This document shows, in pieces, positions 1 to 64,000 of a stretch of 64,000 nucleotides of DNA (position 1 is its first letter; each line of letters begins with the position of its first letter). The position numbers were made by a program, and so were the translations under genes. The notes beneath the pieces were generated by a model that saw only the letters and a list, made by a program, of their open reading frames with translations, was not told the origin of the DNA and did not search any database. The stretch is from an uncultured Hormoscilla sp. (GTDB lineage Bacteria > Cyanobacteriota > Cyanobacteriia > Cyanobacteriales > Desertifilaceae). The stretch lies in assembly GCA_963921275.4 (NCBI GenBank), contig OZ001293.3, forward strand, positions 6,272,001-6,336,000. Reading direction: 5' to 3'.

Positions 1-56
1 GGTCTGCGGTTAAAAATCCCGAGCTGTCATGGCTAGCACCTTTAGTATTTTGGTAT

Positions 57-812
57 TTGCACATTAAGCAAGTTAAAGTAGCTGGTAAAGTAGTTGTTGA
101 TGATGAAGACGTATATAAAGCTCCTTTGGCAGATACAGCAGTATCGCAGCTCCTATTTGTTGGGTTGGCAAAGACAAATAGGAATTTTGAACGAGAGCGA
201 GTTTTTCTAACTTTCCAACCTTTACGCCGTTTTTCAGATATTGTCTTCCTAGACTATTCTCTACCTTTAGTAATCTCAGAAAACGGTCAGAATAGACTTT
301 TACAAGAAGATAGTAAAGATGATTGGAATAAGTGGTTCGCAGAACGCATTGCTAGGAAGCAAGAAGAACGTCAAGAAAATATTCTAGATCAAAATGACTA
401 TCAAGCGTTGATTTATGCTTGTGATAACGCGGGAGTTATCATGTGCTACGCTGCACCCACATCTGCTTATCAAACGATAGTTGATAGCGATTCTGGTACA
501 GCAGGTCAATTTTTAATTCCTCGCCTGGAAGCAGCTGTCAATTTACAGGATAAGCCCAACTCTTATCAAAAGAACTTAGATGAGATGCTTTCGTGGTTGG
601 CTGCTGAACATTGGGAACTAGATTTCAACCACACGCAATCAGGATTCGACACGGGAAACTCACAGCAAAGTATTCCTATATTAGTACCTGACGTTACGAT
701 TCTTGCCCATGAAGCAGCAACCTTTGCTCGCGACAAGTTGAGTGAAGAGGTAAAAGACCAGATTAGATCGCTGATTGCAGAGCTGAGAAAACGCATGGGA
801 AAAAGCCGCTGA
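57..812 (+). CDS. Hypothetical protein (start uncertain)
   Basis: 251-aa ORF; no family recognised. Confidence 0.55.
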   Translation: MHIKQVKVAGKVVVDDEDVYKAPLADTAVSQLLFVGLAKTNRNFERERVFLTFQPLRRFSDIVFLDYSLPLVISENGQNRLLQEDSKDDWNKWFAERIARKQEERQENILDQNDYQALIYACDNAGVIMCYAAPTSAYQTIVDSDSGTAGQFLIPRLEAAVNLQDKPNSYQKNLDEMLSWLAAEHWELDFNHTQSGFDTGNSQQSIPILVPDVTILAHEAATFARDKLSEEVKDQIRSLIAELRKRMGKSR

Positions 813-999
813 TAGGAATAGATAGAGTTTTGTTACCAGTCCATAGTCTGGTAGCTAGAGAACAAGTATTGCATGCGATCGTCCTTTTCTTTACAAGTCC
901 GAGGGAAGGGCGATGGGTGCGATCACAAGTAGTTGATAGCCGGGTGCATCGATGATGCATGTAATATAGCCCGCGCAGGCGGGCTTTGTTCCTGTAGCT

Positions 1000-1870
1000 G
1001 GATGGGGTCGAGCCGGGAATCGCTTCCCGACCCTCCCTTGAGGAACCGGACTTGCGATTTTCACCGCATCCGGCTACTGGGTACTAGGCCCTTTTCATAG
1101 GTAGACTTAATAGGAATTACTTCCGTTAGCCCTTGCCGCCTGTCTTTTCTTCCCTTTCCTGGTTTAGCGAGTGGTTGTTCTGATAACCGTTAGTATCACC
1201 ATTTTCAAGTCAGTTTTACCAGTTATCCATACCTTATCCTCCACTTGCGTTTCGGATTAGTTCCGTGGCTTTTTAGGATTACTCATTCCAGCAGCTTCCT
1301 AGTATCACCGACCCACGTCAGCGCTGGCTACCCAGCATCATCTACATTACTGTAGATGTTATCCCAGGAATTACCCCGGGCATTCGCTTCTTGGGCCATC
1401 CCTCCCCCCGTGGCTTGCGCTTAACATCTAACTTGTCCTGATGGACAGCACACGAGAGGTTACTTCGTTCCCTAACAACATTTCGCGATACCTTTAGGTC
1501 CACACTATACCCCGGGAGCTATTTGAGTACTATATTAGCCAGAGTCTAAAACTAATACTAGCTACCATTTCCTTTTTAGGCCAGCGCATATAGCCTTATT
1601 TCGCTGGTTCCTTATAACGAGGCTTGCACATGTTTGCCTGCTCTAACCTTGGATATCTTTCCTAGCGGCGTCACCGGCTTAGGCTGCCAGTTATCCTACA
1701 TTTGAGTCCTCGCTTAGCACCACGATGATGTCGCTTCGTAGCACCGAGGACCGGTGTCACCCCCGTACCTGGGGGGAGGGGAATTTAACCCCCATGCGGT
1801 CAGAGTTCCCGGCTAATGAAACCGGGCTAGCGTTCCGTGTTTGACCACGTTAGGCTAGAACGAATCGCAC
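1000..1870 (-). mobile_element. ORF-less group IIB-like intron, copy A1 (871 nt), inserted in a REP-like palindromic repeat
   Basis: Minus strand starts GTGCGATTCGTT at 1870. Domain V is GTAGCCGGATGCGGTGAAAATCGCAAGTCCGGTTC, followed by a domain VI hairpin ending GACCCCATCC. Same sequence as copies A2-A4. Confidence 0.93.
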
Positions 1871-1981
1871 GGACCCTTTAGGGTTCGGGCGGCGAGGCCG
1901 AGTAACAACGGGTTGGTTTTGACCACAGGGCGATCGCCATTATAATATTAGCACTGACTGTTATTTCTGTTAAAGATTCTA

Positions 1982-3068
1982 TCACTGCCACTCATCCCTA
2001 ATTTGTTGCTGATACTCCAAAGGATCTTGAGTTAATTTTATCACGCCGGCATATTTACTTATGCTGGATGGGGTCGAGCCGGGAATCGCTTCCCGACCCT
2101 CCCTTGAGGAACCGGACTTGCGATTTTCACCGCATCCGGCTACTGGGTACTAGGCCCTTTTCATAGGTAGACTTAATAGGAATTACTTCCGTTAGCCCTT
2201 GCCGCCTGTCTTTTCTTCCCTTTCCTGGTTTAGCGAGTGGTTGTTCTGATAACCGTTAGTATCACCATTTTCAAGTCAGTTTTACCAGTTATCCATACCT
2301 TATCCTCCACTTGCGTTTCGGATTAGTTCCGTGGCTTTTTAGGATTACTCATTCCAGCAGCTTCCTAGTATCACCGACCCACGTCAGCGCTGGCTACCCA
2401 GCATCATCTACATTACTGTAGATGTTATCCCAGGAATTACCCCGGGCATTCGCTTCTTGGGCCATCCCTCCCCCCGTGGCTTGCGCTTAACATCTAACTT
2501 GTCCTGATGGACAGCACACGAGAGGTTACTTCGTTCCCTAACAACATTTCGCGATACCTTTAGGTCCACACTATACCCCGGGAGCTATTTGAGTACTATA
2601 TTAGCCAGAGTCTAAAACTAATACTAGCTACCATTTCCTTTTTAGGCCAGCGCATATAGCCTTATTTCGCTGGTTCCTTATAACGAGGCTTGCACATGTT
2701 TGCCTGCTCTAACCTTGGATATCTTTCCTAGCGGCGTCACCGGCTTAGGCTGCCAGTTATCCTACATTTGAGTCCTCGCTTAGCACCACGATGATGTCGC
2801 TTCGTAGCACCGAGGACCGGTGTCACCCCCGTACCTGGGGGGAGGGGAATTTAACCCCCATGCGGTCAGAGTTCCCGGCTAATGAAACCGGGCTAGCGTT
2901 CCGTGTTTGACCACGTTAGGCTAGAACGAATCGCACAGACTCCTCTTGTTTAGGTAACTGACATTCTGCCAACAGCTTTTCAATTTTCTGCCAGTCCTGA
3001 TAATCAATCAACACAGCAACTGGACGCATAGCTTCATCGGTGACAATCTTTTTCTTAAAATGTAACAT
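1982..3068 (-). CDS. Small antitoxin-like hypothetical protein (71 aa) split by intron A2; exons 3068-2937 and 2065-1982
   Basis: Removing 2066-2936 gives the uninterrupted frame MLHFKKKIVTDEAMRPVAVLIDYQDWQKIEKLLAECQLPKQEES-SISKYAGVIKLTQDPLEYQQQIRDEWQ*. Confidence 0.8.
2066..2936 (-). mobile_element. ORF-less group II intron, copy A2 (871 nt)
   Basis: GTGCG at 2936; domain V/VI end at 2066; IBS1 GAGTCT is the perfect complement of EBS1 AGACTC. Confidence 0.93.
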
Positions 3069-3210
3069 CACAACCCTCTCGATACTTAAAGGTTAAATTA
3101 TATAATGGCTTCATACCTGGTAATTGTATAGTTAAAAATATGCGATACTTGTTATTAATTATTTTAACCAATTTTAAATTTTAACCAAATAACTTTTAAT
3201 TACTTAACAA

Positions 3211-3456
3211 TCATCGCCAGTCTTTTGCCTCTAATGTTCTCAGGTCTTGCCGAAATTACTCAACACCATAATGAATGGGAATTTTGCGGCTACCTAAAAT
3301 TCTGTGAAACTCTAGTTGATTCCTACCTGCAAATTTGCTTGCTGTACCCAAGGTAATCTTTTCCTGCTGAAAAAGCAGTATGGCAATTTCTAGCTTAAGA
3401 ACGGCTTCAGAGATATGTGCCGCTTGCAGAAACTCATCGGGAATAACCAAACTCAT
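3211..3456 (-). pseudogene. UPF0175-family antitoxin-like protein with an in-frame TAA at 3256-3258
   Basis: MSLVIPDEFL...ITLGTASKFAG...IPIHYGVE*FRQDLRTLEAKDWR*. Confidence 0.75.
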
Positions 3457-3612
3457 TTGTTCAATCTCCTTGTTTACTCAGATCTGACACCTGTTGCAAC
3501 TAGAGGCATATCCTCTCGAATATCATGACCAGGCGATCGCCTAGTAATTCAGTTGCCAAGTTCTCTAATGTCAGCTGGTCTTGCACTCCCCAAGGAATTC
3601 AAAATAACTTGC

Positions 3613-3885
3613 TCAACCACGATATTCGTCTCCTTCCCGGAGTTGGCGAATTAGTGGTACAGAATTGGGATGTATTCCAGTACGGACTCTGATTTGTTCC
3701 CGGAGGCGGGCGATCGCCGCATCTGTTGCTAAGAACTGCTGCCGGCGACGCTCCCGATCGTCTTTATCTTGCTGCTCTAGGTACGCTATGAATTCTCTTG
3801 CTAGGCGCGATCGCTCATCAGAAAGCTGCCCCAAACTGGATTGAACTTCCTCAAATAAACTATTGTGCTGCTGTTGCGGTTCCAT
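3613..3885 (-). CDS. Hypothetical protein, antitoxin-like
   Basis: 90 aa with GGAGG RBS; C-terminal SVPLIRQLRE resembles toxin-antitoxin antitoxins. Confidence 0.5.
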   Translation of the reverse strand: MEPQQQHNSLFEEVQSSLGQLSDERSRLAREFIAYLEQQDKDDRERRRQQFLATDAAIARLREQIRVRTGIHPNSVPLIRQLREGDEYRG

Positions 3886-4067
3886 CGTGACCTCCCATTC
3901 ACTAGGTTGATTGTAAAACGCTGTGGATCTGTTCAGTTGCTAGTTCTATTTTATCGTGGTGGGTGCCACTCTTACACCAATTGCAATTAGAGGCAGAGCC
4001 TCTAGAATATCATTACCAGGCCGGAGCCTGGTAACGAGGGAAAAATGCTTCGCCCCCGGGATGCATC

Positions 4068-5900
4068 TTAGAAGTTCTCGTGGTTGGAGATCGCCTCTTT
4101 CAACCTGTCGAGAACCTCGGCCACAGGGATAGCGCCCAAATCTTGAGAAGGAACGCCCGCAGCGCGAGTTCTAATACTCAGAGTATTATCTGCGAGTTCC
4201 TGGGCACCCACGATCGCCATCACGGGAATTTTCTGTTTCTCAGCATTGCGAATCATCTTCGGCAGGCGATCGCCAGTGGTATCCACCTCCACGCGCATGG
4301 CAAAGGAACGCATTTTATCTGCCACCTCTTTAGCGAAGTCCAACTGCGCGTCACTCACGGGCAAAAACCGCACTTGTACGGGTGCTAACCACAGGGGAAA
4401 ATCTCCCGCATACTCCTCAATTAAAATGCCAATTAACCGTTCCAGGGAGCCAAAAGGAGCCCGGTGAATCATGACTGGCCGTTGGCGAGAACCGTCCTCC
4501 GCCACGTACTGCAAATCAAAGCGATCGGGCAAATTATAATCCACCTGTACCGTACCCAACTGCCACTCACGTTCCAGGGCATCCCGGAAGATAAAATCCA
4601 ACTTGGGACCGTAAAACGCCGCTTCCCCAATGCCTTCAAAATGCTCCATCCCCAAGGTTTCCACCGCCCGACGAATGGCGTTTTGGGCTTTTTCCCAAGC
4701 CTCATCGGAACCGATATATTTATCCAAATTCGGATCGCGGAAACTCAGTCGGGCTCTAAAATTGCTCAAGCGCAAAGTTCCGAACACCGACAAGGTTAAA
4801 TCTACCACATTCAAGAATTCCCCATCCAGTTGTGCGGGGGTCACGAACAAGTGAGAATCATCCTGGGTAAAGCCTCGCACTCGCGTTAAGCCCCCCAATT
4901 CTCCTGATTGTTCGTAGCGGTAGACAGTGCCGAACTCCGCCAGACGCATGGGCAACTCCCCGTACGATCGCAACTCGTTCTGATAGATTTGGATGTGGAA
5001 AGGACAATTCATCGCTTTCAGGACGAAGCCCTCATCTTCGGACTCTCCCATCATCGGAAACAAATCTTCTTTATATTTCTGCCAATGTCCGGACGTCTTG
5101 AACAAATCGACTCTACCGATATGGGGCGTTACTACCTGCTGATAACCCCGTTTGATTTGTTCTTGCTTGAGAAAATCTTCTAGCAGACTCCTAACCACAG
5201 TTCCTTTGGGCGTCCACAAAGGCAAACCCGGTCCCACCCGATCGGAAAACAGAAATAAACCCAATTCCTTACCCAGCTTGCGGTGATCCCGCTTGAGGGC
5301 TTCTTCCTTGCGGCGCTTGTACTCCGTTAGCTGTTCCGGTGCCTCCCAGGCCGTGCCGTAAATCCGTTGCAGTTGCGCCTTCGTGGCATCCCCTCGCCAG
5401 TAAGCACCGGCCACGCTTTCCAAATCAATAGCTTTGGGGTCGATCTCACTCGTATTTTCCAGATGAGGACCGGCACATAAATCCCACCACTGGTCTCCCA
5501 GGTGGTAGATGGAGATCGGATCTTCTAATCCTGCTAAGATTTCTAGCTTATAAGGCTCATTAATTTCTGCGATCCGACGCTGGGCTTCTTCCCGGCTGAC
5601 CTCTTCCCGAATCACCGGCAATTTCCGGTTGACGATCTTGATCATCTCCTTCTTGATCGCCTTCAAGTCCTTTTCCGTGAAGGGTTCTGGATGATCGAAG
5701 TCATAGTAAAAACCATTCTCGATCCAGGGACCGATCGTCACCTGGGCCTTGGGAAACAGCTTTTGCACCGCCATGGCCATGACGTGAGAAGTCGTGTGAC
5801 GGATTTTTTTCAACGACTCCGACTCGCTAGTGCGCGGCAACTGAATTTTTGCCGGTTGCACTTCCTGTGATTCTGATTCAGGTATCTCTTGCTTAACCAT
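4068..5900 (-). CDS. thrS: Threonine--tRNA ligase
   Basis: IRHTTSHVMAMAV, DLCAGPH, MNCPFH, YRYEQSG, GEAAFYGPK, HRAPFGSLER motifs. Confidence 0.98.
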   Translation of the reverse strand: MVKQEIPESESQEVQPAKIQLPRTSESESLKKIRHTTSHVMAMAVQKLFPKAQVTIGPWIENGFYYDFDHPEPFTEKDLKAIKKEMIKIVNRKLPVIREEVSREEAQRRIAEINEPYKLEILAGLEDPISIYHLGDQWWDLCAGPHLENTSEIDPKAIDLESVAGAYWRGDATKAQLQRIYGTAWEAPEQLTEYKRRKEEALKRDHRKLGKELGLFLFSDRVGPGLPLWTPKGTVVRSLLEDFLKQEQIKRGYQQVVTPHIGRVDLFKTSGHWQKYKEDLFPMMGESEDEGFVLKAMNCPFHIQIYQNELRSYGELPMRLAEFGTVYRYEQSGELGGLTRVRGFTQDDSHLFVTPAQLDGEFLNVVDLTLSVFGTLRLSNFRARLSFRDPNLDKYIGSDEAWEKAQNAIRRAVETLGMEHFEGIGEAAFYGPKLDFIFRDALEREWQLGTVQVDYNLPDRFDLQYVAEDGSRQRPVMIHRAPFGSLERLIGILIEEYAGDFPLWLAPVQVRFLPVSDAQLDFAKEVADKMRSFAMRVEVDTTGDRLPKMIRNAEKQKIPVMAIVGAQELADNTLSIRTRAAGVPSQDLGAIPVAEVLDRLKEAISNHENF

Positions 5901-6395
5901 GCAGCTTTATTTCTTGATATCATCGGTTCGGGCGTCACCCTAATGTAGCATAGCGAAAGTAAATTACCAGCAGGCCCCATCTCGAACTGATGCTTTGGCT
6001 AGGGAAACTGATAACCGTAAACCGATCGCTAATATTAGGGTTCCACCGTTCATAGCCTCTATCTTACCGATGTTGTCCGGAAGCGGCCCGAGACCGAGAA
6101 TATGAAACAGAAAGTTTCATATTGTAAAGAAACGTAACTTATGTTAAGATTATTAAGTAAGTCAGTCCATTGCGATCGCCTTATGCTTAACTCAAATTTG
6201 GCACCAGCTGAGCTGTTATTGCCGGTGCGGCCCGATTTGCCGCCGGTGGTTTAGCTGGGAGCAAGGGGTTAGCATCAGCAGCAATCAGCACCAAAACACA
6301 AACGCTCCCAGTTGGCCCAAGACTGGGAAAATAGGATTCACTTTGTTTCAAGGCGTTAAAAAGCTATATAACCATCTGGTCTGGAGGAAAGTCGT

Positions 6396-6728
6396 ATGTT
6401 ACACCTGCTTTATATTCTTGCCTTTACTACCCTGGCTTTGATCGCACTACGGAATTTAATCGGCAACCTGTTAACCCTGGGTATAGACTCTACCCGCAAT
6501 TATCCGCCCCAAAGGCCAAACATCGGTAAAAACACTTATCAGTCCCTCGCTAGGTCTGGCCGTCAAGCTGTGCCTCATCCAGAATTTTTGGATGAAGCGG
6601 GTAACGTGATCGACGAACCCCTGCTGGTGATGCGATCGATGACAGTAGAAGATGCCCGCTCCAAATTGGACGCCCTGTACAACTCAACTCCGGAATCTTC
6701 TGGTATGGAAGGTCGCGAAGAAAACTAG
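6396..6728 (+). CDS. DUF2973-like cyanobacterial protein
   Basis: MLHLLYILAFT...PHPEFLD...EPLLVMRS...DARSKLDALY. Confidence 0.75.
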   Translation: MLHLLYILAFTTLALIALRNLIGNLLTLGIDSTRNYPPQRPNIGKNTYQSLARSGRQAVPHPEFLDEAGNVIDEPLLVMRSMTVEDARSKLDALYNSTPESSGMEGREEN

Positions 6729-6774
6729 GGCCAAGTTGTACCCCCTCCCCTGCCCCATAACCGGCGGCGGGGCT

Positions 6775-7296
6775 TTAGGTGACATGAAACAGAGGATTGA
6801 GTTTGAGTTGTTCGGGCTGAAAGTTCTGGGCCCATTCAATGAAAGCCTTTGTAACCGGTGTAGACTGAGTCTGATTAATCAATAGGGCTGTGTATTGAGT
6901 CTTCTGCTTGACGACCAGGGCACAGTGGTCTTTACTGTAAATGGTTACGTGGCGAAAGCCCTCCAGTCGCAGGGAGGACATCAGCAGCGAGCGCAATCCC
7001 AATGCCTGAAAAATAGTCTGTACCCAGCTCATGTTTTTGACTTCGTTAGTGATCAAATACTCTCTGGGCAAACCGTTTAAGTCAAAAATCGCCGCTCCTA
7101 AAATCATGTCCATGTAAGAACTACCCGAATACTGGTTAGAAGCAGATACAGAATTTCTTGGGTTGGGATCGGGCGACATGGCAGCTATACTTGTCGAAAC
7201 TGATGATTCTGACTTCGATGATAAGCATACGGTAGAAATATCTGGAAATTCATATACCCAGTTGTGGCTTGCTAATTCCTGTCGATCGCGCCCCAC
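6775..7296 (-). CDS. Hypothetical cyanobacterial protein (true start probably downstream of 7296)
   Basis: ORF core ILGAAIFDLNGLPREY...WVQTIFQALGL. Confidence 0.55.
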   Translation of the reverse strand: MGRDRQELASHNWVYEFPDISTVCLSSKSESSVSTSIAAMSPDPNPRNSVSASNQYSGSSYMDMILGAAIFDLNGLPREYLITNEVKNMSWVQTIFQALGLRSLLMSSLRLEGFRHVTIYSKDHCALVVKQKTQYTALLINQTQSTPVTKAFIEWAQNFQPEQLKLNPLFHVT

Positions 7297-7621
7297 CAGG
7301 ACAATTTTTAGACCGGGGTATAAAGTTTGGCGTCCGCCAGCAAAATTGCTGAGTCTGCTTGTCTAGTAGCGCCACATCCAGCAGCAATACCTCTATTGTC
7401 TCGCTGCGCAGACCCTCTAACAACTCCAATTTATTGCGGCACCGCAGTGGCGACAACTCCCGTTGCCCCATCAGCTGCTCTATGCTGCGATCGCTAAACC
7501 GACTGGAAGCCAATATAATTTTGAGAGTATCAATGCTTGGGGCTATTTTCGTGAGGGGTAAAGTCATGTTTTTCATCTCCTTATAGCAGTTCCGGTTTGA
7601 AATGCTGCGATTAGTTAACAA
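7250..7621 (-). CDS. Hypothetical protein, possibly a degraded receiver-like domain
   Basis: ELLEGLRSETIEVLLLDVALL; may be a frameshifted N-terminus of the neighbouring ORF. Confidence 0.3.
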   Translation of the reverse strand: MLTNRSISNRNCYKEMKNMTLPLTKIAPSIDTLKIILASSRFSDRSIEQLMGQRELSPLRCRNKLELLEGLRSETIEVLLLDVALLDKQTQQFCWRTPNFIPRSKNCPGGARSTGISKPQLGI

Positions 7622-8033
7622 AATTTATCAACATCAAATGGCTTTTATTTCGATCTAGTATACAGCCATAGATGCCGTCCCTGATATTTTCATTCTATAA
7701 AAGTTGGGGATCGGCTTGCATCCGTATAATTACTGATCGAAGATTTCGACCATACTGACAAAAGCCATAGCATTTGGGATTTGCGATTTGAGATCGGAGC
7801 TTGACAAATGGTTAAGCCTGACTGCTTATTTATTATGATGCAGTCCGGATGTTGACGATCGGGTTTGACTTGGGGTTAAAGTTATGTATAAGTTGTCGGG
7901 AGCAGATGCAACTAAGTAAATAAGTATTTTTGCTCTCAGACGCGAGCGCTTGCTATTGAGACCACTAATAATTGATAATTGACGGACAGGCTCCACGCCC
8001 GTCCTGGGCAACTGACAACTGACCGCTGATATG

Positions 8034-8288
8034 TTATAATTGAGAAGGAGATGTCGGCGCAATTTCAACACCACCCTTCTGCTTGACTATTTGCTGAGTA
8101 TTTATTAGATCGGTGATTTATGTGATTTTGACGCCAATTTCCTGACAAGCTTGCTTGAGTAATTTCCTAAAATTATCTACATTATCGCCATAGCCACATT
8201 GCTTGGCGGCGGTAGCAATTCCTTGCTTGGCGTTGGCTTTAGCACAGTCAATGAGTTCGTTTCCTTTCAGGGGTTGAGATGCTGTCAT
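8034..8288 (-). pseudogene. Small cyanobacterial hypothetical protein with an in-frame TAA at 8118-8120
   Basis: Manual translation MTASQPLKGNELIDCAKANAKQGIATAAKQCGYG...GVKIT*ITDLIN...EIAPTSPSQL*. Confidence 0.7.
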
Positions 8289-8391
8289 CGGTACTCCATA
8301 ATTATAAATTAATTCTAAAATAGTATTAGAGATAACAAAATCGCATCCCTCTGAGGTGATAAGTTATTGCTCCTGTTAGGAGAGTCGATCC

Positions 8392-9570
8392 CTAGGAATA
8401 CCAGTATTTGTAGGCGACATAGGCCAGGGTGACGACGCCAATGACGATCGCAGATTCATCGATAGCAAATTGGGGATGATGCAGGGGATAATTAGGTTTT
8501 TCGGACTGTCCTCCCACACCGAGGCGAAACATGGTGCCGGGTGCATGTTCGAGATACATGGAAAAATCTTCAGCACCCAGGGAGGGTTCGGGTAAAACTT
8601 GCACCCTCTCGTTCCCCCAAGCTTCTCTGGCGCAGGTTTCTACCAACTGTGTCAATCCTGGGTCATTTTGCACTGAGGGCAGTCCTCGGCGATAATTTAA
8701 TTCATAGCGGGCTCCGTAACTGTCGCAGATACCTTTGACAATTTTCTCGATCCATGCTGGTAAATTCGCGCTAGTTTCCGGATGGAGCGATCGCGCGGTT
8801 CCGACTAAGCGCACTTGGTCAGCAATCACATTTGGTGCCCGTCCGCCGCTAATTTGACCGAATGTCAGCACTAGGGGACGCAAGGAATTGGTGGTGCGAC
8901 TGATGGCTTGCTGTAAAGTAGTAATCACCATCGCCGCAATCCAGATAGCATCTACAGCTTCGTGGGGACGGGCACCATGACCAGATTCGCCGATAATCGT
9001 CAGTTCTAGATCGTCAGCGGTAGCGGTTAAGGCCCCGTAGCGGACCCCAATCGATCCAGCCTGGATGGAGGGGAAAACATGAACGCCCAGAATTGCGCTC
9101 ACATTTTCCATTACTGCATCCTGCACCATCCAGCTAGCACCTTGACCAATTTCCTCAGCGGGTTGAAACAGCAAGCGGACAGTACCCGGTAATTTTATCC
9201 CCAGTTGGGAGAGCACCATTGCCGTGCCTAATCCTACCGTAGTATGGACATCGTGACCGCAGGCATGCATGACCCCGGTCTGGTGAGAAGCATAAGAAAG
9301 ATGGGTGCGTTCCACAATGGGTAAGGCATCCATATCGGTTCTAATTGCTAGCAGGCGTCCGTCCTTACCTTCACCATCTAGTTCGGCGAGGACGCCAGTT
9401 TTTCCTACATCTTCTCGCACATGGAGTCCCAAGGAAGAAAGAACGCCTGCAACATAGGCAGCAGTTTGATATTCTTGACCGCTTAATTCTGGGTGGGCGT
9501 GGATGTGGCGACGAATTTCAATCAGTCGAGGGGCGAAGTTCGCGGCTAAATCTTTAATCTGGGCGAGCAT
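8392..9570 (-). CDS. M20 family amidohydrolase (N-acyl-L-amino acid amidohydrolase-like)
   Basis: RRHIHAHPELS, RTDMDALP, MHACGHD, FQPAEE, AEDFS motifs. Confidence 0.93.
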   Translation of the reverse strand: MLAQIKDLAANFAPRLIEIRRHIHAHPELSGQEYQTAAYVAGVLSSLGLHVREDVGKTGVLAELDGEGKDGRLLAIRTDMDALPIVERTHLSYASHQTGVMHACGHDVHTTVGLGTAMVLSQLGIKLPGTVRLLFQPAEEIGQGASWMVQDAVMENVSAILGVHVFPSIQAGSIGVRYGALTATADDLELTIIGESGHGARPHEAVDAIWIAAMVITTLQQAISRTTNSLRPLVLTFGQISGGRAPNVIADQVRLVGTARSLHPETSANLPAWIEKIVKGICDSYGARYELNYRRGLPSVQNDPGLTQLVETCAREAWGNERVQVLPEPSLGAEDFSMYLEHAPGTMFRLGVGGQSEKPNYPLHHPQFAIDESAIVIGVVTLAYVAYKYWYS

Positions 9571-9645
9571 GGTTTACTACAAAAGGCTGGTGGATGGGTA
9601 TTATCATTATGATAACATGGAAATATCTCCTTTGGAGATGAAGTC

Positions 9646-10269
9646 ATGGTGGCAACAATTGCAGCAGAAGATATTACCCGGCGTCAATTAAGGCATAAAT
9701 TTGGCCTGGAACGCACTGAAGATGAGCAGTTATTCCGAGAGTGGCAAGATGATTTACCCGAACTCACTGATTTAGAAAAGCAACTTCTAGATGATGTAAA
9801 GAGTGATTATCGCTACTTGTCTGAGTCTATTATGCTGGAAGTAATCGTAAAAATGGTGGTGCTGTCACCACTGTTGAGGCTAGCAGGTTTTTATCGCCCG
9901 CCCTTTGATATTACCGCTGAGAAAGAAATTGATATTTCATCGTTTAATGAGGAAACTATTATCAAAGGACGCATTGATATCCTGATTTTTAAGCCTGAGT
10001 TTTGGATAACTGTGATTGAGACGAAAAGGACACAATACTCCCTGGAAGCAGCGATACCACAAGCACTGGCTTATATGCTGAGTAATCCTCAGCCAGACAA
10101 ACCTGTGCTGGGGTTTGTCACGAATGGCAGTGAGTATAGGTTCCTGAAACTGACCAAACAAAACACGCCCAAGTATGCTCAGTCGGATCTGTTCTCGATC
10201 GATAGCCGGAATGATTTGTATACTGCCCTAAGAGTGTTAAAGCGCATGGCTCAATTAGTCAGTCAGTAA
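9646..10269 (+). CDS. HsdR N-terminal-like PD-(D/E)XK protein
   Basis: GRIDIL...IETK...PQALAYM...VTNGSE. Confidence 0.8.
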   Translation: MVATIAAEDITRRQLRHKFGLERTEDEQLFREWQDDLPELTDLEKQLLDDVKSDYRYLSESIMLEVIVKMVVLSPLLRLAGFYRPPFDITAEKEIDISSFNEETIIKGRIDILIFKPEFWITVIETKRTQYSLEAAIPQALAYMLSNPQPDKPVLGFVTNGSEYRFLKLTKQNTPKYAQSDLFSIDSRNDLYTALRVLKRMAQLVSQ

Positions 10270-10400
10270 CCGATGAAAGCCTATCCCTCAGTAAAGTAGC
10301 CCAGAAACAGTGTTTCTTCAAGAAACCCTGTTTCTTAATTCTTGCATCATTCTCCAACAAATGATAAAATGAGTAAGTGCTGCAAAGGAGAATCATAGTT

Positions 10401-10949
10401 ATGGTAACTGCGACAGTTGTTTGCAAAGAATCAAATGTCTTCTCCCTAGAAGACTATATGCTCGATCCCCCTGATAATATGGAATGGGTAGATGGGATAT
10501 TAGTGGAGAAAAACGGAATGACAGCAAAGCACGGTCGCATTCAAGCTAGATTAGCTGCTTACTGGATCAATTATAAGCATTCCAGCGGTCAGGGAGGAGA
10601 AGTTTATACTGAAACCCCTTGTCGCACCTTTTCACAAGGCCGTCGTCCTGATGTTTCCTACTTGACTCCAGAACTGGTGGAGCAATTTGGCGATTTTACC
10701 ATGCTACCCCAGAGTTTCCCCTTAATTGCTGAGATCATCTCTCCCACTGATACCACCGAAGCAGTATTTGGTAAAGTCAGAGAATATTTACAGTCCGGTT
10801 GTCAGGAAATCTGGTTAGTGTTTCCGGAAAGTCAGTGGGTTTTGGTCATCACTCAACAGCGACAGGTTTTGTTGAGCAGTGGCGATGTCGTCAGTACTCA
10901 AACTGTTCTCGAAGGTTTTTCTGTAGCAGTTGATGAATTATTGGCTTAA
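10401..10949 (+). CDS. Uma2 family endonuclease
   Basis: EWVDG, RRPDVSY, PLIAEIISP, EIWLVFP; AGGAG RBS upstream. Confidence 0.9.
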   Translation: MVTATVVCKESNVFSLEDYMLDPPDNMEWVDGILVEKNGMTAKHGRIQARLAAYWINYKHSSGQGGEVYTETPCRTFSQGRRPDVSYLTPELVEQFGDFTMLPQSFPLIAEIISPTDTTEAVFGKVREYLQSGCQEIWLVFPESQWVLVITQQRQVLLSSGDVVSTQTVLEGFSVAVDELLA

Positions 10950-11482
10950 TTCTCTCTATTCAGCTTCGTCAGTAGCCCAGAAACCTGGTTTTTGGGAAAA
11001 ACCGGGTTTCTTAATTATTTCATTACAGGGATAACATTGGCTAGCTACTTATCTATTTGTACAGTTTTTTCGTGACTTTTAATTAAGCTCTCACAATCAT
11101 CCCAGGTTGTTTTTAAAGCTGCTATAGAAGCTTTATAACTAGCTAGTGTTTTTGGGTTGATGGCACACTAAAAAAATTCTGATGATTTTCTATCTCAATA
11201 AATTACCCCATCGCAGGCACTCGACTACATTCAGTAATTTTGGCGATTGAAAGGCTCTCGTAATCTTCTTTAAGATATACACAAATCTCGATCTTGTTTG
11301 TGCTCCTGCTATTATAATTTTGCAATGCTTCAGGAGTTGTTTGGGTTGATGTTTTCATCACCTGTAATCCTCGATCGCTCATGATTTTCTCCACATTAAA
11401 TACTTCAGATTACTATGGGTCTATTTACGATCTATTAACAGAAGTTAACATATTTTTATTGACCATTACTCCCAATTTATAT

Positions 11483-11526
11483 CACTAGACAGACATGAGG
11501 CAAGATAAAATCATGTCTGTCTAGTG
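11483..11526. repeat. 16-bp perfect inverted repeat (hairpin)
   Basis: CACTAGACAGACATGA-N12-TCATGTCTGTCTAGTG. Confidence 0.7.
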
Positions 11527-11715
11527 GCAGGACAGACATATTGGTCATCGTTGTGCTCGGGGACGGTTTATAATTAAGCTTTATTACAGTTGACAGAACC
11601 AGGTTGACTGGCTGATTCAACTACGATCGCGATCTAGATCGCGACAATACAGGTAATTTACTCGCCCTGATCGAGCAACTGATTGCCACCAACTGCACTG
11701 GCCTTGGAGATATAG

Positions 11716-12100
11716 ATGCTACGATTAGAACATATCAGCAAAATTTACCCTACTGGCGTTGTCCTCAAAGATATTAACTGGGAAGTGAAACCAAGCGATC
11801 GGGTAGGATTGGTAGGCGTCAACGGCTGCGGTAAGTCCACCCAGCTGAAGATTATTACAGGTGAAATCGAACCGACTGCCGGTGAATTGATTAGACCTGC
11901 GGCTCTCCATATAGCTTACCTGACCCAAGAGTTTGATGTTGACCCCGACTATACCCTCCGGGAAGGCGGAAGCTTTGGACTTGGACAAAACCGTGATGGA
12001 TACCATTCACGACGAAGTTCCTGACTGGAAAAATGAGGAAGTCCGTACTCTTTTGGGAAGCTTCCTGTTCAGCGGCGACACGGTCTTTAAGCAGGTGAAA
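11716..12100 (+). pseudogene. ABC-F family ATPase remnant with a large internal deletion
   Basis: Walker A GVNGCGKST of domain 1 is joined near 11965 to a domain-2 segment (AEALDLDKTVMDTIHDEVPDWKNEEVRTLLG), then truncated. Confidence 0.8.
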
Positions 12101-12199
12101 GCGGGCGTATCTAAAGGTTGGGGGAGAACTTTGGGACTGAATGTAAAAGAGTATCAAAGCGTTGATTGACCCAACCCAAGGGAAGGTAGAAGAGATGAT

Positions 12200-12700
12200 T
12201 GAAACCAGTCTCGCTCCAACCTATTCCCACCTCCTTAAAGCGTTGCTGAATCAACCTAGACCATGCACTTTCCACCAGACCAGAACCAAAGGCAACTGCT
12301 CCTGTTCAAAATTGGAATAAGCCACATGCTGACGGTGCTTTTGGAAATATGCTTGTACTTGCGTAAGTATATTCATTGATTCGTCTTTCAAAGTCAAAGT
12401 ATTTACCAGTCGGGTCAACTCCATTAGCACTTGGGTATGTTTGCCATGACCTAGGAGATGTCGCCAGGGTTCAAAGCAAACCTGAGTCGCTTCGGAGTCA
12501 TGCCCCAACCAAGCAGTTGCCCCTCGCCACAGATGACCAGCCCCATGGTAAAAGTCGAGAATACCGATCGCGCAGTGAGCAAAGCACTCTCGCGCTTAGT
12601 CGCCAAAAGCCTACTCCACCGTCCGCCATACCACCTTCGGTGCTTGATCAAGTCCTTGATGCAAGGACTCCCAAAGCAATCGGGGTTTTAAAGTATCGAT
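12200..12700 (-). mobile_element. Transposase remnant, probably ISKra4-like
   Basis: AYFQKHRQHVAYSNFEQEQLP followed by a frameshifted GSG..ES-type segment. Confidence 0.5.
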
Positions 12701-12738
12701 CTCTCCTAACACTGCTACTAATCGTCCTTGGCACAGAC

Positions 12739-13226
12739 GGCTATAAAGCTATTGGGACATCCCATGACACGAGCAAGTTTGCCTGTGACTCAATTAACTA
12801 TTGGTGGCTCACCTATGGTTCTATACTGTATCCGTTGGCAACCTCAATTTTATTATTGTGTGATGGTGGTGGTAGTAACAGCTCTCGCTCTTACCTGTTT
12901 AAAGAAAATCTGCAAAACCTTAGCAACAAGCTAGGCATTGAAATTCGGGTTGCTCATTATCCTCCCTATACCTCTAAGTATAATCCTATTGAACATCGCT
13001 TATTTCCTCATATCAGCCGTGGGTAATCTTCTACAAGGTGGAAACGGCCTCAGACTTGATAGCTACAGCTACAACAAAGACGGGGTTAAAGGTGTTTACA
13101 ACCGTGATTGACAAGGTTTATCAAACAGGAGTGAAAGTTAGCTTAAATTTTAAGGAAACTATGAAAATTGTATTTGACAATTTTCTCCCACAATGGAACT
13201 ATACAGCCTTGCCACAACCGACGTAA
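12739..13226 (+). mobile_element. ISAzo13-family transposase fragment (frameshifted)
   Basis: GTSHDTSKFA, CDGGGSNS, HYPPYTSKYNPIEHRLF, PQWNY motifs. Confidence 0.85.
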
Positions 13227-14063
13227 GGCTATCAACGTAAAGCGGGACAACGTTGCCATAGCGATCGGCTGAAATGCCTGTGGGCTGGAAGCCTAGCCAT
13301 CTAGGGCTGTCCCGCCTTAAGTTGGTAGCCCGACAATGGCTCTCCTGAGTCGAGCGAGGTAAATGTATTGCAGAATACAAATATGGCAGGTGGGAAAGGC
13401 AGCAAACCCTTGATACCAGCGTAAACATAAGTTTTACTTATCACCCCAAACTTAGGAGACTCGATGTAATTTTGGACAAATTATTAAATCCTCAATCCTT
13501 AGTTGTGCATCCGACGGTACCTGCTGACTCCCGGAACAACCTTTCCGACATCGCAGCACTCGCCGTTTCCATTGCACCACTCAAGGGCAGGGTGTGGATT
13601 TGACGCGATCTTTGGGATGATAAGTAAAGCTTATAACCCCTACGATGCACTACAAACCGTAACTTTAAGTAATACGCAGTTTATGGGTAGGGTTGCGATT
13701 GCAATACATTTAGTAATACGTAATCTATCTGGTTATTTGGCAATTATAACGTATAAATATTTATACGTACATGAAGTTTATGGTTCGCTTTCATCACTAA
13801 GGGTTTGTAATCATTACGCAATACACTTTGTCGTGCGGAGGGTCGGTTATAATCACGCCAAATAAAGGGTTTCAACCTTTATTATCTTCGATGTATAAAA
13901 CCATTACATTTTCCACTATAAACCCAGGAGAGCCATTTGTCTAACTACTTATGCTGGTAGCTATATTGGGCAAACAGGCCAGCTTTTTATGTAAATATTT
14001 GCTTTAAATATCTTTAGATTTCGTCACATAAATTAGAACCCTTTTCTAAAAAGGGGCTCTAAT

Positions 14064-15050
14064 ACCATTTTTAGAAAGATGTGATAGACTTAAAAGAAGA
14101 AACTAGAATAGGGTTTTGTTTAGTCAAATATTTACTTTTGTCACGGCCCTTAGCATCTAAGTTTTGTTACACGTTAAAAAAGAAAAAGGAAAAGATATTA
14201 TGTCAGGCAGACCCAAAATAGAAATTACCGAATCAGTAGAACTGCTGAAAGGATTAATGAATAAACAGAAAATAAAATTAGAATATTGCAAAGTTTTGGC
14301 TTTGTATTTATTAAAAAGTGAGCGGGAAAAAACAGTTAGAGGAGTTGCCAAAACTTTGGGCAAGGGCGAAGCAACTATACATCGATGGTTATCTCAATAT
14401 AAAACAGGAGGTATTGAAAATTTATTGTTGAATAGGCAAACAATTGGAAGACCTAAAAAATTTTCTGTAGAAACCGTAGCTAAACTTCAACAGGAATTAC
14501 AGGATACTGAAGGATTTAGTAGCTATAAAGAAATCAAAATTTGGTTAGAATTGATACTAGATATTACCGGCAGTTATGGAGTAGTATACAACTTCGTAAA
14601 ATCAGAGCTTAAAAGTCAATTAAAAATCCCCCAAAAGCATTGAGCAAAGATATGATGCGGTGAATGAATGGAAAAATAATTTAAATAACAGGCTAAAAAC
14701 CTTGCTATCGGCGGCACAAAGAGGGAAATATAAAAAAGTCAGTTTTTGCTGTAGTGATGAAACCAGAATTGGACTCCATACAATAAGCAGAAGAAAAATT
14801 ATCGGGAGTAAAACCTGAAGGAAAAAAACAGATGGTTTATGAAAATTTTTGGTGGTGCAGTAGAGCCAAAATCAGGTAGAAGTTTCTTTTTTGAATTCTC
14901 CCATCTTGATACAGTCTGCTTTGAAAAATTTCTAGAATTGTTTTCACAATCCAGATGAATTATTAATTATTCAAGTAGATAATGCGTCATATTTCTTTAG
15001 AGCTAGAAATTCCCGAGAATATACTTGTTCCAACCATCTTAGGAATGAGG
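14064..15050 (+). mobile_element. Degraded IS630-family element (HTH ORF 14200-14643 plus eroded DDE domain)
   Basis: TIHRWLSQYKTGGIE..GRP HTH; downstream fragments resembling DETRIG, GAVEP, QVDNA. Confidence 0.8.
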
Positions 15051-15156
15051 ATTTAATAATTTGTCAAAATTACGTGGCGTATAGGTAGGGAACGGGGAAC
15101 GGAGGGGGCTCCAGGGGCGATCGCGGTAAGGTTGATCCTGTTGCATTTTAATACTG

Positions 15157-15754
15157 TCATATCCTTCCGATTTGGCGGGGGGCGATCTGGACCCTCAGGG
15201 GATCTAGCAGAGCCTTTTTTCCGTGATGCCTGATTTTTAGTGCTCTGGCAGAGATATCGAATGGCAATGGCATGATGGCGGACACAAGCTTTAACGATAT
15301 TACCTTTGATATTGGCTTTGGCAACAAGAGTACTCTTATGGGCAACGGCAATCCGAACTCAGCTTTGGGAGCAGGAGACTCGACTACAGTCTCATTGATT
15401 CTCGATACCAGTCCTGGTTTCGATGATGCCGCAACTATTGAAACTTGGTTTGAGGATCAATTCAATCAAGGCAACTTGGTGGCGGGAACTCGCTTCAAGG
15501 CTGTCAATGCAGGAGCTGGCAGTGACAAGCTCTTTGGAGGCATAGATAACGTGCCAACAATTGACGCCTCTCCTGGTGGTGAAAATCCTGGTGGTGAAAA
15601 TCCTGGTGGTGAAGTACTGCCGCCAACAGGACCGGGTACGGGTGGCAACGATGATGGACCTGTGAAAATTCCTGAACCCAGCATGATGGCAGCTTTAGGT
15701 CTGTTGGCAGCAGCTGGTGTTTTCGGAGTCGGCAAGAAAAAGAAGAAAATGTAA
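15157..15754 (+). pseudogene. 5'-truncated PEP-CTERM sorting domain protein
   Basis: C-terminus KIPEPSMMAALGLLAAAGVFGVGKKKKK; GGENP repeats; the N-terminus appears lost next to the IS630 remnant. Confidence 0.75.
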
Positions 15755-15839
15755 TCTCTTGATGAAAGTATTGAGGAAGTAATACAATTCGGGTGAGTAG
15801 GGGAACAGCGATATCGCTGTTCCCCTACCTGCCTTAGGA

Positions 15840-16060
15840 GTCCCTCTCGTCCTCTCGTTCCTCTCGTTGGCAGGTTCCTCTCGTTCCTCTCGTTGGCAGG
15901 TTCCTCTCATTCCTCTCGTTGGCAGGTTCCTCTCGTTCCTCTCATTCCCAGGTTCTACCTGGGAATGATTATCAGGAGGCTCTGCCTCTTCCCGATGCCC
16001 AGAGATTACCTCGGAGGCTCTGCCTCGTGCTGGACGTTCCCTGCCAGAGTCAGGGAACGA
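15840..16060. repeat. Short tandem TTCCTCTCG(TTGGCAGG) repeats plus a REP-like palindrome (GAGGCTCTGCCTC family)
   Basis: Directly visible; related palindromes at about 3990-4037 and 27440-27488. Confidence 0.7.
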
Positions 16061-16090
16061 GAGATTGTGGGTAATTACCCGGAGAATATA

Positions 16091-17269
16091 TTACTTCATT
16101 AGTAAAGGCATGGTCTGAGCTTGGCGGAGAGATTGGATAGTGCAGATCGCCTGCTGGGCCACCCGATCGATTTGGTCTTTGGTATTAAAGCGTCCGATAC
16201 CAAAGCGCAGGGAAGCAAAAGCCAATTTTTCATCTCTACCCAGGGCGAGGATCACGTGGGAGGGAGCAATTTTGGTGGAGGTACAAGCGGCACCAGAGGA
16301 AACAGCGACTACGGGTTGCAATCCTAATAATAGGGCCGAACCATCCACGCCTGCAACGCTGACATTCAGGTTTCCCGGGAGTCGGGTTTCGGGATGTCCA
16401 TTCAGATAAATCCCCTCCAACTCACTCAAATGCTGCCATAATCTCTGTCGGAGTTGCCTCAGGCGTTTGGTCTCGGATGGCATTTCCGCAAGTCCTAATT
16501 CTACTGCTGTGGCGAACCCGACAATTTGGGGAGTATAAAGAGTACCAGAACGCATACCCCGTTCGTGTCCGCCCCCATGCAGTTGGGGAGCAATTTTGAC
16601 TCTGGGGTGGCGGCGACGGACGTATAATGCGCCAATGCCTTTGGGTCCGTAAACTTTGTGCGCGGTTAAGGACATTATGTCTATCTGCATGCTTTCCACG
16701 TCTAGAGGTATTTTCCCGATCGCCTGTGCTGCGTCGGTATGGAAAAGCGATTCATGGTGACGACAGAGTGCGCCTATTTCCGCCAAAGGTTGGATAACGC
16801 CAATTTCATTATTGGCCGCCATGACAGAAACCAGAATAGTATCGGGACGGAAAGTTTTTTCCAGTTGAGAGATGTCGATTAAGCCATCCCTGCGGACAGG
16901 GAGATAAGTGACTTCAAACCCCAGGGACTCCAGGTATTTGCAGGGGTCGAGAACTGCGTTATGCTCTGTTTCCAGAGTAATAATGTGACGCCCTTTACTA
17001 AAATAGGCTTCAGCCACTCCTTTAATGGCCAAATTGTTGGCTTCCGTCGCGCCGCTAGTGAAGACGATCTCTTCTGGGGTGCCGTGAATGGCGTCGGCGA
17101 TGGTTTGGCGAGACTTTTTGACAGCTGCTTCAGCTTCCCAACCGTAAGCATGGGTAATGCTGGCGGGGTTGCCAAAATGTTCCGTGAAATAGGGTAGCAT
17201 GGCCCCTAACACCCGATCGTCTAGGGGGGTAGTGGCGTGACAGTCCAGATAGATGGGACGAGTAGACAT
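16091..17269 (-). CDS. iscS: Cysteine desulfurase (IscS/NifS-like)
   Basis: IYLDCHATTP, FTSGATEANN, HTDAAQ, TAHKVYGPKG, SSGAACTS. Confidence 0.9.
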   Translation of the reverse strand: MSTRPIYLDCHATTPLDDRVLGAMLPYFTEHFGNPASITHAYGWEAEAAVKKSRQTIADAIHGTPEEIVFTSGATEANNLAIKGVAEAYFSKGRHIITLETEHNAVLDPCKYLESLGFEVTYLPVRRDGLIDISQLEKTFRPDTILVSVMAANNEIGVIQPLAEIGALCRHHESLFHTDAAQAIGKIPLDVESMQIDIMSLTAHKVYGPKGIGALYVRRRHPRVKIAPQLHGGGHERGMRSGTLYTPQIVGFATAVELGLAEMPSETKRLRQLRQRLWQHLSELEGIYLNGHPETRLPGNLNVSVAGVDGSALLLGLQPVVAVSSGAACTSTKIAPSHVILALGRDEKLAFASLRFGIGRFNTKDQIDRVAQQAICTIQSLRQAQTMPLLMK

Positions 17270-17479
17270 GGTTAGTGATTGACGAGTTGACAGATTTTTT
17301 TCAATATTCTCAGAACTATACAATTTATTTCTCGATTGGTCTCATGACCCCCAGGGAGTTCCAATCTCCTCTCTTCGCTGTCAGCCCGCAGTCAGTCCGC
17401 AGGGGATCTTGACCCCTGCTAATAGCTAAAGTCGGTTTCAACCGACTAATACCATAATGCGGTCAGGACGCTATTAAGG

Positions 17480-18124
17480 TCAAGCCTGGGTATTTGAGCT
17501 GACGAGGTGACTGAGTTTTTTCAAGATTTTCATAACAGTATACAATTCATTCTCACGATGATTGGAGAGTATGAACTCATCGGATAAAGCATACCGAGGG
17601 TTTTCTTGCTTGGATAGCTTGATAAACAAGAAATTATTGCCATTAGTCACCATGCCAAAAACTGTGGGAGATGAATGGGGGTTTGCCATCATATAGAATA
17701 AGGCTTGGGGGATGCCGTTGAGCAAGGATAAGCCGGCGTTTTTGGATTCGATCGTCAGTAACCATAAATGGTCTTGCAACACGACGATATCAAGGCGACC
17801 GCGCACGATTTCATCTTCGTCTGCTACAGCAAGCTCAACTGTCTGTTCATCTAGGATATCAAAGGGAAGTTGATAGAAATCAGTCCAGACTAGCATGGGA
17901 CCGAGTACGGTCATTTTCACCATGTTTTCCGAGATTTGGCGGCGCTTAACCAAGCTGATATAGTTGAGTTTGACTCTGTCTAGCGCTTGTTTTTCCAAAT
18001 CAGTGATGTCCGGCAGGTTCTCGTTCCACTCGGGAAAGAATTGTTCATCTTCAGTCTGGGTGAGGCCAAATTTGCTTTCAACATCAATGATGTTCAGTTT
18101 TTGGGCAGGGATTACTTCTACCAT
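17480..18124 (-). CDS. HsdR N-terminal-like PD-(D/E)XK protein (paralog of 9646-10269)
   Basis: GRLDIV...IESK...PQALFYM...VTNGNN. Confidence 0.8.
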   Translation of the reverse strand: MVEVIPAQKLNIIDVESKFGLTQTEDEQFFPEWNENLPDITDLEKQALDRVKLNYISLVKRRQISENMVKMTVLGPMLVWTDFYQLPFDILDEQTVELAVADEDEIVRGRLDIVVLQDHLWLLTIESKNAGLSLLNGIPQALFYMMANPHSSPTVFGMVTNGNNFLFIKLSKQENPRYALSDEFILSNHRENELYTVMKILKKLSHLVSSNTQA

Positions 18125-18337
18125 AGTAAGATAACTCCGATCGCATCTACATTAGATTGTATCACATCTTGACTGAGATAGCATAGCTAGGAAAACAAAA
18201 CCGACAGTGTTTATAAATTTTGGCCCAAAATGTGCTTGACAATTTACAAGTTTATGTTCATAATAAATTTATTGGCTATCAAGTAGAGATGCAGGCGTCG
18301 CGTCTCTACCTTTCTGGCGGGAATTGTTAGGTGAAAA

Positions 18338-18682
18338 TTATTGGATGGCAAACTCGGTGTACTTGCGCATGGAGGGAGGATAAAATGCTAAGACTATGTC
18401 TTGCTTGGGAACTCCCAATTCTAGTAAGGCATTGGCAATTCCGTCTTCCGTGCCATCCTGGTGAATCCAGATTTTACCATCTTTAATTGCTAAATGTAGC
18501 ACGCAACCATAGTTACGCATCTCGCGTTTCGTCCACCCCACATGTACTAACTGATAGCGATCGCGTTGGCTATCGAATATCAGTTGCTTCTCAAATTCGC
18601 ATTCGGTAGAGTTAGGGGCCGATCGCTGCACCTTTTCTGTGAGTAGCTGTTGAATGTACTGCCGATACTGTTCTACTGCCAT
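18338..18682 (-). CDS. xisI: XisI family protein
   Basis: YQLVHVGW, GKIWIHQDGTEDGIA, GVPKQDIVLAF. Confidence 0.9.
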   Translation of the reverse strand: MAVEQYRQYIQQLLTEKVQRSAPNSTECEFEKQLIFDSQRDRYQLVHVGWTKREMRNYGCVLHLAIKDGKIWIHQDGTEDGIANALLELGVPKQDIVLAFYPPSMRKYTEFAIQ

Positions 18683-19083
18683 AGAGTAATCTCCTCCCGA
18701 TCTGGATCGTAAATCACAAGACGCAACTGACTGCGTCGAACGGCAGTTTGAATGAACTGCAAGCTGAAAAAATATGCGTATATTTTCACTGTAACTGCAA
18801 GGTACAGCACCCGTTCTGGATCTTTTTCTGACAAAGCATAGAGATAATCTATGTATTGCCCGTGTGCGGTAGGGAACTCGGAAATAAGCGATCGACCGAG
18901 AAAGCTTTTGATTTCAACGGCGATTCTACTGTCGTCCCGTTCTGCACCAATAAGTTGCTCTGCTCCCAAATCGATGTACATTTCCACACCACCCACGGCG
19001 ATTTCATAGGGGTCGTGGGTGATGGTCCAACCATCCTTCTCGAGTGCAACTTTCACGGCATCATGAAAGATGTCTTTGGCCAT
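18673..19083 (-). CDS. xisH: XisH family protein
   Basis: MAKDIFHDAVKVALEKDGWTITHDP, IDLGAE, IAVEIKSF. Confidence 0.9.
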   Translation of the reverse strand: MAKDIFHDAVKVALEKDGWTITHDPYEIAVGGVEMYIDLGAEQLIGAERDDSRIAVEIKSFLGRSLISEFPTAHGQYIDYLYALSEKDPERVLYLAVTVKIYAYFFSLQFIQTAVRRSQLRLVIYDPDREEITLWQ

Positions 19084-19103
19084 GTCTTATCTGCTGCATC
19101 TAC

Positions 19104-19250
19104 TAACTCAAGTTGCTACCTATTAAAATTGCTACGTCCCAGACAGCCATTTTTTGCAAATATATCCGAAAAAATGCCATTTTGGGGTAAGTCACAAGGC
19201 ATTTTTTGCTGATTTTGGTGTTGAGGTTCTATAGGTAGCAACTTAGGTTA
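19104..19250. mobile_element. 147-bp MITE with 20-bp terminal inverted repeats
   Basis: TAACTCAAGTTGCTACCTAT ... ATAGGTAGCAACTTAGGTTA; inverted half-copy at 36140-36224. Confidence 0.75.
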
Positions 19251-19612
19251 CTATATTTATTGTATCTCATCTTAGCGGCGCATCTCATATTTGCAAAAAT
19301 ATTAATGTCGTAGGTTTGGTTGAGGCACGAAAACCGGGTATGGTCTTGCACCAGTTGGTAAGTGAATTTGCATACATATTATCCACCTGTAGGGGCGAAG
19401 CATTTGGGCGATAACATCAGAAACAAACCGATAATTTATATTCCCAAATGCTTCGTCCTATACCTCATCGGCAAGCCTACCGTACAATGTCATGACGCAA
19501 TTTAAGGGCGATCTGGATATGATTGAAAACAGCCTCTTAGCCTCCTTCCCTGGCTCCCGCAGGCTCCCGCCTGGGGCTGACTAGATATGGCGAATAAATA
19601 TGTTCGCCTTCC

Positions 19613-21036
19613 TCACGGTTCCTTGACCACTAAACAACGAGCTATCATATCGTGAAGGGCTTGCTTCTTTGTTGTCTCTTCCGCCATGACGAAACCAACA
19701 ATAATTATTGCAGAAATATTTTTACCCCAAAACCTGCCATTTGCTCGATCAAACGAAATGCGATCGCTTTTTAAATCAGTCACGGCTAGTCCCATAATCC
19801 TTTTGCCAAAAGTTCCTCTCAGAGTCGAACTCTCCAGCAAAGTAAAGTAAAGCCACTGCAAAACCACATATAGTATACCATATATAACAATAATTATCAT
19901 TCCTTCCTCCCACCCGTAACTACTTATCATCCAGATATGGAAAACAAGAAGCCCAAAAAATCCCCCGACTGTTCCTAATACTGTCAAAGTACCTATCACC
20001 AAAAATGCCTCCTCTAGATATGAAAAAATATCAACCAATATAAGAGGTATACCTAATACGCAGCCTAGAACAAATCCAGAGATACCCAAAATTACCATAT
20101 CTAGGAGATAAGCTGCAAAACGACGCCAAAATACCGCATACTCAGGCTGATACAACTCCCGATCGATCTCCTGCAACCGTTCCAGAATCACCTGAGTATT
20201 GGCAGGGCGCTGACTGGCTTTAGCCGCCATCATTTGATCTATTAAATCTGCAAGCTGAGGCGAAATGTAGGAGCATAATTGCGCCAACGTAACTCATTGT
20301 TGTAATGGTCATAAATATCTGTGTCAGTCGGTTGCTTGCCAGTCAGCAGATATACAAAGGTGCGCCCCAAGGCAAAGAAATCCGATGCTAGCACAGCATA
20401 ACTCCGTTCTTGCTCCGGTGCAGCGTAGCCAGCAGTATAGATACTCGTGCTTCTGCCTCCACTCATGATTGTTCCCGTGACTTGCCGCACCGCACCAAAA
20501 TCAATCAACACCAGATGGCCATTTGCCCTGAGCATGATATTGGATGGCTTAATATCCCGATGAAAAAACTGCCGCTGATGCACTTCATGCAAAACTTCCG
20601 CCACCTTGGTCAGCCATTCAAGTGCTAATCTTTGATCTATGGGGCGATTTTGCCGACCTTGGAGATATTCCTCCAAATTCAGCCCTTCGATTTTCTCCAT
20701 CACCAAGCAGTGCAGCGGTTCTTGGCTGTCTCTGGGAAAGAAAGTAAAGTCCATCTCTCCTTTAGGAATCCCTGGATGATTCAACTGACTTAGGACTCGC
20801 GCCTCTTGCTGAAATAACTCTACAGCCTTGGGGATAGGATTCGTCAATACCTTGAGAACTTTGGGGGTATCGTCGCGAGTCACTTCATAGGTATTGCCAA
20901 AGCCACCTTTGCCACTCAGCAACCGAGTTACCCGGTAGCGCCCTGCTAGCAGCAATTCTGATCCGCAGGCTTGGCAAAACAGGAAATTGTCAGGATTTTG
21001 GGGATTTCGGCATCTGGGGTTAATGCAGATAGACAT
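19613..21036 (-). pseudogene. Pkn2-type Ser/Thr kinase with C-terminal RDD domain, frameshifted near 20270
   Basis: CINPRC zinc ribbon, GKGGFG, HRDIKPSN, DFG, APE; second frame has LADLIDQMM...FWRRFAAYLLD...QALHD. Confidence 0.85.
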
Positions 21037-21189
21037 GGCGTTAGCTCGTTAAAGTTATTTTTTTACTATACCCTCGATTGCGGGGAACTTTTACAAACTG
21101 ACTGCCGCACTTGTCGGTCCCCTCCTTTTCCTTAGTCGGTTAAAACTTTCGATCTTGCACCATTGTCAATTAGTCAATTAGTCTCCTGG

Positions 21190-21410
21190 CCCGCCGTGGG
21201 TTAAAACCCACGGCTAAGAGCTCAAGTGGGTTTTAACCCACTGAAAGCATTGTCAGATGCGGATTTATTTAGCCCACGCTTTGTGGACTTGACTCCTTGC
21301 GGGGGCGGGCCATGAGACTAATCGAACTGATTTTCTCGACAATGTTTGCAGTCGGTTTCAACCGACTTTAGCTATTAGCCGGAGGTTTGAACCCCCGGCG
21401 GGCTTTAGCT
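21190..21410. repeat. Cluster of REP-like palindromes
   Basis: CCGTGGGTTAAAACCCACGG, AGTGGGTTTTAACCCACT, AGTCGGTTTCAACCGACT (the last also at about 17430). Confidence 0.7.
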
Positions 21411-21546
21411 TGTGACCACCCATGTCGCTCAAGTATCCCATCTGTAGGATAATGGATAAGGTCGAATGTTCCCAGGCTCCCGTCGGGGAACGAGAAGTAT
21501 TGTTAGATACAGATGTCCTAACTAGATTGGCGATCGTCAACGGGAA

Positions 21547-23277
21547 ATGATAGTATCAGAGATCGAACCCCTACCCCCAGAAGTAGTGCATCTCATTGCT
21601 GCCAGTGAGGTGATAGACTCCATGGCAGCAGTGGTGCGAGAATTGGTGGAAAACTCCCTGGATGCGGGGGCGACCCGGATCGCGATCGCCCTAGAACCCG
21701 AGACCTGGGGAGTGACGGTGGCGGATAATGGCTGGGGGATGGACAAGGATAACTTGCGACAAGCGGCAACGGCCCACAGCACGAGTAAAATCCATCACTG
21801 CGATGACCTGTGGAAAATTACCAGTTTGGGGTTTCGCGGGGAAGCTTTGCATAGTATCGCCCAGTTGGCAGAGTTAGAGATTTGCAGTCGCCCGGCATCG
21901 GGAACTGAGGGGTGGCGGATCTCCTACAATGCTTTGGGAGAACCGATGCAAGAAGAAAGAGTGGCGATCGCCCCCGGGACGATAGTATGCGTGGACAACC
22001 TGTTTGGGACGCGGGCGATCGGTCGCCAAGGATTGCTATCTCCGGCGCAAGAGTTACGGCAAGTGCAAAATACGATCCATCAAATCGCCCTGTGCCATCC
22101 CCACGTGACCTGGCAGGTGAAGCAGTCAGAAAGATGTTTGTTGACCATCAGTCCGGGTGCCACGGCGAAAGCAGTTATGCCCCAGTTGTTGCGGAACGTC
22201 CACTGGCATGACTTGCAACAGTTGCTGGTGGAAGTGCCGCCGCCAGAAAGCGAGACAGAGGAGAACCCGGTGTCTGGAGCATGCCGAGTCCTTCAGGACA
22301 AGAGCATGCGGAAGACGCCGCAAGGCAAAATTCAGTTGGTAATTGGATTGCCAGACAGGTGCCATCGGCGGCGTCCAGATTGGGTCAAAGTGGCGACCAA
22401 TGGACGAATCGTTAAATCCCCAGAGTTAGAGCAAACTATATTAGCAGCTTTCGGACGCACCTTGCCGCGCGATCGCTACCCGGTCTGCTTCCTACATCTG
22501 TTAATTTCGCCCAAATTCATCGACTGGAACCGCCATCCTGCCAAAACCCAAATCTACTTACACGAACTAGAATACTGGCAAGCACAAATTCAAGGGGCGA
22601 TCGAACAAGCATTGCGCCTGACTCCGGAGAATTTACCTGTAGGGTTCCATCAAGAACGGGTAGGAAAACTGATCGCAAATTCTGGCGCTGAAATTGATTA
22701 TAGTCTCGCAACTGAGAACCCCTCCGATACCTCATTCCTGGAACTGCGAGCGATCGCCCAGGTTCGCAATACCTATATTGTAGCAGAACATCCCGGGGGC
22801 ATGTGGTTAGTAGAACAGCATATTGCCCACGAACGAATTCTGTACGAAAAGTTGCGCGATCGGTGGCTGCTTATGGACTTAGAACCACCGGTAATACTCT
22901 CTCAATTAACGGCTGCCCAACTAGAACAACTAGGGCGTTTAGAGATCGAAGTCGAACCCTTTGGGGAGCAAATTTGGGCAGTCCGCAGCGCCCCAGAAAT
23001 GCTGCACAAACGAGAAGATTGTGCAGATGCGATCGTGGAACTGAGTTTAGGAGGGGACTTACAAGCAGCGCAAGTTGCGACTGCTTGTCGGAGTGCCATC
23101 CGCAATGGAACTCCTCTGACTTTACCAGAAATGCAAAGCATTTTAGACCAATGGAAATGCACGCGCAACCCGCGCACCTGTCCCCACGGACGCCCGATTT
23201 ACCTATCATTAGAAGAAACTGCTTTGGCCCGTTTCTTCCGGCGTCATTGGGTGATTGGCAAGAGTCATGGAATTTAA
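21547..23277 (+). CDS. mutL: DNA mismatch repair protein MutL
   Basis: RELVENSLDAGA, HSTSK, GFRGEAL, EQHIAHER, ACRSAI, CPHGRP. Confidence 0.97.
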   Translation: MIVSEIEPLPPEVVHLIAASEVIDSMAAVVRELVENSLDAGATRIAIALEPETWGVTVADNGWGMDKDNLRQAATAHSTSKIHHCDDLWKITSLGFRGEALHSIAQLAELEICSRPASGTEGWRISYNALGEPMQEERVAIAPGTIVCVDNLFGTRAIGRQGLLSPAQELRQVQNTIHQIALCHPHVTWQVKQSERCLLTISPGATAKAVMPQLLRNVHWHDLQQLLVEVPPPESETEENPVSGACRVLQDKSMRKTPQGKIQLVIGLPDRCHRRRPDWVKVATNGRIVKSPELEQTILAAFGRTLPRDRYPVCFLHLLISPKFIDWNRHPAKTQIYLHELEYWQAQIQGAIEQALRLTPENLPVGFHQERVGKLIANSGAEIDYSLATENPSDTSFLELRAIAQVRNTYIVAEHPGGMWLVEQHIAHERILYEKLRDRWLLMDLEPPVILSQLTAAQLEQLGRLEIEVEPFGEQIWAVRSAPEMLHKREDCADAIVELSLGGDLQAAQVATACRSAIRNGTPLTLPEMQSILDQWKCTRNPRTCPHGRPIYLSLEETALARFFRRHWVIGKSHGI

Positions 23278-23498
23278 TTGTTAATTGCGATTTGGCGCAA
23301 ACACTGCAAAATCCTGAGAACGTCATATAACTCATTTCCAGGATTTCGGGTAATAAACACTTTAGATGTCGCGTACTGAGGAGGTTCTCCCTTAACCTGC
23401 CATTCCCTGAAAAATTGGTCATCTTTGACAAATTGAATCCCAAAGGTGGCGATCGAGTAGCGCAGGTCTATATTTTGAGCGGAAACTGTTTCAACCAT
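23274..23498 (-). pseudogene. HsdR-N-like paralog with the nuclease core deleted in frame
   Basis: N-terminus (MVETVSAQ...DDQFFREWQ) joined directly to C-terminus (PQYATS...NELYDVLRIL); compare 17480-18124. Confidence 0.75.
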
Positions 23499-23793
23499 AT
23501 TAACTAGCAGACGCTGGTACAAATATTATCATAGCACGAGTAACGGGCGAGTCGAATAGAACCGGGAGATCGCAGCTGAGAACAGACGCTTGTATGATGA
23601 AAATAGCCGCATCTTCGATCGCCTGGAAGGTAAGCAGCAGGATGAGGGATAAAGTGGCGATATCGCCAAGTAGTCTGGCGACAAAACTTGGCTAAATGCT
23701 ATAATCAGATTAGTTTGCGAGTTTTGAATCCTCGTCTCTTTAGAGTCGGGAGAGGTCAATTGTACTTTTAATACTTGAGTATTAGCGAAAAAC

Positions 23794-24768
23794 ATGATTC
23801 CCATTCGACTTCTACTACTAATTATCACAACGGCGTACCAGGCCATTGCTAGCTGGACTGAGGATCTACAGTCCCCGCCAGGCAAACTCATTGATGTGGG
23901 TGGTTATAAGTTACATATGTGCGTTATGGGAGAAGGCAGTCCCACTGTAGTTCTGGAGCATAGTTTGGGGGGAATTGAAGGTTATTTACTCATTCAATAA
24001 ATTGCCAAAATGACACGAGTCTGTATCTACGATCGCGCTGGATACGGTTGGAGCGATTGCAATTCAAAGCCGCGAACTAGCGAAGAAATTGTGTCAGAAC
24101 TAGATAATCTTCTAACACAGGCAGGAATTGACCCGCCATATCTTTTGGTAGGAGATTCTTTTGGCAGTTATAATGTCAGATTATACGCACACCGTTTTCC
24201 TGAAAAAGTAGTAGGGATGGTCCTCACTGACGGACTTCATGAGGTTGGTATGCTCCAGATGCCACTTCAGTTGCAAGCCTTGAAGTTGTTCTTCATGTCT
24301 GGCTTTGTGATGTCAACGTTAGGATCTACTCTCGGCATAATCCGGTTGCTCAATAAAATTGGGGTATTCGAGCTGCTTAAGCCAGAATTACGCCAGTTAG
24401 AGCCTGACGTCCTTAACTCAGTCAAACGCTCATTTTATCGCCCCAAGCACTGGCTGACAATGCTCCGAGAAATGCATGGGTTGGACGCAAGTGGATATCA
24501 GCTTCAGGCTGCTAATCATTTCGATACGCTACCGATCGCTCTCATTACAGCGAGTTCTTTTTTTATACCTTCGATTTGGACTGTATGCGTGCCAATCCAA
24601 GCGGCCAATAAGCTACGGAAAAAGATGCATAGTGAAATTCTCAAATTATCTACAGATTGCATTCAAATTCCAGCTGCGTCGAGCGGTCATTTTGTCTGGA
24701 TAGATCGACCTGATGCGATTTTAGAAGCCATTGAGATTATTCTGAGTAAAGTTGATTCGGGAAGTTAA
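23794..24768 (+). pseudogene. Alpha/beta hydrolase with an in-frame TAA at 23998-24000
   Basis: PPGKLIDVGGYKLH...IQ*IAKMTRVCIYDRAGYGWS, GDSFG, GHFV. Confidence 0.85.
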
Positions 24769-25051
24769 ACCTTCTATGGCTAACTTGATACTGCACTTGA
24801 TATAACTATACAGCAGAAGTTAACCGCTGCTAATCCTCCTTCGCGATGACAGTTAGGAGTATTCGATCGAAACGTGGTAAGTCGCGCAGTTAGAAGCGTA
24901 GGTTGGGTTTAGTTTGGAAACCCAACCTACGCTACACGCTACGCTACCATGCTCATGTTGGATTTGCTCACGCTAAGCCCAACATGAGAGTATTATAACT
25001 AATCATCGGGACTTGATATAATAGAAATAACCAGAGCGCGAGGTGAGAAAA

Positions 25052-25837
25052 ATGTCTTATCCATTTCCGGGAATGAATCCTTATTTAGAACATCACGAAT
25101 TGTGGCCGGAGGTGCATCATCGCCTGATAACCGCGATCGCGATCGTCCTCGGGCCCTCACTGCCTCCCAAATATCGGGTGGCGATCGAAAAGCGAACCTA
25201 TCTCAGCGATGTCTCCGATTCAGTCTTAATTGGGATTCCCGATGTAGCTGTAACATCCCAAAGATCGATCCCAACCCAAACAAGATCGACGATTGCAACC
25301 CTGCCAGCAAAATCTGAATCGGTAACGGTAACCCTGCCCATACCAGAAGAAATTCGAGAAAGTTATTTAGAAATCCGAGATGTGGCAACCTCCCATGTAG
25401 TGACAGTAATTGAAATTCTCTCTCCTACCAATAAACGAGCTGGAAAAGGGCGAGAAGCCTATGAAGACAAGCGGTCTCAAGTGCTCGCTAGTCCGACTCA
25501 TCTAGTAGAGATTGATTTCCTTCGGGGAGGTAAACCCATGCCTATTCTCGGCGAAACCCCACGCACGGATTACCGCATCTTAGTCGCTCGCAGAAATAAC
25601 CGTCCCCGGGCTCAGTTATATGGATTTAATGTCCGCCAAGAGATTCCCCAGTTTCTGCTGCCTTTGCGGTCAAGAGATCCCGAACCATTAGTGGATTTAC
25701 AGAGTTTGTTAGCTCAGGTGTATGAGCAAGCGAGATTCGATATATCCGTGGATTACTCTCTTGAGCCGGTACCGCCACTGAAGAAAGACGACAAAGCTTG
25801 GGCAGATCGACTGTTACGAGAGCAGGGTCTGCGGTAG
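25052..25837 (+). CDS. DUF4058 family protein
   Basis: PFPGMNPYLE, IPDVAV, IEILSPTNK, HLVEID. Confidence 0.85.
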   Translation: MSYPFPGMNPYLEHHELWPEVHHRLITAIAIVLGPSLPPKYRVAIEKRTYLSDVSDSVLIGIPDVAVTSQRSIPTQTRSTIATLPAKSESVTVTLPIPEEIRESYLEIRDVATSHVVTVIEILSPTNKRAGKGREAYEDKRSQVLASPTHLVEIDFLRGGKPMPILGETPRTDYRILVARRNNRPRAQLYGFNVRQEIPQFLLPLRSRDPEPLVDLQSLLAQVYEQARFDISVDYSLEPVPPLKKDDKAWADRLLREQGLR

Positions 25838-25915
25838 CTACCACCTTCGATGCCCTATGGCTGCGCCACGCTGCGCTAACGGGATGCAACGCAGGCAACC
25901 CCTCAGGCATCGCCG

Positions 25916-27283
25916 CTAGAGCGATCGCCCATAGAGATTAGCCATCAACTGACTGGCAACTCGGTCTAATCTGACGGAATGGGAAGCCTTAAACAAGAGG
26001 CGATCGCCCGGTTGGATCGTCTCTTTCAATCGGTTAATCAAGGACTCGTGAGTGGGAAAGGTTTCTGTAGGTATTCCTGCTGCACCCAGGGCGATCGCCT
26101 CTGCTTGGGGGTCATCCACCAAAACCAGTACGGCATCCAGCATGCAGTTCCGGGCCGTTTCCCCTACTTGCTGGTGAAACTCGGGCGATCGGGTACCCAA
26201 TTCTTTCATGGTTCCCAGGACAGCAATGTGACGCTTTCCGGGGGTTTCTGCTAGCAGATGCAAGGCCGCTTTCATAGATTCTAGCCCGGCATTGTAAGTT
26301 TCATCTAAAATGACAAGATCATTAGGTAACTCGTGGCGCTGGGCGCGTCCTTGAGGTAATGTCACTGACAAACCTTCCGCAAATACCGTCCAGTCAATGT
26401 TCAGCACCTGCGCTACTGCTAATGCTGCCATATAATTAGAAGCATTGTGACGCCCGGGTAAAGGTAAAGGCAACTGCACCCCTGATAATTCTAGGGTATT
26501 TGGATCGATCGGTCGCCCCCGCAAGTCCCCTGATTCTAAACCGTAGGTAAGAGTTTGTCCTTGCCAAACTGTGGCCGCAGTTGACATCAGTCGGCGATCG
26601 TCCTGGTTGAGAATTGCCATGCCAGTCAGGGGCATTTCTGCTAGCAACTCGCACTTGGCACAGGCGATCGCCTCTTCGGAACCAAGCAAACCGATATGGG
26701 CCGTTCCCACATTAGTAATTACCCCCATAGTGGGCCGGGCTATTTCCGTCAACAGGGCAATTTGTCCGACACCGCGCATTGCTATTTCGATCGCAGCAAA
26801 GTTATGCTCTGAAGAGAGTTCTAAAAGTGTTTTTGGAACGCCAATTTCGTTATTAAAATTTGCCTGACTTTTGAGCACTTTCCCCTGAGTTGCTAACACG
26901 GCGGCAATCAATTCCTTAGTGGTAGTTTTGCCCACCGAACCCGTGACCGCAATGATGGGAATGTCAAACTGCTGACGCCACCAACTGGCGATTTGCTGGT
27001 AAGCTACGAGAGTATCTTCTACCACTAGCTGCGGTACGGGTAGGGGCAGGAGTTTGTCCGTGATGGCCCCGATCGCACCCCGGGCGATCGCCTCCGAGAC
27101 AAATTCATGTCCGTCAAACTTTTCTCCCCGCAATGCCAGGAACAACTTACCGGACGAGCGGGTGCGATCTAGGCTCCGGCTATCGGTAGTAATGCCAGTA
27201 ACTAATGGGTTTATTGCCTCATCCTGGAAGTGGTGAGAAACTGCCTTGACAATTTTGGTAATTTGAGATAGGTTAGCGTGCAT
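25916..27283 (-). CDS. murF: UDP-N-acetylmuramoyl-tripeptide--D-Ala-D-Ala ligase
   Basis: TDSR, GEKFDGH, VTGSVGKTTTKE, NNEIGVP, DETYNA, GTMKELG. Confidence 0.96.
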   Translation of the reverse strand: MHANLSQITKIVKAVSHHFQDEAINPLVTGITTDSRSLDRTRSSGKLFLALRGEKFDGHEFVSEAIARGAIGAITDKLLPLPVPQLVVEDTLVAYQQIASWWRQQFDIPIIAVTGSVGKTTTKELIAAVLATQGKVLKSQANFNNEIGVPKTLLELSSEHNFAAIEIAMRGVGQIALLTEIARPTMGVITNVGTAHIGLLGSEEAIACAKCELLAEMPLTGMAILNQDDRRLMSTAATVWQGQTLTYGLESGDLRGRPIDPNTLELSGVQLPLPLPGRHNASNYMAALAVAQVLNIDWTVFAEGLSVTLPQGRAQRHELPNDLVILDETYNAGLESMKAALHLLAETPGKRHIAVLGTMKELGTRSPEFHQQVGETARNCMLDAVLVLVDDPQAEAIALGAAGIPTETFPTHESLINRLKETIQPGDRLLFKASHSVRLDRVASQLMANLYGRSL

Positions 27284-27358
27284 AAATCAGAGGTGCTTAA
27301 TATCTGAAATCTTGACAACACTTTATACTTTGAAAGGGATCTACTTGCGCTTAAGGTC

Positions 27359-27592
27359 GAAGAACCTGTTACTCGTCCCACCAGCGACCCCTGGGAACGC
27401 ACAGGCGATCGCCAACCGGTGGGCTCGCTGTCATATACTGGAGGCAGAGCCTCCCAAGGTTCGTTCCCAGCCCGAGACTGGGAACGAGGTGAAGAACCTG
27501 TTACTCGTTCCCACCGGCGACCCCTGGGAACGCACAGGCGATCGCCAACCGGTGGGCTCGCTGTCATATACTGGAGGCAGAGCCTCCCCAAG
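27359..27592. repeat. Direct duplication of a ~100-bp REP/MITE-like unit
   Basis: 27359-27458 and 27491-27592 are nearly identical. Confidence 0.8.
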
Positions 27593-27742
27593 CCCGCGAC
27601 GGCTGGAGGCTGCGGCCCTCCGGTTCCTTTTTGAGGACATCTTAAGAAATATTAAGATTTGACCCGATCGGGTGGGTGAGTGCTATGGTGAGAAAATATG
27701 TATATTTGCCCGATCGACCTTACCCAGAAAGAGCCAAGAGAA

Positions 27743-29759
<2,017 letters not shown>

Positions 29760-29914
29760 GTGTAATAGGCGATCGGGCCGTTCGTAGTAAGCGCGAAGCG
29801 TGCTTTCGGGGATAGGTTCGTAGTAAGCAGTCTCCGGAGAGCGCTACATGCGCAGCGCGCTGCGCGATCGCACTACTCCGGAGACATCGAAGCGTGCTTC
29901 TCTAGGTTGGGTTT

Positions 29915-30785
29915 GTGCGATTCGTTCTAGCCTAACGTGGTCAAACACGGAACGCTAGCCCGGTTTCATTAGCCGGGAACTCTGACCGCATGGGGGTTAA
30001 ATTCCCCTCCCCCCAGGTACGGGGGTGACACCGGTCCTCGGTGCTACGAAGCGACATCATCGTGGTGCTAAGCGAGGACTCAAATGTAGGATAACTGGCA
30101 GCCTAAGCCGGTGACGCCGCTAGGAAAGATATCCAAGGTTAGAGCAGGCAAACATGTGCAAGCCTCGTTATAAGGAACCAGCGAAATAAGGCTATATGCG
30201 CTGGCCTAAAAAGGAAATGGTAGCTAGTATTAGTTTTAGACTCTGGCTAATATAGTACTCAAATAGCTCCCGGGGTATAGTGTGGACCTAAAGGTATCGC
30301 GAAATGTTGTTAGGGAACGAAGTAACCTCTCGTGTGCTGTCCATCAGGACAAGTTAGATGTTAAGCGCAAGCCACGGGGGGAGGGATGGCCCAAGAAGCG
30401 AATGCCCGGGGTAATTCCTGGGATAACATCTACAGTAATGTAGATGATGCTGGGTAGCCAGCGCTGACGTGGGTCGGTGATACTAGGAAGCTGCTGGAAT
30501 GAGTAATCCTAAAAAGCCACGGAACTAATCCGAAACGCAAGTGGAGGATAAGGTATGGATAACTGGTAAAACTGACTTGAAAATGGTGATACTAACGGTT
30601 ATCAGAACAACCACTCGCTAAACCAGGAAAGGGAAGAAAAGACAGGCGGCAAGGGCTAACGGAAGTAATTCCTATTAAGTCTACCTATGAAAAGGGCCTA
30701 GTACCCAGTAGCCGGATGCGGTGAAAATCGCAAGTCCGGTTCCTCAAGGGAGGGTCGGGAAGCGATTCCCGGCTCGACCCCATCC
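29915..30785 (+). mobile_element. ORF-less group II intron, copy A3 (871 nt), inserted in a REP-like hairpin
   Basis: Empty site TAGGTTGGGTTT|CGTGCCTCAACCCAACCTA matches the uninterrupted repeat at about 37541-37563 on the opposite strand. Confidence 0.93.
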
Positions 30786-30865
30786 CGTGCCTCAACCCAA
30801 CCTACAAATCCCAGGTAAACGGGCGATCGGCCCAAAAAATAATTCCAATTATAGGATAAATACTC

Positions 30866-31361
30866 ATGCCTCGACTTACTTGTTTGTGCGGTGAAAGCAT
30901 CAGTATATAGCGTTTCTCAAATTGATGTGGTATCGCCTAGAAGTCATTGCGAGGGGGGGAGACTAGGGAGTAACTTATGCTTTCATAGAGTTACCCCCCC
31001 GAAGCAATCTCCGATAGCATATCACACTAATCTGAGAACTGCTATATCAGTGGTTCCCAACCCACAAGGATTTAAGCTAATTTGGGAATTAGAGCGCGAA
31101 AGACTGATTGAGGCTCTGCTAGCAGCTTATGCGGATGCCAAATCCTTTCAACATTTTGAAGAACAAGTCTATCAGCTTTTTTATCCGGCAAATCCAGAAT
31201 TTCCTCAAATCTACGAATGTCCCAACTGTGGTAGATTAGCTGTTTTTGTCCGCGCTGCTGACGATAAGCCAGCGTTCTGGTTGAAGCAAGAGCAAAAGTA
31301 TAGCGAGGTAGATTCAAGATCTGCTTTGTTACAGAAAAAACTAGCTACTGCTTATACGTAG
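30866..31361 (+). pseudogene. Cys-rich hypothetical protein (118 aa) interrupted by a MITE
   Basis: MPRLTCLCGESISI + SVVPNPQGFK...YECPNCGRL is in frame after removing 30908-31046. Confidence 0.75.
30908..31044. mobile_element. 137-bp MITE with a TA target duplication
   Basis: Imperfect TIRs TAGCGTTTCTCAAATT / AATCTGAGAACTGCTA, flanked by TA on both sides. Confidence 0.75.
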
Positions 31362-31526
31362 TGCGCGATCGCCCGATCATCGGAGGCACTGGCATTTGGG
31401 CATGGCCTCACCCCGCATAACGCCGGTGGTCGGGAAAGCTTAACGCTGGCCCCCGATGAATCTCAGCGTTGTAAAAATTCACTCGCTGTCAGGTAGTATG
31501 AAACAAGTTCTCAAGAGGCTACGATT

Positions 31527-31916
31527 ATGAAGCTGGTATCAAAGGAACAAGCTGCGATCGTTCGTACAGAACGCGGACTGACAGTTGCAGGCACGCGCAT
31601 CACTCTCTAGGACGTCATGGACTATGTAAAAAGAAAATATTCACGCGAGTTCATCGGGACCTGCTCGGTCTTTACAGATGCGCAAGTCAATGGGGCTCTG
31701 TCTTATATTGACGTACATCGTGCGGAGATGGAAGTAGAGTATCAGATTGTTCTCCAAGAAGCAGAAGAGCTGCGACGGTATTATAAAGAAAGAAATCGCG
31801 AGCTCTTGGCTCGCATTGCTGCTAAGCCTCCAAAACGCTGCGCTGGGGGCGCAGCCATGCCAAACTTGCATCGCCGGGAAATCCAGAGCATGAATTTGTT
31901 AAATATTAAACTTTGA
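31527..31916 (+). pseudogene. DUF433-family antitoxin-like protein with an in-frame TAG at 31608-31610
   Basis: IVRTERGLTVAGTRITL*DVMDY...ALSYIDVHRAEME. Confidence 0.75.
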
Positions 31917-32116
31917 CAGAGGGGCGATCGCGGGATAGGCCTACCTGAACCCTAATTGTTGTCCCCAAGTTAACCAGGCTAATCCGTTGCCGACTTGTAT
32001 AGGTGCTGTCTACTTCTTGGAGGGGCGTTCTCACATATTTCTGAAGGAACTTACCCATCACATTTCCAGCAGGATCGTTATGTGATTCCAGGCATCATTT
32101 CCCATGTAAGCGCTTC

Positions 32117-32310
32117 CACCATATCGGGAGTACTCTGCTATTAAATTCTCCAATCGGGAAGATGGCGTAGGGTCTAAAACGAGCAGAATCGGACTGGTGC
32201 AAGACTACATCCCCGGTGCATCCCTTCAGGAATTACTAGAACGAGGTAACGCTTTACAGAGGAACAACTGCGCCGCATTGCTAGTGAAGTGCTGGAAATT
32301 TTGATTTAGG
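32117..32310 (+). pseudogene. Ser/Thr kinase fragment
   Basis: GLVQDYIPGASLQELLERG..FTEEQLRRIASEVLEILI. Confidence 0.55.
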
Positions 32311-32469
32311 TGATTTCCGAGAACTAAATTACCGGCTTGAGTGATGCTAGATTGGAAATGTAGTCAATGACGAGCAATTACCATCTGCCAGTAGCATGGC
32401 TGCGATCTTAAACCGTATGAGCTATCGCCTGCTTCGATGTCCCCCTCTGGGGACGCGCTACTGCGCGCA

Positions 32470-34050
32470 CGCTGCGCGATCGCACTACCCCAGAGACATC
32501 GCAAAGTCGTCAAAGCCAAGCCCCCAAAAAAATTCCAGAAACTAATGCGATTTTTGACAATATCCACGCCAAAGACACCCCTGATGAGTATGGCTTGGTC
32601 AAACGCTTAAGTATGGATGCTAAAGCGACTGTCAAAATTGGGGATTATTCACGCGGTGGCAAGACTCGAGGGAACACCCAAGCTAGCGACCATGATATGG
32701 GATGCCAGGAAAAATATGTTCCCTTTGGCATTGTTGACTCCGATAGTGGGCAATTGTACATTAGGTTCTGTTGACATTTTATTTGAGCCAAATTAAAGTA
32801 GAGGCAAAACAGATAAAACTCCAAAAATTACGAGCAGATTTATCAAATCTAGAAAAAATCCGACATAGCTTGTTAAAAAAACTTTCTATTAAATGTCTCT
32901 CTTTATAAGTATGTTTGTCATATTCTCTTTGCTCCTTGCGGTTCTGGGGGAATAACTGCTTCCCGCGATTTTATCAATCAACTCATTACAGTCATAACCT
33001 CTATCTCCAATTACTCTTTCTCCTTGTTGCTCCTGTAATAATGGCAAAATTAACATCGTGAATTTCTCCTGATGTCAGAGTAAAATCTAAAGGGTTCCCT
33101 AACCCATCGCTAACAGCATGAATTTTAGTAGTAAATCCTCCTACAGATCTTCCCTTAGCTTGATTTGCTCCCCCCTTTGCTGGCACAAGGATGACTTCTA
33201 ATTACAGTGCGATCTATTAATAGATTTTCTCAATCTGGATCCTCAATACAATTTTGATAGAGACTGTTCCAGATTCCTTTGGCACTCCAACGGTTAAATA
33301 TGCATAAAAACACTATTCCCTTTGCCATATTGTTCGGGTAATTCTCTGTGCTTCTCATTATCCATAAGACTCCATTGATAAATTTTCTGCTCTTCTGTTC
33401 CCAGGTATATTGAACTCTGTCCTCTCAAAAATACTAATATTTTTTCCCAAGTTTTTCCTTGTATTTCTTGCATATTTAATTTGGCGATATTTTTTATCCA
33501 TTAAACAGGATTAATTGTAACAGCAATCGCTCTTTTTGTCAAGCCAAATGTCAACAGAAACTACCTTTGGCAGTTCCTACAAAACCAGCGACTTTGTGGT
33601 CGATAGCCTCGATCAGTGGTGGGATACCCTGACCCCCCAAGAACAACAAGACTGCGAGCTGATCCAAATCAAGGTCGATAACGGTCCAGAGAATAGTGGG
33701 GTGCACACTCAATTTCTCAATCGAATGGTGTCATTTGTCGATCAGATCGCCAAGCCGATTCAATTACTGTACTATCTGCCTATCGAGCGCAAGTACAATC
33801 CTATCGAGCGTTGTTGGGGGATTCTCGAGCAGCATTGGAATGGAACGAACTATGCTCACCGATGTCAAAACGATGCATGGCTGCGCCCCCAGCGCAGCAC
33901 TATCGGATGAGATCAGAGCATGACATGGAAGGGAATTCATCCTGTGATTAACTTGAGTAAGAAGGTGTACCAAAAAGGGAAATCCCTTTCCGACAAAGGC
34001 GATGAAGGATATTGAGAAGCGATTAGAACACCCATCCCCTGTTGCCCAAA
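32470..34050 (+). mobile_element. Degraded ISAzo13-family transposase interrupted by an IS5-family element
   Basis: SMDAKATVKIGDYSRGGK, DNGPENSG, KYNPIERCW. Confidence 0.85.
32764..33561 (-). mobile_element. Degraded IS5-family element with 16-bp TIRs and a TA duplication
   Basis: GGTTCTGTTGACATTT...AAATGTCAACAGAAAC; GRSVGGFTTKIHAVSDGLGNP; removal restores the host frame LYI-TFGSS. Confidence 0.85.
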
Positions 34051-34140
34051 TGGGATCTCCTACCCAGGAGACACGGCGCCGCCATCCCAGGATCTCGATT
34101 TTAGTCTAAAATAATTCCCTATATGGGTAGGTAAAAACAA

Positions 34141-34995
34141 GTGGCACAGGCAAGATCAAGGTGGCGACAGTACAGACGCCAGCTTTTGCGTATTTACAAC
34201 CAGACGATCTGGTTCTCACCATTCCAAAGTGCTGCTCAATGGCGCAGTCGATCGCGCCGATATCAAAAGCTAGGAAAATGGCTGGGACTGGTAACGGTAG
34301 TGGTGGCTATGCTGTGGTGGAATGGTCAGCTGCTGTTAGCCACCACCGTAGGTATCGCCATCATGTTGCTAGTCTACTTCCTGCAACAGGGAGACTGGCA
34401 AAAGCGCTGGTCAGATTTAGGCAAGCTGTTTACTGGTGCTAACCGACATCTGGCTGTAGCAGTTGGCAGTGGTGGGTTGGCCACATTGGGAACATACATG
34501 GCCTGCGCTGTCTGGATAGATTCAGATAGTCCTTGGATTGCTGCTGGTGCGATTTTGCAAGGATTGGGCACTCTGGCTATTATCATCCTCCTAGTGGGGC
34601 AATCCCTCCCCGGCCCCCGCTCCACAGCGGACTTGGATCGGTCGATCGAACAGCTGACTGACATTCACCCCCTGCGGCGTCTGATGGCGGTGCGACAACT
34701 GACCCGTGAGTTTACTACTACTCGGTGGGAACGAGACCGGCGTATTATCGCTGACTGTTTGGCTTTGATGCTGACACGGGAAACCGAACCAGCGGTGAAG
34801 AATGCAGTCCTCGAGGGTATGCAAGTGATGGGCAAGGTGGAAAAAATTGCCTCCCAGACAGCAGAAATATCCATTCCCATCGATCTTAAGCCTGACGCAC
34901 GCGCCCAAACCGATAGCCAGATGACCGACAAGAGTTCCTCGCGGGGTGACGATGGAACGCTAGCTTCCCAATACAACTCGATGAAAGGAAAATGA
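34141..34995 (+). CDS. Cyanobacterial membrane protein with a C-terminal HEAT/ARM-like segment
   Basis: Several TM segments; LAVAVGSGGLATLGTY, PLRRLMAVRQL. Confidence 0.7.
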   Translation: MAQARSRWRQYRRQLLRIYNQTIWFSPFQSAAQWRSRSRRYQKLGKWLGLVTVVVAMLWWNGQLLLATTVGIAIMLLVYFLQQGDWQKRWSDLGKLFTGANRHLAVAVGSGGLATLGTYMACAVWIDSDSPWIAAGAILQGLGTLAIIILLVGQSLPGPRSTADLDRSIEQLTDIHPLRRLMAVRQLTREFTTTRWERDRRIIADCLALMLTRETEPAVKNAVLEGMQVMGKVEKIASQTAEISIPIDLKPDARAQTDSQMTDKSSSRGDDGTLASQYNSMKGK

Positions 34996-35150
34996 CTACA
35001 GGTCGCGTACTGTCTCAACGAGCGCATCTCACTATGAGATGAAAGTAGAAATTCTCGGATTCGACCTTCGTAGTTCGACCTTCGTAGTTCGTAGTTATTT
35101 TAAAGCCTATATCGTACTACGATTGCTCTAAATATAAGACATATGCTTCT

Positions 35151-36139
35151 ATGGGATGCTCCCTTTCTCAACAGCTACAACAGCTTACTACTCAACTGGA
35201 ACAACTTCGTCTCCGACAGGCGATAATTGACCGAATTGTCCAGGGGATACAGGAGGCCCTGGTACCAGCTGAGTTGTTGCCAACAACGGCCGCCCAGTTG
35301 CAAACAGCTTTGGGGGCCAGTCGCGGTCTGATTTTTTGAACTGACGGCGATCGCCAAATAACTGCTTGTTATCTGTCATCCGCTACAAATGACCAAGGGG
35401 AAACAATGTCCGATCTGGCACAGACCCTTCAGACCGGATTTAACCAGTCTCTCTCACGGGGTCAGGCAGTTGTATTATCCCAGTCAGATATGTCACTGGC
35501 AAGCAATGCCCTGATTGTGCCCTTGATGTACCAGCAGGAATATCTGGGCTCTACGATCCTAGAGAGCGATTGGGCTCTTGATGCACAAGCAGTAGAATTT
35601 GTCAAGCGGGTAGGGGATCATTGGGCGATCGCGCTCGGGCAAGCAGCTGTAGTAGCAAAATGGAGGAATAGAGTTGAAAATAACCAGGATTTGCTGTGGG
35701 AAATGGATGAAAATTACATCTATACCTACGTCAGTCCCCAAGTGCAGTCCATATTAGGTTACTCGCCAGCAGAAATACTGGGAAAAAGGCATTAGACTTG
35801 ATGCCATCTTCAGAAGCACCGATTAATGATGAAAAGAAATTGCCATTTAACTGTGTCCAGAATAAAAATATTCATAAAGATGGTAAGATAATAGTAATGG
35901 AAGGCAGTGGAGTTCCCATTTTCGACAAGCAAGGGAACTTCCGATCGCGCAGCGCGGCGCCAGCCGTGGTTATCGGGGCATAGCGAGAGATATAACAGAA
36001 CGCAAGCAAGCAGAGTCAAAAGCACGACTGGCTCAGTTTTTTCTGGATAGGGCTAAAGATGCCGTGTATTTCACTGATCGGGAAGGTCAGTTTGTGCAAG
36101 TAAACGAAGCTGCATGTCGTCAGCTGGGCTATTCGAGAT
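35151..36139 (+). pseudogene. GAF/PAS sensor protein remnant
   Basis: GAF-like LIVPLMYQQEYLG; PAS WEMD..YTYVSPQVQSILGYSPAEILGK; several stops and frameshifts; ends at a MITE half. Confidence 0.8.
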
Positions 36140-36224
36140 CCCCCAAAATGGCATTTTTTCGGATATATTTGCAAAAAATGGCTGTCTGGGACGTATAAAT
36201 TTTAATAGGTAGCAACTTGAGTTA
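36140..36224 (-). mobile_element. Half copy of the 147-bp MITE
   Basis: Near-exact reverse complement of 19104-19187. Confidence 0.8.
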
Positions 36225-36613
36225 ATGTTAATGAACTAGCCCCAGCTGGTTTCTGACGGAATGAAGCGCGACCTTTTGACTGCGGTTTGTTGGGAGTGGC
36301 TGTGATATTGATATCTAACTCCTTAATTAACTTCTCCAATTCATCTACCTCGGCGATCGCCCTTTCTGCCGCCGACAGTCCGGATGGCGATCTATCTACA
36401 ACATCTACTTCTGACCGTTCCAGTTCTACATCGGAAGAATCTGAGTTTTGGAGTAATGATGTCATCCAATCTGGATAATGCCATGCTTCCCAGATAACCA
36501 GCATCGCCAACAACAGCATTGCTGTCGATACCCAAAAGCCCCGGACTGATTAAAGGACGCCGTCTTGCCTTGGAGTAGCGGATGGAAGCCGGGGGCTTCA
36601 AATCGTATTTCAT
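36202..36613 (-). pseudogene. Frameshifted, 3'-truncated hypothetical membrane protein
   Basis: Two overlapping frames; C-terminus runs into the MITE. Confidence 0.5.
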
Positions 36614-36787
36614 CGCTGTATTGCAGCCCTAGTCTGCACTTTCATGCTTTCCTTCATTATAACCCTCATCAGCAGGAATTTCACAAAAATTTACCCTAAC
36701 TCCCCCAGAGGTCTGGACTCCTCGGAAACAACCACCTAGTGCAAGTCGCTATATTAGGATTACCCGACTACTACTTGAAGCTATAAT

Positions 36788-37446
36788 ATGAAAGTGCAAC
36801 TGTTTAACCGATCGCCTTGGCCTGGGATATTTTACTGAAAAATAGTCCCTGGATGGGTTGGAATCTGTTTTTGGCCTTTATCCCATTGTTCCTGAGTTTC
36901 TGGCTTTTCCGCTCTACGAAGTCCCGATCGCTGTTATGGTGGGCAGTATGCTTGGTTTTTGTTGCTTTTTTGCCCAACGCCCCCTACGTGTTGACCGATA
37001 CTATTCACCTGATTGAAAGATATTCGCGAAAATTACTCCCCGTGGATCGTAACTCTCTCCCTCATTCCCCTGTATATGCTGTTCATTTTCCTGGGTTTTG
37101 AGGCTTACGTGCTATCTTTGATTAATCTGGATAATTACTTAAGCAGCAGGGTTTCATACCGCAGATTATGCCAGCAGAGTTATTCTTGCATAGCCTCAGC
37201 GCGATCGGAGTTTATCTCGGTCGGTTCCTGCGGTTTAACAGTTGGGATATTGTCACTAGATTAGATACCTTAACAGCAGCTATATTTGAGGATGTCCTCG
37301 GTAAATAGCGTCTGCTGGTCATAGCTGTTACCTTTGTTGCGATCGCAGGATTATATTGGTTGATGAAACAGGTAACTCTGGGAGTTATCCTCCGCTTCCG
37401 CAAGCCAGGACTGACAGTTCTACTGTTGGACGAATTGAGTTCTTGA
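36788..37446 (+). pseudogene. DUF1361-family membrane protein with several frameshifts
   Basis: WNLFLAFIP, FLPNAPYVLTD, GVYLGRFLRFNSWD spread over different frames. Confidence 0.8.
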
Positions 37447-37570
37447 AGGATAATCGCCCTCTGAACCCTGTATAACCCTGTACCGACATTCCGCACTTTA
37501 TATGTGACGATTTGTCGTGCCCAAGAGATAGGCCGACCCTTGGGTTGAGGCACGAAACCCAACTTACGAA

Positions 37571-37671
37571 CTACGAACCCAGATAAACACTTTAGTGTTT
37601 ACTACGAACCTACATAAACACTAAAGTGTTTACTACGCACCTAGATAAACACTTTAGTGTTTACTACGAAC
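37571..37671. repeat. Three tandem 31-bp palindromic units
   Basis: TACG(A/C)ACC..ATAAACACT(TT/AA)AGTGTTTAC x3; relatives near 43190. Confidence 0.8.
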
Positions 37672-37673
37672 GA

Positions 37674-39062
37674 CTAGGAACGGCTTGTGGCCTCTGCTAA
37701 AACTGGTAGGGAATTGCGCAACCGATCGCCATACATATCCAAGGCATTTCCTCCTAATAGTAATCCTAAATGCTCCCGATCGTATTCTGCGACTGTTGCT
37801 GCATCCTCCACGCAATTATGCAACACCCCATCCCAGTGACCGTAATCTCCCGAAAAACATGCCAAATGCTTGCCTATCTCTCCCATCCCTACATGCAGGT
37901 AACTCGGTCCCGGATCGTCTGACTCGAAGGAGGTAAAGATTTGTCCCCTTTCAAAATATTCTAGCGGATCCCGGTGCCGCAAGTCATAATGTTCGTATAG
38001 GCTGCGATCGTCTATCTTGGTGGGGTCGTGTTCCGCATTCCACAGCAACTCGAACAGATTTTTCGCTTGGTTAATCAGGTTCACATTATTAGCACCCTTC
38101 TCCTGAAGCAATAGTTTCGTATACGAAATCAAAGAAGGACGATAGGGATGCTTGGGGTCGAAGTCCCGGATGCGCTTTTCCCAATGTTCGTGGAAAGCAT
38201 GGGCTAGATCTGGCAACCATCCACAACCCCCCTCTAAAAAGCCTACCCTTAAGCTGGGAAACTGCTCAAATGCCCCGTCAAACACCATCCGCGCTAGTGC
38301 TAACTGTTGCTGGTTCCGCTGCACGAAAATGTGGGTCAGCACGAAAGTTTCCGTATGATCGGAAATTCCCCCTACCATGTAAGAACCCGGTCCCCCGTGG
38401 ATGCCCAAACCAATGTCTAAATCTACAGCTGCTTGTAAAATGGGTCGGAAGTCCGGATGACTGATTGCTTTACAGGTGCGAATCTCTGGAAAGGCATCCG
38501 GTGCTTTCGGATGGGGAATGGGCATGTTTGGTGCCACAGCAACAGATATCATTCCCAGTTCCTCTACGCAGCGACGCATTTCGGATACCGCAAAGTCTAC
38601 ATCCTGTAACGGTATGACGCCTATGGGTTTGAGTCGATCGCCATAGGGGCGGCAGTCCTCGGCTATATAGTTGTTATAGGCGCGACAGAGGGCGAGCGCC
38701 AGATCGCGGTCCAGAATGCTAGAAAACATCAGATTGAAGGTACCGTAGATTACCTGCACGTCAATGCCTTCTTTCTCCATCTGTTCGACTCGCACCCGGT
38801 TGAACATCGCACCCAGGGTAGTATCCGGATGCAGGTTGCGGAAACCCCCTTTGCCCAAACCCTGTGGTTGGGGAAACATCCGCACGAAATCATTTTTCCC
38901 TGTTTCTGGATTGAAATCTACGACCTTTCCCCGCTGATCTCCCAGACTATCGACTATCAAACCTACCCGATCGCGATATTCTGGTTCTAAATACCCCCGC
39001 ATTACCAGGGGATTCTCGATCTTATGGGCGTCCGCATCAATTACGAGTAAACCTTTGTACAT
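37674..39062 (-). CDS. Amidohydrolase_2 family metallohydrolase/decarboxylase
   Basis: IDADAH, CRAYNN, GIHGG, GFLEGGCGW, GDYGHWD. Confidence 0.88.
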   Translation of the reverse strand: MYKGLLVIDADAHKIENPLVMRGYLEPEYRDRVGLIVDSLGDQRGKVVDFNPETGKNDFVRMFPQPQGLGKGGFRNLHPDTTLGAMFNRVRVEQMEKEGIDVQVIYGTFNLMFSSILDRDLALALCRAYNNYIAEDCRPYGDRLKPIGVIPLQDVDFAVSEMRRCVEELGMISVAVAPNMPIPHPKAPDAFPEIRTCKAISHPDFRPILQAAVDLDIGLGIHGGPGSYMVGGISDHTETFVLTHIFVQRNQQQLALARMVFDGAFEQFPSLRVGFLEGGCGWLPDLAHAFHEHWEKRIRDFDPKHPYRPSLISYTKLLLQEKGANNVNLINQAKNLFELLWNAEHDPTKIDDRSLYEHYDLRHRDPLEYFERGQIFTSFESDDPGPSYLHVGMGEIGKHLACFSGDYGHWDGVLHNCVEDAATVAEYDREHLGLLLGGNALDMYGDRLRNSLPVLAEATSRS

Positions 39063-39139
39063 CTTTGACTTTATCCTTTGAAGTTCTCATTATCTTAGCG
39101 CCTTTCGTGGAGTAATGGTGGGCGGTTCCCACCCTACAG

Positions 39140-39454
39140 CTAGGCAGTTTTACGATTCAAGTAGGTCCATATTTGGCGCAAACCAAACCAATTTTCGTTC
39201 GACCACGACATCGAGGCCAGTATAGTAATGCCCGGATACTTGACAAATGCAGGTTCATTCTTCTCGAACACTGCGTGTCCCCCCAAGGCAAATACTTGGG
39301 TGAGTATCAAGCACAGAACTGTCCATCGCCAGTCGTAGAATAAAACTACTACAGCCGCGATCGCCAATATATTGGTGAGGTGATGCAGCATCTGATTGAC
39401 TGGATGCTGATGGCTAGCAATAAAATGGGCTTTCGCTTCTTGGAAGTAACTCAA
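39140..39454 (-). CDS. Mpo1/DUF962-like membrane protein
   Basis: TTG start after AGGAGA; HQHPVNQMLH, GHAVFEKNEPA. Confidence 0.8.
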   Translation of the reverse strand: MSYFQEAKAHFIASHQHPVNQMLHHLTNILAIAAVVVLFYDWRWTVLCLILTQVFALGGHAVFEKNEPAFVKYPGITILASMSWSNENWFGLRQIWTYLNRKTA

Positions 39455-39507
39455 TGCTATTCTCCTTAAGTTACAGATTCTCTTCCTAATATCACGGTTT
39501 GAGGGAT

Positions 39508-42393
39508 CTACCACCACCGCAGCTGCAAATAACCCCTCGCGGGTTGCTTCAGTTCCTCCTCAGTTAGCCAGTCTACAGGCTTGTAGGTACCAAAGACACG
39601 GTCCCACCAATCAACAGCCAGACCAAAATTATGTTCCCACATGCCGTACTTATGATGCACGTAATGAACGGGCATCGCCATCCAGAAGCACTTGGTCGGG
39701 TGTTAAACTAAGCCAGTACGTCACCGTACCGACTCGTCTTCAAAACCGGACGTGAGATTTTCACCTCATCCGGCTCCTCAATAATGCCATCCTTTACATG
39801 GATACGACAACTACCATCACGGGCAGTTTTTATATCGTGGCAGTGTTTATGCAGTAGTTGGATGTTTTCCCACTGGTCCTTACCACCTAGTGATAGGAGT
39901 TTGATGTGGTCCACTTCCCATTTGTCTTCGTCCCTGAACGTTAATCCGCATTCTTGGCATTTACCCTTTTGTCTTTTGAGCAGTTTGGCCACTCGATTGT
40001 TCAACTCGGGGTTTTTGCCTAGTCTTGTACTCCAATATGTCAAGTCTCCATCGTATGGGCTGGCTGCCCCTTTTACCTTTATGTGCCTTACTACTTCCGT
40101 TCGACTGTGTTGTAGTAGCACTGCTTCTCCTGTCTCAGTTTTGCACCGGAATTGCCATTGTACATCTTGGCCTATCGACCAATACTTTTTGGCTATCCAG
40201 TGTTTTGACTTGTTTGGGTGCCGTCTTTTTGCCCATGTCCATAGAAGCTCCCACAGATATTTGTCCATATCGGAGAAAGTCTCCTTACTTACTACCGTCT
40301 TAAAGTAGTTTGTCCACCCTCGTATGACCGGGTTAAGTTTGCTTATTAAGGCTCCCTGTGGTGCTGCTTTATGACTGGTCACAATTTCTGACAATCTACC
40401 TTTGTGTTCATCTATGGACTCTTTGCTTGGTTTTATTAGGGTTTTGAATCCTAGGGGTTCTCCATGTGGATTTTTGCCTGTGTGGTATTTCCCTACCTCA
40501 TACTGCCTCACATGGAATCCCAGAAAATTAAACCCTGGGTTTTCACCGTTAAGTGTATGAGATGTTTTCGTTTTTTCAGGCTTCAGTTCTAACCCTATTC
40601 CTCCTAACCAATCCGCTACAACCCTCTGCGCTCTTTCTATTGTTTCCCTGTCCTTGTGTATTACTACAAAGTCATCGGCGTATCTAACTACTTTCAGCTC
40701 CTTCCTGTTGTTTCCTGCTATGGACTTTACTTTTTCCTCTAATCCGTGTAAGGCCACATTTGCCAACAGTGGCGATATGACCCCACCTTGAGGAGTTCCG
40801 TAGGGAGTTTCGAGCGTTTTTCCTGCATCTATCACGCGGGCTTTTAGCCATGCGCGTATTTGTCTACGAAAGATAGGCAAGGTATTTAGTTTTGTTAGTA
40901 GCGCTTCGTGGTTGATTTTATCGAAGCATTTAGCAATATCGGCATCTAGTACGTACTTGTCCTTACACCTTATGCTGTTAAATATTGCTCCGATTGCATC
41001 ATGGCACCCTCTACCTGGTCTAAAGCCGTAGGAATTTGGCTCAAAATATGCCTCCCATTCGGGTTCTAAGGCAGATTTCACCAATCCCTGAAGTGCGCGG
41101 TCGTACATAATTGGGATTCCTAGTGGACGTTTTTCGCTCTTGCCCGGTTTAGGTATCCACACTCGTCGCGCGGGCCTTGCCTTGCTTGAGATTTTTAACA
41201 GTCCTACCAATTCGACGCGCTGCTTTGGGGACAACGCCTTTACGCCATCCACACCGGCAGTCTTCTTTCTTTGGTTATCTTGTGTTACCCGTCGTACCGC
41301 TAAACACTTGGCTGACCAGGACTTAACCAGTAATCTTTGGAGCTTGCGGACTGTTCGCCTATCACCACGTTGTGCCGCTCTGTAAATTCGTTTTTGCAGC
41401 TTGTAGACTTTCCGCTCTAGCTTGCGCCAGGGGATGGTCTGCCATTCATACATCGATTTTGACATCGTGCTCATAACGTTTGCACTGCTACTTACAACTT
41501 CACAATTGACATTATCGTGAGGGCGTCAGCGTATCCTGACCATTACAGTCAGGCGTTTGCTTCTCCACTCAATCCTTCCCGGCTATGACCTGCTTTCTGG
41601 AGAGCAGATGTTGCGTCTTTGGTGACTACTCCACCGATCGACCACTGGTGGAGAGTACATAACCGAGTTACTTCGTTCCTACAGATGATTGTTTGTAGTT
41701 TTAGGTGGGTTTTATACGCCGGGTTTTTGGTCAGTGCTTGATGGTCGGACGATAAACCGCCATCGACCTTATCCTTCCCCTTTTGGGGCCGGTGTTTCAG
41801 CCTTATTTCACCGGTTCTACATGACGACGTTTATAAACCTTCTCTTACGATCACCATGACTACTTGCTTGGCGGTAACCGGTGTAGGCTACCAGTCATTG
41901 CGCCGTTCATTCCCGCTTTATGGATTGATGTCATCGTTACCATAGGGAGAGTGCTGTCACTCCTGCACCTGGAGGGGTGGGCTTTCACCACCATCATCTG
42001 TAAGTTGTCAGGGCTAATGTCACCCTGCTAGTGGTCCCCATTAGTGACTTGTGTCACGTTTGTTTACACTAAACGAATCGCACTATTATGTTGTAGCTGA
42101 TGGGCATAGGCGGCAAAGGCGGCAAACACCAGTCCCCCCAGGAACCAACCAATTCCTGCTGCCCAGGAGATGAAGAACATCATACACATTACCACAAAGC
42201 TGCCGACGATGTAATCCCGAAATTCCCAAACCACGCCCTGTCCCTCGTTGCGCCGGTGATGGTCCCGATGGCGTTTGCCAATTTTCGGCGAGACATGCAT
42301 CAGGCGATGCAGCCAATATTCTACTAAACTTCCCAGGATAAAGGATCCTAGGAAACAGATAACTCCTACTCCTATGCTGCTTAAGGCGATCAT
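39508..42393 (-). CDS. Sterol desaturase/fatty acid hydroxylase family protein (167 aa) split by the RT intron; exons 42393-42084 and 39701-39508
   Basis: His boxes EYWLHRLMH and HRDHH; spliced HQLQHN-NPTKCFWMAMPVHYVHHKY...WDRVFGTY. Confidence 0.9.
39702..42083 (-). mobile_element. Full-length group IIB (chloroplast-like class) intron, 2382 nt
   Basis: 5' GTGCGATTCGTT; domain V GAGCCGGATGAGGTGAAAATCTCACGTCCGGTT; 3' end TTAGTTTAAC; removal restores the host frame. Confidence 0.95.
39708..41474 (-). CDS. ltrA: Group II intron reverse transcriptase/maturase with HNH endonuclease
   Basis: TAGVDG, RPLGIP, YGFRPGR, GTPQGGVISPLL, RYADD, X domain GWTNYF, C-terminal CQECG..DH..N..H..CH. Confidence 0.96.
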   Translation of the reverse strand: MSTMSKSMYEWQTIPWRKLERKVYKLQKRIYRAAQRGDRRTVRKLQRLLVKSWSAKCLAVRRVTQDNQRKKTAGVDGVKALSPKQRVELVGLLKISSKARPARRVWIPKPGKSEKRPLGIPIMYDRALQGLVKSALEPEWEAYFEPNSYGFRPGRGCHDAIGAIFNSIRCKDKYVLDADIAKCFDKINHEALLTKLNTLPIFRRQIRAWLKARVIDAGKTLETPYGTPQGGVISPLLANVALHGLEEKVKSIAGNNRKELKVVRYADDFVVIHKDRETIERAQRVVADWLGGIGLELKPEKTKTSHTLNGENPGFNFLGFHVRQYEVGKYHTGKNPHGEPLGFKTLIKPSKESIDEHKGRLSEIVTSHKAAPQGALISKLNPVIRGWTNYFKTVVSKETFSDMDKYLWELLWTWAKRRHPNKSKHWIAKKYWSIGQDVQWQFRCKTETGEAVLLQHSRTEVVRHIKVKGAASPYDGDLTYWSTRLGKNPELNNRVAKLLKRQKGKCQECGLTFRDEDKWEVDHIKLLSLGGKDQWENIQLLHKHCHDIKTARDGSCRIHVKDGIIEEPDEVKISRPVLKTSRYGDVLA

Positions 42394-42576
42394 CGACTAT
42401 CCTTCCTTACCCTTGCGACATTCGGTCACCTTCAGGATTTTGACATAATCCGCTCCAGAATGCAAGGGCGATTGCGCTGCGCGCACGCTACGCGATTGCG
42501 GGTCGGAACCTCAATCTGCGCGTTCACAGTCATTTTTAATTGCTATAATGTTTGATGAACTGCCATCATCATAGCC

Positions 42577-43194
42577 ATGTCAAGCAATAAAAAGCCTAAG
42601 AAACAGAACTTCTCCAGCTTTGACAAAGCGAAAGCATTCAAGCAACTTAATTTAACGGACTTGCTTCCCTGGGATCTGCAAGCGGAACCCGTACAATCCA
42701 GTGATTTTTTTCAACAGCGCCTGGCTAGACTGAAAAATTTCGATTTAGAAAGCTGTGAAGAGTCTAAAAAACTGCTTATAGATGCCATTTGCGAAGAGGC
42801 GATCGATGCTTTTGTCCAGCTAAAGATTTGGAAAGGTGCGAGGCTTGAAAGTGACTTTGCTAATGACTATGTAGATTACTTAATTGCCGAAAATAAGCGG
42901 TATCTAGAAGCGCCCATGCTTTGTATTATCGAAGCCAAAAAAGATGACTTTGAGCAAGGAATGGCACAATGTCTGGTGGAAATGCAAGCCTGTCACTGGA
43001 CAAATCAGCAAATTGGCAAAAATATTGATGTTTTGGGAATAGTAACCAATGGTAGCACTTGGAACTTTTACAAGCTTACTCCCGCAGGGCAAGTTTACGA
43101 AAGCCTTCCTTACGCCCTCGGTACGATCGCCCAAATTCTGGGCTTACTTTATTATGTTTTTGAACAATGTCAGCAAAATCTCAACTGTTCGTAG
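42577..43194 (+). CDS. PD-(D/E)XK nuclease-like hypothetical protein
   Basis: VDYLIA...IIEAKKDDFEQGMAQC...GIVTNG. Confidence 0.75.
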   Translation: MSSNKKPKKQNFSSFDKAKAFKQLNLTDLLPWDLQAEPVQSSDFFQQRLARLKNFDLESCEESKKLLIDAICEEAIDAFVQLKIWKGARLESDFANDYVDYLIAENKRYLEAPMLCIIEAKKDDFEQGMAQCLVEMQACHWTNQQIGKNIDVLGIVTNGSTWNFYKLTPAGQVYESLPYALGTIAQILGLLYYVFEQCQQNLNCS

Positions 43195-43282
43195 TAAGCA
43201 CTTTAGTGCTTAAATTCTTCCCCGTTCGTAGTAAGCACGAAGAGTGCTGATCTTTCCTTGTTACTGGGAGTGGGGCGATCGC

Positions 43283-43387
43283 TTGCTGATATCGCCCAGG
43301 GGTCGATCGCCCCTTGGTTGGAGATGGAACCAGAACTGCGATCGCAACTAGAACGGAACTTGACTGCCAACCCCGTGAGGGCGCGGG
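43283..43387 (+). repeat. 105-bp copy of an internal GH3 gene segment (49626-49730)
   Basis: Near-identical, about 3 substitutions; preceded by HIP1. Confidence 0.9.
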
Positions 43388-43423
43388 CATCGCATGCGCT
43401 GCGCGCAGGCATCGTGATAAACT

Positions 43424-46400
43424 TCAATTAACCACAGTGAAATCATCGACATTAATCAGGGTCGAATCAATCCCCTGCAGGGTGGCCAGGGTTTTCCCTT
43501 CAAAGTTAATCCGGGTATCGAGGCCCATCCTGACGATCGCCAAATCGTCGAAACTCAAACCTCCTGCTAGCCCAATCGAGTCCGTGCCATCTTCAAAGTC
43601 TATAATGGTATAGCCCATGCCCGACTCCAGAACAAAAAGATCGGCCTGCTGAGATCGTCCGTAGAGGCTATCGTTTCCATCTCCGCCGATGAGACCGTCG
43701 TTTCCGTAGACGCGATCGCTTCCATTTCCGCCGGTGAGGGGGTCGTCCTCCTGGAGGCGATCGTCCTGACCGACTATTAGTGAGGCGACCTCCAGAACAT
43801 CGTTGACGTTAATCGTGAAGACCTCCGAGTAACTGGCCCCAGTAACGTCGGTAGTCTGGACGCGGATGCCGTAACTCGATCGGGTCGGGGAACTGTTAAT
43901 TAGCAGTTGGTCCCCTACTATGGTGAAAGCAGCGTTATCATTGTCACCAAAGCCCGAGGTTAACCGGTAGGTAAAGGTATTTCCCCCGTCGGGATCGCTA
44001 GTAGAGAAAGTCCCCACGATTGTACCCTCACGGGAGTTGGAGTTGATGTTGTTGTCGCTAAGGGCTATCTCGGTAGGAGACTCGGCAACATTGTTCACAT
44101 TAATAGTCAAGACCTCCGAGTAACTGGCCCCTGTCTGGTCGGTAGTCTGGACTAATATCCTGTAAATCGACTGAGTCTCAAAGTCCGGGGAACTGTTAAT
44201 TCGCAGTTGGTCCCCTACTATGGTGAAAGCAGCGTTATCATCGCCACCAAAGCCGGAGACTAACCGATAGGTAAAGGTATCTCCCTCGTCGGGATCGCTA
44301 GTTCCGAAAGTCCCCACGACTGCACCCGATGGAGAGTTTTCATTGATGATGCTGCTGCTGAGAACTATATCGGTAGGAGAGGAGTTCTCTGCAACGTCGG
44401 TGACATTAATAGTCAAGGCCTCCGAGTAACTGGCCCCAGTCTGGTCGGTAGTCTGGACGCGGATGCTGTAACTCGACTGAGTCTCAAAGTCAGGGGAACT
44501 GTTAATTCGCAGTTGGTTCCCTACTATGGTGAAGGCGGCGTTATCATCGTCACCAACGCCTGAGACTAACTCGTAGGTAAAGGTATCTCCAGAGTTGGGG
44601 TCAGTAGTGGATAAAATCCCCACAACAGTATTGGCTGGGGAGTTTTCATTGATATTGATGCTGCCGCTGAGTTCGATGTCGGTAGGAGATTCGGCAACAT
44701 CGTTGACGTTAATAGTCAAGACCTCCTCGTAACTGGCCCCAGTCTGGTCGGTAGTCCGGACGCCGATGTTGTAACTCGACTGGGTCTCAAAGTCCAAAGA
44801 ACTGTTAGTTAGCAGTTCGTCCCCTACTATGATGAAGGCGTTGCTGCCGGAGAGTAACTGGTAGGTAAAGCTATCTCCAATGTCCGCGTCGGTAGTGGAG
44901 AAAGTCCCCACGACTGCACCCAATGGGGAGTTTTCATCAATGCTGCTGTTGCTGAGAACTATGTCAGTAGGAGAGGAGTTCTCAGCAACATCGTTGACGT
45001 TAATAGTCAAGGCCTCCGAGTAACTGGCCCCAGTAGCGTCGGTAGTCTGGACGCCGATCCTGTAACTCGACTGAGTCTCAAAGTCCAAAGAACTGTTAAT
45101 TCGCAGTTGGTCCCCTACTATGGTGAAGGCGGCGTTATCATCGTCACCAACGCCTGAGACTAACTGGTAGGTAAAGGTATCTCCAGAGTTGGGGTCAGTA
45201 GTGGAGAAAGTCCCCACGACTGCACCCAATGGGGAGTTTTCATCAATACTGCTGCTGCTGAGTTCGATGTCGGTAGGAGATTCGGCAACATCATTAACCT
45301 CAATAATCAAGACCCTCGAGAAACTGTCCCCAGCAGAGTCGGTAGTCTGGACGAGGATGCTGTAACTCGACTGGGTCTCAAAGTCCGGGGAACTGTTAAT
45401 CAGCAGTCGGTTTCCTTCTATGGTGAAGGCGTCGTTATCATCGGGACCAACGTCGGAGATTAACTGGTAGCTAAAGGTATCTCCCTCGTCGGGGTCGGTA
45501 GTCGAGAAAGTCCCCACGACTGTATCCGATGGGGAGTTTTCATTGATGCTGCTGTTGCTGAGAACTATGTCAGTAGGAGAGGAGTTCTCTGCAACATCGG
45601 TGACGTTAATAGTCAAGACCTCCGAGTAACTGGCCCCAGCAGCGTCGGTAGTCCGGACGAATATCTCGTAACTCGACTGAGTCTCAAAGTCCAAAGAACT
45701 GTTAGTTCGCAGTTCGTCCCCTACTATGGTGAAGGCGTTGCTGCCGAAGAGTAACTGGTAGGTAAAGCTATCTCCAATGTCGGCGTCGGTAGTGGAGAAA
45801 GTCCCCACGACTGCACCCAATGGGGAGTTTTCATTGATGCTGCTGTTGCTGAGAACTAGGTCGGTGGGAGTAGAGTTCCCTACAACATTAATGCTAAAGG
45901 TATCTGTCCCTTCACCTAGATCTTCGTCTATGGCGGTTACCGTTACGGTAAAGTTGCCTGCGGTAGTAGGGATACCGCTGATAACTCCCCGACTGTTGAT
46001 GGTTAAGCCCTCTGGTAAACCGATAGCTGTGTAGTTGTTGATGTTACCATTGTTGATGTTACCATTGATGTCGCCGAAGTTGTCGCTAATGTCTTCGTTG
46101 AAGTTATTCCCTGACAAGAGATCAAAGTCAAAGTCGGGAATCTCGGTTCTTACATAAGGGGGGTTTTCCAATAGCTTGTTAGCCCGCAAATTTAGAACCT
46201 CTTGGGGGATGGTGCCAGTTAGTCGGTTGTCGAACAGCCAGAGCTCTTCCAAATTGGAAAAATTTCCTAACTGAGGAGGGATGGAACCAGTCAGTCGGTT
46301 GTTGAACAGCCAGAGCTCTTCCAAATTGGAAAGATTCCCTAACTGAGGAGGGATGGTGCCAGTCAGGTCGTTGTTGAACAGCCAGAGAGCTACCAAATTG

Positions 46401-47833
46401 GAAAGATTTCCTAACTGAGGAGGGATGGTGCCAGTTAGTCGGTTGTTGTCCAGGTGGAGATCCTCCAAATTGGAAAGATTTCCTAACTGAGGAGGGATGG
46501 TGCCAGTTAGTCGGTTGTTGTCCAGGTCGAGCTCTTCCAAATTGGAAAGATTCCCTAACTGAGGAGGGATGGTGCCAGTCAGTCGGTTGTTGTCCAGGTC
46601 GAGATCGTCCAAATTGGAAAGATTCCCTAACTCACTCGGGATGCTGCCAGTCAGTCGGTTGTTGTCCAGGTCGAGCTCTTCCAAATTGGAAAGATTTCCT
46701 AACTGAGGAGGGATGGTGCCAGTCAGGTCGTTGTTGTCCAGGTCGAGCTCTTCCAAATTGGAAAGATTCCCTAACTGAGGAGGGATGGTGCCAGTCAGGC
46801 CGTTTTCCTCCAGCTCAATTACCGTCACCCTGCCGTTCTCTACCGTTACCCCAAACCAATCGTTAAGATCATTAGGGGGAGTTGGGCTGCTGAAATCCCA
46901 GCCTTCATTGTTCTGCCAAGAATCCCCATTTGTGGCGTCGTATAGGGCCCTCAGTGCCTGATAGTCGCTAAGAAGGGGGTTAACAAGGGGGTTGTTGCCG
47001 GACAGGTCGAGCTGTTCCAAATTCAGATTATCTAACTCCTGAGAGATGCTGCTACTCACACTCAGGTTGTTGTTGGACAGGTCGAGAGCTTCCAAATTGG
47101 AAAGATCCCCTAATTCCGTCGGGATGGTGCCACTCAGTTGGTTGTTGGACAGGTTGAGCTCTTCCAAATTGGAAAGATTCCCTAACTGAGGAGGGATGGT
47201 GCCAGTCAGGTCGTTCGACTGCAGGTTGAGCTCTACCAAATTGGAAAGATTCCCTAACTGAGGAGGGATGGTGCCAGTCAGGCCGTTTTCCTCCAGATCG
47301 AGTACCGTCACCCTGACTCTATCTAGATCCACCCCAAACCAATTATCAACAACAGACTCATCGGGGGGAGTGTCACTGTTGAAATTCCAGTCCTCCCAGC
47401 CTGTATTGTCATCCCAAGATGTCCCACCCGTGCCTTGGTATAGAGACCTTAAGGCCTCATAATCCTGCTGATTGAGGGGGGCCAGCTTAGCCATCAACTC
47501 CTCTCTTGCATCTCCGGCGGCCACGTTACAGCCGTAGAGTAGGAGTTTTTTGATTTTCCACCCCCGCAGGGTAGAGGCGTAATCCCCTAGGGTATCTAAA
47601 CTCAGTTGGGAGTTCCCCAGATACAGACAGCCAGGGCTGCCGTGGGAGAGTAGGTGAAGAACCTCTGTTTCCCGATGCTGTAGGAGTTGTTCGCCGATCT
47701 GTTCGATGCCATCGGACTGAAGGTCTAAGAGGAAGGGTTTGGTTCCAGGCTGGAGGCCGTCTATAAGCTGCTGGTAGTTTTCTAAAGAGGGATCCACTAC
47801 TACCATGGTGAAGGCATTGGTATTATTCTTCAT
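43424..47833 (-). CDS. Large secreted/surface protein: DUF4347, plant-type LRRs, Ig-like domain, about 7 cadherin-like repeats, RTX-type tail
   Basis: HLLSHGSPG..LLYGCNVA; LxxLxLxNNxLTGTIPPQLG repeats; FSTTD..DFET repeats; GGDGND.L.G tail. Confidence 0.9.
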   Translation of the reverse strand: MKNNTNAFTMVVVDPSLENYQQLIDGLQPGTKPFLLDLQSDGIEQIGEQLLQHRETEVLHLLSHGSPGCLYLGNSQLSLDTLGDYASTLRGWKIKKLLLYGCNVAAGDAREELMAKLAPLNQQDYEALRSLYQGTGGTSWDDNTGWEDWNFNSDTPPDESVVDNWFGVDLDRVRVTVLDLEENGLTGTIPPQLGNLSNLVELNLQSNDLTGTIPPQLGNLSNLEELNLSNNQLSGTIPTELGDLSNLEALDLSNNNLSVSSSISQELDNLNLEQLDLSGNNPLVNPLLSDYQALRALYDATNGDSWQNNEGWDFSSPTPPNDLNDWFGVTVENGRVTVIELEENGLTGTIPPQLGNLSNLEELDLDNNDLTGTIPPQLGNLSNLEELDLDNNRLTGSIPSELGNLSNLDDLDLDNNRLTGTIPPQLGNLSNLEELDLDNNRLTGTIPPQLGNLSNLEDLHLDNNRLTGTIPPQLGNLSNLVALWLFNNDLTGTIPPQLGNLSNLEELWLFNNRLTGSIPPQLGNFSNLEELWLFDNRLTGTIPQEVLNLRANKLLENPPYVRTEIPDFDFDLLSGNNFNEDISDNFGDINGNINNGNINNYTAIGLPEGLTINSRGVISGIPTTAGNFTVTVTAIDEDLGEGTDTFSINVVGNSTPTDLVLSNSSINENSPLGAVVGTFSTTDADIGDSFTYQLLFGSNAFTIVGDELRTNSSLDFETQSSYEIFVRTTDAAGASYSEVLTINVTDVAENSSPTDIVLSNSSINENSPSDTVVGTFSTTDPDEGDTFSYQLISDVGPDDNDAFTIEGNRLLINSSPDFETQSSYSILVQTTDSAGDSFSRVLIIEVNDVAESPTDIELSSSSIDENSPLGAVVGTFSTTDPNSGDTFTYQLVSGVGDDDNAAFTIVGDQLRINSSLDFETQSSYRIGVQTTDATGASYSEALTINVNDVAENSSPTDIVLSNSSIDENSPLGAVVGTFSTTDADIGDSFTYQLLSGSNAFIIVGDELLTNSSLDFETQSSYNIGVRTTDQTGASYEEVLTINVNDVAESPTDIELSGSININENSPANTVVGILSTTDPNSGDTFTYELVSGVGDDDNAAFTIVGNQLRINSSPDFETQSSYSIRVQTTDQTGASYSEALTINVTDVAENSSPTDIVLSSSIINENSPSGAVVGTFGTSDPDEGDTFTYRLVSGFGGDDNAAFTIVGDQLRINSSPDFETQSIYRILVQTTDQTGASYSEVLTINVNNVAESPTEIALSDNNINSNSREGTIVGTFSTSDPDGGNTFTYRLTSGFGDNDNAAFTIVGDQLLINSSPTRSSYGIRVQTTDVTGASYSEVFTINVNDVLEVASLIVGQDDRLQEDDPLTGGNGSDRVYGNDGLIGGDGNDSLYGRSQQADLFVLESGMGYTIIDFEDGTDSIGLAGGLSFDDLAIVRMGLDTRINFEGKTLATLQGIDSTLINVDDFTVVN

Positions 47834-48139
47834 TTTAAGGTTGCTGAATTTTGAATGGCTTAGGAACGAGTCGCTCCCTTATATATGTATACTTCAGATG
47901 GGGTTCGGGATATTTCGGATAATTTCAAAAATTATTTGCTGTGTTATCGGTTAGAGAAAAAATAGATGAACCGAGGAGAGGGAAACGATGCCTACCGTTC
48001 CGGAAAAATCGGGAGTATGGCCAAAACCCTGTCGCAGAGAGAAAATGCGCATTTTTTCGATGACCGGTGGTAAAAAATCAATGATTTACTACCGGTGATA
48101 GACGGCCATGTAGGAGGAACGGCCAAAAATAAATTGACT

Positions 48140-48317
48140 CTTCGGCGTTGGGTAGTGAAGGGTCGGGGTTGGGTAGTGAAGGGTCGGGGTTGGGTAGTGA
48201 AGGGTCGGGGTTGGGTAGTGAAGGGTCGGGGTTGGGTAGTGAAGGGTCGGGGTTGGGTAGTGAAGGGTCGGGGTTGGGTAGTGAAGGGTCGGCGTTGGGT
48301 AGTCTAGGGTCGGCGTT
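48140..48317. repeat. About 8 tandem 21-bp repeats GTTGGGTAGTGAAGGGTCGG(G/C)
   Basis: Direct tandem units with no spacers. Confidence 0.9.
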
Positions 48318-48916
48318 AGATCTCCACCCCTGCGCGTTGAGTGGCGACCCGTGCCCGTTGTCGCTCCACCTGGGTTGGGTTAAGCTTGCACTCCTGCGCG
48401 TTAAGCTTGCACCTAGGCGCGTTGAGTAGTGACCTATGGGCAGACCATAGTGACCCGTGCGCGTTAAGCACAACTCCACCGCATTAAGCACAACGAGCAA
48501 TCTTTCCCCTAAACGGAACCAAGATCCTAGGGAACGACCAGTGAAGTGCCCTGCCGCTCGGGCGACAGGGTCTCTCGCGCTCACTTGTAGTTGATAGCCA
48601 GGTGCATTGATGATGTCCTCCCTATTGGGATAAGCTGTCGCGCATTAAATTGCATAGTTTGAAGAAATAATTTTGAATTGCTTAAGACCGATATCGTCGT
48701 AGTTTACAAGATATCTGGCAGCTTAACACCCAAGACTAAGACCTGTCAAGTCCGATCACCTCCGATCGGACTACATTTTCGTTAATTTTCTATGAAAATT
48801 TTATCGATTGACATTTCAAACATAATCAGATATAAGATGGTTACTGAGACCTTGGTCGCGGTGACTCTGACCGCGCAGCGTGGCGCTAGCCATTATTTGA
48901 CTACTCCGGAGAGAGA

Positions 48917-50602
48917 ATGACAAATTTATTGCTGCCGTTTTTGATAAAGATAGCCAAGTATAGTAAAGAGAGGTTTGTAGCAAAAACTCTTCAAGTGGAT
49001 GCTGTCCAGGAAAAGTTCCTCTTTAACCTATTACGGGCCCATCAAGATACTCAATTAGGTCGCGTTGACCAGTTGTCTGAGGTGAAGACTGTCGATCAGT
49101 TTCGCGATCGCATTCCCATCAGGCCCTATAGCAGCTACGAACCATACTTGGAAAAGATTACCCAAGGAGAAAATCACATCCTGACTGCCCAAAAAGTAAT
49201 ATACATGACTTTGACTAGCGGGTCAACGGATAAGCAGAAACTGATTCCCACCACCAGGAAATTTCAAAGCATAGTCCGGAATGCGAGTCTAGTCAGCATG
49301 GGATTTCTGGCAGAGGCATTGGCAAAACGGGGGCAGAAGTTTGGTAAACTGCTGGTGACTAACTCAGTGCAACAATGGGGACGTACTCCTGGGGGAATTG
49401 ATTATGGGCCATCCAGCGCCGGGGTTCTGCGTCTGGATAAGCGTCTGTTTGCCCAATTCTTTGCCCACCCCTACGAGACTGCCAAGCTAAGTGATAGTCT
49501 GACGCGCCATTATGTGGCCCTGCTGTTTGCCCTCGGCAACCGGGAAATGGGGGGGACAATCGCTAATTTTCCTATGTTGATTCTGCGGACTTGCAACTAT
49601 TTGAGTCAGTATGCCGAAAGTTTAATTGCTGATATCGCCCAGGGGTCGATCGCCCTTTGGTTGGAGATGGAACCAGAACTGCGATCGCAACTGGAACGGA
49701 ACTTGACTGCCAACCCCATGAGGGCGCGGGAACTCCAGGAAATCTTACAATCCCACGGAAAGCTGACTCCTAAGTTAGCATGGCCCAATCTGGCGGTGGT
49801 AGCAACGGCGAGGGGCGGAACTTCCGATTTTTACTTTCAGCGGTTTCCCGAGTATTTTGGGGATACTGCAATTTTCGGAGTTGTCTTCTCTTCGGCGGAA
49901 GGGATGTTCGGCATCTACCCGGATGTGAATACAGATGGTAGCATTTTAGCCATTGAGAGTGGCTTTTTTGAATTCATTCCCGAAGACCAATGGGGAGTAG
50001 AACATCCGCAAACCTTGCTGGCGACGGAAGTGCAGGTGGGACAGAGGTATCGTATCCTGACAACTACCTACAGTGGATTTTATCGCTACGACATTGGCGA
50101 TGTCATCGAGGTAGTAGGATTCGATCGGCAAGCACCCTTAATTGTGTTTCGCCATCGCCAAGGGGGACAAATGTCCAGTACCACTGAGAAAACTAACGAA
50201 CATCACGTTACTCGGGTGCTTCAGGCCCTGCAAGGGGAGTTTCATCTTAATTTGGAGGACTTCTGCATTACTCTCTCGGAACGGGACTTTCCCGCCCGCT
50301 ATCTGATTAATATCGAACTCGCTGACGGGGATACACTGTCGGACCCCCAAGCTTTTCTGTCAAAGTGCGATCGCCTGTTAGGGGAAAACAACACCCACTA
50401 CGCAATTTCGCGTCAAAGTGACATCCCGCCGCCGCGCCTGCGCCTGCTAGAAAAGGGAAGTTTTGACATTTTGCGCCAGCGCCAGTTAGCGCGAGGAATA
50501 CCTGATTCTCAACTTAAATTTGCCCATATCAGCGAAGACCGGAATTTTCTGGAGGGGTTGGTCGTAGAAAAGGAAGTGAGGCTGCCAGATGATGTCAACT
50601 AA
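48917..50602 (+). CDS. GH3 family acyl-adenylate/amido synthetase
   Basis: LTSGST..KLIP, SSAEG, FFEFIP, GFYRYDIGDVI. Confidence 0.9.
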   Translation: MTNLLLPFLIKIAKYSKERFVAKTLQVDAVQEKFLFNLLRAHQDTQLGRVDQLSEVKTVDQFRDRIPIRPYSSYEPYLEKITQGENHILTAQKVIYMTLTSGSTDKQKLIPTTRKFQSIVRNASLVSMGFLAEALAKRGQKFGKLLVTNSVQQWGRTPGGIDYGPSSAGVLRLDKRLFAQFFAHPYETAKLSDSLTRHYVALLFALGNREMGGTIANFPMLILRTCNYLSQYAESLIADIAQGSIALWLEMEPELRSQLERNLTANPMRARELQEILQSHGKLTPKLAWPNLAVVATARGGTSDFYFQRFPEYFGDTAIFGVVFSSAEGMFGIYPDVNTDGSILAIESGFFEFIPEDQWGVEHPQTLLATEVQVGQRYRILTTTYSGFYRYDIGDVIEVVGFDRQAPLIVFRHRQGGQMSSTTEKTNEHHVTRVLQALQGEFHLNLEDFCITLSERDFPARYLINIELADGDTLSDPQAFLSKCDRLLGENNTHYAISRQSDIPPPRLRLLEKGSFDILRQRQLARGIPDSQLKFAHISEDRNFLEGLVVEKEVRLPDDVN

Positions 50603-50695
50603 TGATATCATCTGTTAGATTAGCAGGAGGTTTGAACCCCCTGGGGCTGGCGGGCGATCGGGTTAATGTGGGCAAACGGGAGGAAGACATCTACA

Positions 50696-51634
50696 ATGAA
50701 TAAAGTAACAAATCCTATCTCTAGGGAAGAGATATCAGAACTCACGCCGGAAAGATTTGTGAGAGAATATCAAAAACCAGGGATGCCGGTAGTGATTAAA
50801 GGATTACTGGCGGACTGCGAAGACTGGAGTTTGGACTATCTTTGCCAAGAGTTGAGTTCGCAAGAGTTTCTGTCCCGGTGGTACGGAAACCAGAGGTACA
50901 AATTGGACAAACGCCAATGGCAAAACATTGGCAGTGGGGTGGACACGAAAAGTTTGCCATTTACTACCTATGCCGAGATGTTGCGCAACCATAAGGCCCA
51001 CGAACAGGACATTTACTTAGCTAAATGTTCTCTGAAAGATACGTCTTTGGAGGAAAAAGCATCTCGAATAAAGATAGGAGAGAAGTTGGGTTTAGAGAAA
51101 CCCGCTAGCGACTTGAATATGTGGGCGGGACCGGGAGGTCACGTGGAAGCCTTACATTATGATACCCTAGATGGGACATTAATGCAACTGCACGGTGCTA
51201 AAAAGGTGGTGCTGTTCCCCAGTTCCCAAACAGCTAATCTTTATCCCTTTCCAGTTTCCGTGCATTTGCGCCACGGCTTAAAGTTGCGTTCTTGGTTCAG
51301 TCAGGTGTACCCGGAAAAACCCGATCTGCAAGCTTTTCCTAAATTAAGAGAAGCGCTACAATACAAGCAGGAAGTAATATTGCATCAAGGGGAAACCCTC
51401 TTTATTCCTGCCGGTTGGTGGCATGAAGTGACGGCTTTGGGAGATGAAATGGTCTGTTCGGTGAATCGCTTTTGGGGCGTATATCCTCTATCGAGGGCGC
51501 TATTTTCCTACAGTGCCTGGCGGACCTATTTGGGCATACTCTTGGCCATGCCTTATATGCTAGCACAAGGAGCGATCGCTTTCGGGAGTCGAGACCGGAA
51601 GCAAAAGATCGCCCAACTGTGGCGGATGCTGTAA
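50696..51634 (+). CDS. JmjC/cupin_8 2OG-Fe(II) oxygenase
   Basis: PVVIKG, LHYD, GAKKVVLF, GETLFIPAGWWHEV. Confidence 0.9.
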   Translation: MNKVTNPISREEISELTPERFVREYQKPGMPVVIKGLLADCEDWSLDYLCQELSSQEFLSRWYGNQRYKLDKRQWQNIGSGVDTKSLPFTTYAEMLRNHKAHEQDIYLAKCSLKDTSLEEKASRIKIGEKLGLEKPASDLNMWAGPGGHVEALHYDTLDGTLMQLHGAKKVVLFPSSQTANLYPFPVSVHLRHGLKLRSWFSQVYPEKPDLQAFPKLREALQYKQEVILHQGETLFIPAGWWHEVTALGDEMVCSVNRFWGVYPLSRALFSYSAWRTYLGILLAMPYMLAQGAIAFGSRDRKQKIAQLWRML

Positions 51635-51704
51635 TGTCAACTTAGGTCTCAAACTCGGTTTATCGTCTAAACCGAGTTTGGAAGATAGGACAGGAGAAAA
51701 AATC

Positions 51705-52346
51705 ATGACGATGACTGCGGTGAAAGAACCACCACCACAAACCACCCAGCGAGTAATCTTAGAGAATGTCAGTTGGGAGACTTACAAGCAACTATTGGCA
51801 GAAATGGGCGATCAGCGCACATCGCGGATCGCCTATAATCAAGGAGTGCTGGAAATCATTATGCCATCAGACCGCCACGAAACTTATAAGCAACTACTAG
51901 AACGAATGGTGAATACTCTGACAGAAGAACTGAATCTCAGGGTAAAGGGGTTTGCTTCGACAACATTGAATCGAGAAGATTTCCGGAAAGGTGCCGAACC
52001 TGACTCCTGCTATTACATCCAAAATGTAGACCGCATTATGGGTCGCACTGTAGACCTAGCGAACGACCCTCCGCCGGACTTAGTAATTGAAGTCGATATA
52101 ACCAGTTCTTCCAGGCGTCGATTTGAGATTTACAGACAGCTAGGAGTGCCGGAAATTTGGCGCTATCTAGGACAAACTGTCAGAATTAACCAATTGCAAG
52201 AAGAGGAATATGTTGAACGTGACTATAGTCCAACATTTTCCTTTGTTTCTGCGGCGATAATTAATCAATTTCTCCAAAGGGCAGAAACTACTGATGATAC
52301 TACGATGATTCGGGCCTGGCGTCAATGGGTAGGAGAGCAATTCTGA
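51705..52346 (+). CDS. Uma2 family endonuclease
   Basis: VSWETY, AEPDSCYY, PPDLVIEVD, GVPEIWRY. Confidence 0.9.
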   Translation: MTMTAVKEPPPQTTQRVILENVSWETYKQLLAEMGDQRTSRIAYNQGVLEIIMPSDRHETYKQLLERMVNTLTEELNLRVKGFASTTLNREDFRKGAEPDSCYYIQNVDRIMGRTVDLANDPPPDLVIEVDITSSSRRRFEIYRQLGVPEIWRYLGQTVRINQLQEEEYVERDYSPTFSFVSAAIINQFLQRAETTDDTTMIRAWRQWVGEQF

Positions 52347-52520
52347 CTACCAGTTTACTCTACAGTGTCCCGTCGCGTACTCTTGTCCTGACCGCGCTAG
52401 CGTGGCGCCAGCCATAGGACACGGCACACGACGGGACACTGCTGAAAAATTGTTCATTTCCATTCAAATTTATGCTATCCTGAAAATCACCAGCAAACAT
52501 TAGATAAATTTAAAGGTACT

Positions 52521-52832
52521 ATGAACCAAGAAGAACAGAACCCACTGAGGAGTAAACTAGAGAAAGAATTGCAAGAGTCAGAATGGTTACAGAAGTTCAA
52601 GCAACTGAGTGCAGGACTCAGGCAAATTAAAACAGAAATTCCACTTACGCAACTCGGCAACCTAGAATGGATGACGGATACCGAAAGCCTGATAATTCAC
52701 TGTCCTAACCCAGAAGTGAGGGCCGGGTTGTCTCAGCAGATACCCCAGATCGCCCAAATTAATATTGGGGCCAACCTCTTTATCCTCAAACACCCGAACT
52801 ACCCAGACATTATCATCCATCCTAATTGTTGA
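52521..52832 (+). CDS. Hypothetical protein
   Basis: 103-aa ORF. Confidence 0.5.
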   Translation: MNQEEQNPLRSKLEKELQESEWLQKFKQLSAGLRQIKTEIPLTQLGNLEWMTDTESLIIHCPNPEVRAGLSQQIPQIAQINIGANLFILKHPNYPDIIIHPNC

Positions 52833-52997
52833 AACTTGGGAATTGAAAATTGGGAATTGTTCAAGCAATTAATCCAGTACTTCGGAGCGCGCAATAATTA
52901 TCAATTAGTAGGGAAGATTAGCAATAAGCAATTAGTCAGAGCTGATGTTACAATATATGTAAATTTGTAGAGAAGTTGTGTAGATAGGTTATTTATT

Positions 52998-54245
52998 ATG
53001 GCATCGATCGCCCGCAAGAACCTATTGGAAGACATTCCCCGCTTCCTCGTAGCCCAGGCAGGGATTATGTTTGCCGTCAGCCTGGTGACGATTCAGACCG
53101 GCATACTCAAGGGGTTTACTCGCTCGACGGTGCAGTTGATCGAAAATTCCCCAGCTGACATCTGGGTAGCATCCCAGGAAATGTTGCATTTAGAATTGAC
53201 AAAGCCCCTGCTGTTGGAGTACGCTTTACTGGCTAAACAGGTGGAAGGGGTCGATCGGTCGGAACCCTTGATGAGGGGAATAGCTCAGTGGAATGTTCCC
53301 GGGGCGGAACTGACTCCTGTGAAGGTATTCGGTTTCGACCCAGGGGGGCAATTATTTTTACCTGGCAAGGTCAACCCCAGCAGCTTGCGGGCCCTGAAGG
53401 AACCTTACACCGCGATCGTCGATGCCAGCAATTTAGATTCCCTGCACGTCCGAGGTGTGGGCGATCGGGCAGAAATTGGCTCTTTGCCAGTGCGGTTGGT
53501 AGGCTTAACTAAAGAAACTCAGTCGATCATATCGAGTCCCTTCGTGTTTACCTCCTTGAAAAGTGCCAACGCCTATCTCAATGCTGGTGTCACTTCTAAG
53601 CTGAACTGCAAGCTGCTACCCGAGGGCGATATCAAATGCGTCACTATTTACGAACAGGAAGAAACTACGGAAACATCAGCAGTTTCTCCTCCCAAACCCT
53701 TAAACTTAACAGACCCGATCGTCTACGTGTTAATTCGGGCCAAACCAGGGGAGGATCTACAGGCACTCAAACGGCGGTTAGAAGCGGCTTTGCCAGATAG
53801 CCAGGCCTATACTCGTGCGGAAATAGCTAACCAGACCCGCGACTACTGGCAGCAGCGCAGCGGCATTGGATTTATTCTCGGTTTGGGTGCGGCGGTGGGT
53901 GTTATGGTGGGTATGGTAGTTGTCGGTCAGATCCTCTACTCTTCTGTATCCGATCATCTCAAAGAGTTTGGAACACTCAAAGCAATGGGGGCGTCTGACT
54001 GGGTAATTTACAGCGTCATTATCGAGCAAGCCCTGTGGATGGCAGTTATAGGATATGTTCCCAGTATGATCCTTTGCTTGGCCTTGGCATCTTGGGCCTT
54101 GGCAAGTCAGGGAATTATGATTTTGATCACGCCCCTATCTGCCGCCGGAGTTTTGGGAATTACCCTGCTGATGTGTGTCGGTTCAGCTTTCTTCGCCATT
54201 CAAAAAGTGACTCGCGTCGATCCGGCGATCGTCTTCAAAGCCTAA
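52998..54245 (+). CDS. ABC exporter permease (DevC/FtsX-like)
   Basis: SIARKNL, DHLKEFGTLKAMGA, TM segments, RVDPAIVF. Confidence 0.9.
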   Translation: MASIARKNLLEDIPRFLVAQAGIMFAVSLVTIQTGILKGFTRSTVQLIENSPADIWVASQEMLHLELTKPLLLEYALLAKQVEGVDRSEPLMRGIAQWNVPGAELTPVKVFGFDPGGQLFLPGKVNPSSLRALKEPYTAIVDASNLDSLHVRGVGDRAEIGSLPVRLVGLTKETQSIISSPFVFTSLKSANAYLNAGVTSKLNCKLLPEGDIKCVTIYEQEETTETSAVSPPKPLNLTDPIVYVLIRAKPGEDLQALKRRLEAALPDSQAYTRAEIANQTRDYWQQRSGIGFILGLGAAVGVMVGMVVVGQILYSSVSDHLKEFGTLKAMGASDWVIYSVIIEQALWMAVIGYVPSMILCLALASWALASQGIMILITPLSAAGVLGITLLMCVGSAFFAIQKVTRVDPAIVFKA

Positions 54246-54285
54246 AACTCGTTGCAATCGCAATTAGCCATTCGCAATTATTTAC

Positions 54286-55059
54286 TTGATCAGACTTATG
54301 AGTAATTCTCAAATTGCTGGGTTTTCGCAAATCCACATGGGGGGTGCCTCTACTACTATCGATCGAGAGCGCAGTAACACATCGGCTATCTCTGCTGTCG
54401 GGATAGAGATGGTTTTCGGTTCGGGTGCTGCGCGCTTTCAGGCCTTGAAGGGCATCGATCTGCAGATCCAATCGGGCAGTATCCAACTGTTGATGGGGCC
54501 ATCGGGTTCGGGTAAAACTACTTTACTCTCAATTGTAGCTGGGCTGCTGACGCCCACGGCGGGCAGAATCTATCTATTAGGAGAAGAGATTACCCAATTG
54601 TCCCGCACTAAGTTGTCCCGCTTCCGCCTGAAAAACATTGGCTTTATTTTTCAGGGGTTTAACCTGTTTCCGGCCCTGACTGCGGGTGAAAATATTGAAC
54701 TTGCTCTCCATCTTAAAGGCATTCGCGGCAGAACCGCCAGATATCAAGCACGAGAGTTGTTGGCAGCGGTGGGGTTAGGAGATAAAGTTAAGTCCCGCCC
54801 TCGTGACTTGTCTGGGGGACAGAAACAACGGGTCGCGATCGCCCGGGCCTTAGCTGGCAGGCCCCAGTTAATCATGGCCGATGAACCTACTGCTGCTTTA
54901 GACTCCCAGAGTGGACAAAATGTGATTCAATTATTGCGTCAGCTGGCCAAGGAACAAGGCTGCACTGTCTTGATGGTAACCCATGACCCCAGGATTATTG
55001 ATGTGGCCGATCGGGTTGCTTACCTGGAAGATGGTATCCTCAAACCCGAAGGTTCGTAA
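54286..55059 (+). CDS. ABC exporter ATP-binding protein (DevA/LolD-like)
   Basis: GPSGSGKTT, LSGGQKQR, MADEPT, VTHD. Confidence 0.92.
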   Translation: MIRLMSNSQIAGFSQIHMGGASTTIDRERSNTSAISAVGIEMVFGSGAARFQALKGIDLQIQSGSIQLLMGPSGSGKTTLLSIVAGLLTPTAGRIYLLGEEITQLSRTKLSRFRLKNIGFIFQGFNLFPALTAGENIELALHLKGIRGRTARYQARELLAAVGLGDKVKSRPRDLSGGQKQRVAIARALAGRPQLIMADEPTAALDSQSGQNVIQLLRQLAKEQGCTVLMVTHDPRIIDVADRVAYLEDGILKPEGS

Positions 55060-55066
55060 ATTTATT

Positions 55067-55110
55067 ATTGTAAGATAAATTCATGAATTTATCTTACAAT
55101 ATAATCTTTT
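55067..55110. repeat. 34-bp perfect palindrome plus tail; left flank of the R-M cassette
   Basis: ATTGTAAGATAAATTCATGAATTTATCTTACAAT-ATAATCTTTT; related copy at 58371-58410. Confidence 0.8.
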
Positions 55111-57293
55111 ACTGTCTGCCAAAAGATTCTGGCAAAACAGCCAAAATGCTTTTTGCTGTAGCATTACCTAGTTCTTTGGGCTCCAGTTTGTGAAGCCCGC
55201 CCCCATATACTCGACCCTCACCTGCCAATATTTCTGGGGATATCTCCTGGAGAGCTTGCCACACAACTTTGACAAGCTGCCGATTTATGTTGAGGATTTT
55301 CTCCAGGTTTGGTTTTGGGTAAAGCATCAGATACACATTGGCTGCTGTCGCCCGACTGTGATTCAATATAAATCGGAATGTGAGACCAGTTTTTTGGCCT
55401 TTACGCCCCATATAAGTACAAAGGAACCTAGAAGCAGGACGGTTCTCTTGTAAGTACCAAGGACATCTATGTCTGCACAAATACCGCTGACTATATCCGG
55501 CTTTTACACCTAAAATAAGGTAATTCCAAAGTGCTGGATACTTAGATTTTACCTCCGCTTCTGGCAAATGGCATGCTAGCAAAAATAGTTGCCGATCGAC
55601 CAGGGGATTCCCAGCCAGATCTGCTGCTATCTCCTCTACTGAGAGGTATCGGGGACTGGGTAAAATTGGTTTCAAGAATTCCTCTGGCAGTTGATAGCGA
55701 TCGATCTGTTCTGGGGTGAGGATAAAGAACTGATTTGCCCCGGTTGCTGGATGGGGTCGAGCCGGGAATCGCTTCCCGACCCTCCCTTGAGGAACCGGAC
55801 TTGCGATTTTCACCGCATCCGGCTACTGGGTACTAGGCCCTTTTCATAGGTAGACTTAATAGGAATTACTTCCGTTAGCCCTTGCCGCCTGTCTTTTCTT
55901 CCCTTTCCTGGTTTAGCGAGTGGTTGTTCTGATAACCGTTAGTATCACCATTTTCAAGTCAGTTTTACCAGTTATCCATACCTTATCCTCCACTTGCGTT
56001 TCGGATTAGTTCCGTGGCTTTTTAGGATTACTCATTCCAGCAGCTTCCTAGTATCACCGACCCACGTCAGCGCTGGCTACCCAGCATCATCTACATTACT
56101 GTAGATGTTATCCCAGGAATTACCCCGGGCATTCGCTTCTTGGGCCATCCCTCCCCCCGTGGCTTGCGCTTAACATCTAACTTGTCCTGATGGACAGCAC
56201 ACGAGAGGTTACTTCGTTCCCTAACAACATTTCGCGATACCTTTAGGTCCACACTATACCCCGGGAGCTATTTGAGTACTATATTAGCCAGAGTCTAAAA
56301 CTAATACTAGCTACCATTTCCTTTTTAGGCCAGCGCATATAGCCTTATTTCGCTGGTTCCTTATAACGAGGCTTGCACATGTTTGCCTGCTCTAACCTTG
56401 GATATCTTTCCTAGCGGCGTCACCGGCTTAGGCTGCCAGTTATCCTACATTTGAGTCCTCGCTTAGCACCACGATGATGTCGCTTCGTAGCACCGAGGAC
56501 CGGTGTCACCCCCGTACCTGGGGGGAGGGGAATTTAACCCCCATGCGGTCAGAGTTCCCGGCTAATGAAACCGGGCTAGCGTTCCGTGTTTGACCACGTT
56601 AGGCTAGAACGAATCGCACAAACCCCGCTTGATTGTGAATAGGTCGGATAACTTGAGGGACATGTCATCGCGACTAAATAAATATTCCTCGATCTGTTTT
56701 CCGTAATTTACATCCATAAACTCACTATGAATCAGCCATCCAGCAATAGCATTTTCAGCCATCCAGGCATCTGCTTTGCAGAGAAAATAGCAGTACATCC
56801 CCGCTAATTGACTAAGTTTTATTCCCACTGTTTGATAGGTAATGTTTTGCAGTCGCTGCTTCTCAGTATTGGTCAAATGGTGATGTCTGACATAGGGAGG
56901 ATTGGCAATGATTAGGTTAAATTTTGTGGCGTCAGAACTTGGCGGCGTGGCACGGGTAAAATCGTCAATTTTTAGCTTTAATGGCCTATCTTGCCAAAAC
57001 TCAGACGCTTGCAACCCATAGTCTGGAGAAATTTCATAGCCAACCGCCTCAGCAATCTGTGAAGAAGGAAATGTTTTTAGTAAAGCAGAGTAGAATGAGC
57101 CAGTACCAAAAGCAGGATCCAGAAAGCGAATGTCTCCTGGCAACAGTGCTTTGGCGTATTCTAGCATATCTGTTGCTAGGGCCGTCGGTGTCGCAAATTG
57201 ACCGAGTTTGTTTCTTGAGTGGCGTGTTTTCCTGGAGTCAAGTTCTGCTTGAAGCTGGAGGCGCCTCAATTCAATATTGTTTATTTCTACCAT
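55109..57293 (-). CDS. N6-adenine DNA methyltransferase (Eco57I/gamma-type, 437 aa) split by intron A4; exons 57293-56620 and 55748-55109
   Basis: GQFATP, LDPAFGTG, NPPY; the spliced junction gives IKRG-LATGANQFF. Confidence 0.85.
55749..56619 (-). mobile_element. ORF-less group II intron, copy A4 (871 nt)
   Basis: Same sequence as A1-A3; IBS1 GGGTTT. Confidence 0.93.
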
Positions 57294-57296
57294 TGT

Positions 57297-58260
57297 TTAC
57301 AAGCCAAAATCTGCTAAGTCGTCTATGCGATGTTCCCACACCCAGTCAATGCCTTCGGCAGCTTCGTAACCTAAATAACCACTGTCGAAGTAGCCGCAAA
57401 GAAATAGAACAAAGCGGACCAGATCGCGGTAAGTGTTAATCAATTGAGCTACTTTAGTTGCTTCTTCCTTGCGTCGCTTGTTCGGATTAATAAAATCACC
57501 AGCACATTTGGCTTCAATAAGTAGTGGAAAGTCGCCAGAAGTAGAGTGGAAAGGCATAATCACAACGTCAATGGGGAGCTTGATGTTTTTAGTGCGTCCC
57601 CGTTGAATCGCTGGGAGGTTAACTCGAAAGGAAAAGGAGCCAGGATTCATCCCATCTCCGGGAAACTCTTTGCTTACCTTAAGGTAAGAATAGCCTCGCC
57701 CTTCTAGCCACTGTTTAATGGTAGCAAGCTGTCTTTGCTCTTGTGAATTGCGAATAATTGGGTCAGCTACCGCACCACATAAACGATCGGCAACAATTGT
57801 TGCTGCCCGATAAATCTCTGCATTGGTTGGGCGTCTGTTGATTATCCAACCACGGAAAGATGTCTTTGTCAGCTAGGCGTGTAATTATCTGACCAATGCG
57901 CTCCAGATCGGTATCAACTGCTGTTCGTTCCATCCGAGGTGGAATTCGCTGGTTAACTTCCATAGTTTTGACTAGGTTAGGGGAGACTCCAGCTAGACCG
58001 ATGAGGCGATCGCGGGCAATGGGTGGTGCTGTAGCCATGCGCAGCATAGGTAGCACAGAGGGATATTGCCTCAGCACAGCTGACGTGATGTTAGTCAGAT
58101 TAGCCGTCTGCGCCAAAGCCGACTCAACTTGCTTAGTAGTTTCAACGCGAGTGTCGCGGTATGCTAAGGGAGCAAATTGCATGAACCAATTGTTGTAAAA
58201 GTCTACCGATTGAGCAATATCTGACTTCCATCGATGGGGCTTATCCGCGTTTACTGCCAT
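57297..58260 (-). pseudogene. XamI-family type II restriction endonuclease with a +1 frameshift near 57830
   Basis: MAVNADKPHRWKSDI..., PPIARDRL; shifted frame DRLCGAVADPIIRN...IEAKCAGDF..KRRKEE. Confidence 0.82.
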
Positions 58261-58517
58261 AATCTACCTAATTCAATCGATTCTGTATAATGCGGATTAA
58301 CCTACTGCTGATTTATACTTCCAGAAGACACAAGGTGATTGAGTTACTGCGTCTTTTTTACCCATTACATTAGGATAAATTTATAAATTTATCCTACTAT
58401 ATAATCTTTTTATTCATCATTTCTTTTACTATACTCCGAGCGGCAAGGACTTGCGTTTTTTGCGCCCCAGAGGCGAAAAGGCGAAAACCCCTTCTGTGTC
58501 TTGGTTTAGGCGACCAA

Positions 58518-58636
58518 AGCTGGCCAAGGAACAAGGCTGCACTGTCTTGATGGTAACTCATGACCCCAGGATTATCGATGTGGCCGATCGGGTTGCTTAC
58601 CTGGAAGATGGTATCCTCAAGCCAGAACGTTCTTAG
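58518..58636 (+). repeat. 119-bp duplicate of the ABC ATPase 3' end (54941-55059)
   Basis: LAKEQGCTVLMVTHDPRIIDVADRVAYLEDGILKPE in both copies; mostly synonymous differences. Confidence 0.92.
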
Positions 58637-58713
58637 GTCTCCCACAGATGTAGATGATAGATGTGCTGTGATTTTAGGAGATCGCCAAATCTGCAGTTTA
58701 GAGGCGCGACGGC

Positions 58714-59472
58714 TTACTTCCTCCTCAAAAAACCATTCCAATTCCACGTGGCATTGAATCCAAACATATCCGTATAGCGGGAATCAACCCAGTAATCCTT
58801 GCCGTAAACCTCCATCACTTTTTCCAGTTCCTTGAGTTTCCCCATCCCAAAGGGAATATACTCCATATCCTCAAACAAACCCATCCCCGATACTGCTGGA
58901 GAATCGGGGTTGGTATCCTCAACAATGAAATAGTCGCCGCTTTGCATCCCTTTGTGGAAAAATTCTAACGATCCTATGATGTTAATATGAGCATCTTCAA
59001 TTACCAGCCAGGGATGAGGACACTTTGCTAACAACTGTTCGGGGAAAACCAGCTCGATTTTATTGATATCGCCTTCTATGAAGGTAATTTTGGGGTGATT
59101 TTTAACGATATCTTCGGGAAGACTGCTATCGATATCAACGGTGTAGATATGTCCTGCAATTTCTAAGGTATTCAACAAATCTCCCATCCACAAAGCAGTT
59201 CCGCCAGTATAGGTTCCTAATTCAAAGATGGTTTGAGGGGAAACTTCGGATATTAATTGTTGGTAAATAACCAGATCGAGCGGATCTTTGAAAACTTCAA
59301 CGCCTCTCCAATGGCTCATATATTTCCCACCAGAGATCGATTGAATGGCCGCGAAGGGGAGATCGCTGCGATGCTCTCGTTGAGAAAATTCTACAAAACG
59401 GTGACGCTCTTTGTTTGCTAAAGAGGACTGCACTCGTTCTTTGAAGGTTTGATAATCTGTATCGTCTTTCAT
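58714..59472 (-). CDS. CmcI (cephalosporin hydroxylase) family methyltransferase
   Basis: WRGVEVFKDPLD, FELGTYTGG, VIEDAH, GDYFIVED. Confidence 0.85.
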   Translation of the reverse strand: MKDDTDYQTFKERVQSSLANKERHRFVEFSQREHRSDLPFAAIQSISGGKYMSHWRGVEVFKDPLDLVIYQQLISEVSPQTIFELGTYTGGTALWMGDLLNTLEIAGHIYTVDIDSSLPEDIVKNHPKITFIEGDINKIELVFPEQLLAKCPHPWLVIEDAHINIIGSLEFFHKGMQSGDYFIVEDTNPDSPAVSGMGLFEDMEYIPFGMGKLKELEKVMEVYGKDYWVDSRYTDMFGFNATWNWNGFLRRK

Positions 59473-59524
59473 GGGTGTGACTGTTTCTTGTTAAATCAAA
59501 CTTTGCCAACGACCGCGGGAGCAA

Positions 59525-60502
59525 TTATTTGGGAGTTGCAAAAATTTCTGGATTCAGCAAGCTCCCTGGGCGACGGTTTTCTAGAAGATCGCGAATCACT
59601 TGCAATGCTTCTCGATCGAGCCGGATATCTGCTTCCCGAGTATAGTAGGCAAAATGGGGTGAGAGAATCACGTTTTCCATCTGTAGCAATGGATGGTTGG
59701 GAGGTAAAGGTTCTTGCGAAAAGACATCTAACCCCGCTCCGGCAAGGCGATCGCCCTCCAATGCTTCAATGAGTGCGACTTCCTCTACCACTTCTCCTCT
59801 AGCAACATTCAACAGAAAGGCTGAAGATTTCATTTTTGCAAAGGACTCGCGATCGATTAGATTTTTAGTTTCTGGTGTCAGACAACAGTGAATCGAGATA
59901 AAATCGGAACGGGTTAAAAGTTCGTCGAGTTCGACAAATGCGATCGCTTCAACGTCTGCCGATTCCTGCGATACATAAGGATCGTACCCGAGGATATTCA
60001 TATCGAAACCGCGACACCGCCGAGCCATTGCTTTTCCTGTCCGACCGCAACCTACTAACCCGATAGTTTTACCAAAAACATCGGTTCCTGCATACTGAAA
60101 ATCCGGCCACAGCCAACTTTCCCTTCGCATTTTGCCATCGAGCTCGACGACTTTTCTCGCTAAAGCCAACATTAACCCAAAGGTAAAATCAGCAAGGGTG
60201 TTTGTCCCGTAGTTCGGACAGTTGACGACTGGAATATTGTACTCTGTGGCTGCATCAATATCGATATTATCTACCCCAACACCCCACATGATAATGCCTT
60301 TTAAGGCTTTAGCAGTTTCGATTACTTTGCGCGTGACTTTAGCATAGCAAACCACCAGTAGTTCGGCATCGCCAATATGACCGATGATTGTTTCTTCGCG
60401 ATCGTCTTCTGTGGCGACAACGTTTGCTATTTCATTTAACTCTTCAGCCACATGGCGAAGCATATACATATTGGCATCCGTTGTCACAATTTTTGGTTTC
60501 AT
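59525..60502 (-). CDS. D-isomer-specific 2-hydroxyacid dehydrogenase
   Basis: GVGVDNID, GLVGCGRTG, NVARG, LDVFSQEP, SPH. Confidence 0.92.
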   Translation of the reverse strand: MKPKIVTTDANMYMLRHVAEELNEIANVVATEDDREETIIGHIGDAELLVVCYAKVTRKVIETAKALKGIIMWGVGVDNIDIDAATEYNIPVVNCPNYGTNTLADFTFGLMLALARKVVELDGKMRRESWLWPDFQYAGTDVFGKTIGLVGCGRTGKAMARRCRGFDMNILGYDPYVSQESADVEAIAFVELDELLTRSDFISIHCCLTPETKNLIDRESFAKMKSSAFLLNVARGEVVEEVALIEALEGDRLAGAGLDVFSQEPLPPNHPLLQMENVILSPHFAYYTREADIRLDREALQVIRDLLENRRPGSLLNPEIFATPK

Positions 60503-60533
60503 TCTCGTGCTTTGCCTGCTCCGATAACAACAA

Positions 60534-61259
60534 TTAAGGTTTTTTACAAATTAATACTCGCCGCCAAGAAGTGGCTTCATCAAACGCCGAACCCAACAAA
60601 TCTCCGTAGCGTTCGACGATTTTAAATCCCGTTTCCGCGAGCTGTTCTTCTAGGCGATCGGGAGAATAGAGAAACTCATCGCACATAACTTCTGTCCGTT
60701 CAAAGCCTTCCGAACCAGCCCGAAAAATATGCCATGCTTCTCGCCAACAATTGTCTGTTTTTGAGCTTTGGATCACCACAACAATCGAGCGATCCTCATT
60801 GGTATGAACTTCCTGTGTTCCCTCGCTATTCTTGACTTCTACTAAATGATTTGGTAATTCCAGAAAAAGCATTCCTCCCGGCGTTAAATGTTCGTAAGTA
60901 CGTTGCAAACATTCTCCAATCTCTTCATTGTTTTGCAGGAGGACTAAGGTGGAACTTAAAATTAGAATTGTCTCAAAACTTTTTTGAAGATTGTACGATC
61001 GCATATCCCCTTGATGCAGTTTTAAGTTAGGCTCTTTCCCCTGAGTCACCTTAATCATTTCTTGGCTAATTTCTAGCCCTTCAATTTTAAACCCCTTCTG
61101 CTTTATCGGAATGGTAAATAACCCAGAGCCGCATCCCAGTTATAAAATCTCTTGCGGTTTATATTTCTGTAAAATATCAATCACAAAAGGAACTTTTTCG
61201 TTGATATCCGTATATACCAAATCGTAAGCATCATTGATGTTATCGTAGGTCGTCATCAT
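60534..61259 (-). pseudogene. Class I SAM methyltransferase with an in-frame TAA at 61140-61142
   Basis: MMTTYDN...EIL*LGCGSG...QGDMR...LTPGG. Confidence 0.85.
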
Positions 61260-61365
61260 CTTACCTCATTCTTGCAAAAATAAACTTTTTTCTTCGGTAC
61301 TTGCTTGAACTGTCAGTTTATAGGAACGAAGCCTTGCGTAGCAAGGCTGGAGGGCATTATAGCTC

Positions 61366-62532
61366 TTATTTTGTGAAGTAATCGCGCAAGCGGTCAATTC
61401 CTTCATTATAGCGATCGTTACAAAAACTGAGCCTCAAACCATTGGGAATGCCAAAATCCGTACCGGGTACTGTGGCAACGTAGACAGTCTTGGCAATGTC
61501 TATTACCAGTTCTTTAGAAGAGTTCATCCCTTTTTCTTTCACCCAGCGATCGCAATCTAAGACAATATAAAATCCTCCTTCGGACTTGATTGGATCGCAC
61601 CCCGTACCTTTCAGTTGAGCATAAGAATATTCCGCGCGAGACTTATAAATCTTTGTCAATTCTTTCGGTGCTTCCAAATCCTGTAAAGCTGCGATCGCGC
61701 CGTACTGATTCACCGGATCGTGAGTCAGGAGAGTATGTTGCTGCACGATCCGCATCGGCATCACCAACGTATCTGGTAAAATCGCATACCCTACCCGTTT
61801 AGTATACATCCGAAATCCCTTGGAAAACGCATTTGTAACGATATTGACATCCCTGAATTCATCAAGATAAGCCAGAGGAGATTTATACTCGTCATAAAAC
61901 AGAGTATTATTGTAAATCTCGTCATTCATGATATAGAAACGCCCAGCAATGATGCGATTTATTTCCTGAATTTCCTCTTGACTAATCACATTACCCAAGG
62001 GGTTGCCCGGATTATTTAAAACGACGACCGCCGTTCGATCGGGCTTGTAGTTTTTCTTGAACGAATCAAAATCAATCTTCCGGCTTTGATAATCAATATC
62101 ATAATAAGATATCTCAGCCCCCGCTAAAATTGCACTCAGCAAGTAAAGACAATAATAGGGCTTTGGCAGTAAAATTTCTTGACCCGGTTGACACAAGAGT
62201 TGAAAAAGATTCCTGAAAATCGAACTTGTTCCTACATTGACAATGACATTCTCAGATTTCGCGTTCATATGGTATTGGTCATTGTAGTAGTTGGCGATCG
62301 CTTGCCTCAATTCCGGGATTCCTTGAGGGAAGACACGATGATTTTTTTGGAAATCAAAGATTGTATCGGCAAATACTTGACGCACTTTTTGAGGAATTTC
62401 CAACTCAGAAATCCCAATTGTTAGCTTGATGACATCCTTCTGATTTGCTAATAGCTCATCAGCGAATTCATCCAGTACAAACATCTGAAATTCTAGTTCT
62501 GAGGCCGAAAGTTACTTAATATTCTTTACCAT
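61366..62532 (-). pseudogene. Class I/II PLP aminotransferase; in-frame TAA at codon 7 (62512-62514), alternative ATG at 62484
   Basis: NNPGNPLG, DEIY, AFSKGF..R.GY, VPG..FG; RBS before 62532. Confidence 0.7.
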
Positions 62533-62699
62533 TTTACTCTTCCTAATTTTCTTGTCGTTTTGCTCTTCAATAATCCTGGCTGATTCAGGATTATTAATTT
62601 CAGGTTCGACTTGAAATTCTGAGAACATTCAAGTATTCAGTTTGCCGAACATTTTCATTATACCATTGAGGCGTTTGTTAAATAACTGTTGAGGGTTAT

Positions 62700-64000
62700 T
62701 TATTTCTTCCGATAGACAATAATATGAAAGGGGGCACCTTCAAACATATATTCTTGCTGAGAAATTAAAGTCCAAGGAAGCTGAGTAAATGCCTCTTGCA
62801 TCGGTTTATTGGATAACCGTACTGTCAAAATAAATATTCCTCCTGGTTTCAACAGAGGTAATAGGTGATGTAAACCGGCAGGACTGGCATGACCATAGGT
62901 AAATACCCCTATCGCTAGAATAGCATCAAAAGACTCTTCCTCCAAGAAAGTTAGGGGTTCTTCTAAGTTTGCTTGCTGCAATGCTTTGTATACCTGCTTA
63001 TTTCTCGCAATCTCTAGCATTTCTTGAGAGAGGTCAATAGCAGTAATGTTGTTGTATCCTAATTTTGCTAATGCTTCACCGACCATTCCCGCCATTCCCG
63101 AACCTGCACCAGCATCAAGAATGGCAATTTCCTCATCAGGTGATAACTGTTTCAAAAGACTGGCTGCATTCCGAGGCATTATTTGCCAAGACTTACCAAT
63201 ATCACTTTCATAGAGTCTCGCCCAAGCATCATATTTACTTTCAATCTCTTCTGTATTCTGGTTCTCGTGTATCCAAGTCAGGCGATCGCTCACTTTTTCT
63301 GCCAGAAAGAAACTCCAGGAGAGTTCCTTCGCCGAAATTGCCTCGCAGATTCCATCGTATGCTGCACTCAGGGAAGGATATTGGGACTTAGCTAGCCCGG
63401 AGAGTAACTCATAGCTTTTGTGCAGATGTTCCCTTAAGTCTTTTGACTCCAATACCATCAACCCTAGCTGACTCAATTCATCTATATATTCCGAATGGCT
63501 GTATGTTGGTTCAAATAACAGGCGATCGTATACGTACTTCCGCGCTTGTTCCCCCATTTCTTTTACTGGCGTTACCAAGTCATCAAATATCAATATACCG
63601 CCTTCTTTGAGTACCCGATGGATTTCCTGCAACCCCTGATGGCGATCTGGAACTTTGCATATTGTTGCTTGACTCCATGCATGGGTAAATTCACCTGATG
63701 CAAACGGCAGGTCAGTCACCAACTCTTTCTGGAATTATAGGCGCAGTTCCCGATATTCCTTCCCCTTCGATCTGGCATTCTCTATCCGCACCTCGCTAAT
63801 ATCAATTCCCACCACTTCACATCCCGTCTGCTGGGCCAACCATACCGCCATATTTCCATTTCCGCAACCGATATTCAGAACGCGAGATGATGCATCTATT
63901 CTGCTTTTCGATAGCATATATTCATTCCAGCGCTTACTGGCTGGGACCAAGTCTTCTGCGGATACTTGGATCCCCTTCTCGAAATAGCCCCACTTCTGAC
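62700..64000 (-). pseudogene. Double SAM methyltransferase (sarcosine/dimethylglycine-MT-like plus a second MT domain); in-frame TAA at 63735-63737; 5' end outside the window
   Basis: VLNIGCGNG...RL*FQKELVTDLPF...WSQ; second domain ILDAGAGSG. Confidence 0.8.

Follow-up and report, generated by a model that had tools for sequence, protein, structure and literature searches.

The window analysed here, a stretch of 64,000 nucleotides, contains the same 871-nt sequence four times, which raises the question of what this element is and how a sequence with no protein of its own could have spread. A sequence-only reading had judged the copies identical by eye, and in the alignment they agree letter for letter (100%). 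Copy 1 (1000..1870, minus strand) lies inside a short repeated intergenic element that has 54 empty paralogs, and copy 3 (29915..30785, plus strand) is also intergenic, inside a repeat with 7 empty paralogs. Copies 2 (2066..2936) and 4 (55749..56619), both on the minus strand, sit in the sense orientation within a small RelB-like antitoxin gene and an Eco57I-type DNA methyltransferase gene, respectively. It is highly probable that these belong to a family of about 149 copies of a protein-less IIB2-type intron at guide-matched sites, likely spliced and likely helped by a distant reverse transcriptase (RT), which would move by retrohoming in trans.

Ends, fold and class of the element

Every window copy begins with GTGCGATTC, and the initial GTGCG agrees with the GUGYG 5' boundary of group II introns, the boundary itself being set by empty alleles. 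The 3' AY boundary of group II introns is a consensus with known exceptions. The 871-nt intron ends in ...ACCCCAUCC (AUCC in the RNA) rather than AY, and its gamma-gamma' pair is nevertheless formed, as G-C. Orthologous empty alleles in relatives join the flanks exactly at three window sites (sites 1, 2 and 4 in G004; sites 2 and 4 in G003), and 42 of the 122 distinct sites tested have an intron-free paralog within the genome. Both kinds of empty site reveal an insertion of exactly 871 nt with no target duplication, as the sequence-only reading had held. The terminal CC is absent from 42/42 paralogs; a few weaker matches with an added C occur at 8 of these sites, and a match with an added CC at 1. 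An 869-nt element ending in AU, with the CC belonging to the target, is ruled out by the paralogous and orthologous empty alleles and by the host-gene frames. The host genes of copy 2 (1982..3068, minus; PF18506) and copy 4 (55109..57293, minus; PF07669 plus PF22837) are open over 71 and 437 codons only when all 871 nt are removed; the latter gene has also lost about 230 nt internally and in frame relative to its orthologs. RT-bearing cyanobacterial relatives also appear to end in ACC or AAC, as judged at 6 loci from column conservation alone. A literature search found no described CY end and no report of such a swarm, with the proviso that Simon et al. 2008 may describe such ends; the word "intron" has 0 occurrences in the main text of PMC6520454.

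The RNA fold is a consensus over 36 ORF-less families of this genome. It pairs 7036 of 7478 cells (94%), with 89 double-change pairs as against 4-12 when the partners are slid, and it resolves six domains. In copy 1, on the minus strand, domain I occupies 1464..1864 (element positions 7-407), domain II 1404..1459 (412-467), domain III 1310..1397 (474-561) and domain IV 1079..1309 (562-792), the last being folded and without an ORF. Between domains II and III, the GGA of J2/3 (1399..1401) supplies gamma, G470, the predicted partner of the terminal C871. Domain V (1042..1077; 794-829) has the AGC triad and the bulge, and domain VI (1000..1037; 834-866) has a bulged A863 at -9, where the lariat would form, and the non-AY end CAUCC. 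Hairpins at 13-63, at the base of domain I, appear in a single-sequence fold and only partially in the consensus. The RF00029 model matches domains V/VI of each window copy at 44.4 bits (cut-off 40 bits), in agreement with the intact domains V/VI of the sequence-only reading. The prediction that standard annotation would miss the element was half right: the Rfam D1-D4 model stays below its cut-off (22 against 36), but Rfam does detect the last 77 nt, in a match that ends 2 nt before the true 3' end.

The EBS1, EBS2 and EBS3 pairings place the element in subgroup IIB, and its start, GTGCGATTC, fits the IIB2 (CL2) consensus 5' GUGCGAUUC, with the hairpins at 13-63 answering to the additional stem-loops that this subgroup has at the foot of domain I, by the criteria in the portions consulted of PMC4649490 and PMC8643678. 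The longest stop-free frame in six frames is 58 codons, so that domain IV holds no RT ORF, as had been noticed, and a tblastn search for RT gave no match in free-standing 871-nt copies. The element is a protein-less group IIB2-type intron. It is likely to splice out of host transcripts, and it would need an RT supplied in trans.

Size and age of the family

The family is larger than the four copies first noticed. The chromosome carries 139 full-length copies at least 95% identical, at some 121-122 distinct sites and all on C1, and 149 domain V/VI matches of the family, amounting to 1.9% of the chromosome. The copies are split 64 plus and 75 minus, and GC skew is too weak for a replication-strand reading. 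With 1.39 copies expected per 64 kb, P(>=4) is 0.052, and the window is therefore only mildly denser than the genome average. The family has 63 haplotypes, 61 of the 139 copies are identical, private substitutions amount to 5.9e-4 per site, and 57 of 73 singleton changes are C>T/G>A. The near identity of the copies, together with EBS/IBS-matched precise insertions and the empty alleles of congeners, supports a very recent burst of a non-autonomous group II retroelement, as the sequence-only reading had proposed, and the family may still be active.

So many identical copies could also suggest a repeat collapsed or over-duplicated in assembly. This explanation is scarcely credible in view of the 63 haplotypes, the unique flanks with empty orthologs, and read-derived contigs in which the intron is about 100 or more times as deep as its flanks (in run X2, about 6000 versus 46-60), the runs possibly sharing the assembly's study. 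Runs X5 and X8 contain the intron at trace depth with flanks known from this genome, and are not independent occurrences. A joint skipping the 871 nt in X2, X4 and X8 was considered as a polymorphism and dropped, since an intron-free paralog at C1:4.885 Mb can yield it.

Across the whole genome, 464 matches to the domain V profile reach at least 18 bits, some of them degenerate, with 0 in the reversed control. The window itself includes a member (27819..28653, plus; ends ACCCCGACU) of an 835-nt ORF-less sister family of about 80 copies, located in a DUF697 GTPase-like gene. The idea that this family is the older one, with its antisense copies purged, is unsupported: private substitution rates are alike (4.7e-4 vs 5.9e-4), and its motif is itself strand-biased. 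A phylum-wide pattern search of 400 other genomes returned 7 with one match each, five of these with upstream RT sequence and none similar across the RNA body.

Target sites and guide pairings

The sites had been called unrelated; this point of the sequence-only reading is refined here, as they share a target motif. In copy 1 (minus strand), EBS1 (AGACUC, 324-329; 1542..1547) pairs with GAGTCT at -6..-1, EBS2 (UAAGG, 257-261; 1610..1614) with CCTTA at -13..-9, and EBS3 (U364; 1507..1507) with A or G at +1. EBS2a (U255; 1616..1616), as defined in the accessible part of PMC8643678, is assigned by covariation as the partner of -14. At least 9 of the 12 EBS/IBS pairs form at 90% of 112 sites, as against 0.7% of 20000 random positions, the mean being 9.9/12; at copy 3 the +1 base is C and does not pair with EBS3. 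A relative in G004, 92% identical, differs in its EBS1, EBS2 and EBS3 letters and has correspondingly different targets. A conserved AUAAGGCU loop at 273-280 was excluded as EBS2, being invariant in families with other targets.

Further upstream, A-15 is present in 82/112 sites, and the preference at -14 is explained by EBS2a pairing. That pair forms at 52/111 sites of the 871-nt family versus 55/66 in small families, and shifting the register gives no rescue (55/113 sites). According to the available text of PMC8643678, the EBS2a-IBS2a pair is stabilised by the RT and required for mobility, not splicing, and EcI5 is strict about it. A-15 plus A-14 is the selection made by TeI3c with the TeI4c RT (PMC2882425, in part). 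Sites per RT family are too few to match the distal signature C-18/A-15/A-14 to the target signature of any one RT family.

Among the 36 ORF-less families, gamma pairs with the last base in all (19 A-U, 15 G-C, 2 G-U; 36/36), and EBS2a is Watson-Crick with -14 in 33/36, in all four combinations (shuffle mean 14.2); these families are mutually related, and the counts are accordingly not independent. Outside the two big families, EBS3 pairs with +1 at 61/67 sites. The covariation of these three pairings points to RT-driven retrohoming. The intron RNA would splice out of host transcripts, be bound by an RT made by a distantly related RT-bearing intron of the same genome, enter DNA by reverse splicing and be copied at that site. 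Targets are chosen by EBS1, EBS2 and EBS3, with EBS2a (-14 A) contributing at about half of the sites. Loose guide pairing, including the relaxed EBS2a, may have permitted the burst, together with weak purifying selection in what is probably a symbiont.

Copies also occur in natural head-to-tail arrays of 2 and 3, the tandem copies carrying different variants. With U as EBS3, an inserted copy could offer its first G as +1, which would account for such tandems. The accessible text of PMC12584367 describes head-to-tail tandems of the IIB1 intron EcKTE56.groEL and shows that they arise when EBS3(U) forms a wobble pair with the intron's first base, a G acting as IBS3; that intron is autonomous and was studied at a single site in a laboratory assay, whereas the arrays here are natural. 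Self-nested copies also occur, because domain IV has a near-match to the element's own target (insertion after position 768).

If the copies had travelled chiefly on other mobile DNA, or multiplied by MITE-like duplication or transposition at the DNA level, this could explain why 139 copies occupy only 121-122 sites, some sharing a site within repeated elements, and why one homologous site in RT genes holds about 10 of them, antisense to the RT gene. However, the element has neither the terminal inverted repeats nor the target-site duplication of MITEs or insertion sequences (ends GTGCG.../...ATCC, unduplicated empty alleles), the sites are mostly unique and EBS-matched, and different variants, both main haplotypes among them, are present at the shared sites. 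This reading is already disfavoured and is very improbable.

By gene context, the 871-nt copies are 37 sense, 32 antisense and 60 intergenic, a split indistinguishable from that of unoccupied motif matches (p=0.47). Sense exceeds antisense (37 vs 22, p=0.036) only once 10 matches in RT genes are dropped, and these counts use crude gene calls, which missed the host gene of copy 4. The orientation of the copies is no clear indication that splicing makes sense copies tolerable.

Possible helpers and known systems

The genome has 123 RT-like loci, 15 of them with long open RT-maturase-HNH frames. One of these 15 candidate helpers is in the window, in an intron of another RNA type (39702..42083, minus) whose ORF (39708-41474) encodes RVT_N, RVT_1 with YADD, GIIM and HNH. 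Among 309 paired elements, no intron that shares the RNA type of the 871-nt element bears an RT; four long RT matches among the 309 are mis-paired nests. The 15 intact RT genes belong to introns that resemble the 871-nt intron by only about 55-60% in domains I-III, far less than TeI3 resembles TeI4, and the helper is therefore likely non-cognate. These RTs and the EBS2a covariation suggest mobilisation in trans by another intron's RT.

A different explanation is that a cognate RT-bearing parent of the same RNA type drove the burst and was later lost, or is absent from the assembly; the family would then perhaps be immobile now. ORF-less introns of bacteria are described as rare and tied to close RT-bearing relatives, nearly always found beside them (PMC4424553, in the part available), and the C>T/G>A bias of singletons is as in post-insertion decay; the genome is 96.7% complete by markers. 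Nevertheless, no same-type intron among the 309 elements contains an RT, the divergence of the 36 ORF-less families and the presence of relatives in 4/4 congeners imply a long ORF-less history, and 61 copies are still identical. We regard a lost parent as unlikely. A more far-reaching version of trans mobilisation, put forward tentatively, is a SINE-like, long-lived lineage that has no RT-bearing parent, hijacks the RTs of the distantly similar introns and has disabled its own helpers by backward insertion in their genes; its most explosive family would have reached about 149 copies through loosening of EBS2a. If true, it would capture, in a bacterium, a moment of mass intron invasion served by a shared splicing and mobility protein, with a compact four-guide retargetable scaffold and EBS2a-IBS2a as the check gating entry into double-stranded DNA.

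The closest known system is Thermosynechococcus elongatus, in which ORF-less TeI3 introns are driven by TeI4 RTs (Mohr et al. 2010, PMC2882425, here and below as far as the available text goes). There, too, ORF-less group IIB introns have multiplied in a cyanobacterial genome at EBS-matched sites, insert into RT-bearing introns and prefer A-15/A-14, and TeI3 is mobilised in trans, as would be the 871-nt family. The number of ORF-less copies is 17, versus about 149 of a single family here. TeI3 introns are IIB1 and close TeI4 derivatives with ORF remnants, whereas the 871-nt intron is IIB2-like, has no RT remnant or close RT-bearing partner in the genome from which it could be a deletion derivative, lies antisense in RT genes and ends in CC.

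Arthrospira platensis NIES-39, another filamentous cyanobacterium, likewise bears a very large intron load with many ORF-less members: at least 150 introns, 79 ORF-less (PMC2853384), or, in the count of a later pipeline, 101, the top value among 1,790 representative bacterial genomes (PMC8919778; both in part). Counting methods differ, and here one family accounts for 149 and the genome for 464 domain V matches; a single ORF-less family thus equals the highest whole-genome counts in the literature compared. In Trichodesmium erythraeum, ten ORF-less introns were shown to splice in vivo, served by a trans-acting maturase (PMC4649490, PMC12584367). They resemble the present family in lying in genes, in relying on another intron's protein (as presumed here) and in the IIB2 5' GUGCGAUUC; unlike here, the accessible portions of those papers report no single-family mass expansion.

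The targeting rules of one ORF-less family can be read from its natural target sites, of which there are more than 100. Whether relaxed EBS2a pairing drives bursts becomes testable, as does the way in which protein-less introns by the hundred can depend on a few RTs, a stage believed to have come before spliceosomal introns. Many host genes are split by 871-nt copies, and annotation will display them as fragments.

Amplification of an 871-nt group II intron

The four 871-nt stretches in the window (1000-1870, 2066-2936 and 55749-56619 on the minus strand and 29915-30785 on the plus strand) are letter-identical by sequence comparison, as the sequence-only reading had claimed, and its view that they carry no ORF agrees with a longest frame of 58 codons. 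In the Rfam search that it proposed, RF00029 matches the 3' end of each copy at 44.4 bits (cut-off 40), and the D1-D4 model scores 22 bits, below its threshold of 36. Its central claim is borne out: judged from sequence, the element is a real, recently amplified, non-autonomous group II intron, for which splicing and a helper are predicted and ongoing activity is possible.

The proposed BLAST count gives 139 full-length copies at 95% identity or more, besides fragments and five copies split by a second copy of the same element after position 768; clustering of domains V/VI assigns 149 members to the family. It totals 129,631 bp (1.9% of C1, the chromosome contig), with no copy on the six small contigs of the assembly. 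These full-length copies are spread over 121-122 distinct sites and comprise 63 haplotypes; 61 copies are identical to the window form, and 21 have in common a variant of two bases in the stretch that links domains V and VI. Private substitutions amount to 5.9e-4 per site within the intron, whereas the flanks diverge by 1-7% from the congener G004. An assembly artefact is disfavoured because read-derived contigs are far deeper on the intron than on its flanks (~6000 versus 46-60 in run X2, 2400-5300 versus 5-26 in run X4), in two runs that may come from the same study as the assembly. A 92% identical relative occurs at five places in G004 (among 16 candidates scored). Searching with a domain V pattern that covers the wider lineage but misses the spacing of the main window haplotype gives 275 matches in the studied genome; four congeners, of which three have fragmented assemblies, give 1, 26, 25 and 65.

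A domain V profile search of the chromosome yields 464 matches at 18 bits or more, and none in the reversed chromosome. Excerpts of published surveys give a per-genome maximum of 101 introns (PMC8919778), at least 150 in A. platensis, 79 of them ORF-less (PMC2853384), and 52 RT loci in a phytoplasma (PMC13577128); methods differ, and the comparison is not like-for-like. A literature search over the main texts of open-access papers found no description of this swarm. Many multi-copy introns from the domain V/VI clustering (clusters 2, 6, 15, 16, 18 and others) have an altered domain V, with mispairing of the 3' strand or changes in the triad region, and still recur at several sites. The genome is 7.03 Mb, the window spans C1:6272001-6336000, its genes are cyanobacterial, and the closest named relatives of the window RT are in Hormoscilla MAGs (76% and 61-65% identity); we infer that the host is Hormoscilla or a close relative, and a sponge symbiont.

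Ends and fold of the intron

The Rfam match implies an AU end at 869, with CC directly following in 138 of 139 copies. However, CC is absent from 42 of 42 intron-free paralogous sites and from the orthologous empty alleles found for copies 1, 2 and 4, which also uphold the claim of no target duplication. Moreover, the RelB-like host gene of copy 2 has a 71-codon frame only when 871 nt are removed (otherwise 47 and 46), and the methyltransferase gene hosting copy 4 a 437-codon frame (otherwise 293 and 250). The end at 869 is thereby ruled out, and the element ends in ACCCCAUCC. The norm is AY, according to excerpts of PMC8393795 and PMC4424553. Sister ORF-less families end in GACU, GACC or UAAU, and the gamma base follows the last intron base in 36 of 36 families. 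Six RT-bearing relatives outside the genus appear to end in ACC or AAC, so CY endings probably characterise the lineage and are not unique to this family. One sister, the 835-nt ORF-less intron at 27819-28653 (plus strand), lies inside a DUF697 GTPase-like gene, where a 393-codon frame results only if the GACU end is used; this family has ~80 copies genome-wide and the EBS1 target AGTGCA.

When 280 elements of 750-1100 nt are clustered at 95% into 36 ORF-less families, setting aside those that are longer or unpaired, their consensus fold places domain I at element positions 7-407, II at 412-467, III at 474-561, IV at 562-792, V at 794-829 and VI at 834-866, with A863 bulged. Double-sided changes affect 89 pairs, versus 4-12 in slid controls. 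The family is IIB2-like by 5' consensus (PMC4649490, in part).

Target choice and a predicted helper protein

EBS1 (element 324-329) complements target GAGTCT (-6 to -1), EBS2 (257-261) complements CCTTA (-13 to -9), and EBS3 (U364) partners A or G at +1. At least 9 of the 12 EBS/IBS pairs form at 90% of 112 sites, versus 0.7% of random positions. In the G004 relative all three guides differ, and its targets have changed accordingly. The EBS2a-IBS2a pair is described as RT-stabilised, required for DNA invasion and dispensable for splicing (PMC8643678, in part). Element position 255 forms a Watson-Crick pair with target -14 in 33 of 36 ORF-less families, which are kin, with all four combinations represented (shuffle mean 14.2); this covariation is the best sequence evidence for RT-dependent retrohoming of the lineage. 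EBS2a pairing occurs at only 52 of 111 sites in the 871-nt family, where a register shift did not rescue it. Small families pair at 55 of 66 sites (Fisher p=1.3e-6 for the difference) and the 835-nt family at 34 of 57. Targets are enriched for A-15 (82/112) and C-18 (52/112), which may be protein contacts, as in EcI5 and TeI3c/4c (PMC2882425, in part).

The genome has 123 RT-like loci, 15 of them open frames of at least 550 codons with YADD and HNH (66-100% identical among themselves). One, a candidate helper, is the 588-aa RT-maturase-HNH of the intact intron at window 39702-42083 (minus strand). The helper is likely non-cognate, because the intact RTs belong to other RNA types where domain V is assignable, no RT of its own lies within any of the 309 paired ORF-less-type elements, and domains I-III are only ~55-60% alike to those of the RT-bearing introns of this genome and of other cyanobacteria. 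An RT-bearing parent may instead have been lost or left unassembled. For a non-cognate helper, comparison of target signatures among RT-bearing families picked out no single RT. In its mode of working the family resembles the T. elongatus TeI3 introns; those, however, have a close RT-bearing parent, and none was found for the 871-nt family.

Nested copies, host genes and neighbouring features

A single homologous position in RT genes, around codon 471 and ahead of the HNH domain, holds about ten copies in antisense orientation; repeated homing is suggested because these copies carry different variants. One RT-intron family bears the element antisense at the same site in eight of nine copies (C1 starts near 1056960, 1152144, 3087153, 3655117, 4451120, 5183959, 5989846 and 6406537), and only the member at 2408135-2409907 has a full frame. 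In G004, three copies of the 92% relative (L025-L027, on contigs C27, C13 and C2) are broken near 320-330, at the EBS1 loop, where a different ORF-less intron sits in the opposite orientation. Head-to-tail arrays of two and three copies also occur, with members differing in variants; an EBS3(U)-G route to tandems has been demonstrated for another intron (PMC12584367, in part).

Crude gene calls (4568 genes, the host of copy 4 missed) put 37 copies in sense and 32 in antisense orientation within genes, with 60 more between genes and 10 nested. Orientation did not differ from that of unoccupied motif matches (p=0.47); the burst therefore shows little purging, and orientation is no firm indicator of splicing.

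Copy 4 lies in a decaying restriction-modification pair (55109-58260, minus strand), whose methyltransferase also has an in-frame ~230-nt deletion and whose adjoining gene is split into two frames; an intron-free paralog is at C1:4.885 Mb. A short palindromic repeat at 967-990 and in the flanks of copy 1 (minus strand) has dozens of genomic copies, and several copies of the intron lie within it; it scores 36.6 bits with Rfam CRISPR-DR28 but is a dispersed repeat. A 31-kb contig of the assembly (C3; 17.6% GC versus 47% in the rest) is possibly foreign DNA. The window also encodes a 1469-aa repeat protein (43424-47833, minus strand), LRR- and cadherin-like on visual inspection, with tandem units of 72 and 306 nt; short tandem arrays of 21 and 26 nt lie at 48142-48317 and 15843-15955.

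Follow-up and report, generated by a model that had tools for sequence, protein, structure and literature searches.

3' Ends of ORF-less Group IIB Introns in a Hormoscilla Genome: DNA Boundaries after CC or CU and the Splice Site They Point to

Introduction

Group II introns are recognized by the rule GUGYG...AY, and the altered 3' splice sites treated in the accessible part of a review are only shifts of 50-70 nt of the B.c.I4 type (PMC4424553). At the locus studied here a short intron beginning with GTGCG continues for two bases beyond an AT that looks like such a canonical end. Where does this element stop, and where is it spliced? The window, i.e. the whole 64-kb stretch of DNA that was analysed, belongs to a genome of 7.03 Mb, and the closest named protein homologues of the host cyanobacterium come from Hormoscilla assemblies (86-87% identity). 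A first-pass annotation of the window had claimed a non-canonical 3' splice site, after ATCC in one intron family (A) and after GACT in another (B). From the analyses described below we conclude that these ORF-less group IIB introns end in CC or CU and are very probably spliced there, with an end that would be set by the branch adenosine, the gamma-gamma' pair and the EBS3-IBS3 pair. A literature search on group II introns of Hormoscilla and of sponge symbionts yielded no paper on these introns.

Results and Discussion

Group II Introns of the Window and of the Genome

Six group II domain V/VI matches were found in the window with Rfam, of which 4 belong to family A, 1 to family B and 1 to an intron with a reverse transcriptase (RT) (Table 1). 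The RF00029 model scored 44.4 bits for A and 47 bits for B at a gathering score of 40. The best of the Rfam D1-D4 models, group-II-D1D4-2, stayed below its threshold (22 bits versus 36), and thus no assignment to IIB1 or IIB2 was made. The elements of the two families are ORF-less group IIB introns of 835-871 nt, without a long ORF and without an RT or maturase of their own in domain IV. The review mentioned above calls ORF-less introns rare in bacteria (PMC4424553). The 4 window copies of family A were 100% identical to one another, while family B was 73-76% similar to family A.

Both families have gone through a burst in this genome, and both end in CY. Using BLAST, 139 full-length copies of family A (134 at 100% and 5 at 99% identity) and 72 copies of family B at >=99% identity were counted, the latter with a query that was one base too long. 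A fuzzy search for domain V detected 434 sites in the genome. The domain VI type studied here (GCTCGACCCC plus four bases) was present at 363 of them, and about 60 were of the RT type, ending in ...GGCTTAGTTTAAT/C. All 55 clusters formed at 96% identity start with GTGCG. Tandem pairs, a tandem triple and self-nested copies of family A were seen in the genome beside the 134 identical ones; the family A element was found inserted into itself at position 768.

Table 1. Coordinates of introns, intron parts and exons in the window.
Feature	Position	Strand	Basis
Family A copy A3, ORF-less, 871 nt, GTGCG...CCCCATCC, inside REP-like hairpin; start GTGCG at 29915, end ...GCTCGACCCCATCC at 30785	29915-30785	+	
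Family A copy A1, within dispersed repeat	1000-1870	-	
Family A copy A2, interrupts small RelB-like antitoxin gene (ES/SISKY)	2066-2936	-	
Family A copy A4, interrupts Eco57I-type DNA methylase gene (KRG-L-ATG)	55749-56619	-	
Family B, ORF-less, 835 nt, GTGCG...CCCCGACT, splits DUF697/YcjF-type GTPase gene; start GTGCG at 27819, end ...GCTCGACCCCGACT at 28653	27819-28653	+	
RT-bearing group II intron, canonical ...TTTAAC end; comparison and possible helper	39702-42083	-	
Domain V of A3	30709-30742	+	Rfam RF00029 match 30707-30783
Domain VI helix of A3	30748-30780	+	RNAalifold, 55 cluster representatives
3' tail CATCC of A3; C30784 next-to-last (C not A), C30785 last (gamma')	30781-30785	+	
J2/3 of A3, GGA; gamma = G30384, partner C30785	30384-30386	+	Alignment and covariation
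J2/3 of B, AGA; gamma A28287, last base T28653	28287-28289		
Predicted EBS3 of A3 (T; intron position 364)	30278	+	Covariation with +1
Predicted EBS1 of A3 (AGACTC), versus IBS1 consensus GAGTCT at -6..-1	30238-30243	+	Flank logos, inferred
Predicted EBS2 of A3 (AAGGTT), versus IBS2 consensus AACCTT at -15..-10	30135-30140	+	Flank logos, inferred
Exon 1 of family B host gene	27743-27818		
Exon 2 of family B host gene, encodes DUF697/YcjF-type GTPase	28654-29759		

Boundaries of the Mobile Units

Toward the 3' end, the 4 family A copies of the window remain identical up to 30785 and no further; toward the 5' end, their identity extends to 4-6 nt before GTGCG. The 3' half of domain VI of A3 and its junction read ...GGCTCGACCCCATCC followed by CGTGCC. 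ATCC was present in 138 of 138 full-length A copies examined, with differing flanks. Upstream, these flanks share an IBS2-like AACCTT at -15..-10 and an IBS1-like GAGTCT at -6..-1, with each position conserved at about 55-85% (75-85% for the IBS1 positions). Downstream, information was found at the first base only, which is A in 96 of the 138 copies. Counted over distinct sites, +1 is A at 87 of 120 for ATCC, 58 of 74 for GACT and 35 of 44 for GACC ends, and is the sole informative position of the 3' exon. In tandem A copies ...CCCCATCC is joined to GTGCGATT, i.e. ATCC directly to GTGCG, and in 4 elements the 5' end of another intron follows immediately.

For an empty-site test both flanks were joined, the genome was searched with the product by BLAST, and the 3' cut was slid from -3 to +3 around the proposed end; ungapped matches down to 92% identity were allowed and tandem copies left out. 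For shifts of -3, -2, -1, 0, +1, +2 and +3 the numbers of fits were 0, 0, 1, 46, 1, 0 and 0 for the 138 ATCC copies; 0, 0, 0, 30, 4, 1 and 0 for the 89 GACT copies; 0, 0, 1, 16, 0, 0 and 0 for the 47 GACC copies; and 0, 0, 0, 4, 0, 0 and 0 for the 21 TAAT copies. The matches at shift 0 represent 30, 19, 13 and 4 distinct sites, respectively. The REP hairpin that surrounds A3, which the first-pass annotation had expected to be restored by a cut after ATCC, does occur uninterrupted elsewhere in the genome with zero extra bases (...ggttgggttt[]cgtgcctcaaccc). Contigs of four sequencing runs were inspected for positions 27000-31500 and consisted of fragmented repeat contigs without an intron-less allele of the locus. 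Loose contig ends at 29914, 28654 and 30785 run into the flanks of other copies, which fits the boundaries and is not independent of them. The boundary after ATCC in family A and after GACT in family B is thus seen directly in the DNA, and the pattern of the evidence is far beyond chance.

Interrupted Host Genes

The split GTPase gene of family B allowed a comparison with intron-less orthologues. The best relative, P0002 (396 aa, 88% identical), begins METYDDLIETIIESYQKAQAEIGQCNILIIGKTG, and remoter GTPase orthologues read GQC or GKC, then N, then I/V-L; the pattern of P0002 and others is GQC-N-I/V-L-I/V-IGKTG. Exon 1 ends with ...EIGQC plus one base (A27818), and exon 2 provides AT and then ILIIGKT from 28656. 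These codon remainders, set against the intron-less orthologues, show that exactly 27819-28653 would have to be removed. The cut after GACT hence restores GQC-N-ILIIGKT as had been proposed, and P0002 and the other orthologues agree in lacking the extra base.

The three interrupted reading frames behaved accordingly. Across the junctions of A2, A4 and B they stayed open at the proposed cut and at cuts displaced from it by multiples of three, but at no other. With the proposed cut the frames covered 42+367 aa for B, 225+212 aa for the methylase of A4 and 52+27 aa for the antitoxin of A2; at the canonical AC (B) or AT (A4, A2) they shrank to 42+19, 29+68 and 4+27 aa. Both halves of the earlier claim, that canonical cuts break these frames and that cutting after ATCC repairs the antitoxin and the methylase, were borne out. 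Exon 1 of A4 matches PF07669 and its exon 2 matches the C-terminal domain PF22837, weakly; exon 1 of A2 matches PF18506, a RelB-like antitoxin family (E 3.7e-07). Just upstream of the GTPase gene two direct repeats of 80 nt (27376-27455 and 27509-27588, 99% identical) carry GCGATCGC.

3' Ends across the Whole Set of Elements

The last two bases of the 363 elements were CC in 206, CT (CU in RNA) in 108, AT (AU) in 41, TC in 4, AC in 2 and others in 2 cases. The next-to-last base is C in 314 of 363, and most elements fail the AY rule. Members ending in TAAT carry the textbook AU at the same aligned place at which the others carry CC or CU. The position of the end is constant, and the departure lies in the next-to-last base. 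The claim of a non-canonical 3' end held for the boundary after ATCC and GACT, with the refinement that the splice position is unshifted within the family. Only two features depart from the IIB rules: the next-to-last base is C instead of A, and the tail exceeds that of the RT introns of the same genome by one base.

The AU, CU and CC ends share a single aligned position and are found on backbones that are close in other respects. A tree of 51 cluster representatives was built from the sequences with the last four bases omitted. On it the next-to-last position changed about 7 times between A and C, and at least 4 of the changes are required by branches with good support. A mutual-information scan for the next-to-last base returned the base at -4 and the last base of J5/6 as weak associates, and no pairing rule. 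The bases at -4 and -2 were observed to change together, being T..A in TAAT and G..C or A..C in the others, with TACT (2 copies) as the sole intermediate tail seen; an exchange of 3' ends by recombination is a possible origin of this co-change. The last base of J5/6 is C solely in TAAT clusters (8 of 8).

The Gamma-Gamma' Pair

The J2/3 triplets GGA in family A and AGA in family B had been assigned in the first pass from an alignment and read as a compensatory gamma-gamma' pair. An alignment of 195 distinct full elements confirmed this reading: position 470 of family A (30384) is G when the intron ends in C and A when it ends in T. Among 51 clusters 27 G-C pairs, 24 A-U pairs and 0 mispairs were counted; 4 of the 55 clusters (96% identity) were dropped, 3 for deletions at this place and 1 for misalignment. 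An unbiased scan of all columns against the last base ranked the gamma column first after the last base's own column (mutual information 0.95). On the tree the pair switched about 5 times (4-5 in bootstraps), of which well-supported branches force only 1; the backbone is weakly supported. In the intron P.li.LSUI2 gamma is A420 and J2/3 includes A422 (PMC6224600), and the gamma-G-A layout just before domain III found here matches that arrangement.

EBS3 and Domain VI

All columns were likewise scanned against the first base after the proposed end, using 302 distinct element/site rows. Position 364 (30278) was singled out, with T-A in 209, T-G in 33, A-T in 27 and G-C in 8 rows, and is Watson-Crick paired with +1 in 244 of 302 rows. 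In the 42 rows in which the predicted EBS3 is not T, 35 pair at +1, 5 at +2 and 9 at +3. The last intron base is matched as well in 29 of these 42 rows; this confounds the comparison, since both positions are occupied by T in the TAAT families. In A3 itself the EBS3 T faces a C at +1, a mismatch. This copy lies in a non-coding hairpin and may no longer splice. The TAAT-ended families mostly have A at the predicted EBS3, before T (12 of 23 sites), and the CY-ended families have T, before A. The guide base for the 3' exon has thus been retargeted between families.

The consensus fold of domain VI (RNAalifold, 55 representatives) showed compensatory changes in the upper helix and an internal loop with A30751 opposite the unpaired G30776-A30777. 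In this model the branch adenosine is predicted to be A30777, at a distance of 8 nt from the last base. The corresponding distance in the RT intron, from the bulged A39709 to C39702, is 7 nt, in line with the earlier counts of -9 and -8 for the two bulged bases. Domain VI is followed in these introns by 5 unpaired bases only, with no extra domain of about 50-70 nt as in the B.c.I4 type.

The RT-bearing Intron and the Search for an Autonomous Member

The RT intron of the window encodes an ORF of 588 aa with RVT_N, RVT_1, GIIM and HNH domains. At 39708-39800 (minus strand) the frame of this intron-encoded protein (IEP) was seen to continue through domain V and to stop inside domain VI at a TAG whose A is the bulged branch base A39709. 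Among 46 elements of the domain VI type studied here that have no nearby 5' end, no clear RT-bearing member was found in a check limited to the longest sense ORF (up to 964 aa) within 3 kb upstream of each element. Two of these ORFs, of 609 aa, adjoin RT-type introns and look like nested introns.

Distribution in Other Genomes

The exact domain V/VI pattern was present in 5 of 301 genomes searched of the order, namely the genome itself, 3 of 4 congeners and one genome of another family. The ends in the pattern-bearing genomes were mostly GACC, in addition to TAAC, GTCC, TACC, AACC and AGCC. The sole match outside the genus (L061; G052:C1:3886400-3890400) is an intron of about 2 kb (~1567-3562) ending in GACC. 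It carries two ORFs of 172 and 195 aa, TnpB/IS605-like by eye, at the usual place of an IEP.

Alternative Readings of the 3' End

In one alternative reading the introns end at AT or AC, and CC or T are conserved target bases of the 3' exon on which the intron or a helper protein depends. Textbooks give AY as the end (PMC4424553), and the Rfam covariance model places its terminal 'Au' at AU 30782-30783 in A and at AC 28651-28652 in B, 2 bases and 1 base short of the proposed ends. This reading is refuted at the DNA level: no empty site fits the AT cut (shift -2, 0 of 138 A copies) or the AC cut (shift -1, 0 of 89 GACT copies), the orthologues of the B host leave no room for an extra base, and the host frames break at these cuts. 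Moreover, the CC is invariant while true target positions vary, and EBS3 would face an invariant C. As an account of the splice site it is very improbable. It is next to impossible, in our judgement, that the additional one or two bases derive from a shifted 5' boundary or were added at integration instead of belonging to the 3' site of the ribozyme. The frames alone would permit this, as they fix the removed length and not which end is shifted. However, the bases before GTGCG vary and match EBS1 (-1 is T in 117 and -2 is C in 107 of 138 A copies), the supposedly added bases do not vary inside a family and change together with J2/3 from one family to another, and tandem units join ATCC to GTGCG without any base in between.

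A further reading accepts the boundary and takes the copies as no longer splicing, either dead or spread as DNA, with the CY end as a tolerated defect and the host genes as pseudogenes. Many copies do sit in repeats and intergenic DNA, and in RmInt1 of Sinorhizobium meliloti a CC end accompanies imperfect 3' fidelity in vitro (PMC4238363). Against this stand the 134 identical copies at sites matching EBS1, EBS2 and EBS3, which argue for very recent reverse splicing of RNA with exactly these ends. The gamma-gamma' pair was kept in all 51 clusters through changes on both sides, and in A2, A4 and B the interrupted reading frame is still intact. We regard non-functional copies as quite improbable and favour splicing after CC or CU.

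Proposed Splicing and Mobility

We infer the splice junction and the branch point from DNA. In the proposed mechanism the mobile unit, which ends with CC (A) or CU (B) four bases beyond the conserved GACCCC in domain VI, would be cut at that end. The 3' splice site would be fixed by the branch A 8 nt upstream, by a Watson-Crick pair between the last base and the first J2/3 base (G-C in A, A-U in B), and by the single EBS3-IBS3 base pair, which involves the first base of the 3' exon; these are the ordinary IIB rules. The moving unit here is GTGCG...CY, found at sites that conform to EBS1, EBS2 and EBS3. Since a group II intron spreads when its excised RNA reverse-splices into a new site, the RNA of these elements must bear the same ends, which implies that the forward cut falls behind CC or CU. 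Insertion by this route would also explain why every copy brings its CC or CU along. The elements have no ORF, and maturase and RT activity would most likely be supplied in trans by the IEPs of the roughly 60 resident RT-type introns, as in Thermosynechococcus (PMC2882425).

The next-to-last C may form a Watson-Crick pair with G1. A more extended version appears unlikely to us. It would have the next-to-last C, together with the A before it, form Watson-Crick pairs with G1/U2 instead of the non-canonical G1-A contact. In this version the trait would have arisen independently of RmInt1, would flip with AU in one family and would favour runaway helper-dependent proliferation. In ai5gamma the next-to-last A contacts G1 (Chanfreau and Jacquier, 1993, cited in PMC4238363).

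Relation to Known Introns

A CC end with a G-C gamma pair has already been published for RmInt1, a IIB3 intron of class D that is highly mobile in its host genome (PMC4238363). With this precedent the departure described here is real but modest. The CC end and the G-C pair are shared with RmInt1 by family A and by the GACC families. RmInt1 differs in having its own IEP, without an endonuclease domain, whereas the elements here are ORF-less and the tested resident IEP has an HNH domain. In contrast to RmInt1, the present lineage also shows CU (108 of 363) and AU (41 of 363) at the same aligned position. It is a second case beside RmInt1, ORF-less, cyanobacterial and with CU ends too; the next-to-last pyrimidine of RmInt1 is thus not unique. 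Any change of the next-to-last C of RmInt1 impairs the second splicing step (PMC4238363).

The TeI3/TeI4 introns of Thermosynechococcus elongatus are likewise ORF-less cyanobacterial IIB elements that multiplied in one genome (PMC2882425). The ORF-less TeI3 introns depend for their mobility on IEPs that related introns, the TeI4 helpers, provide in trans (Mohr et al., 2010; PMC2882425). The copy number is far higher here, with 363 elements, and the accessible part of that paper does not mention a non-AY end for TeI3. Introns of the B.c.I4 type from the Bacillus cereus group also splice downstream of an AY at the foot of domain VI, but through a shift of 53-56 nt that comes from an extra 3' domain (PMC1865049; PMC2691827). 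In the elements studied here the end lies 1-2 nt past the look-alike AY, without extra structure and at a position constant in the family. In ai5gamma and P.li.LSUI2, as here, the J2/3 triplet begins with gamma, whose partner is the last intron base, while EBS3 is paired to the base that opens the 3' exon (PMC6224600). AGA...U in family B is the usual A-U form of canonical IIB introns; the difference from these is their next-to-last A, in place of the C that predominates here.

Annotation by rule or by Rfam sets the 3' end of these introns 1-2 nt too early in several hundred copies of the genome, and with such an end every interrupted gene would be frameshifted. The series of AU, CU and CC ends offers natural material on the role of the next-to-last nucleotide in the second splicing step and in reverse splicing, which has so far been studied with mutants of ai5gamma and RmInt1.

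Further Repeats in the Window

A match to the Rfam model CRISPR-DR28 (967-990, minus strand; 36.6 bits versus a gathering score of 35) adjoins the 3' end of A1. The sequence around it (ccgaaccctaaagggtcc followed by ggctacac...aaagcc) belongs to a dispersed repeat, of which more than 25 copies are scattered singly and form no array; a look-alike is therefore the probable explanation of the match. Long tandem repeats were observed at 43782-47354 and 48121-48351, with periods of 300 nt and 72 nt, together with a 21-nt repeat run (GGGTCGGGGTTGGGTAGTGAA); they are probably a repetitive gene and a simple array.
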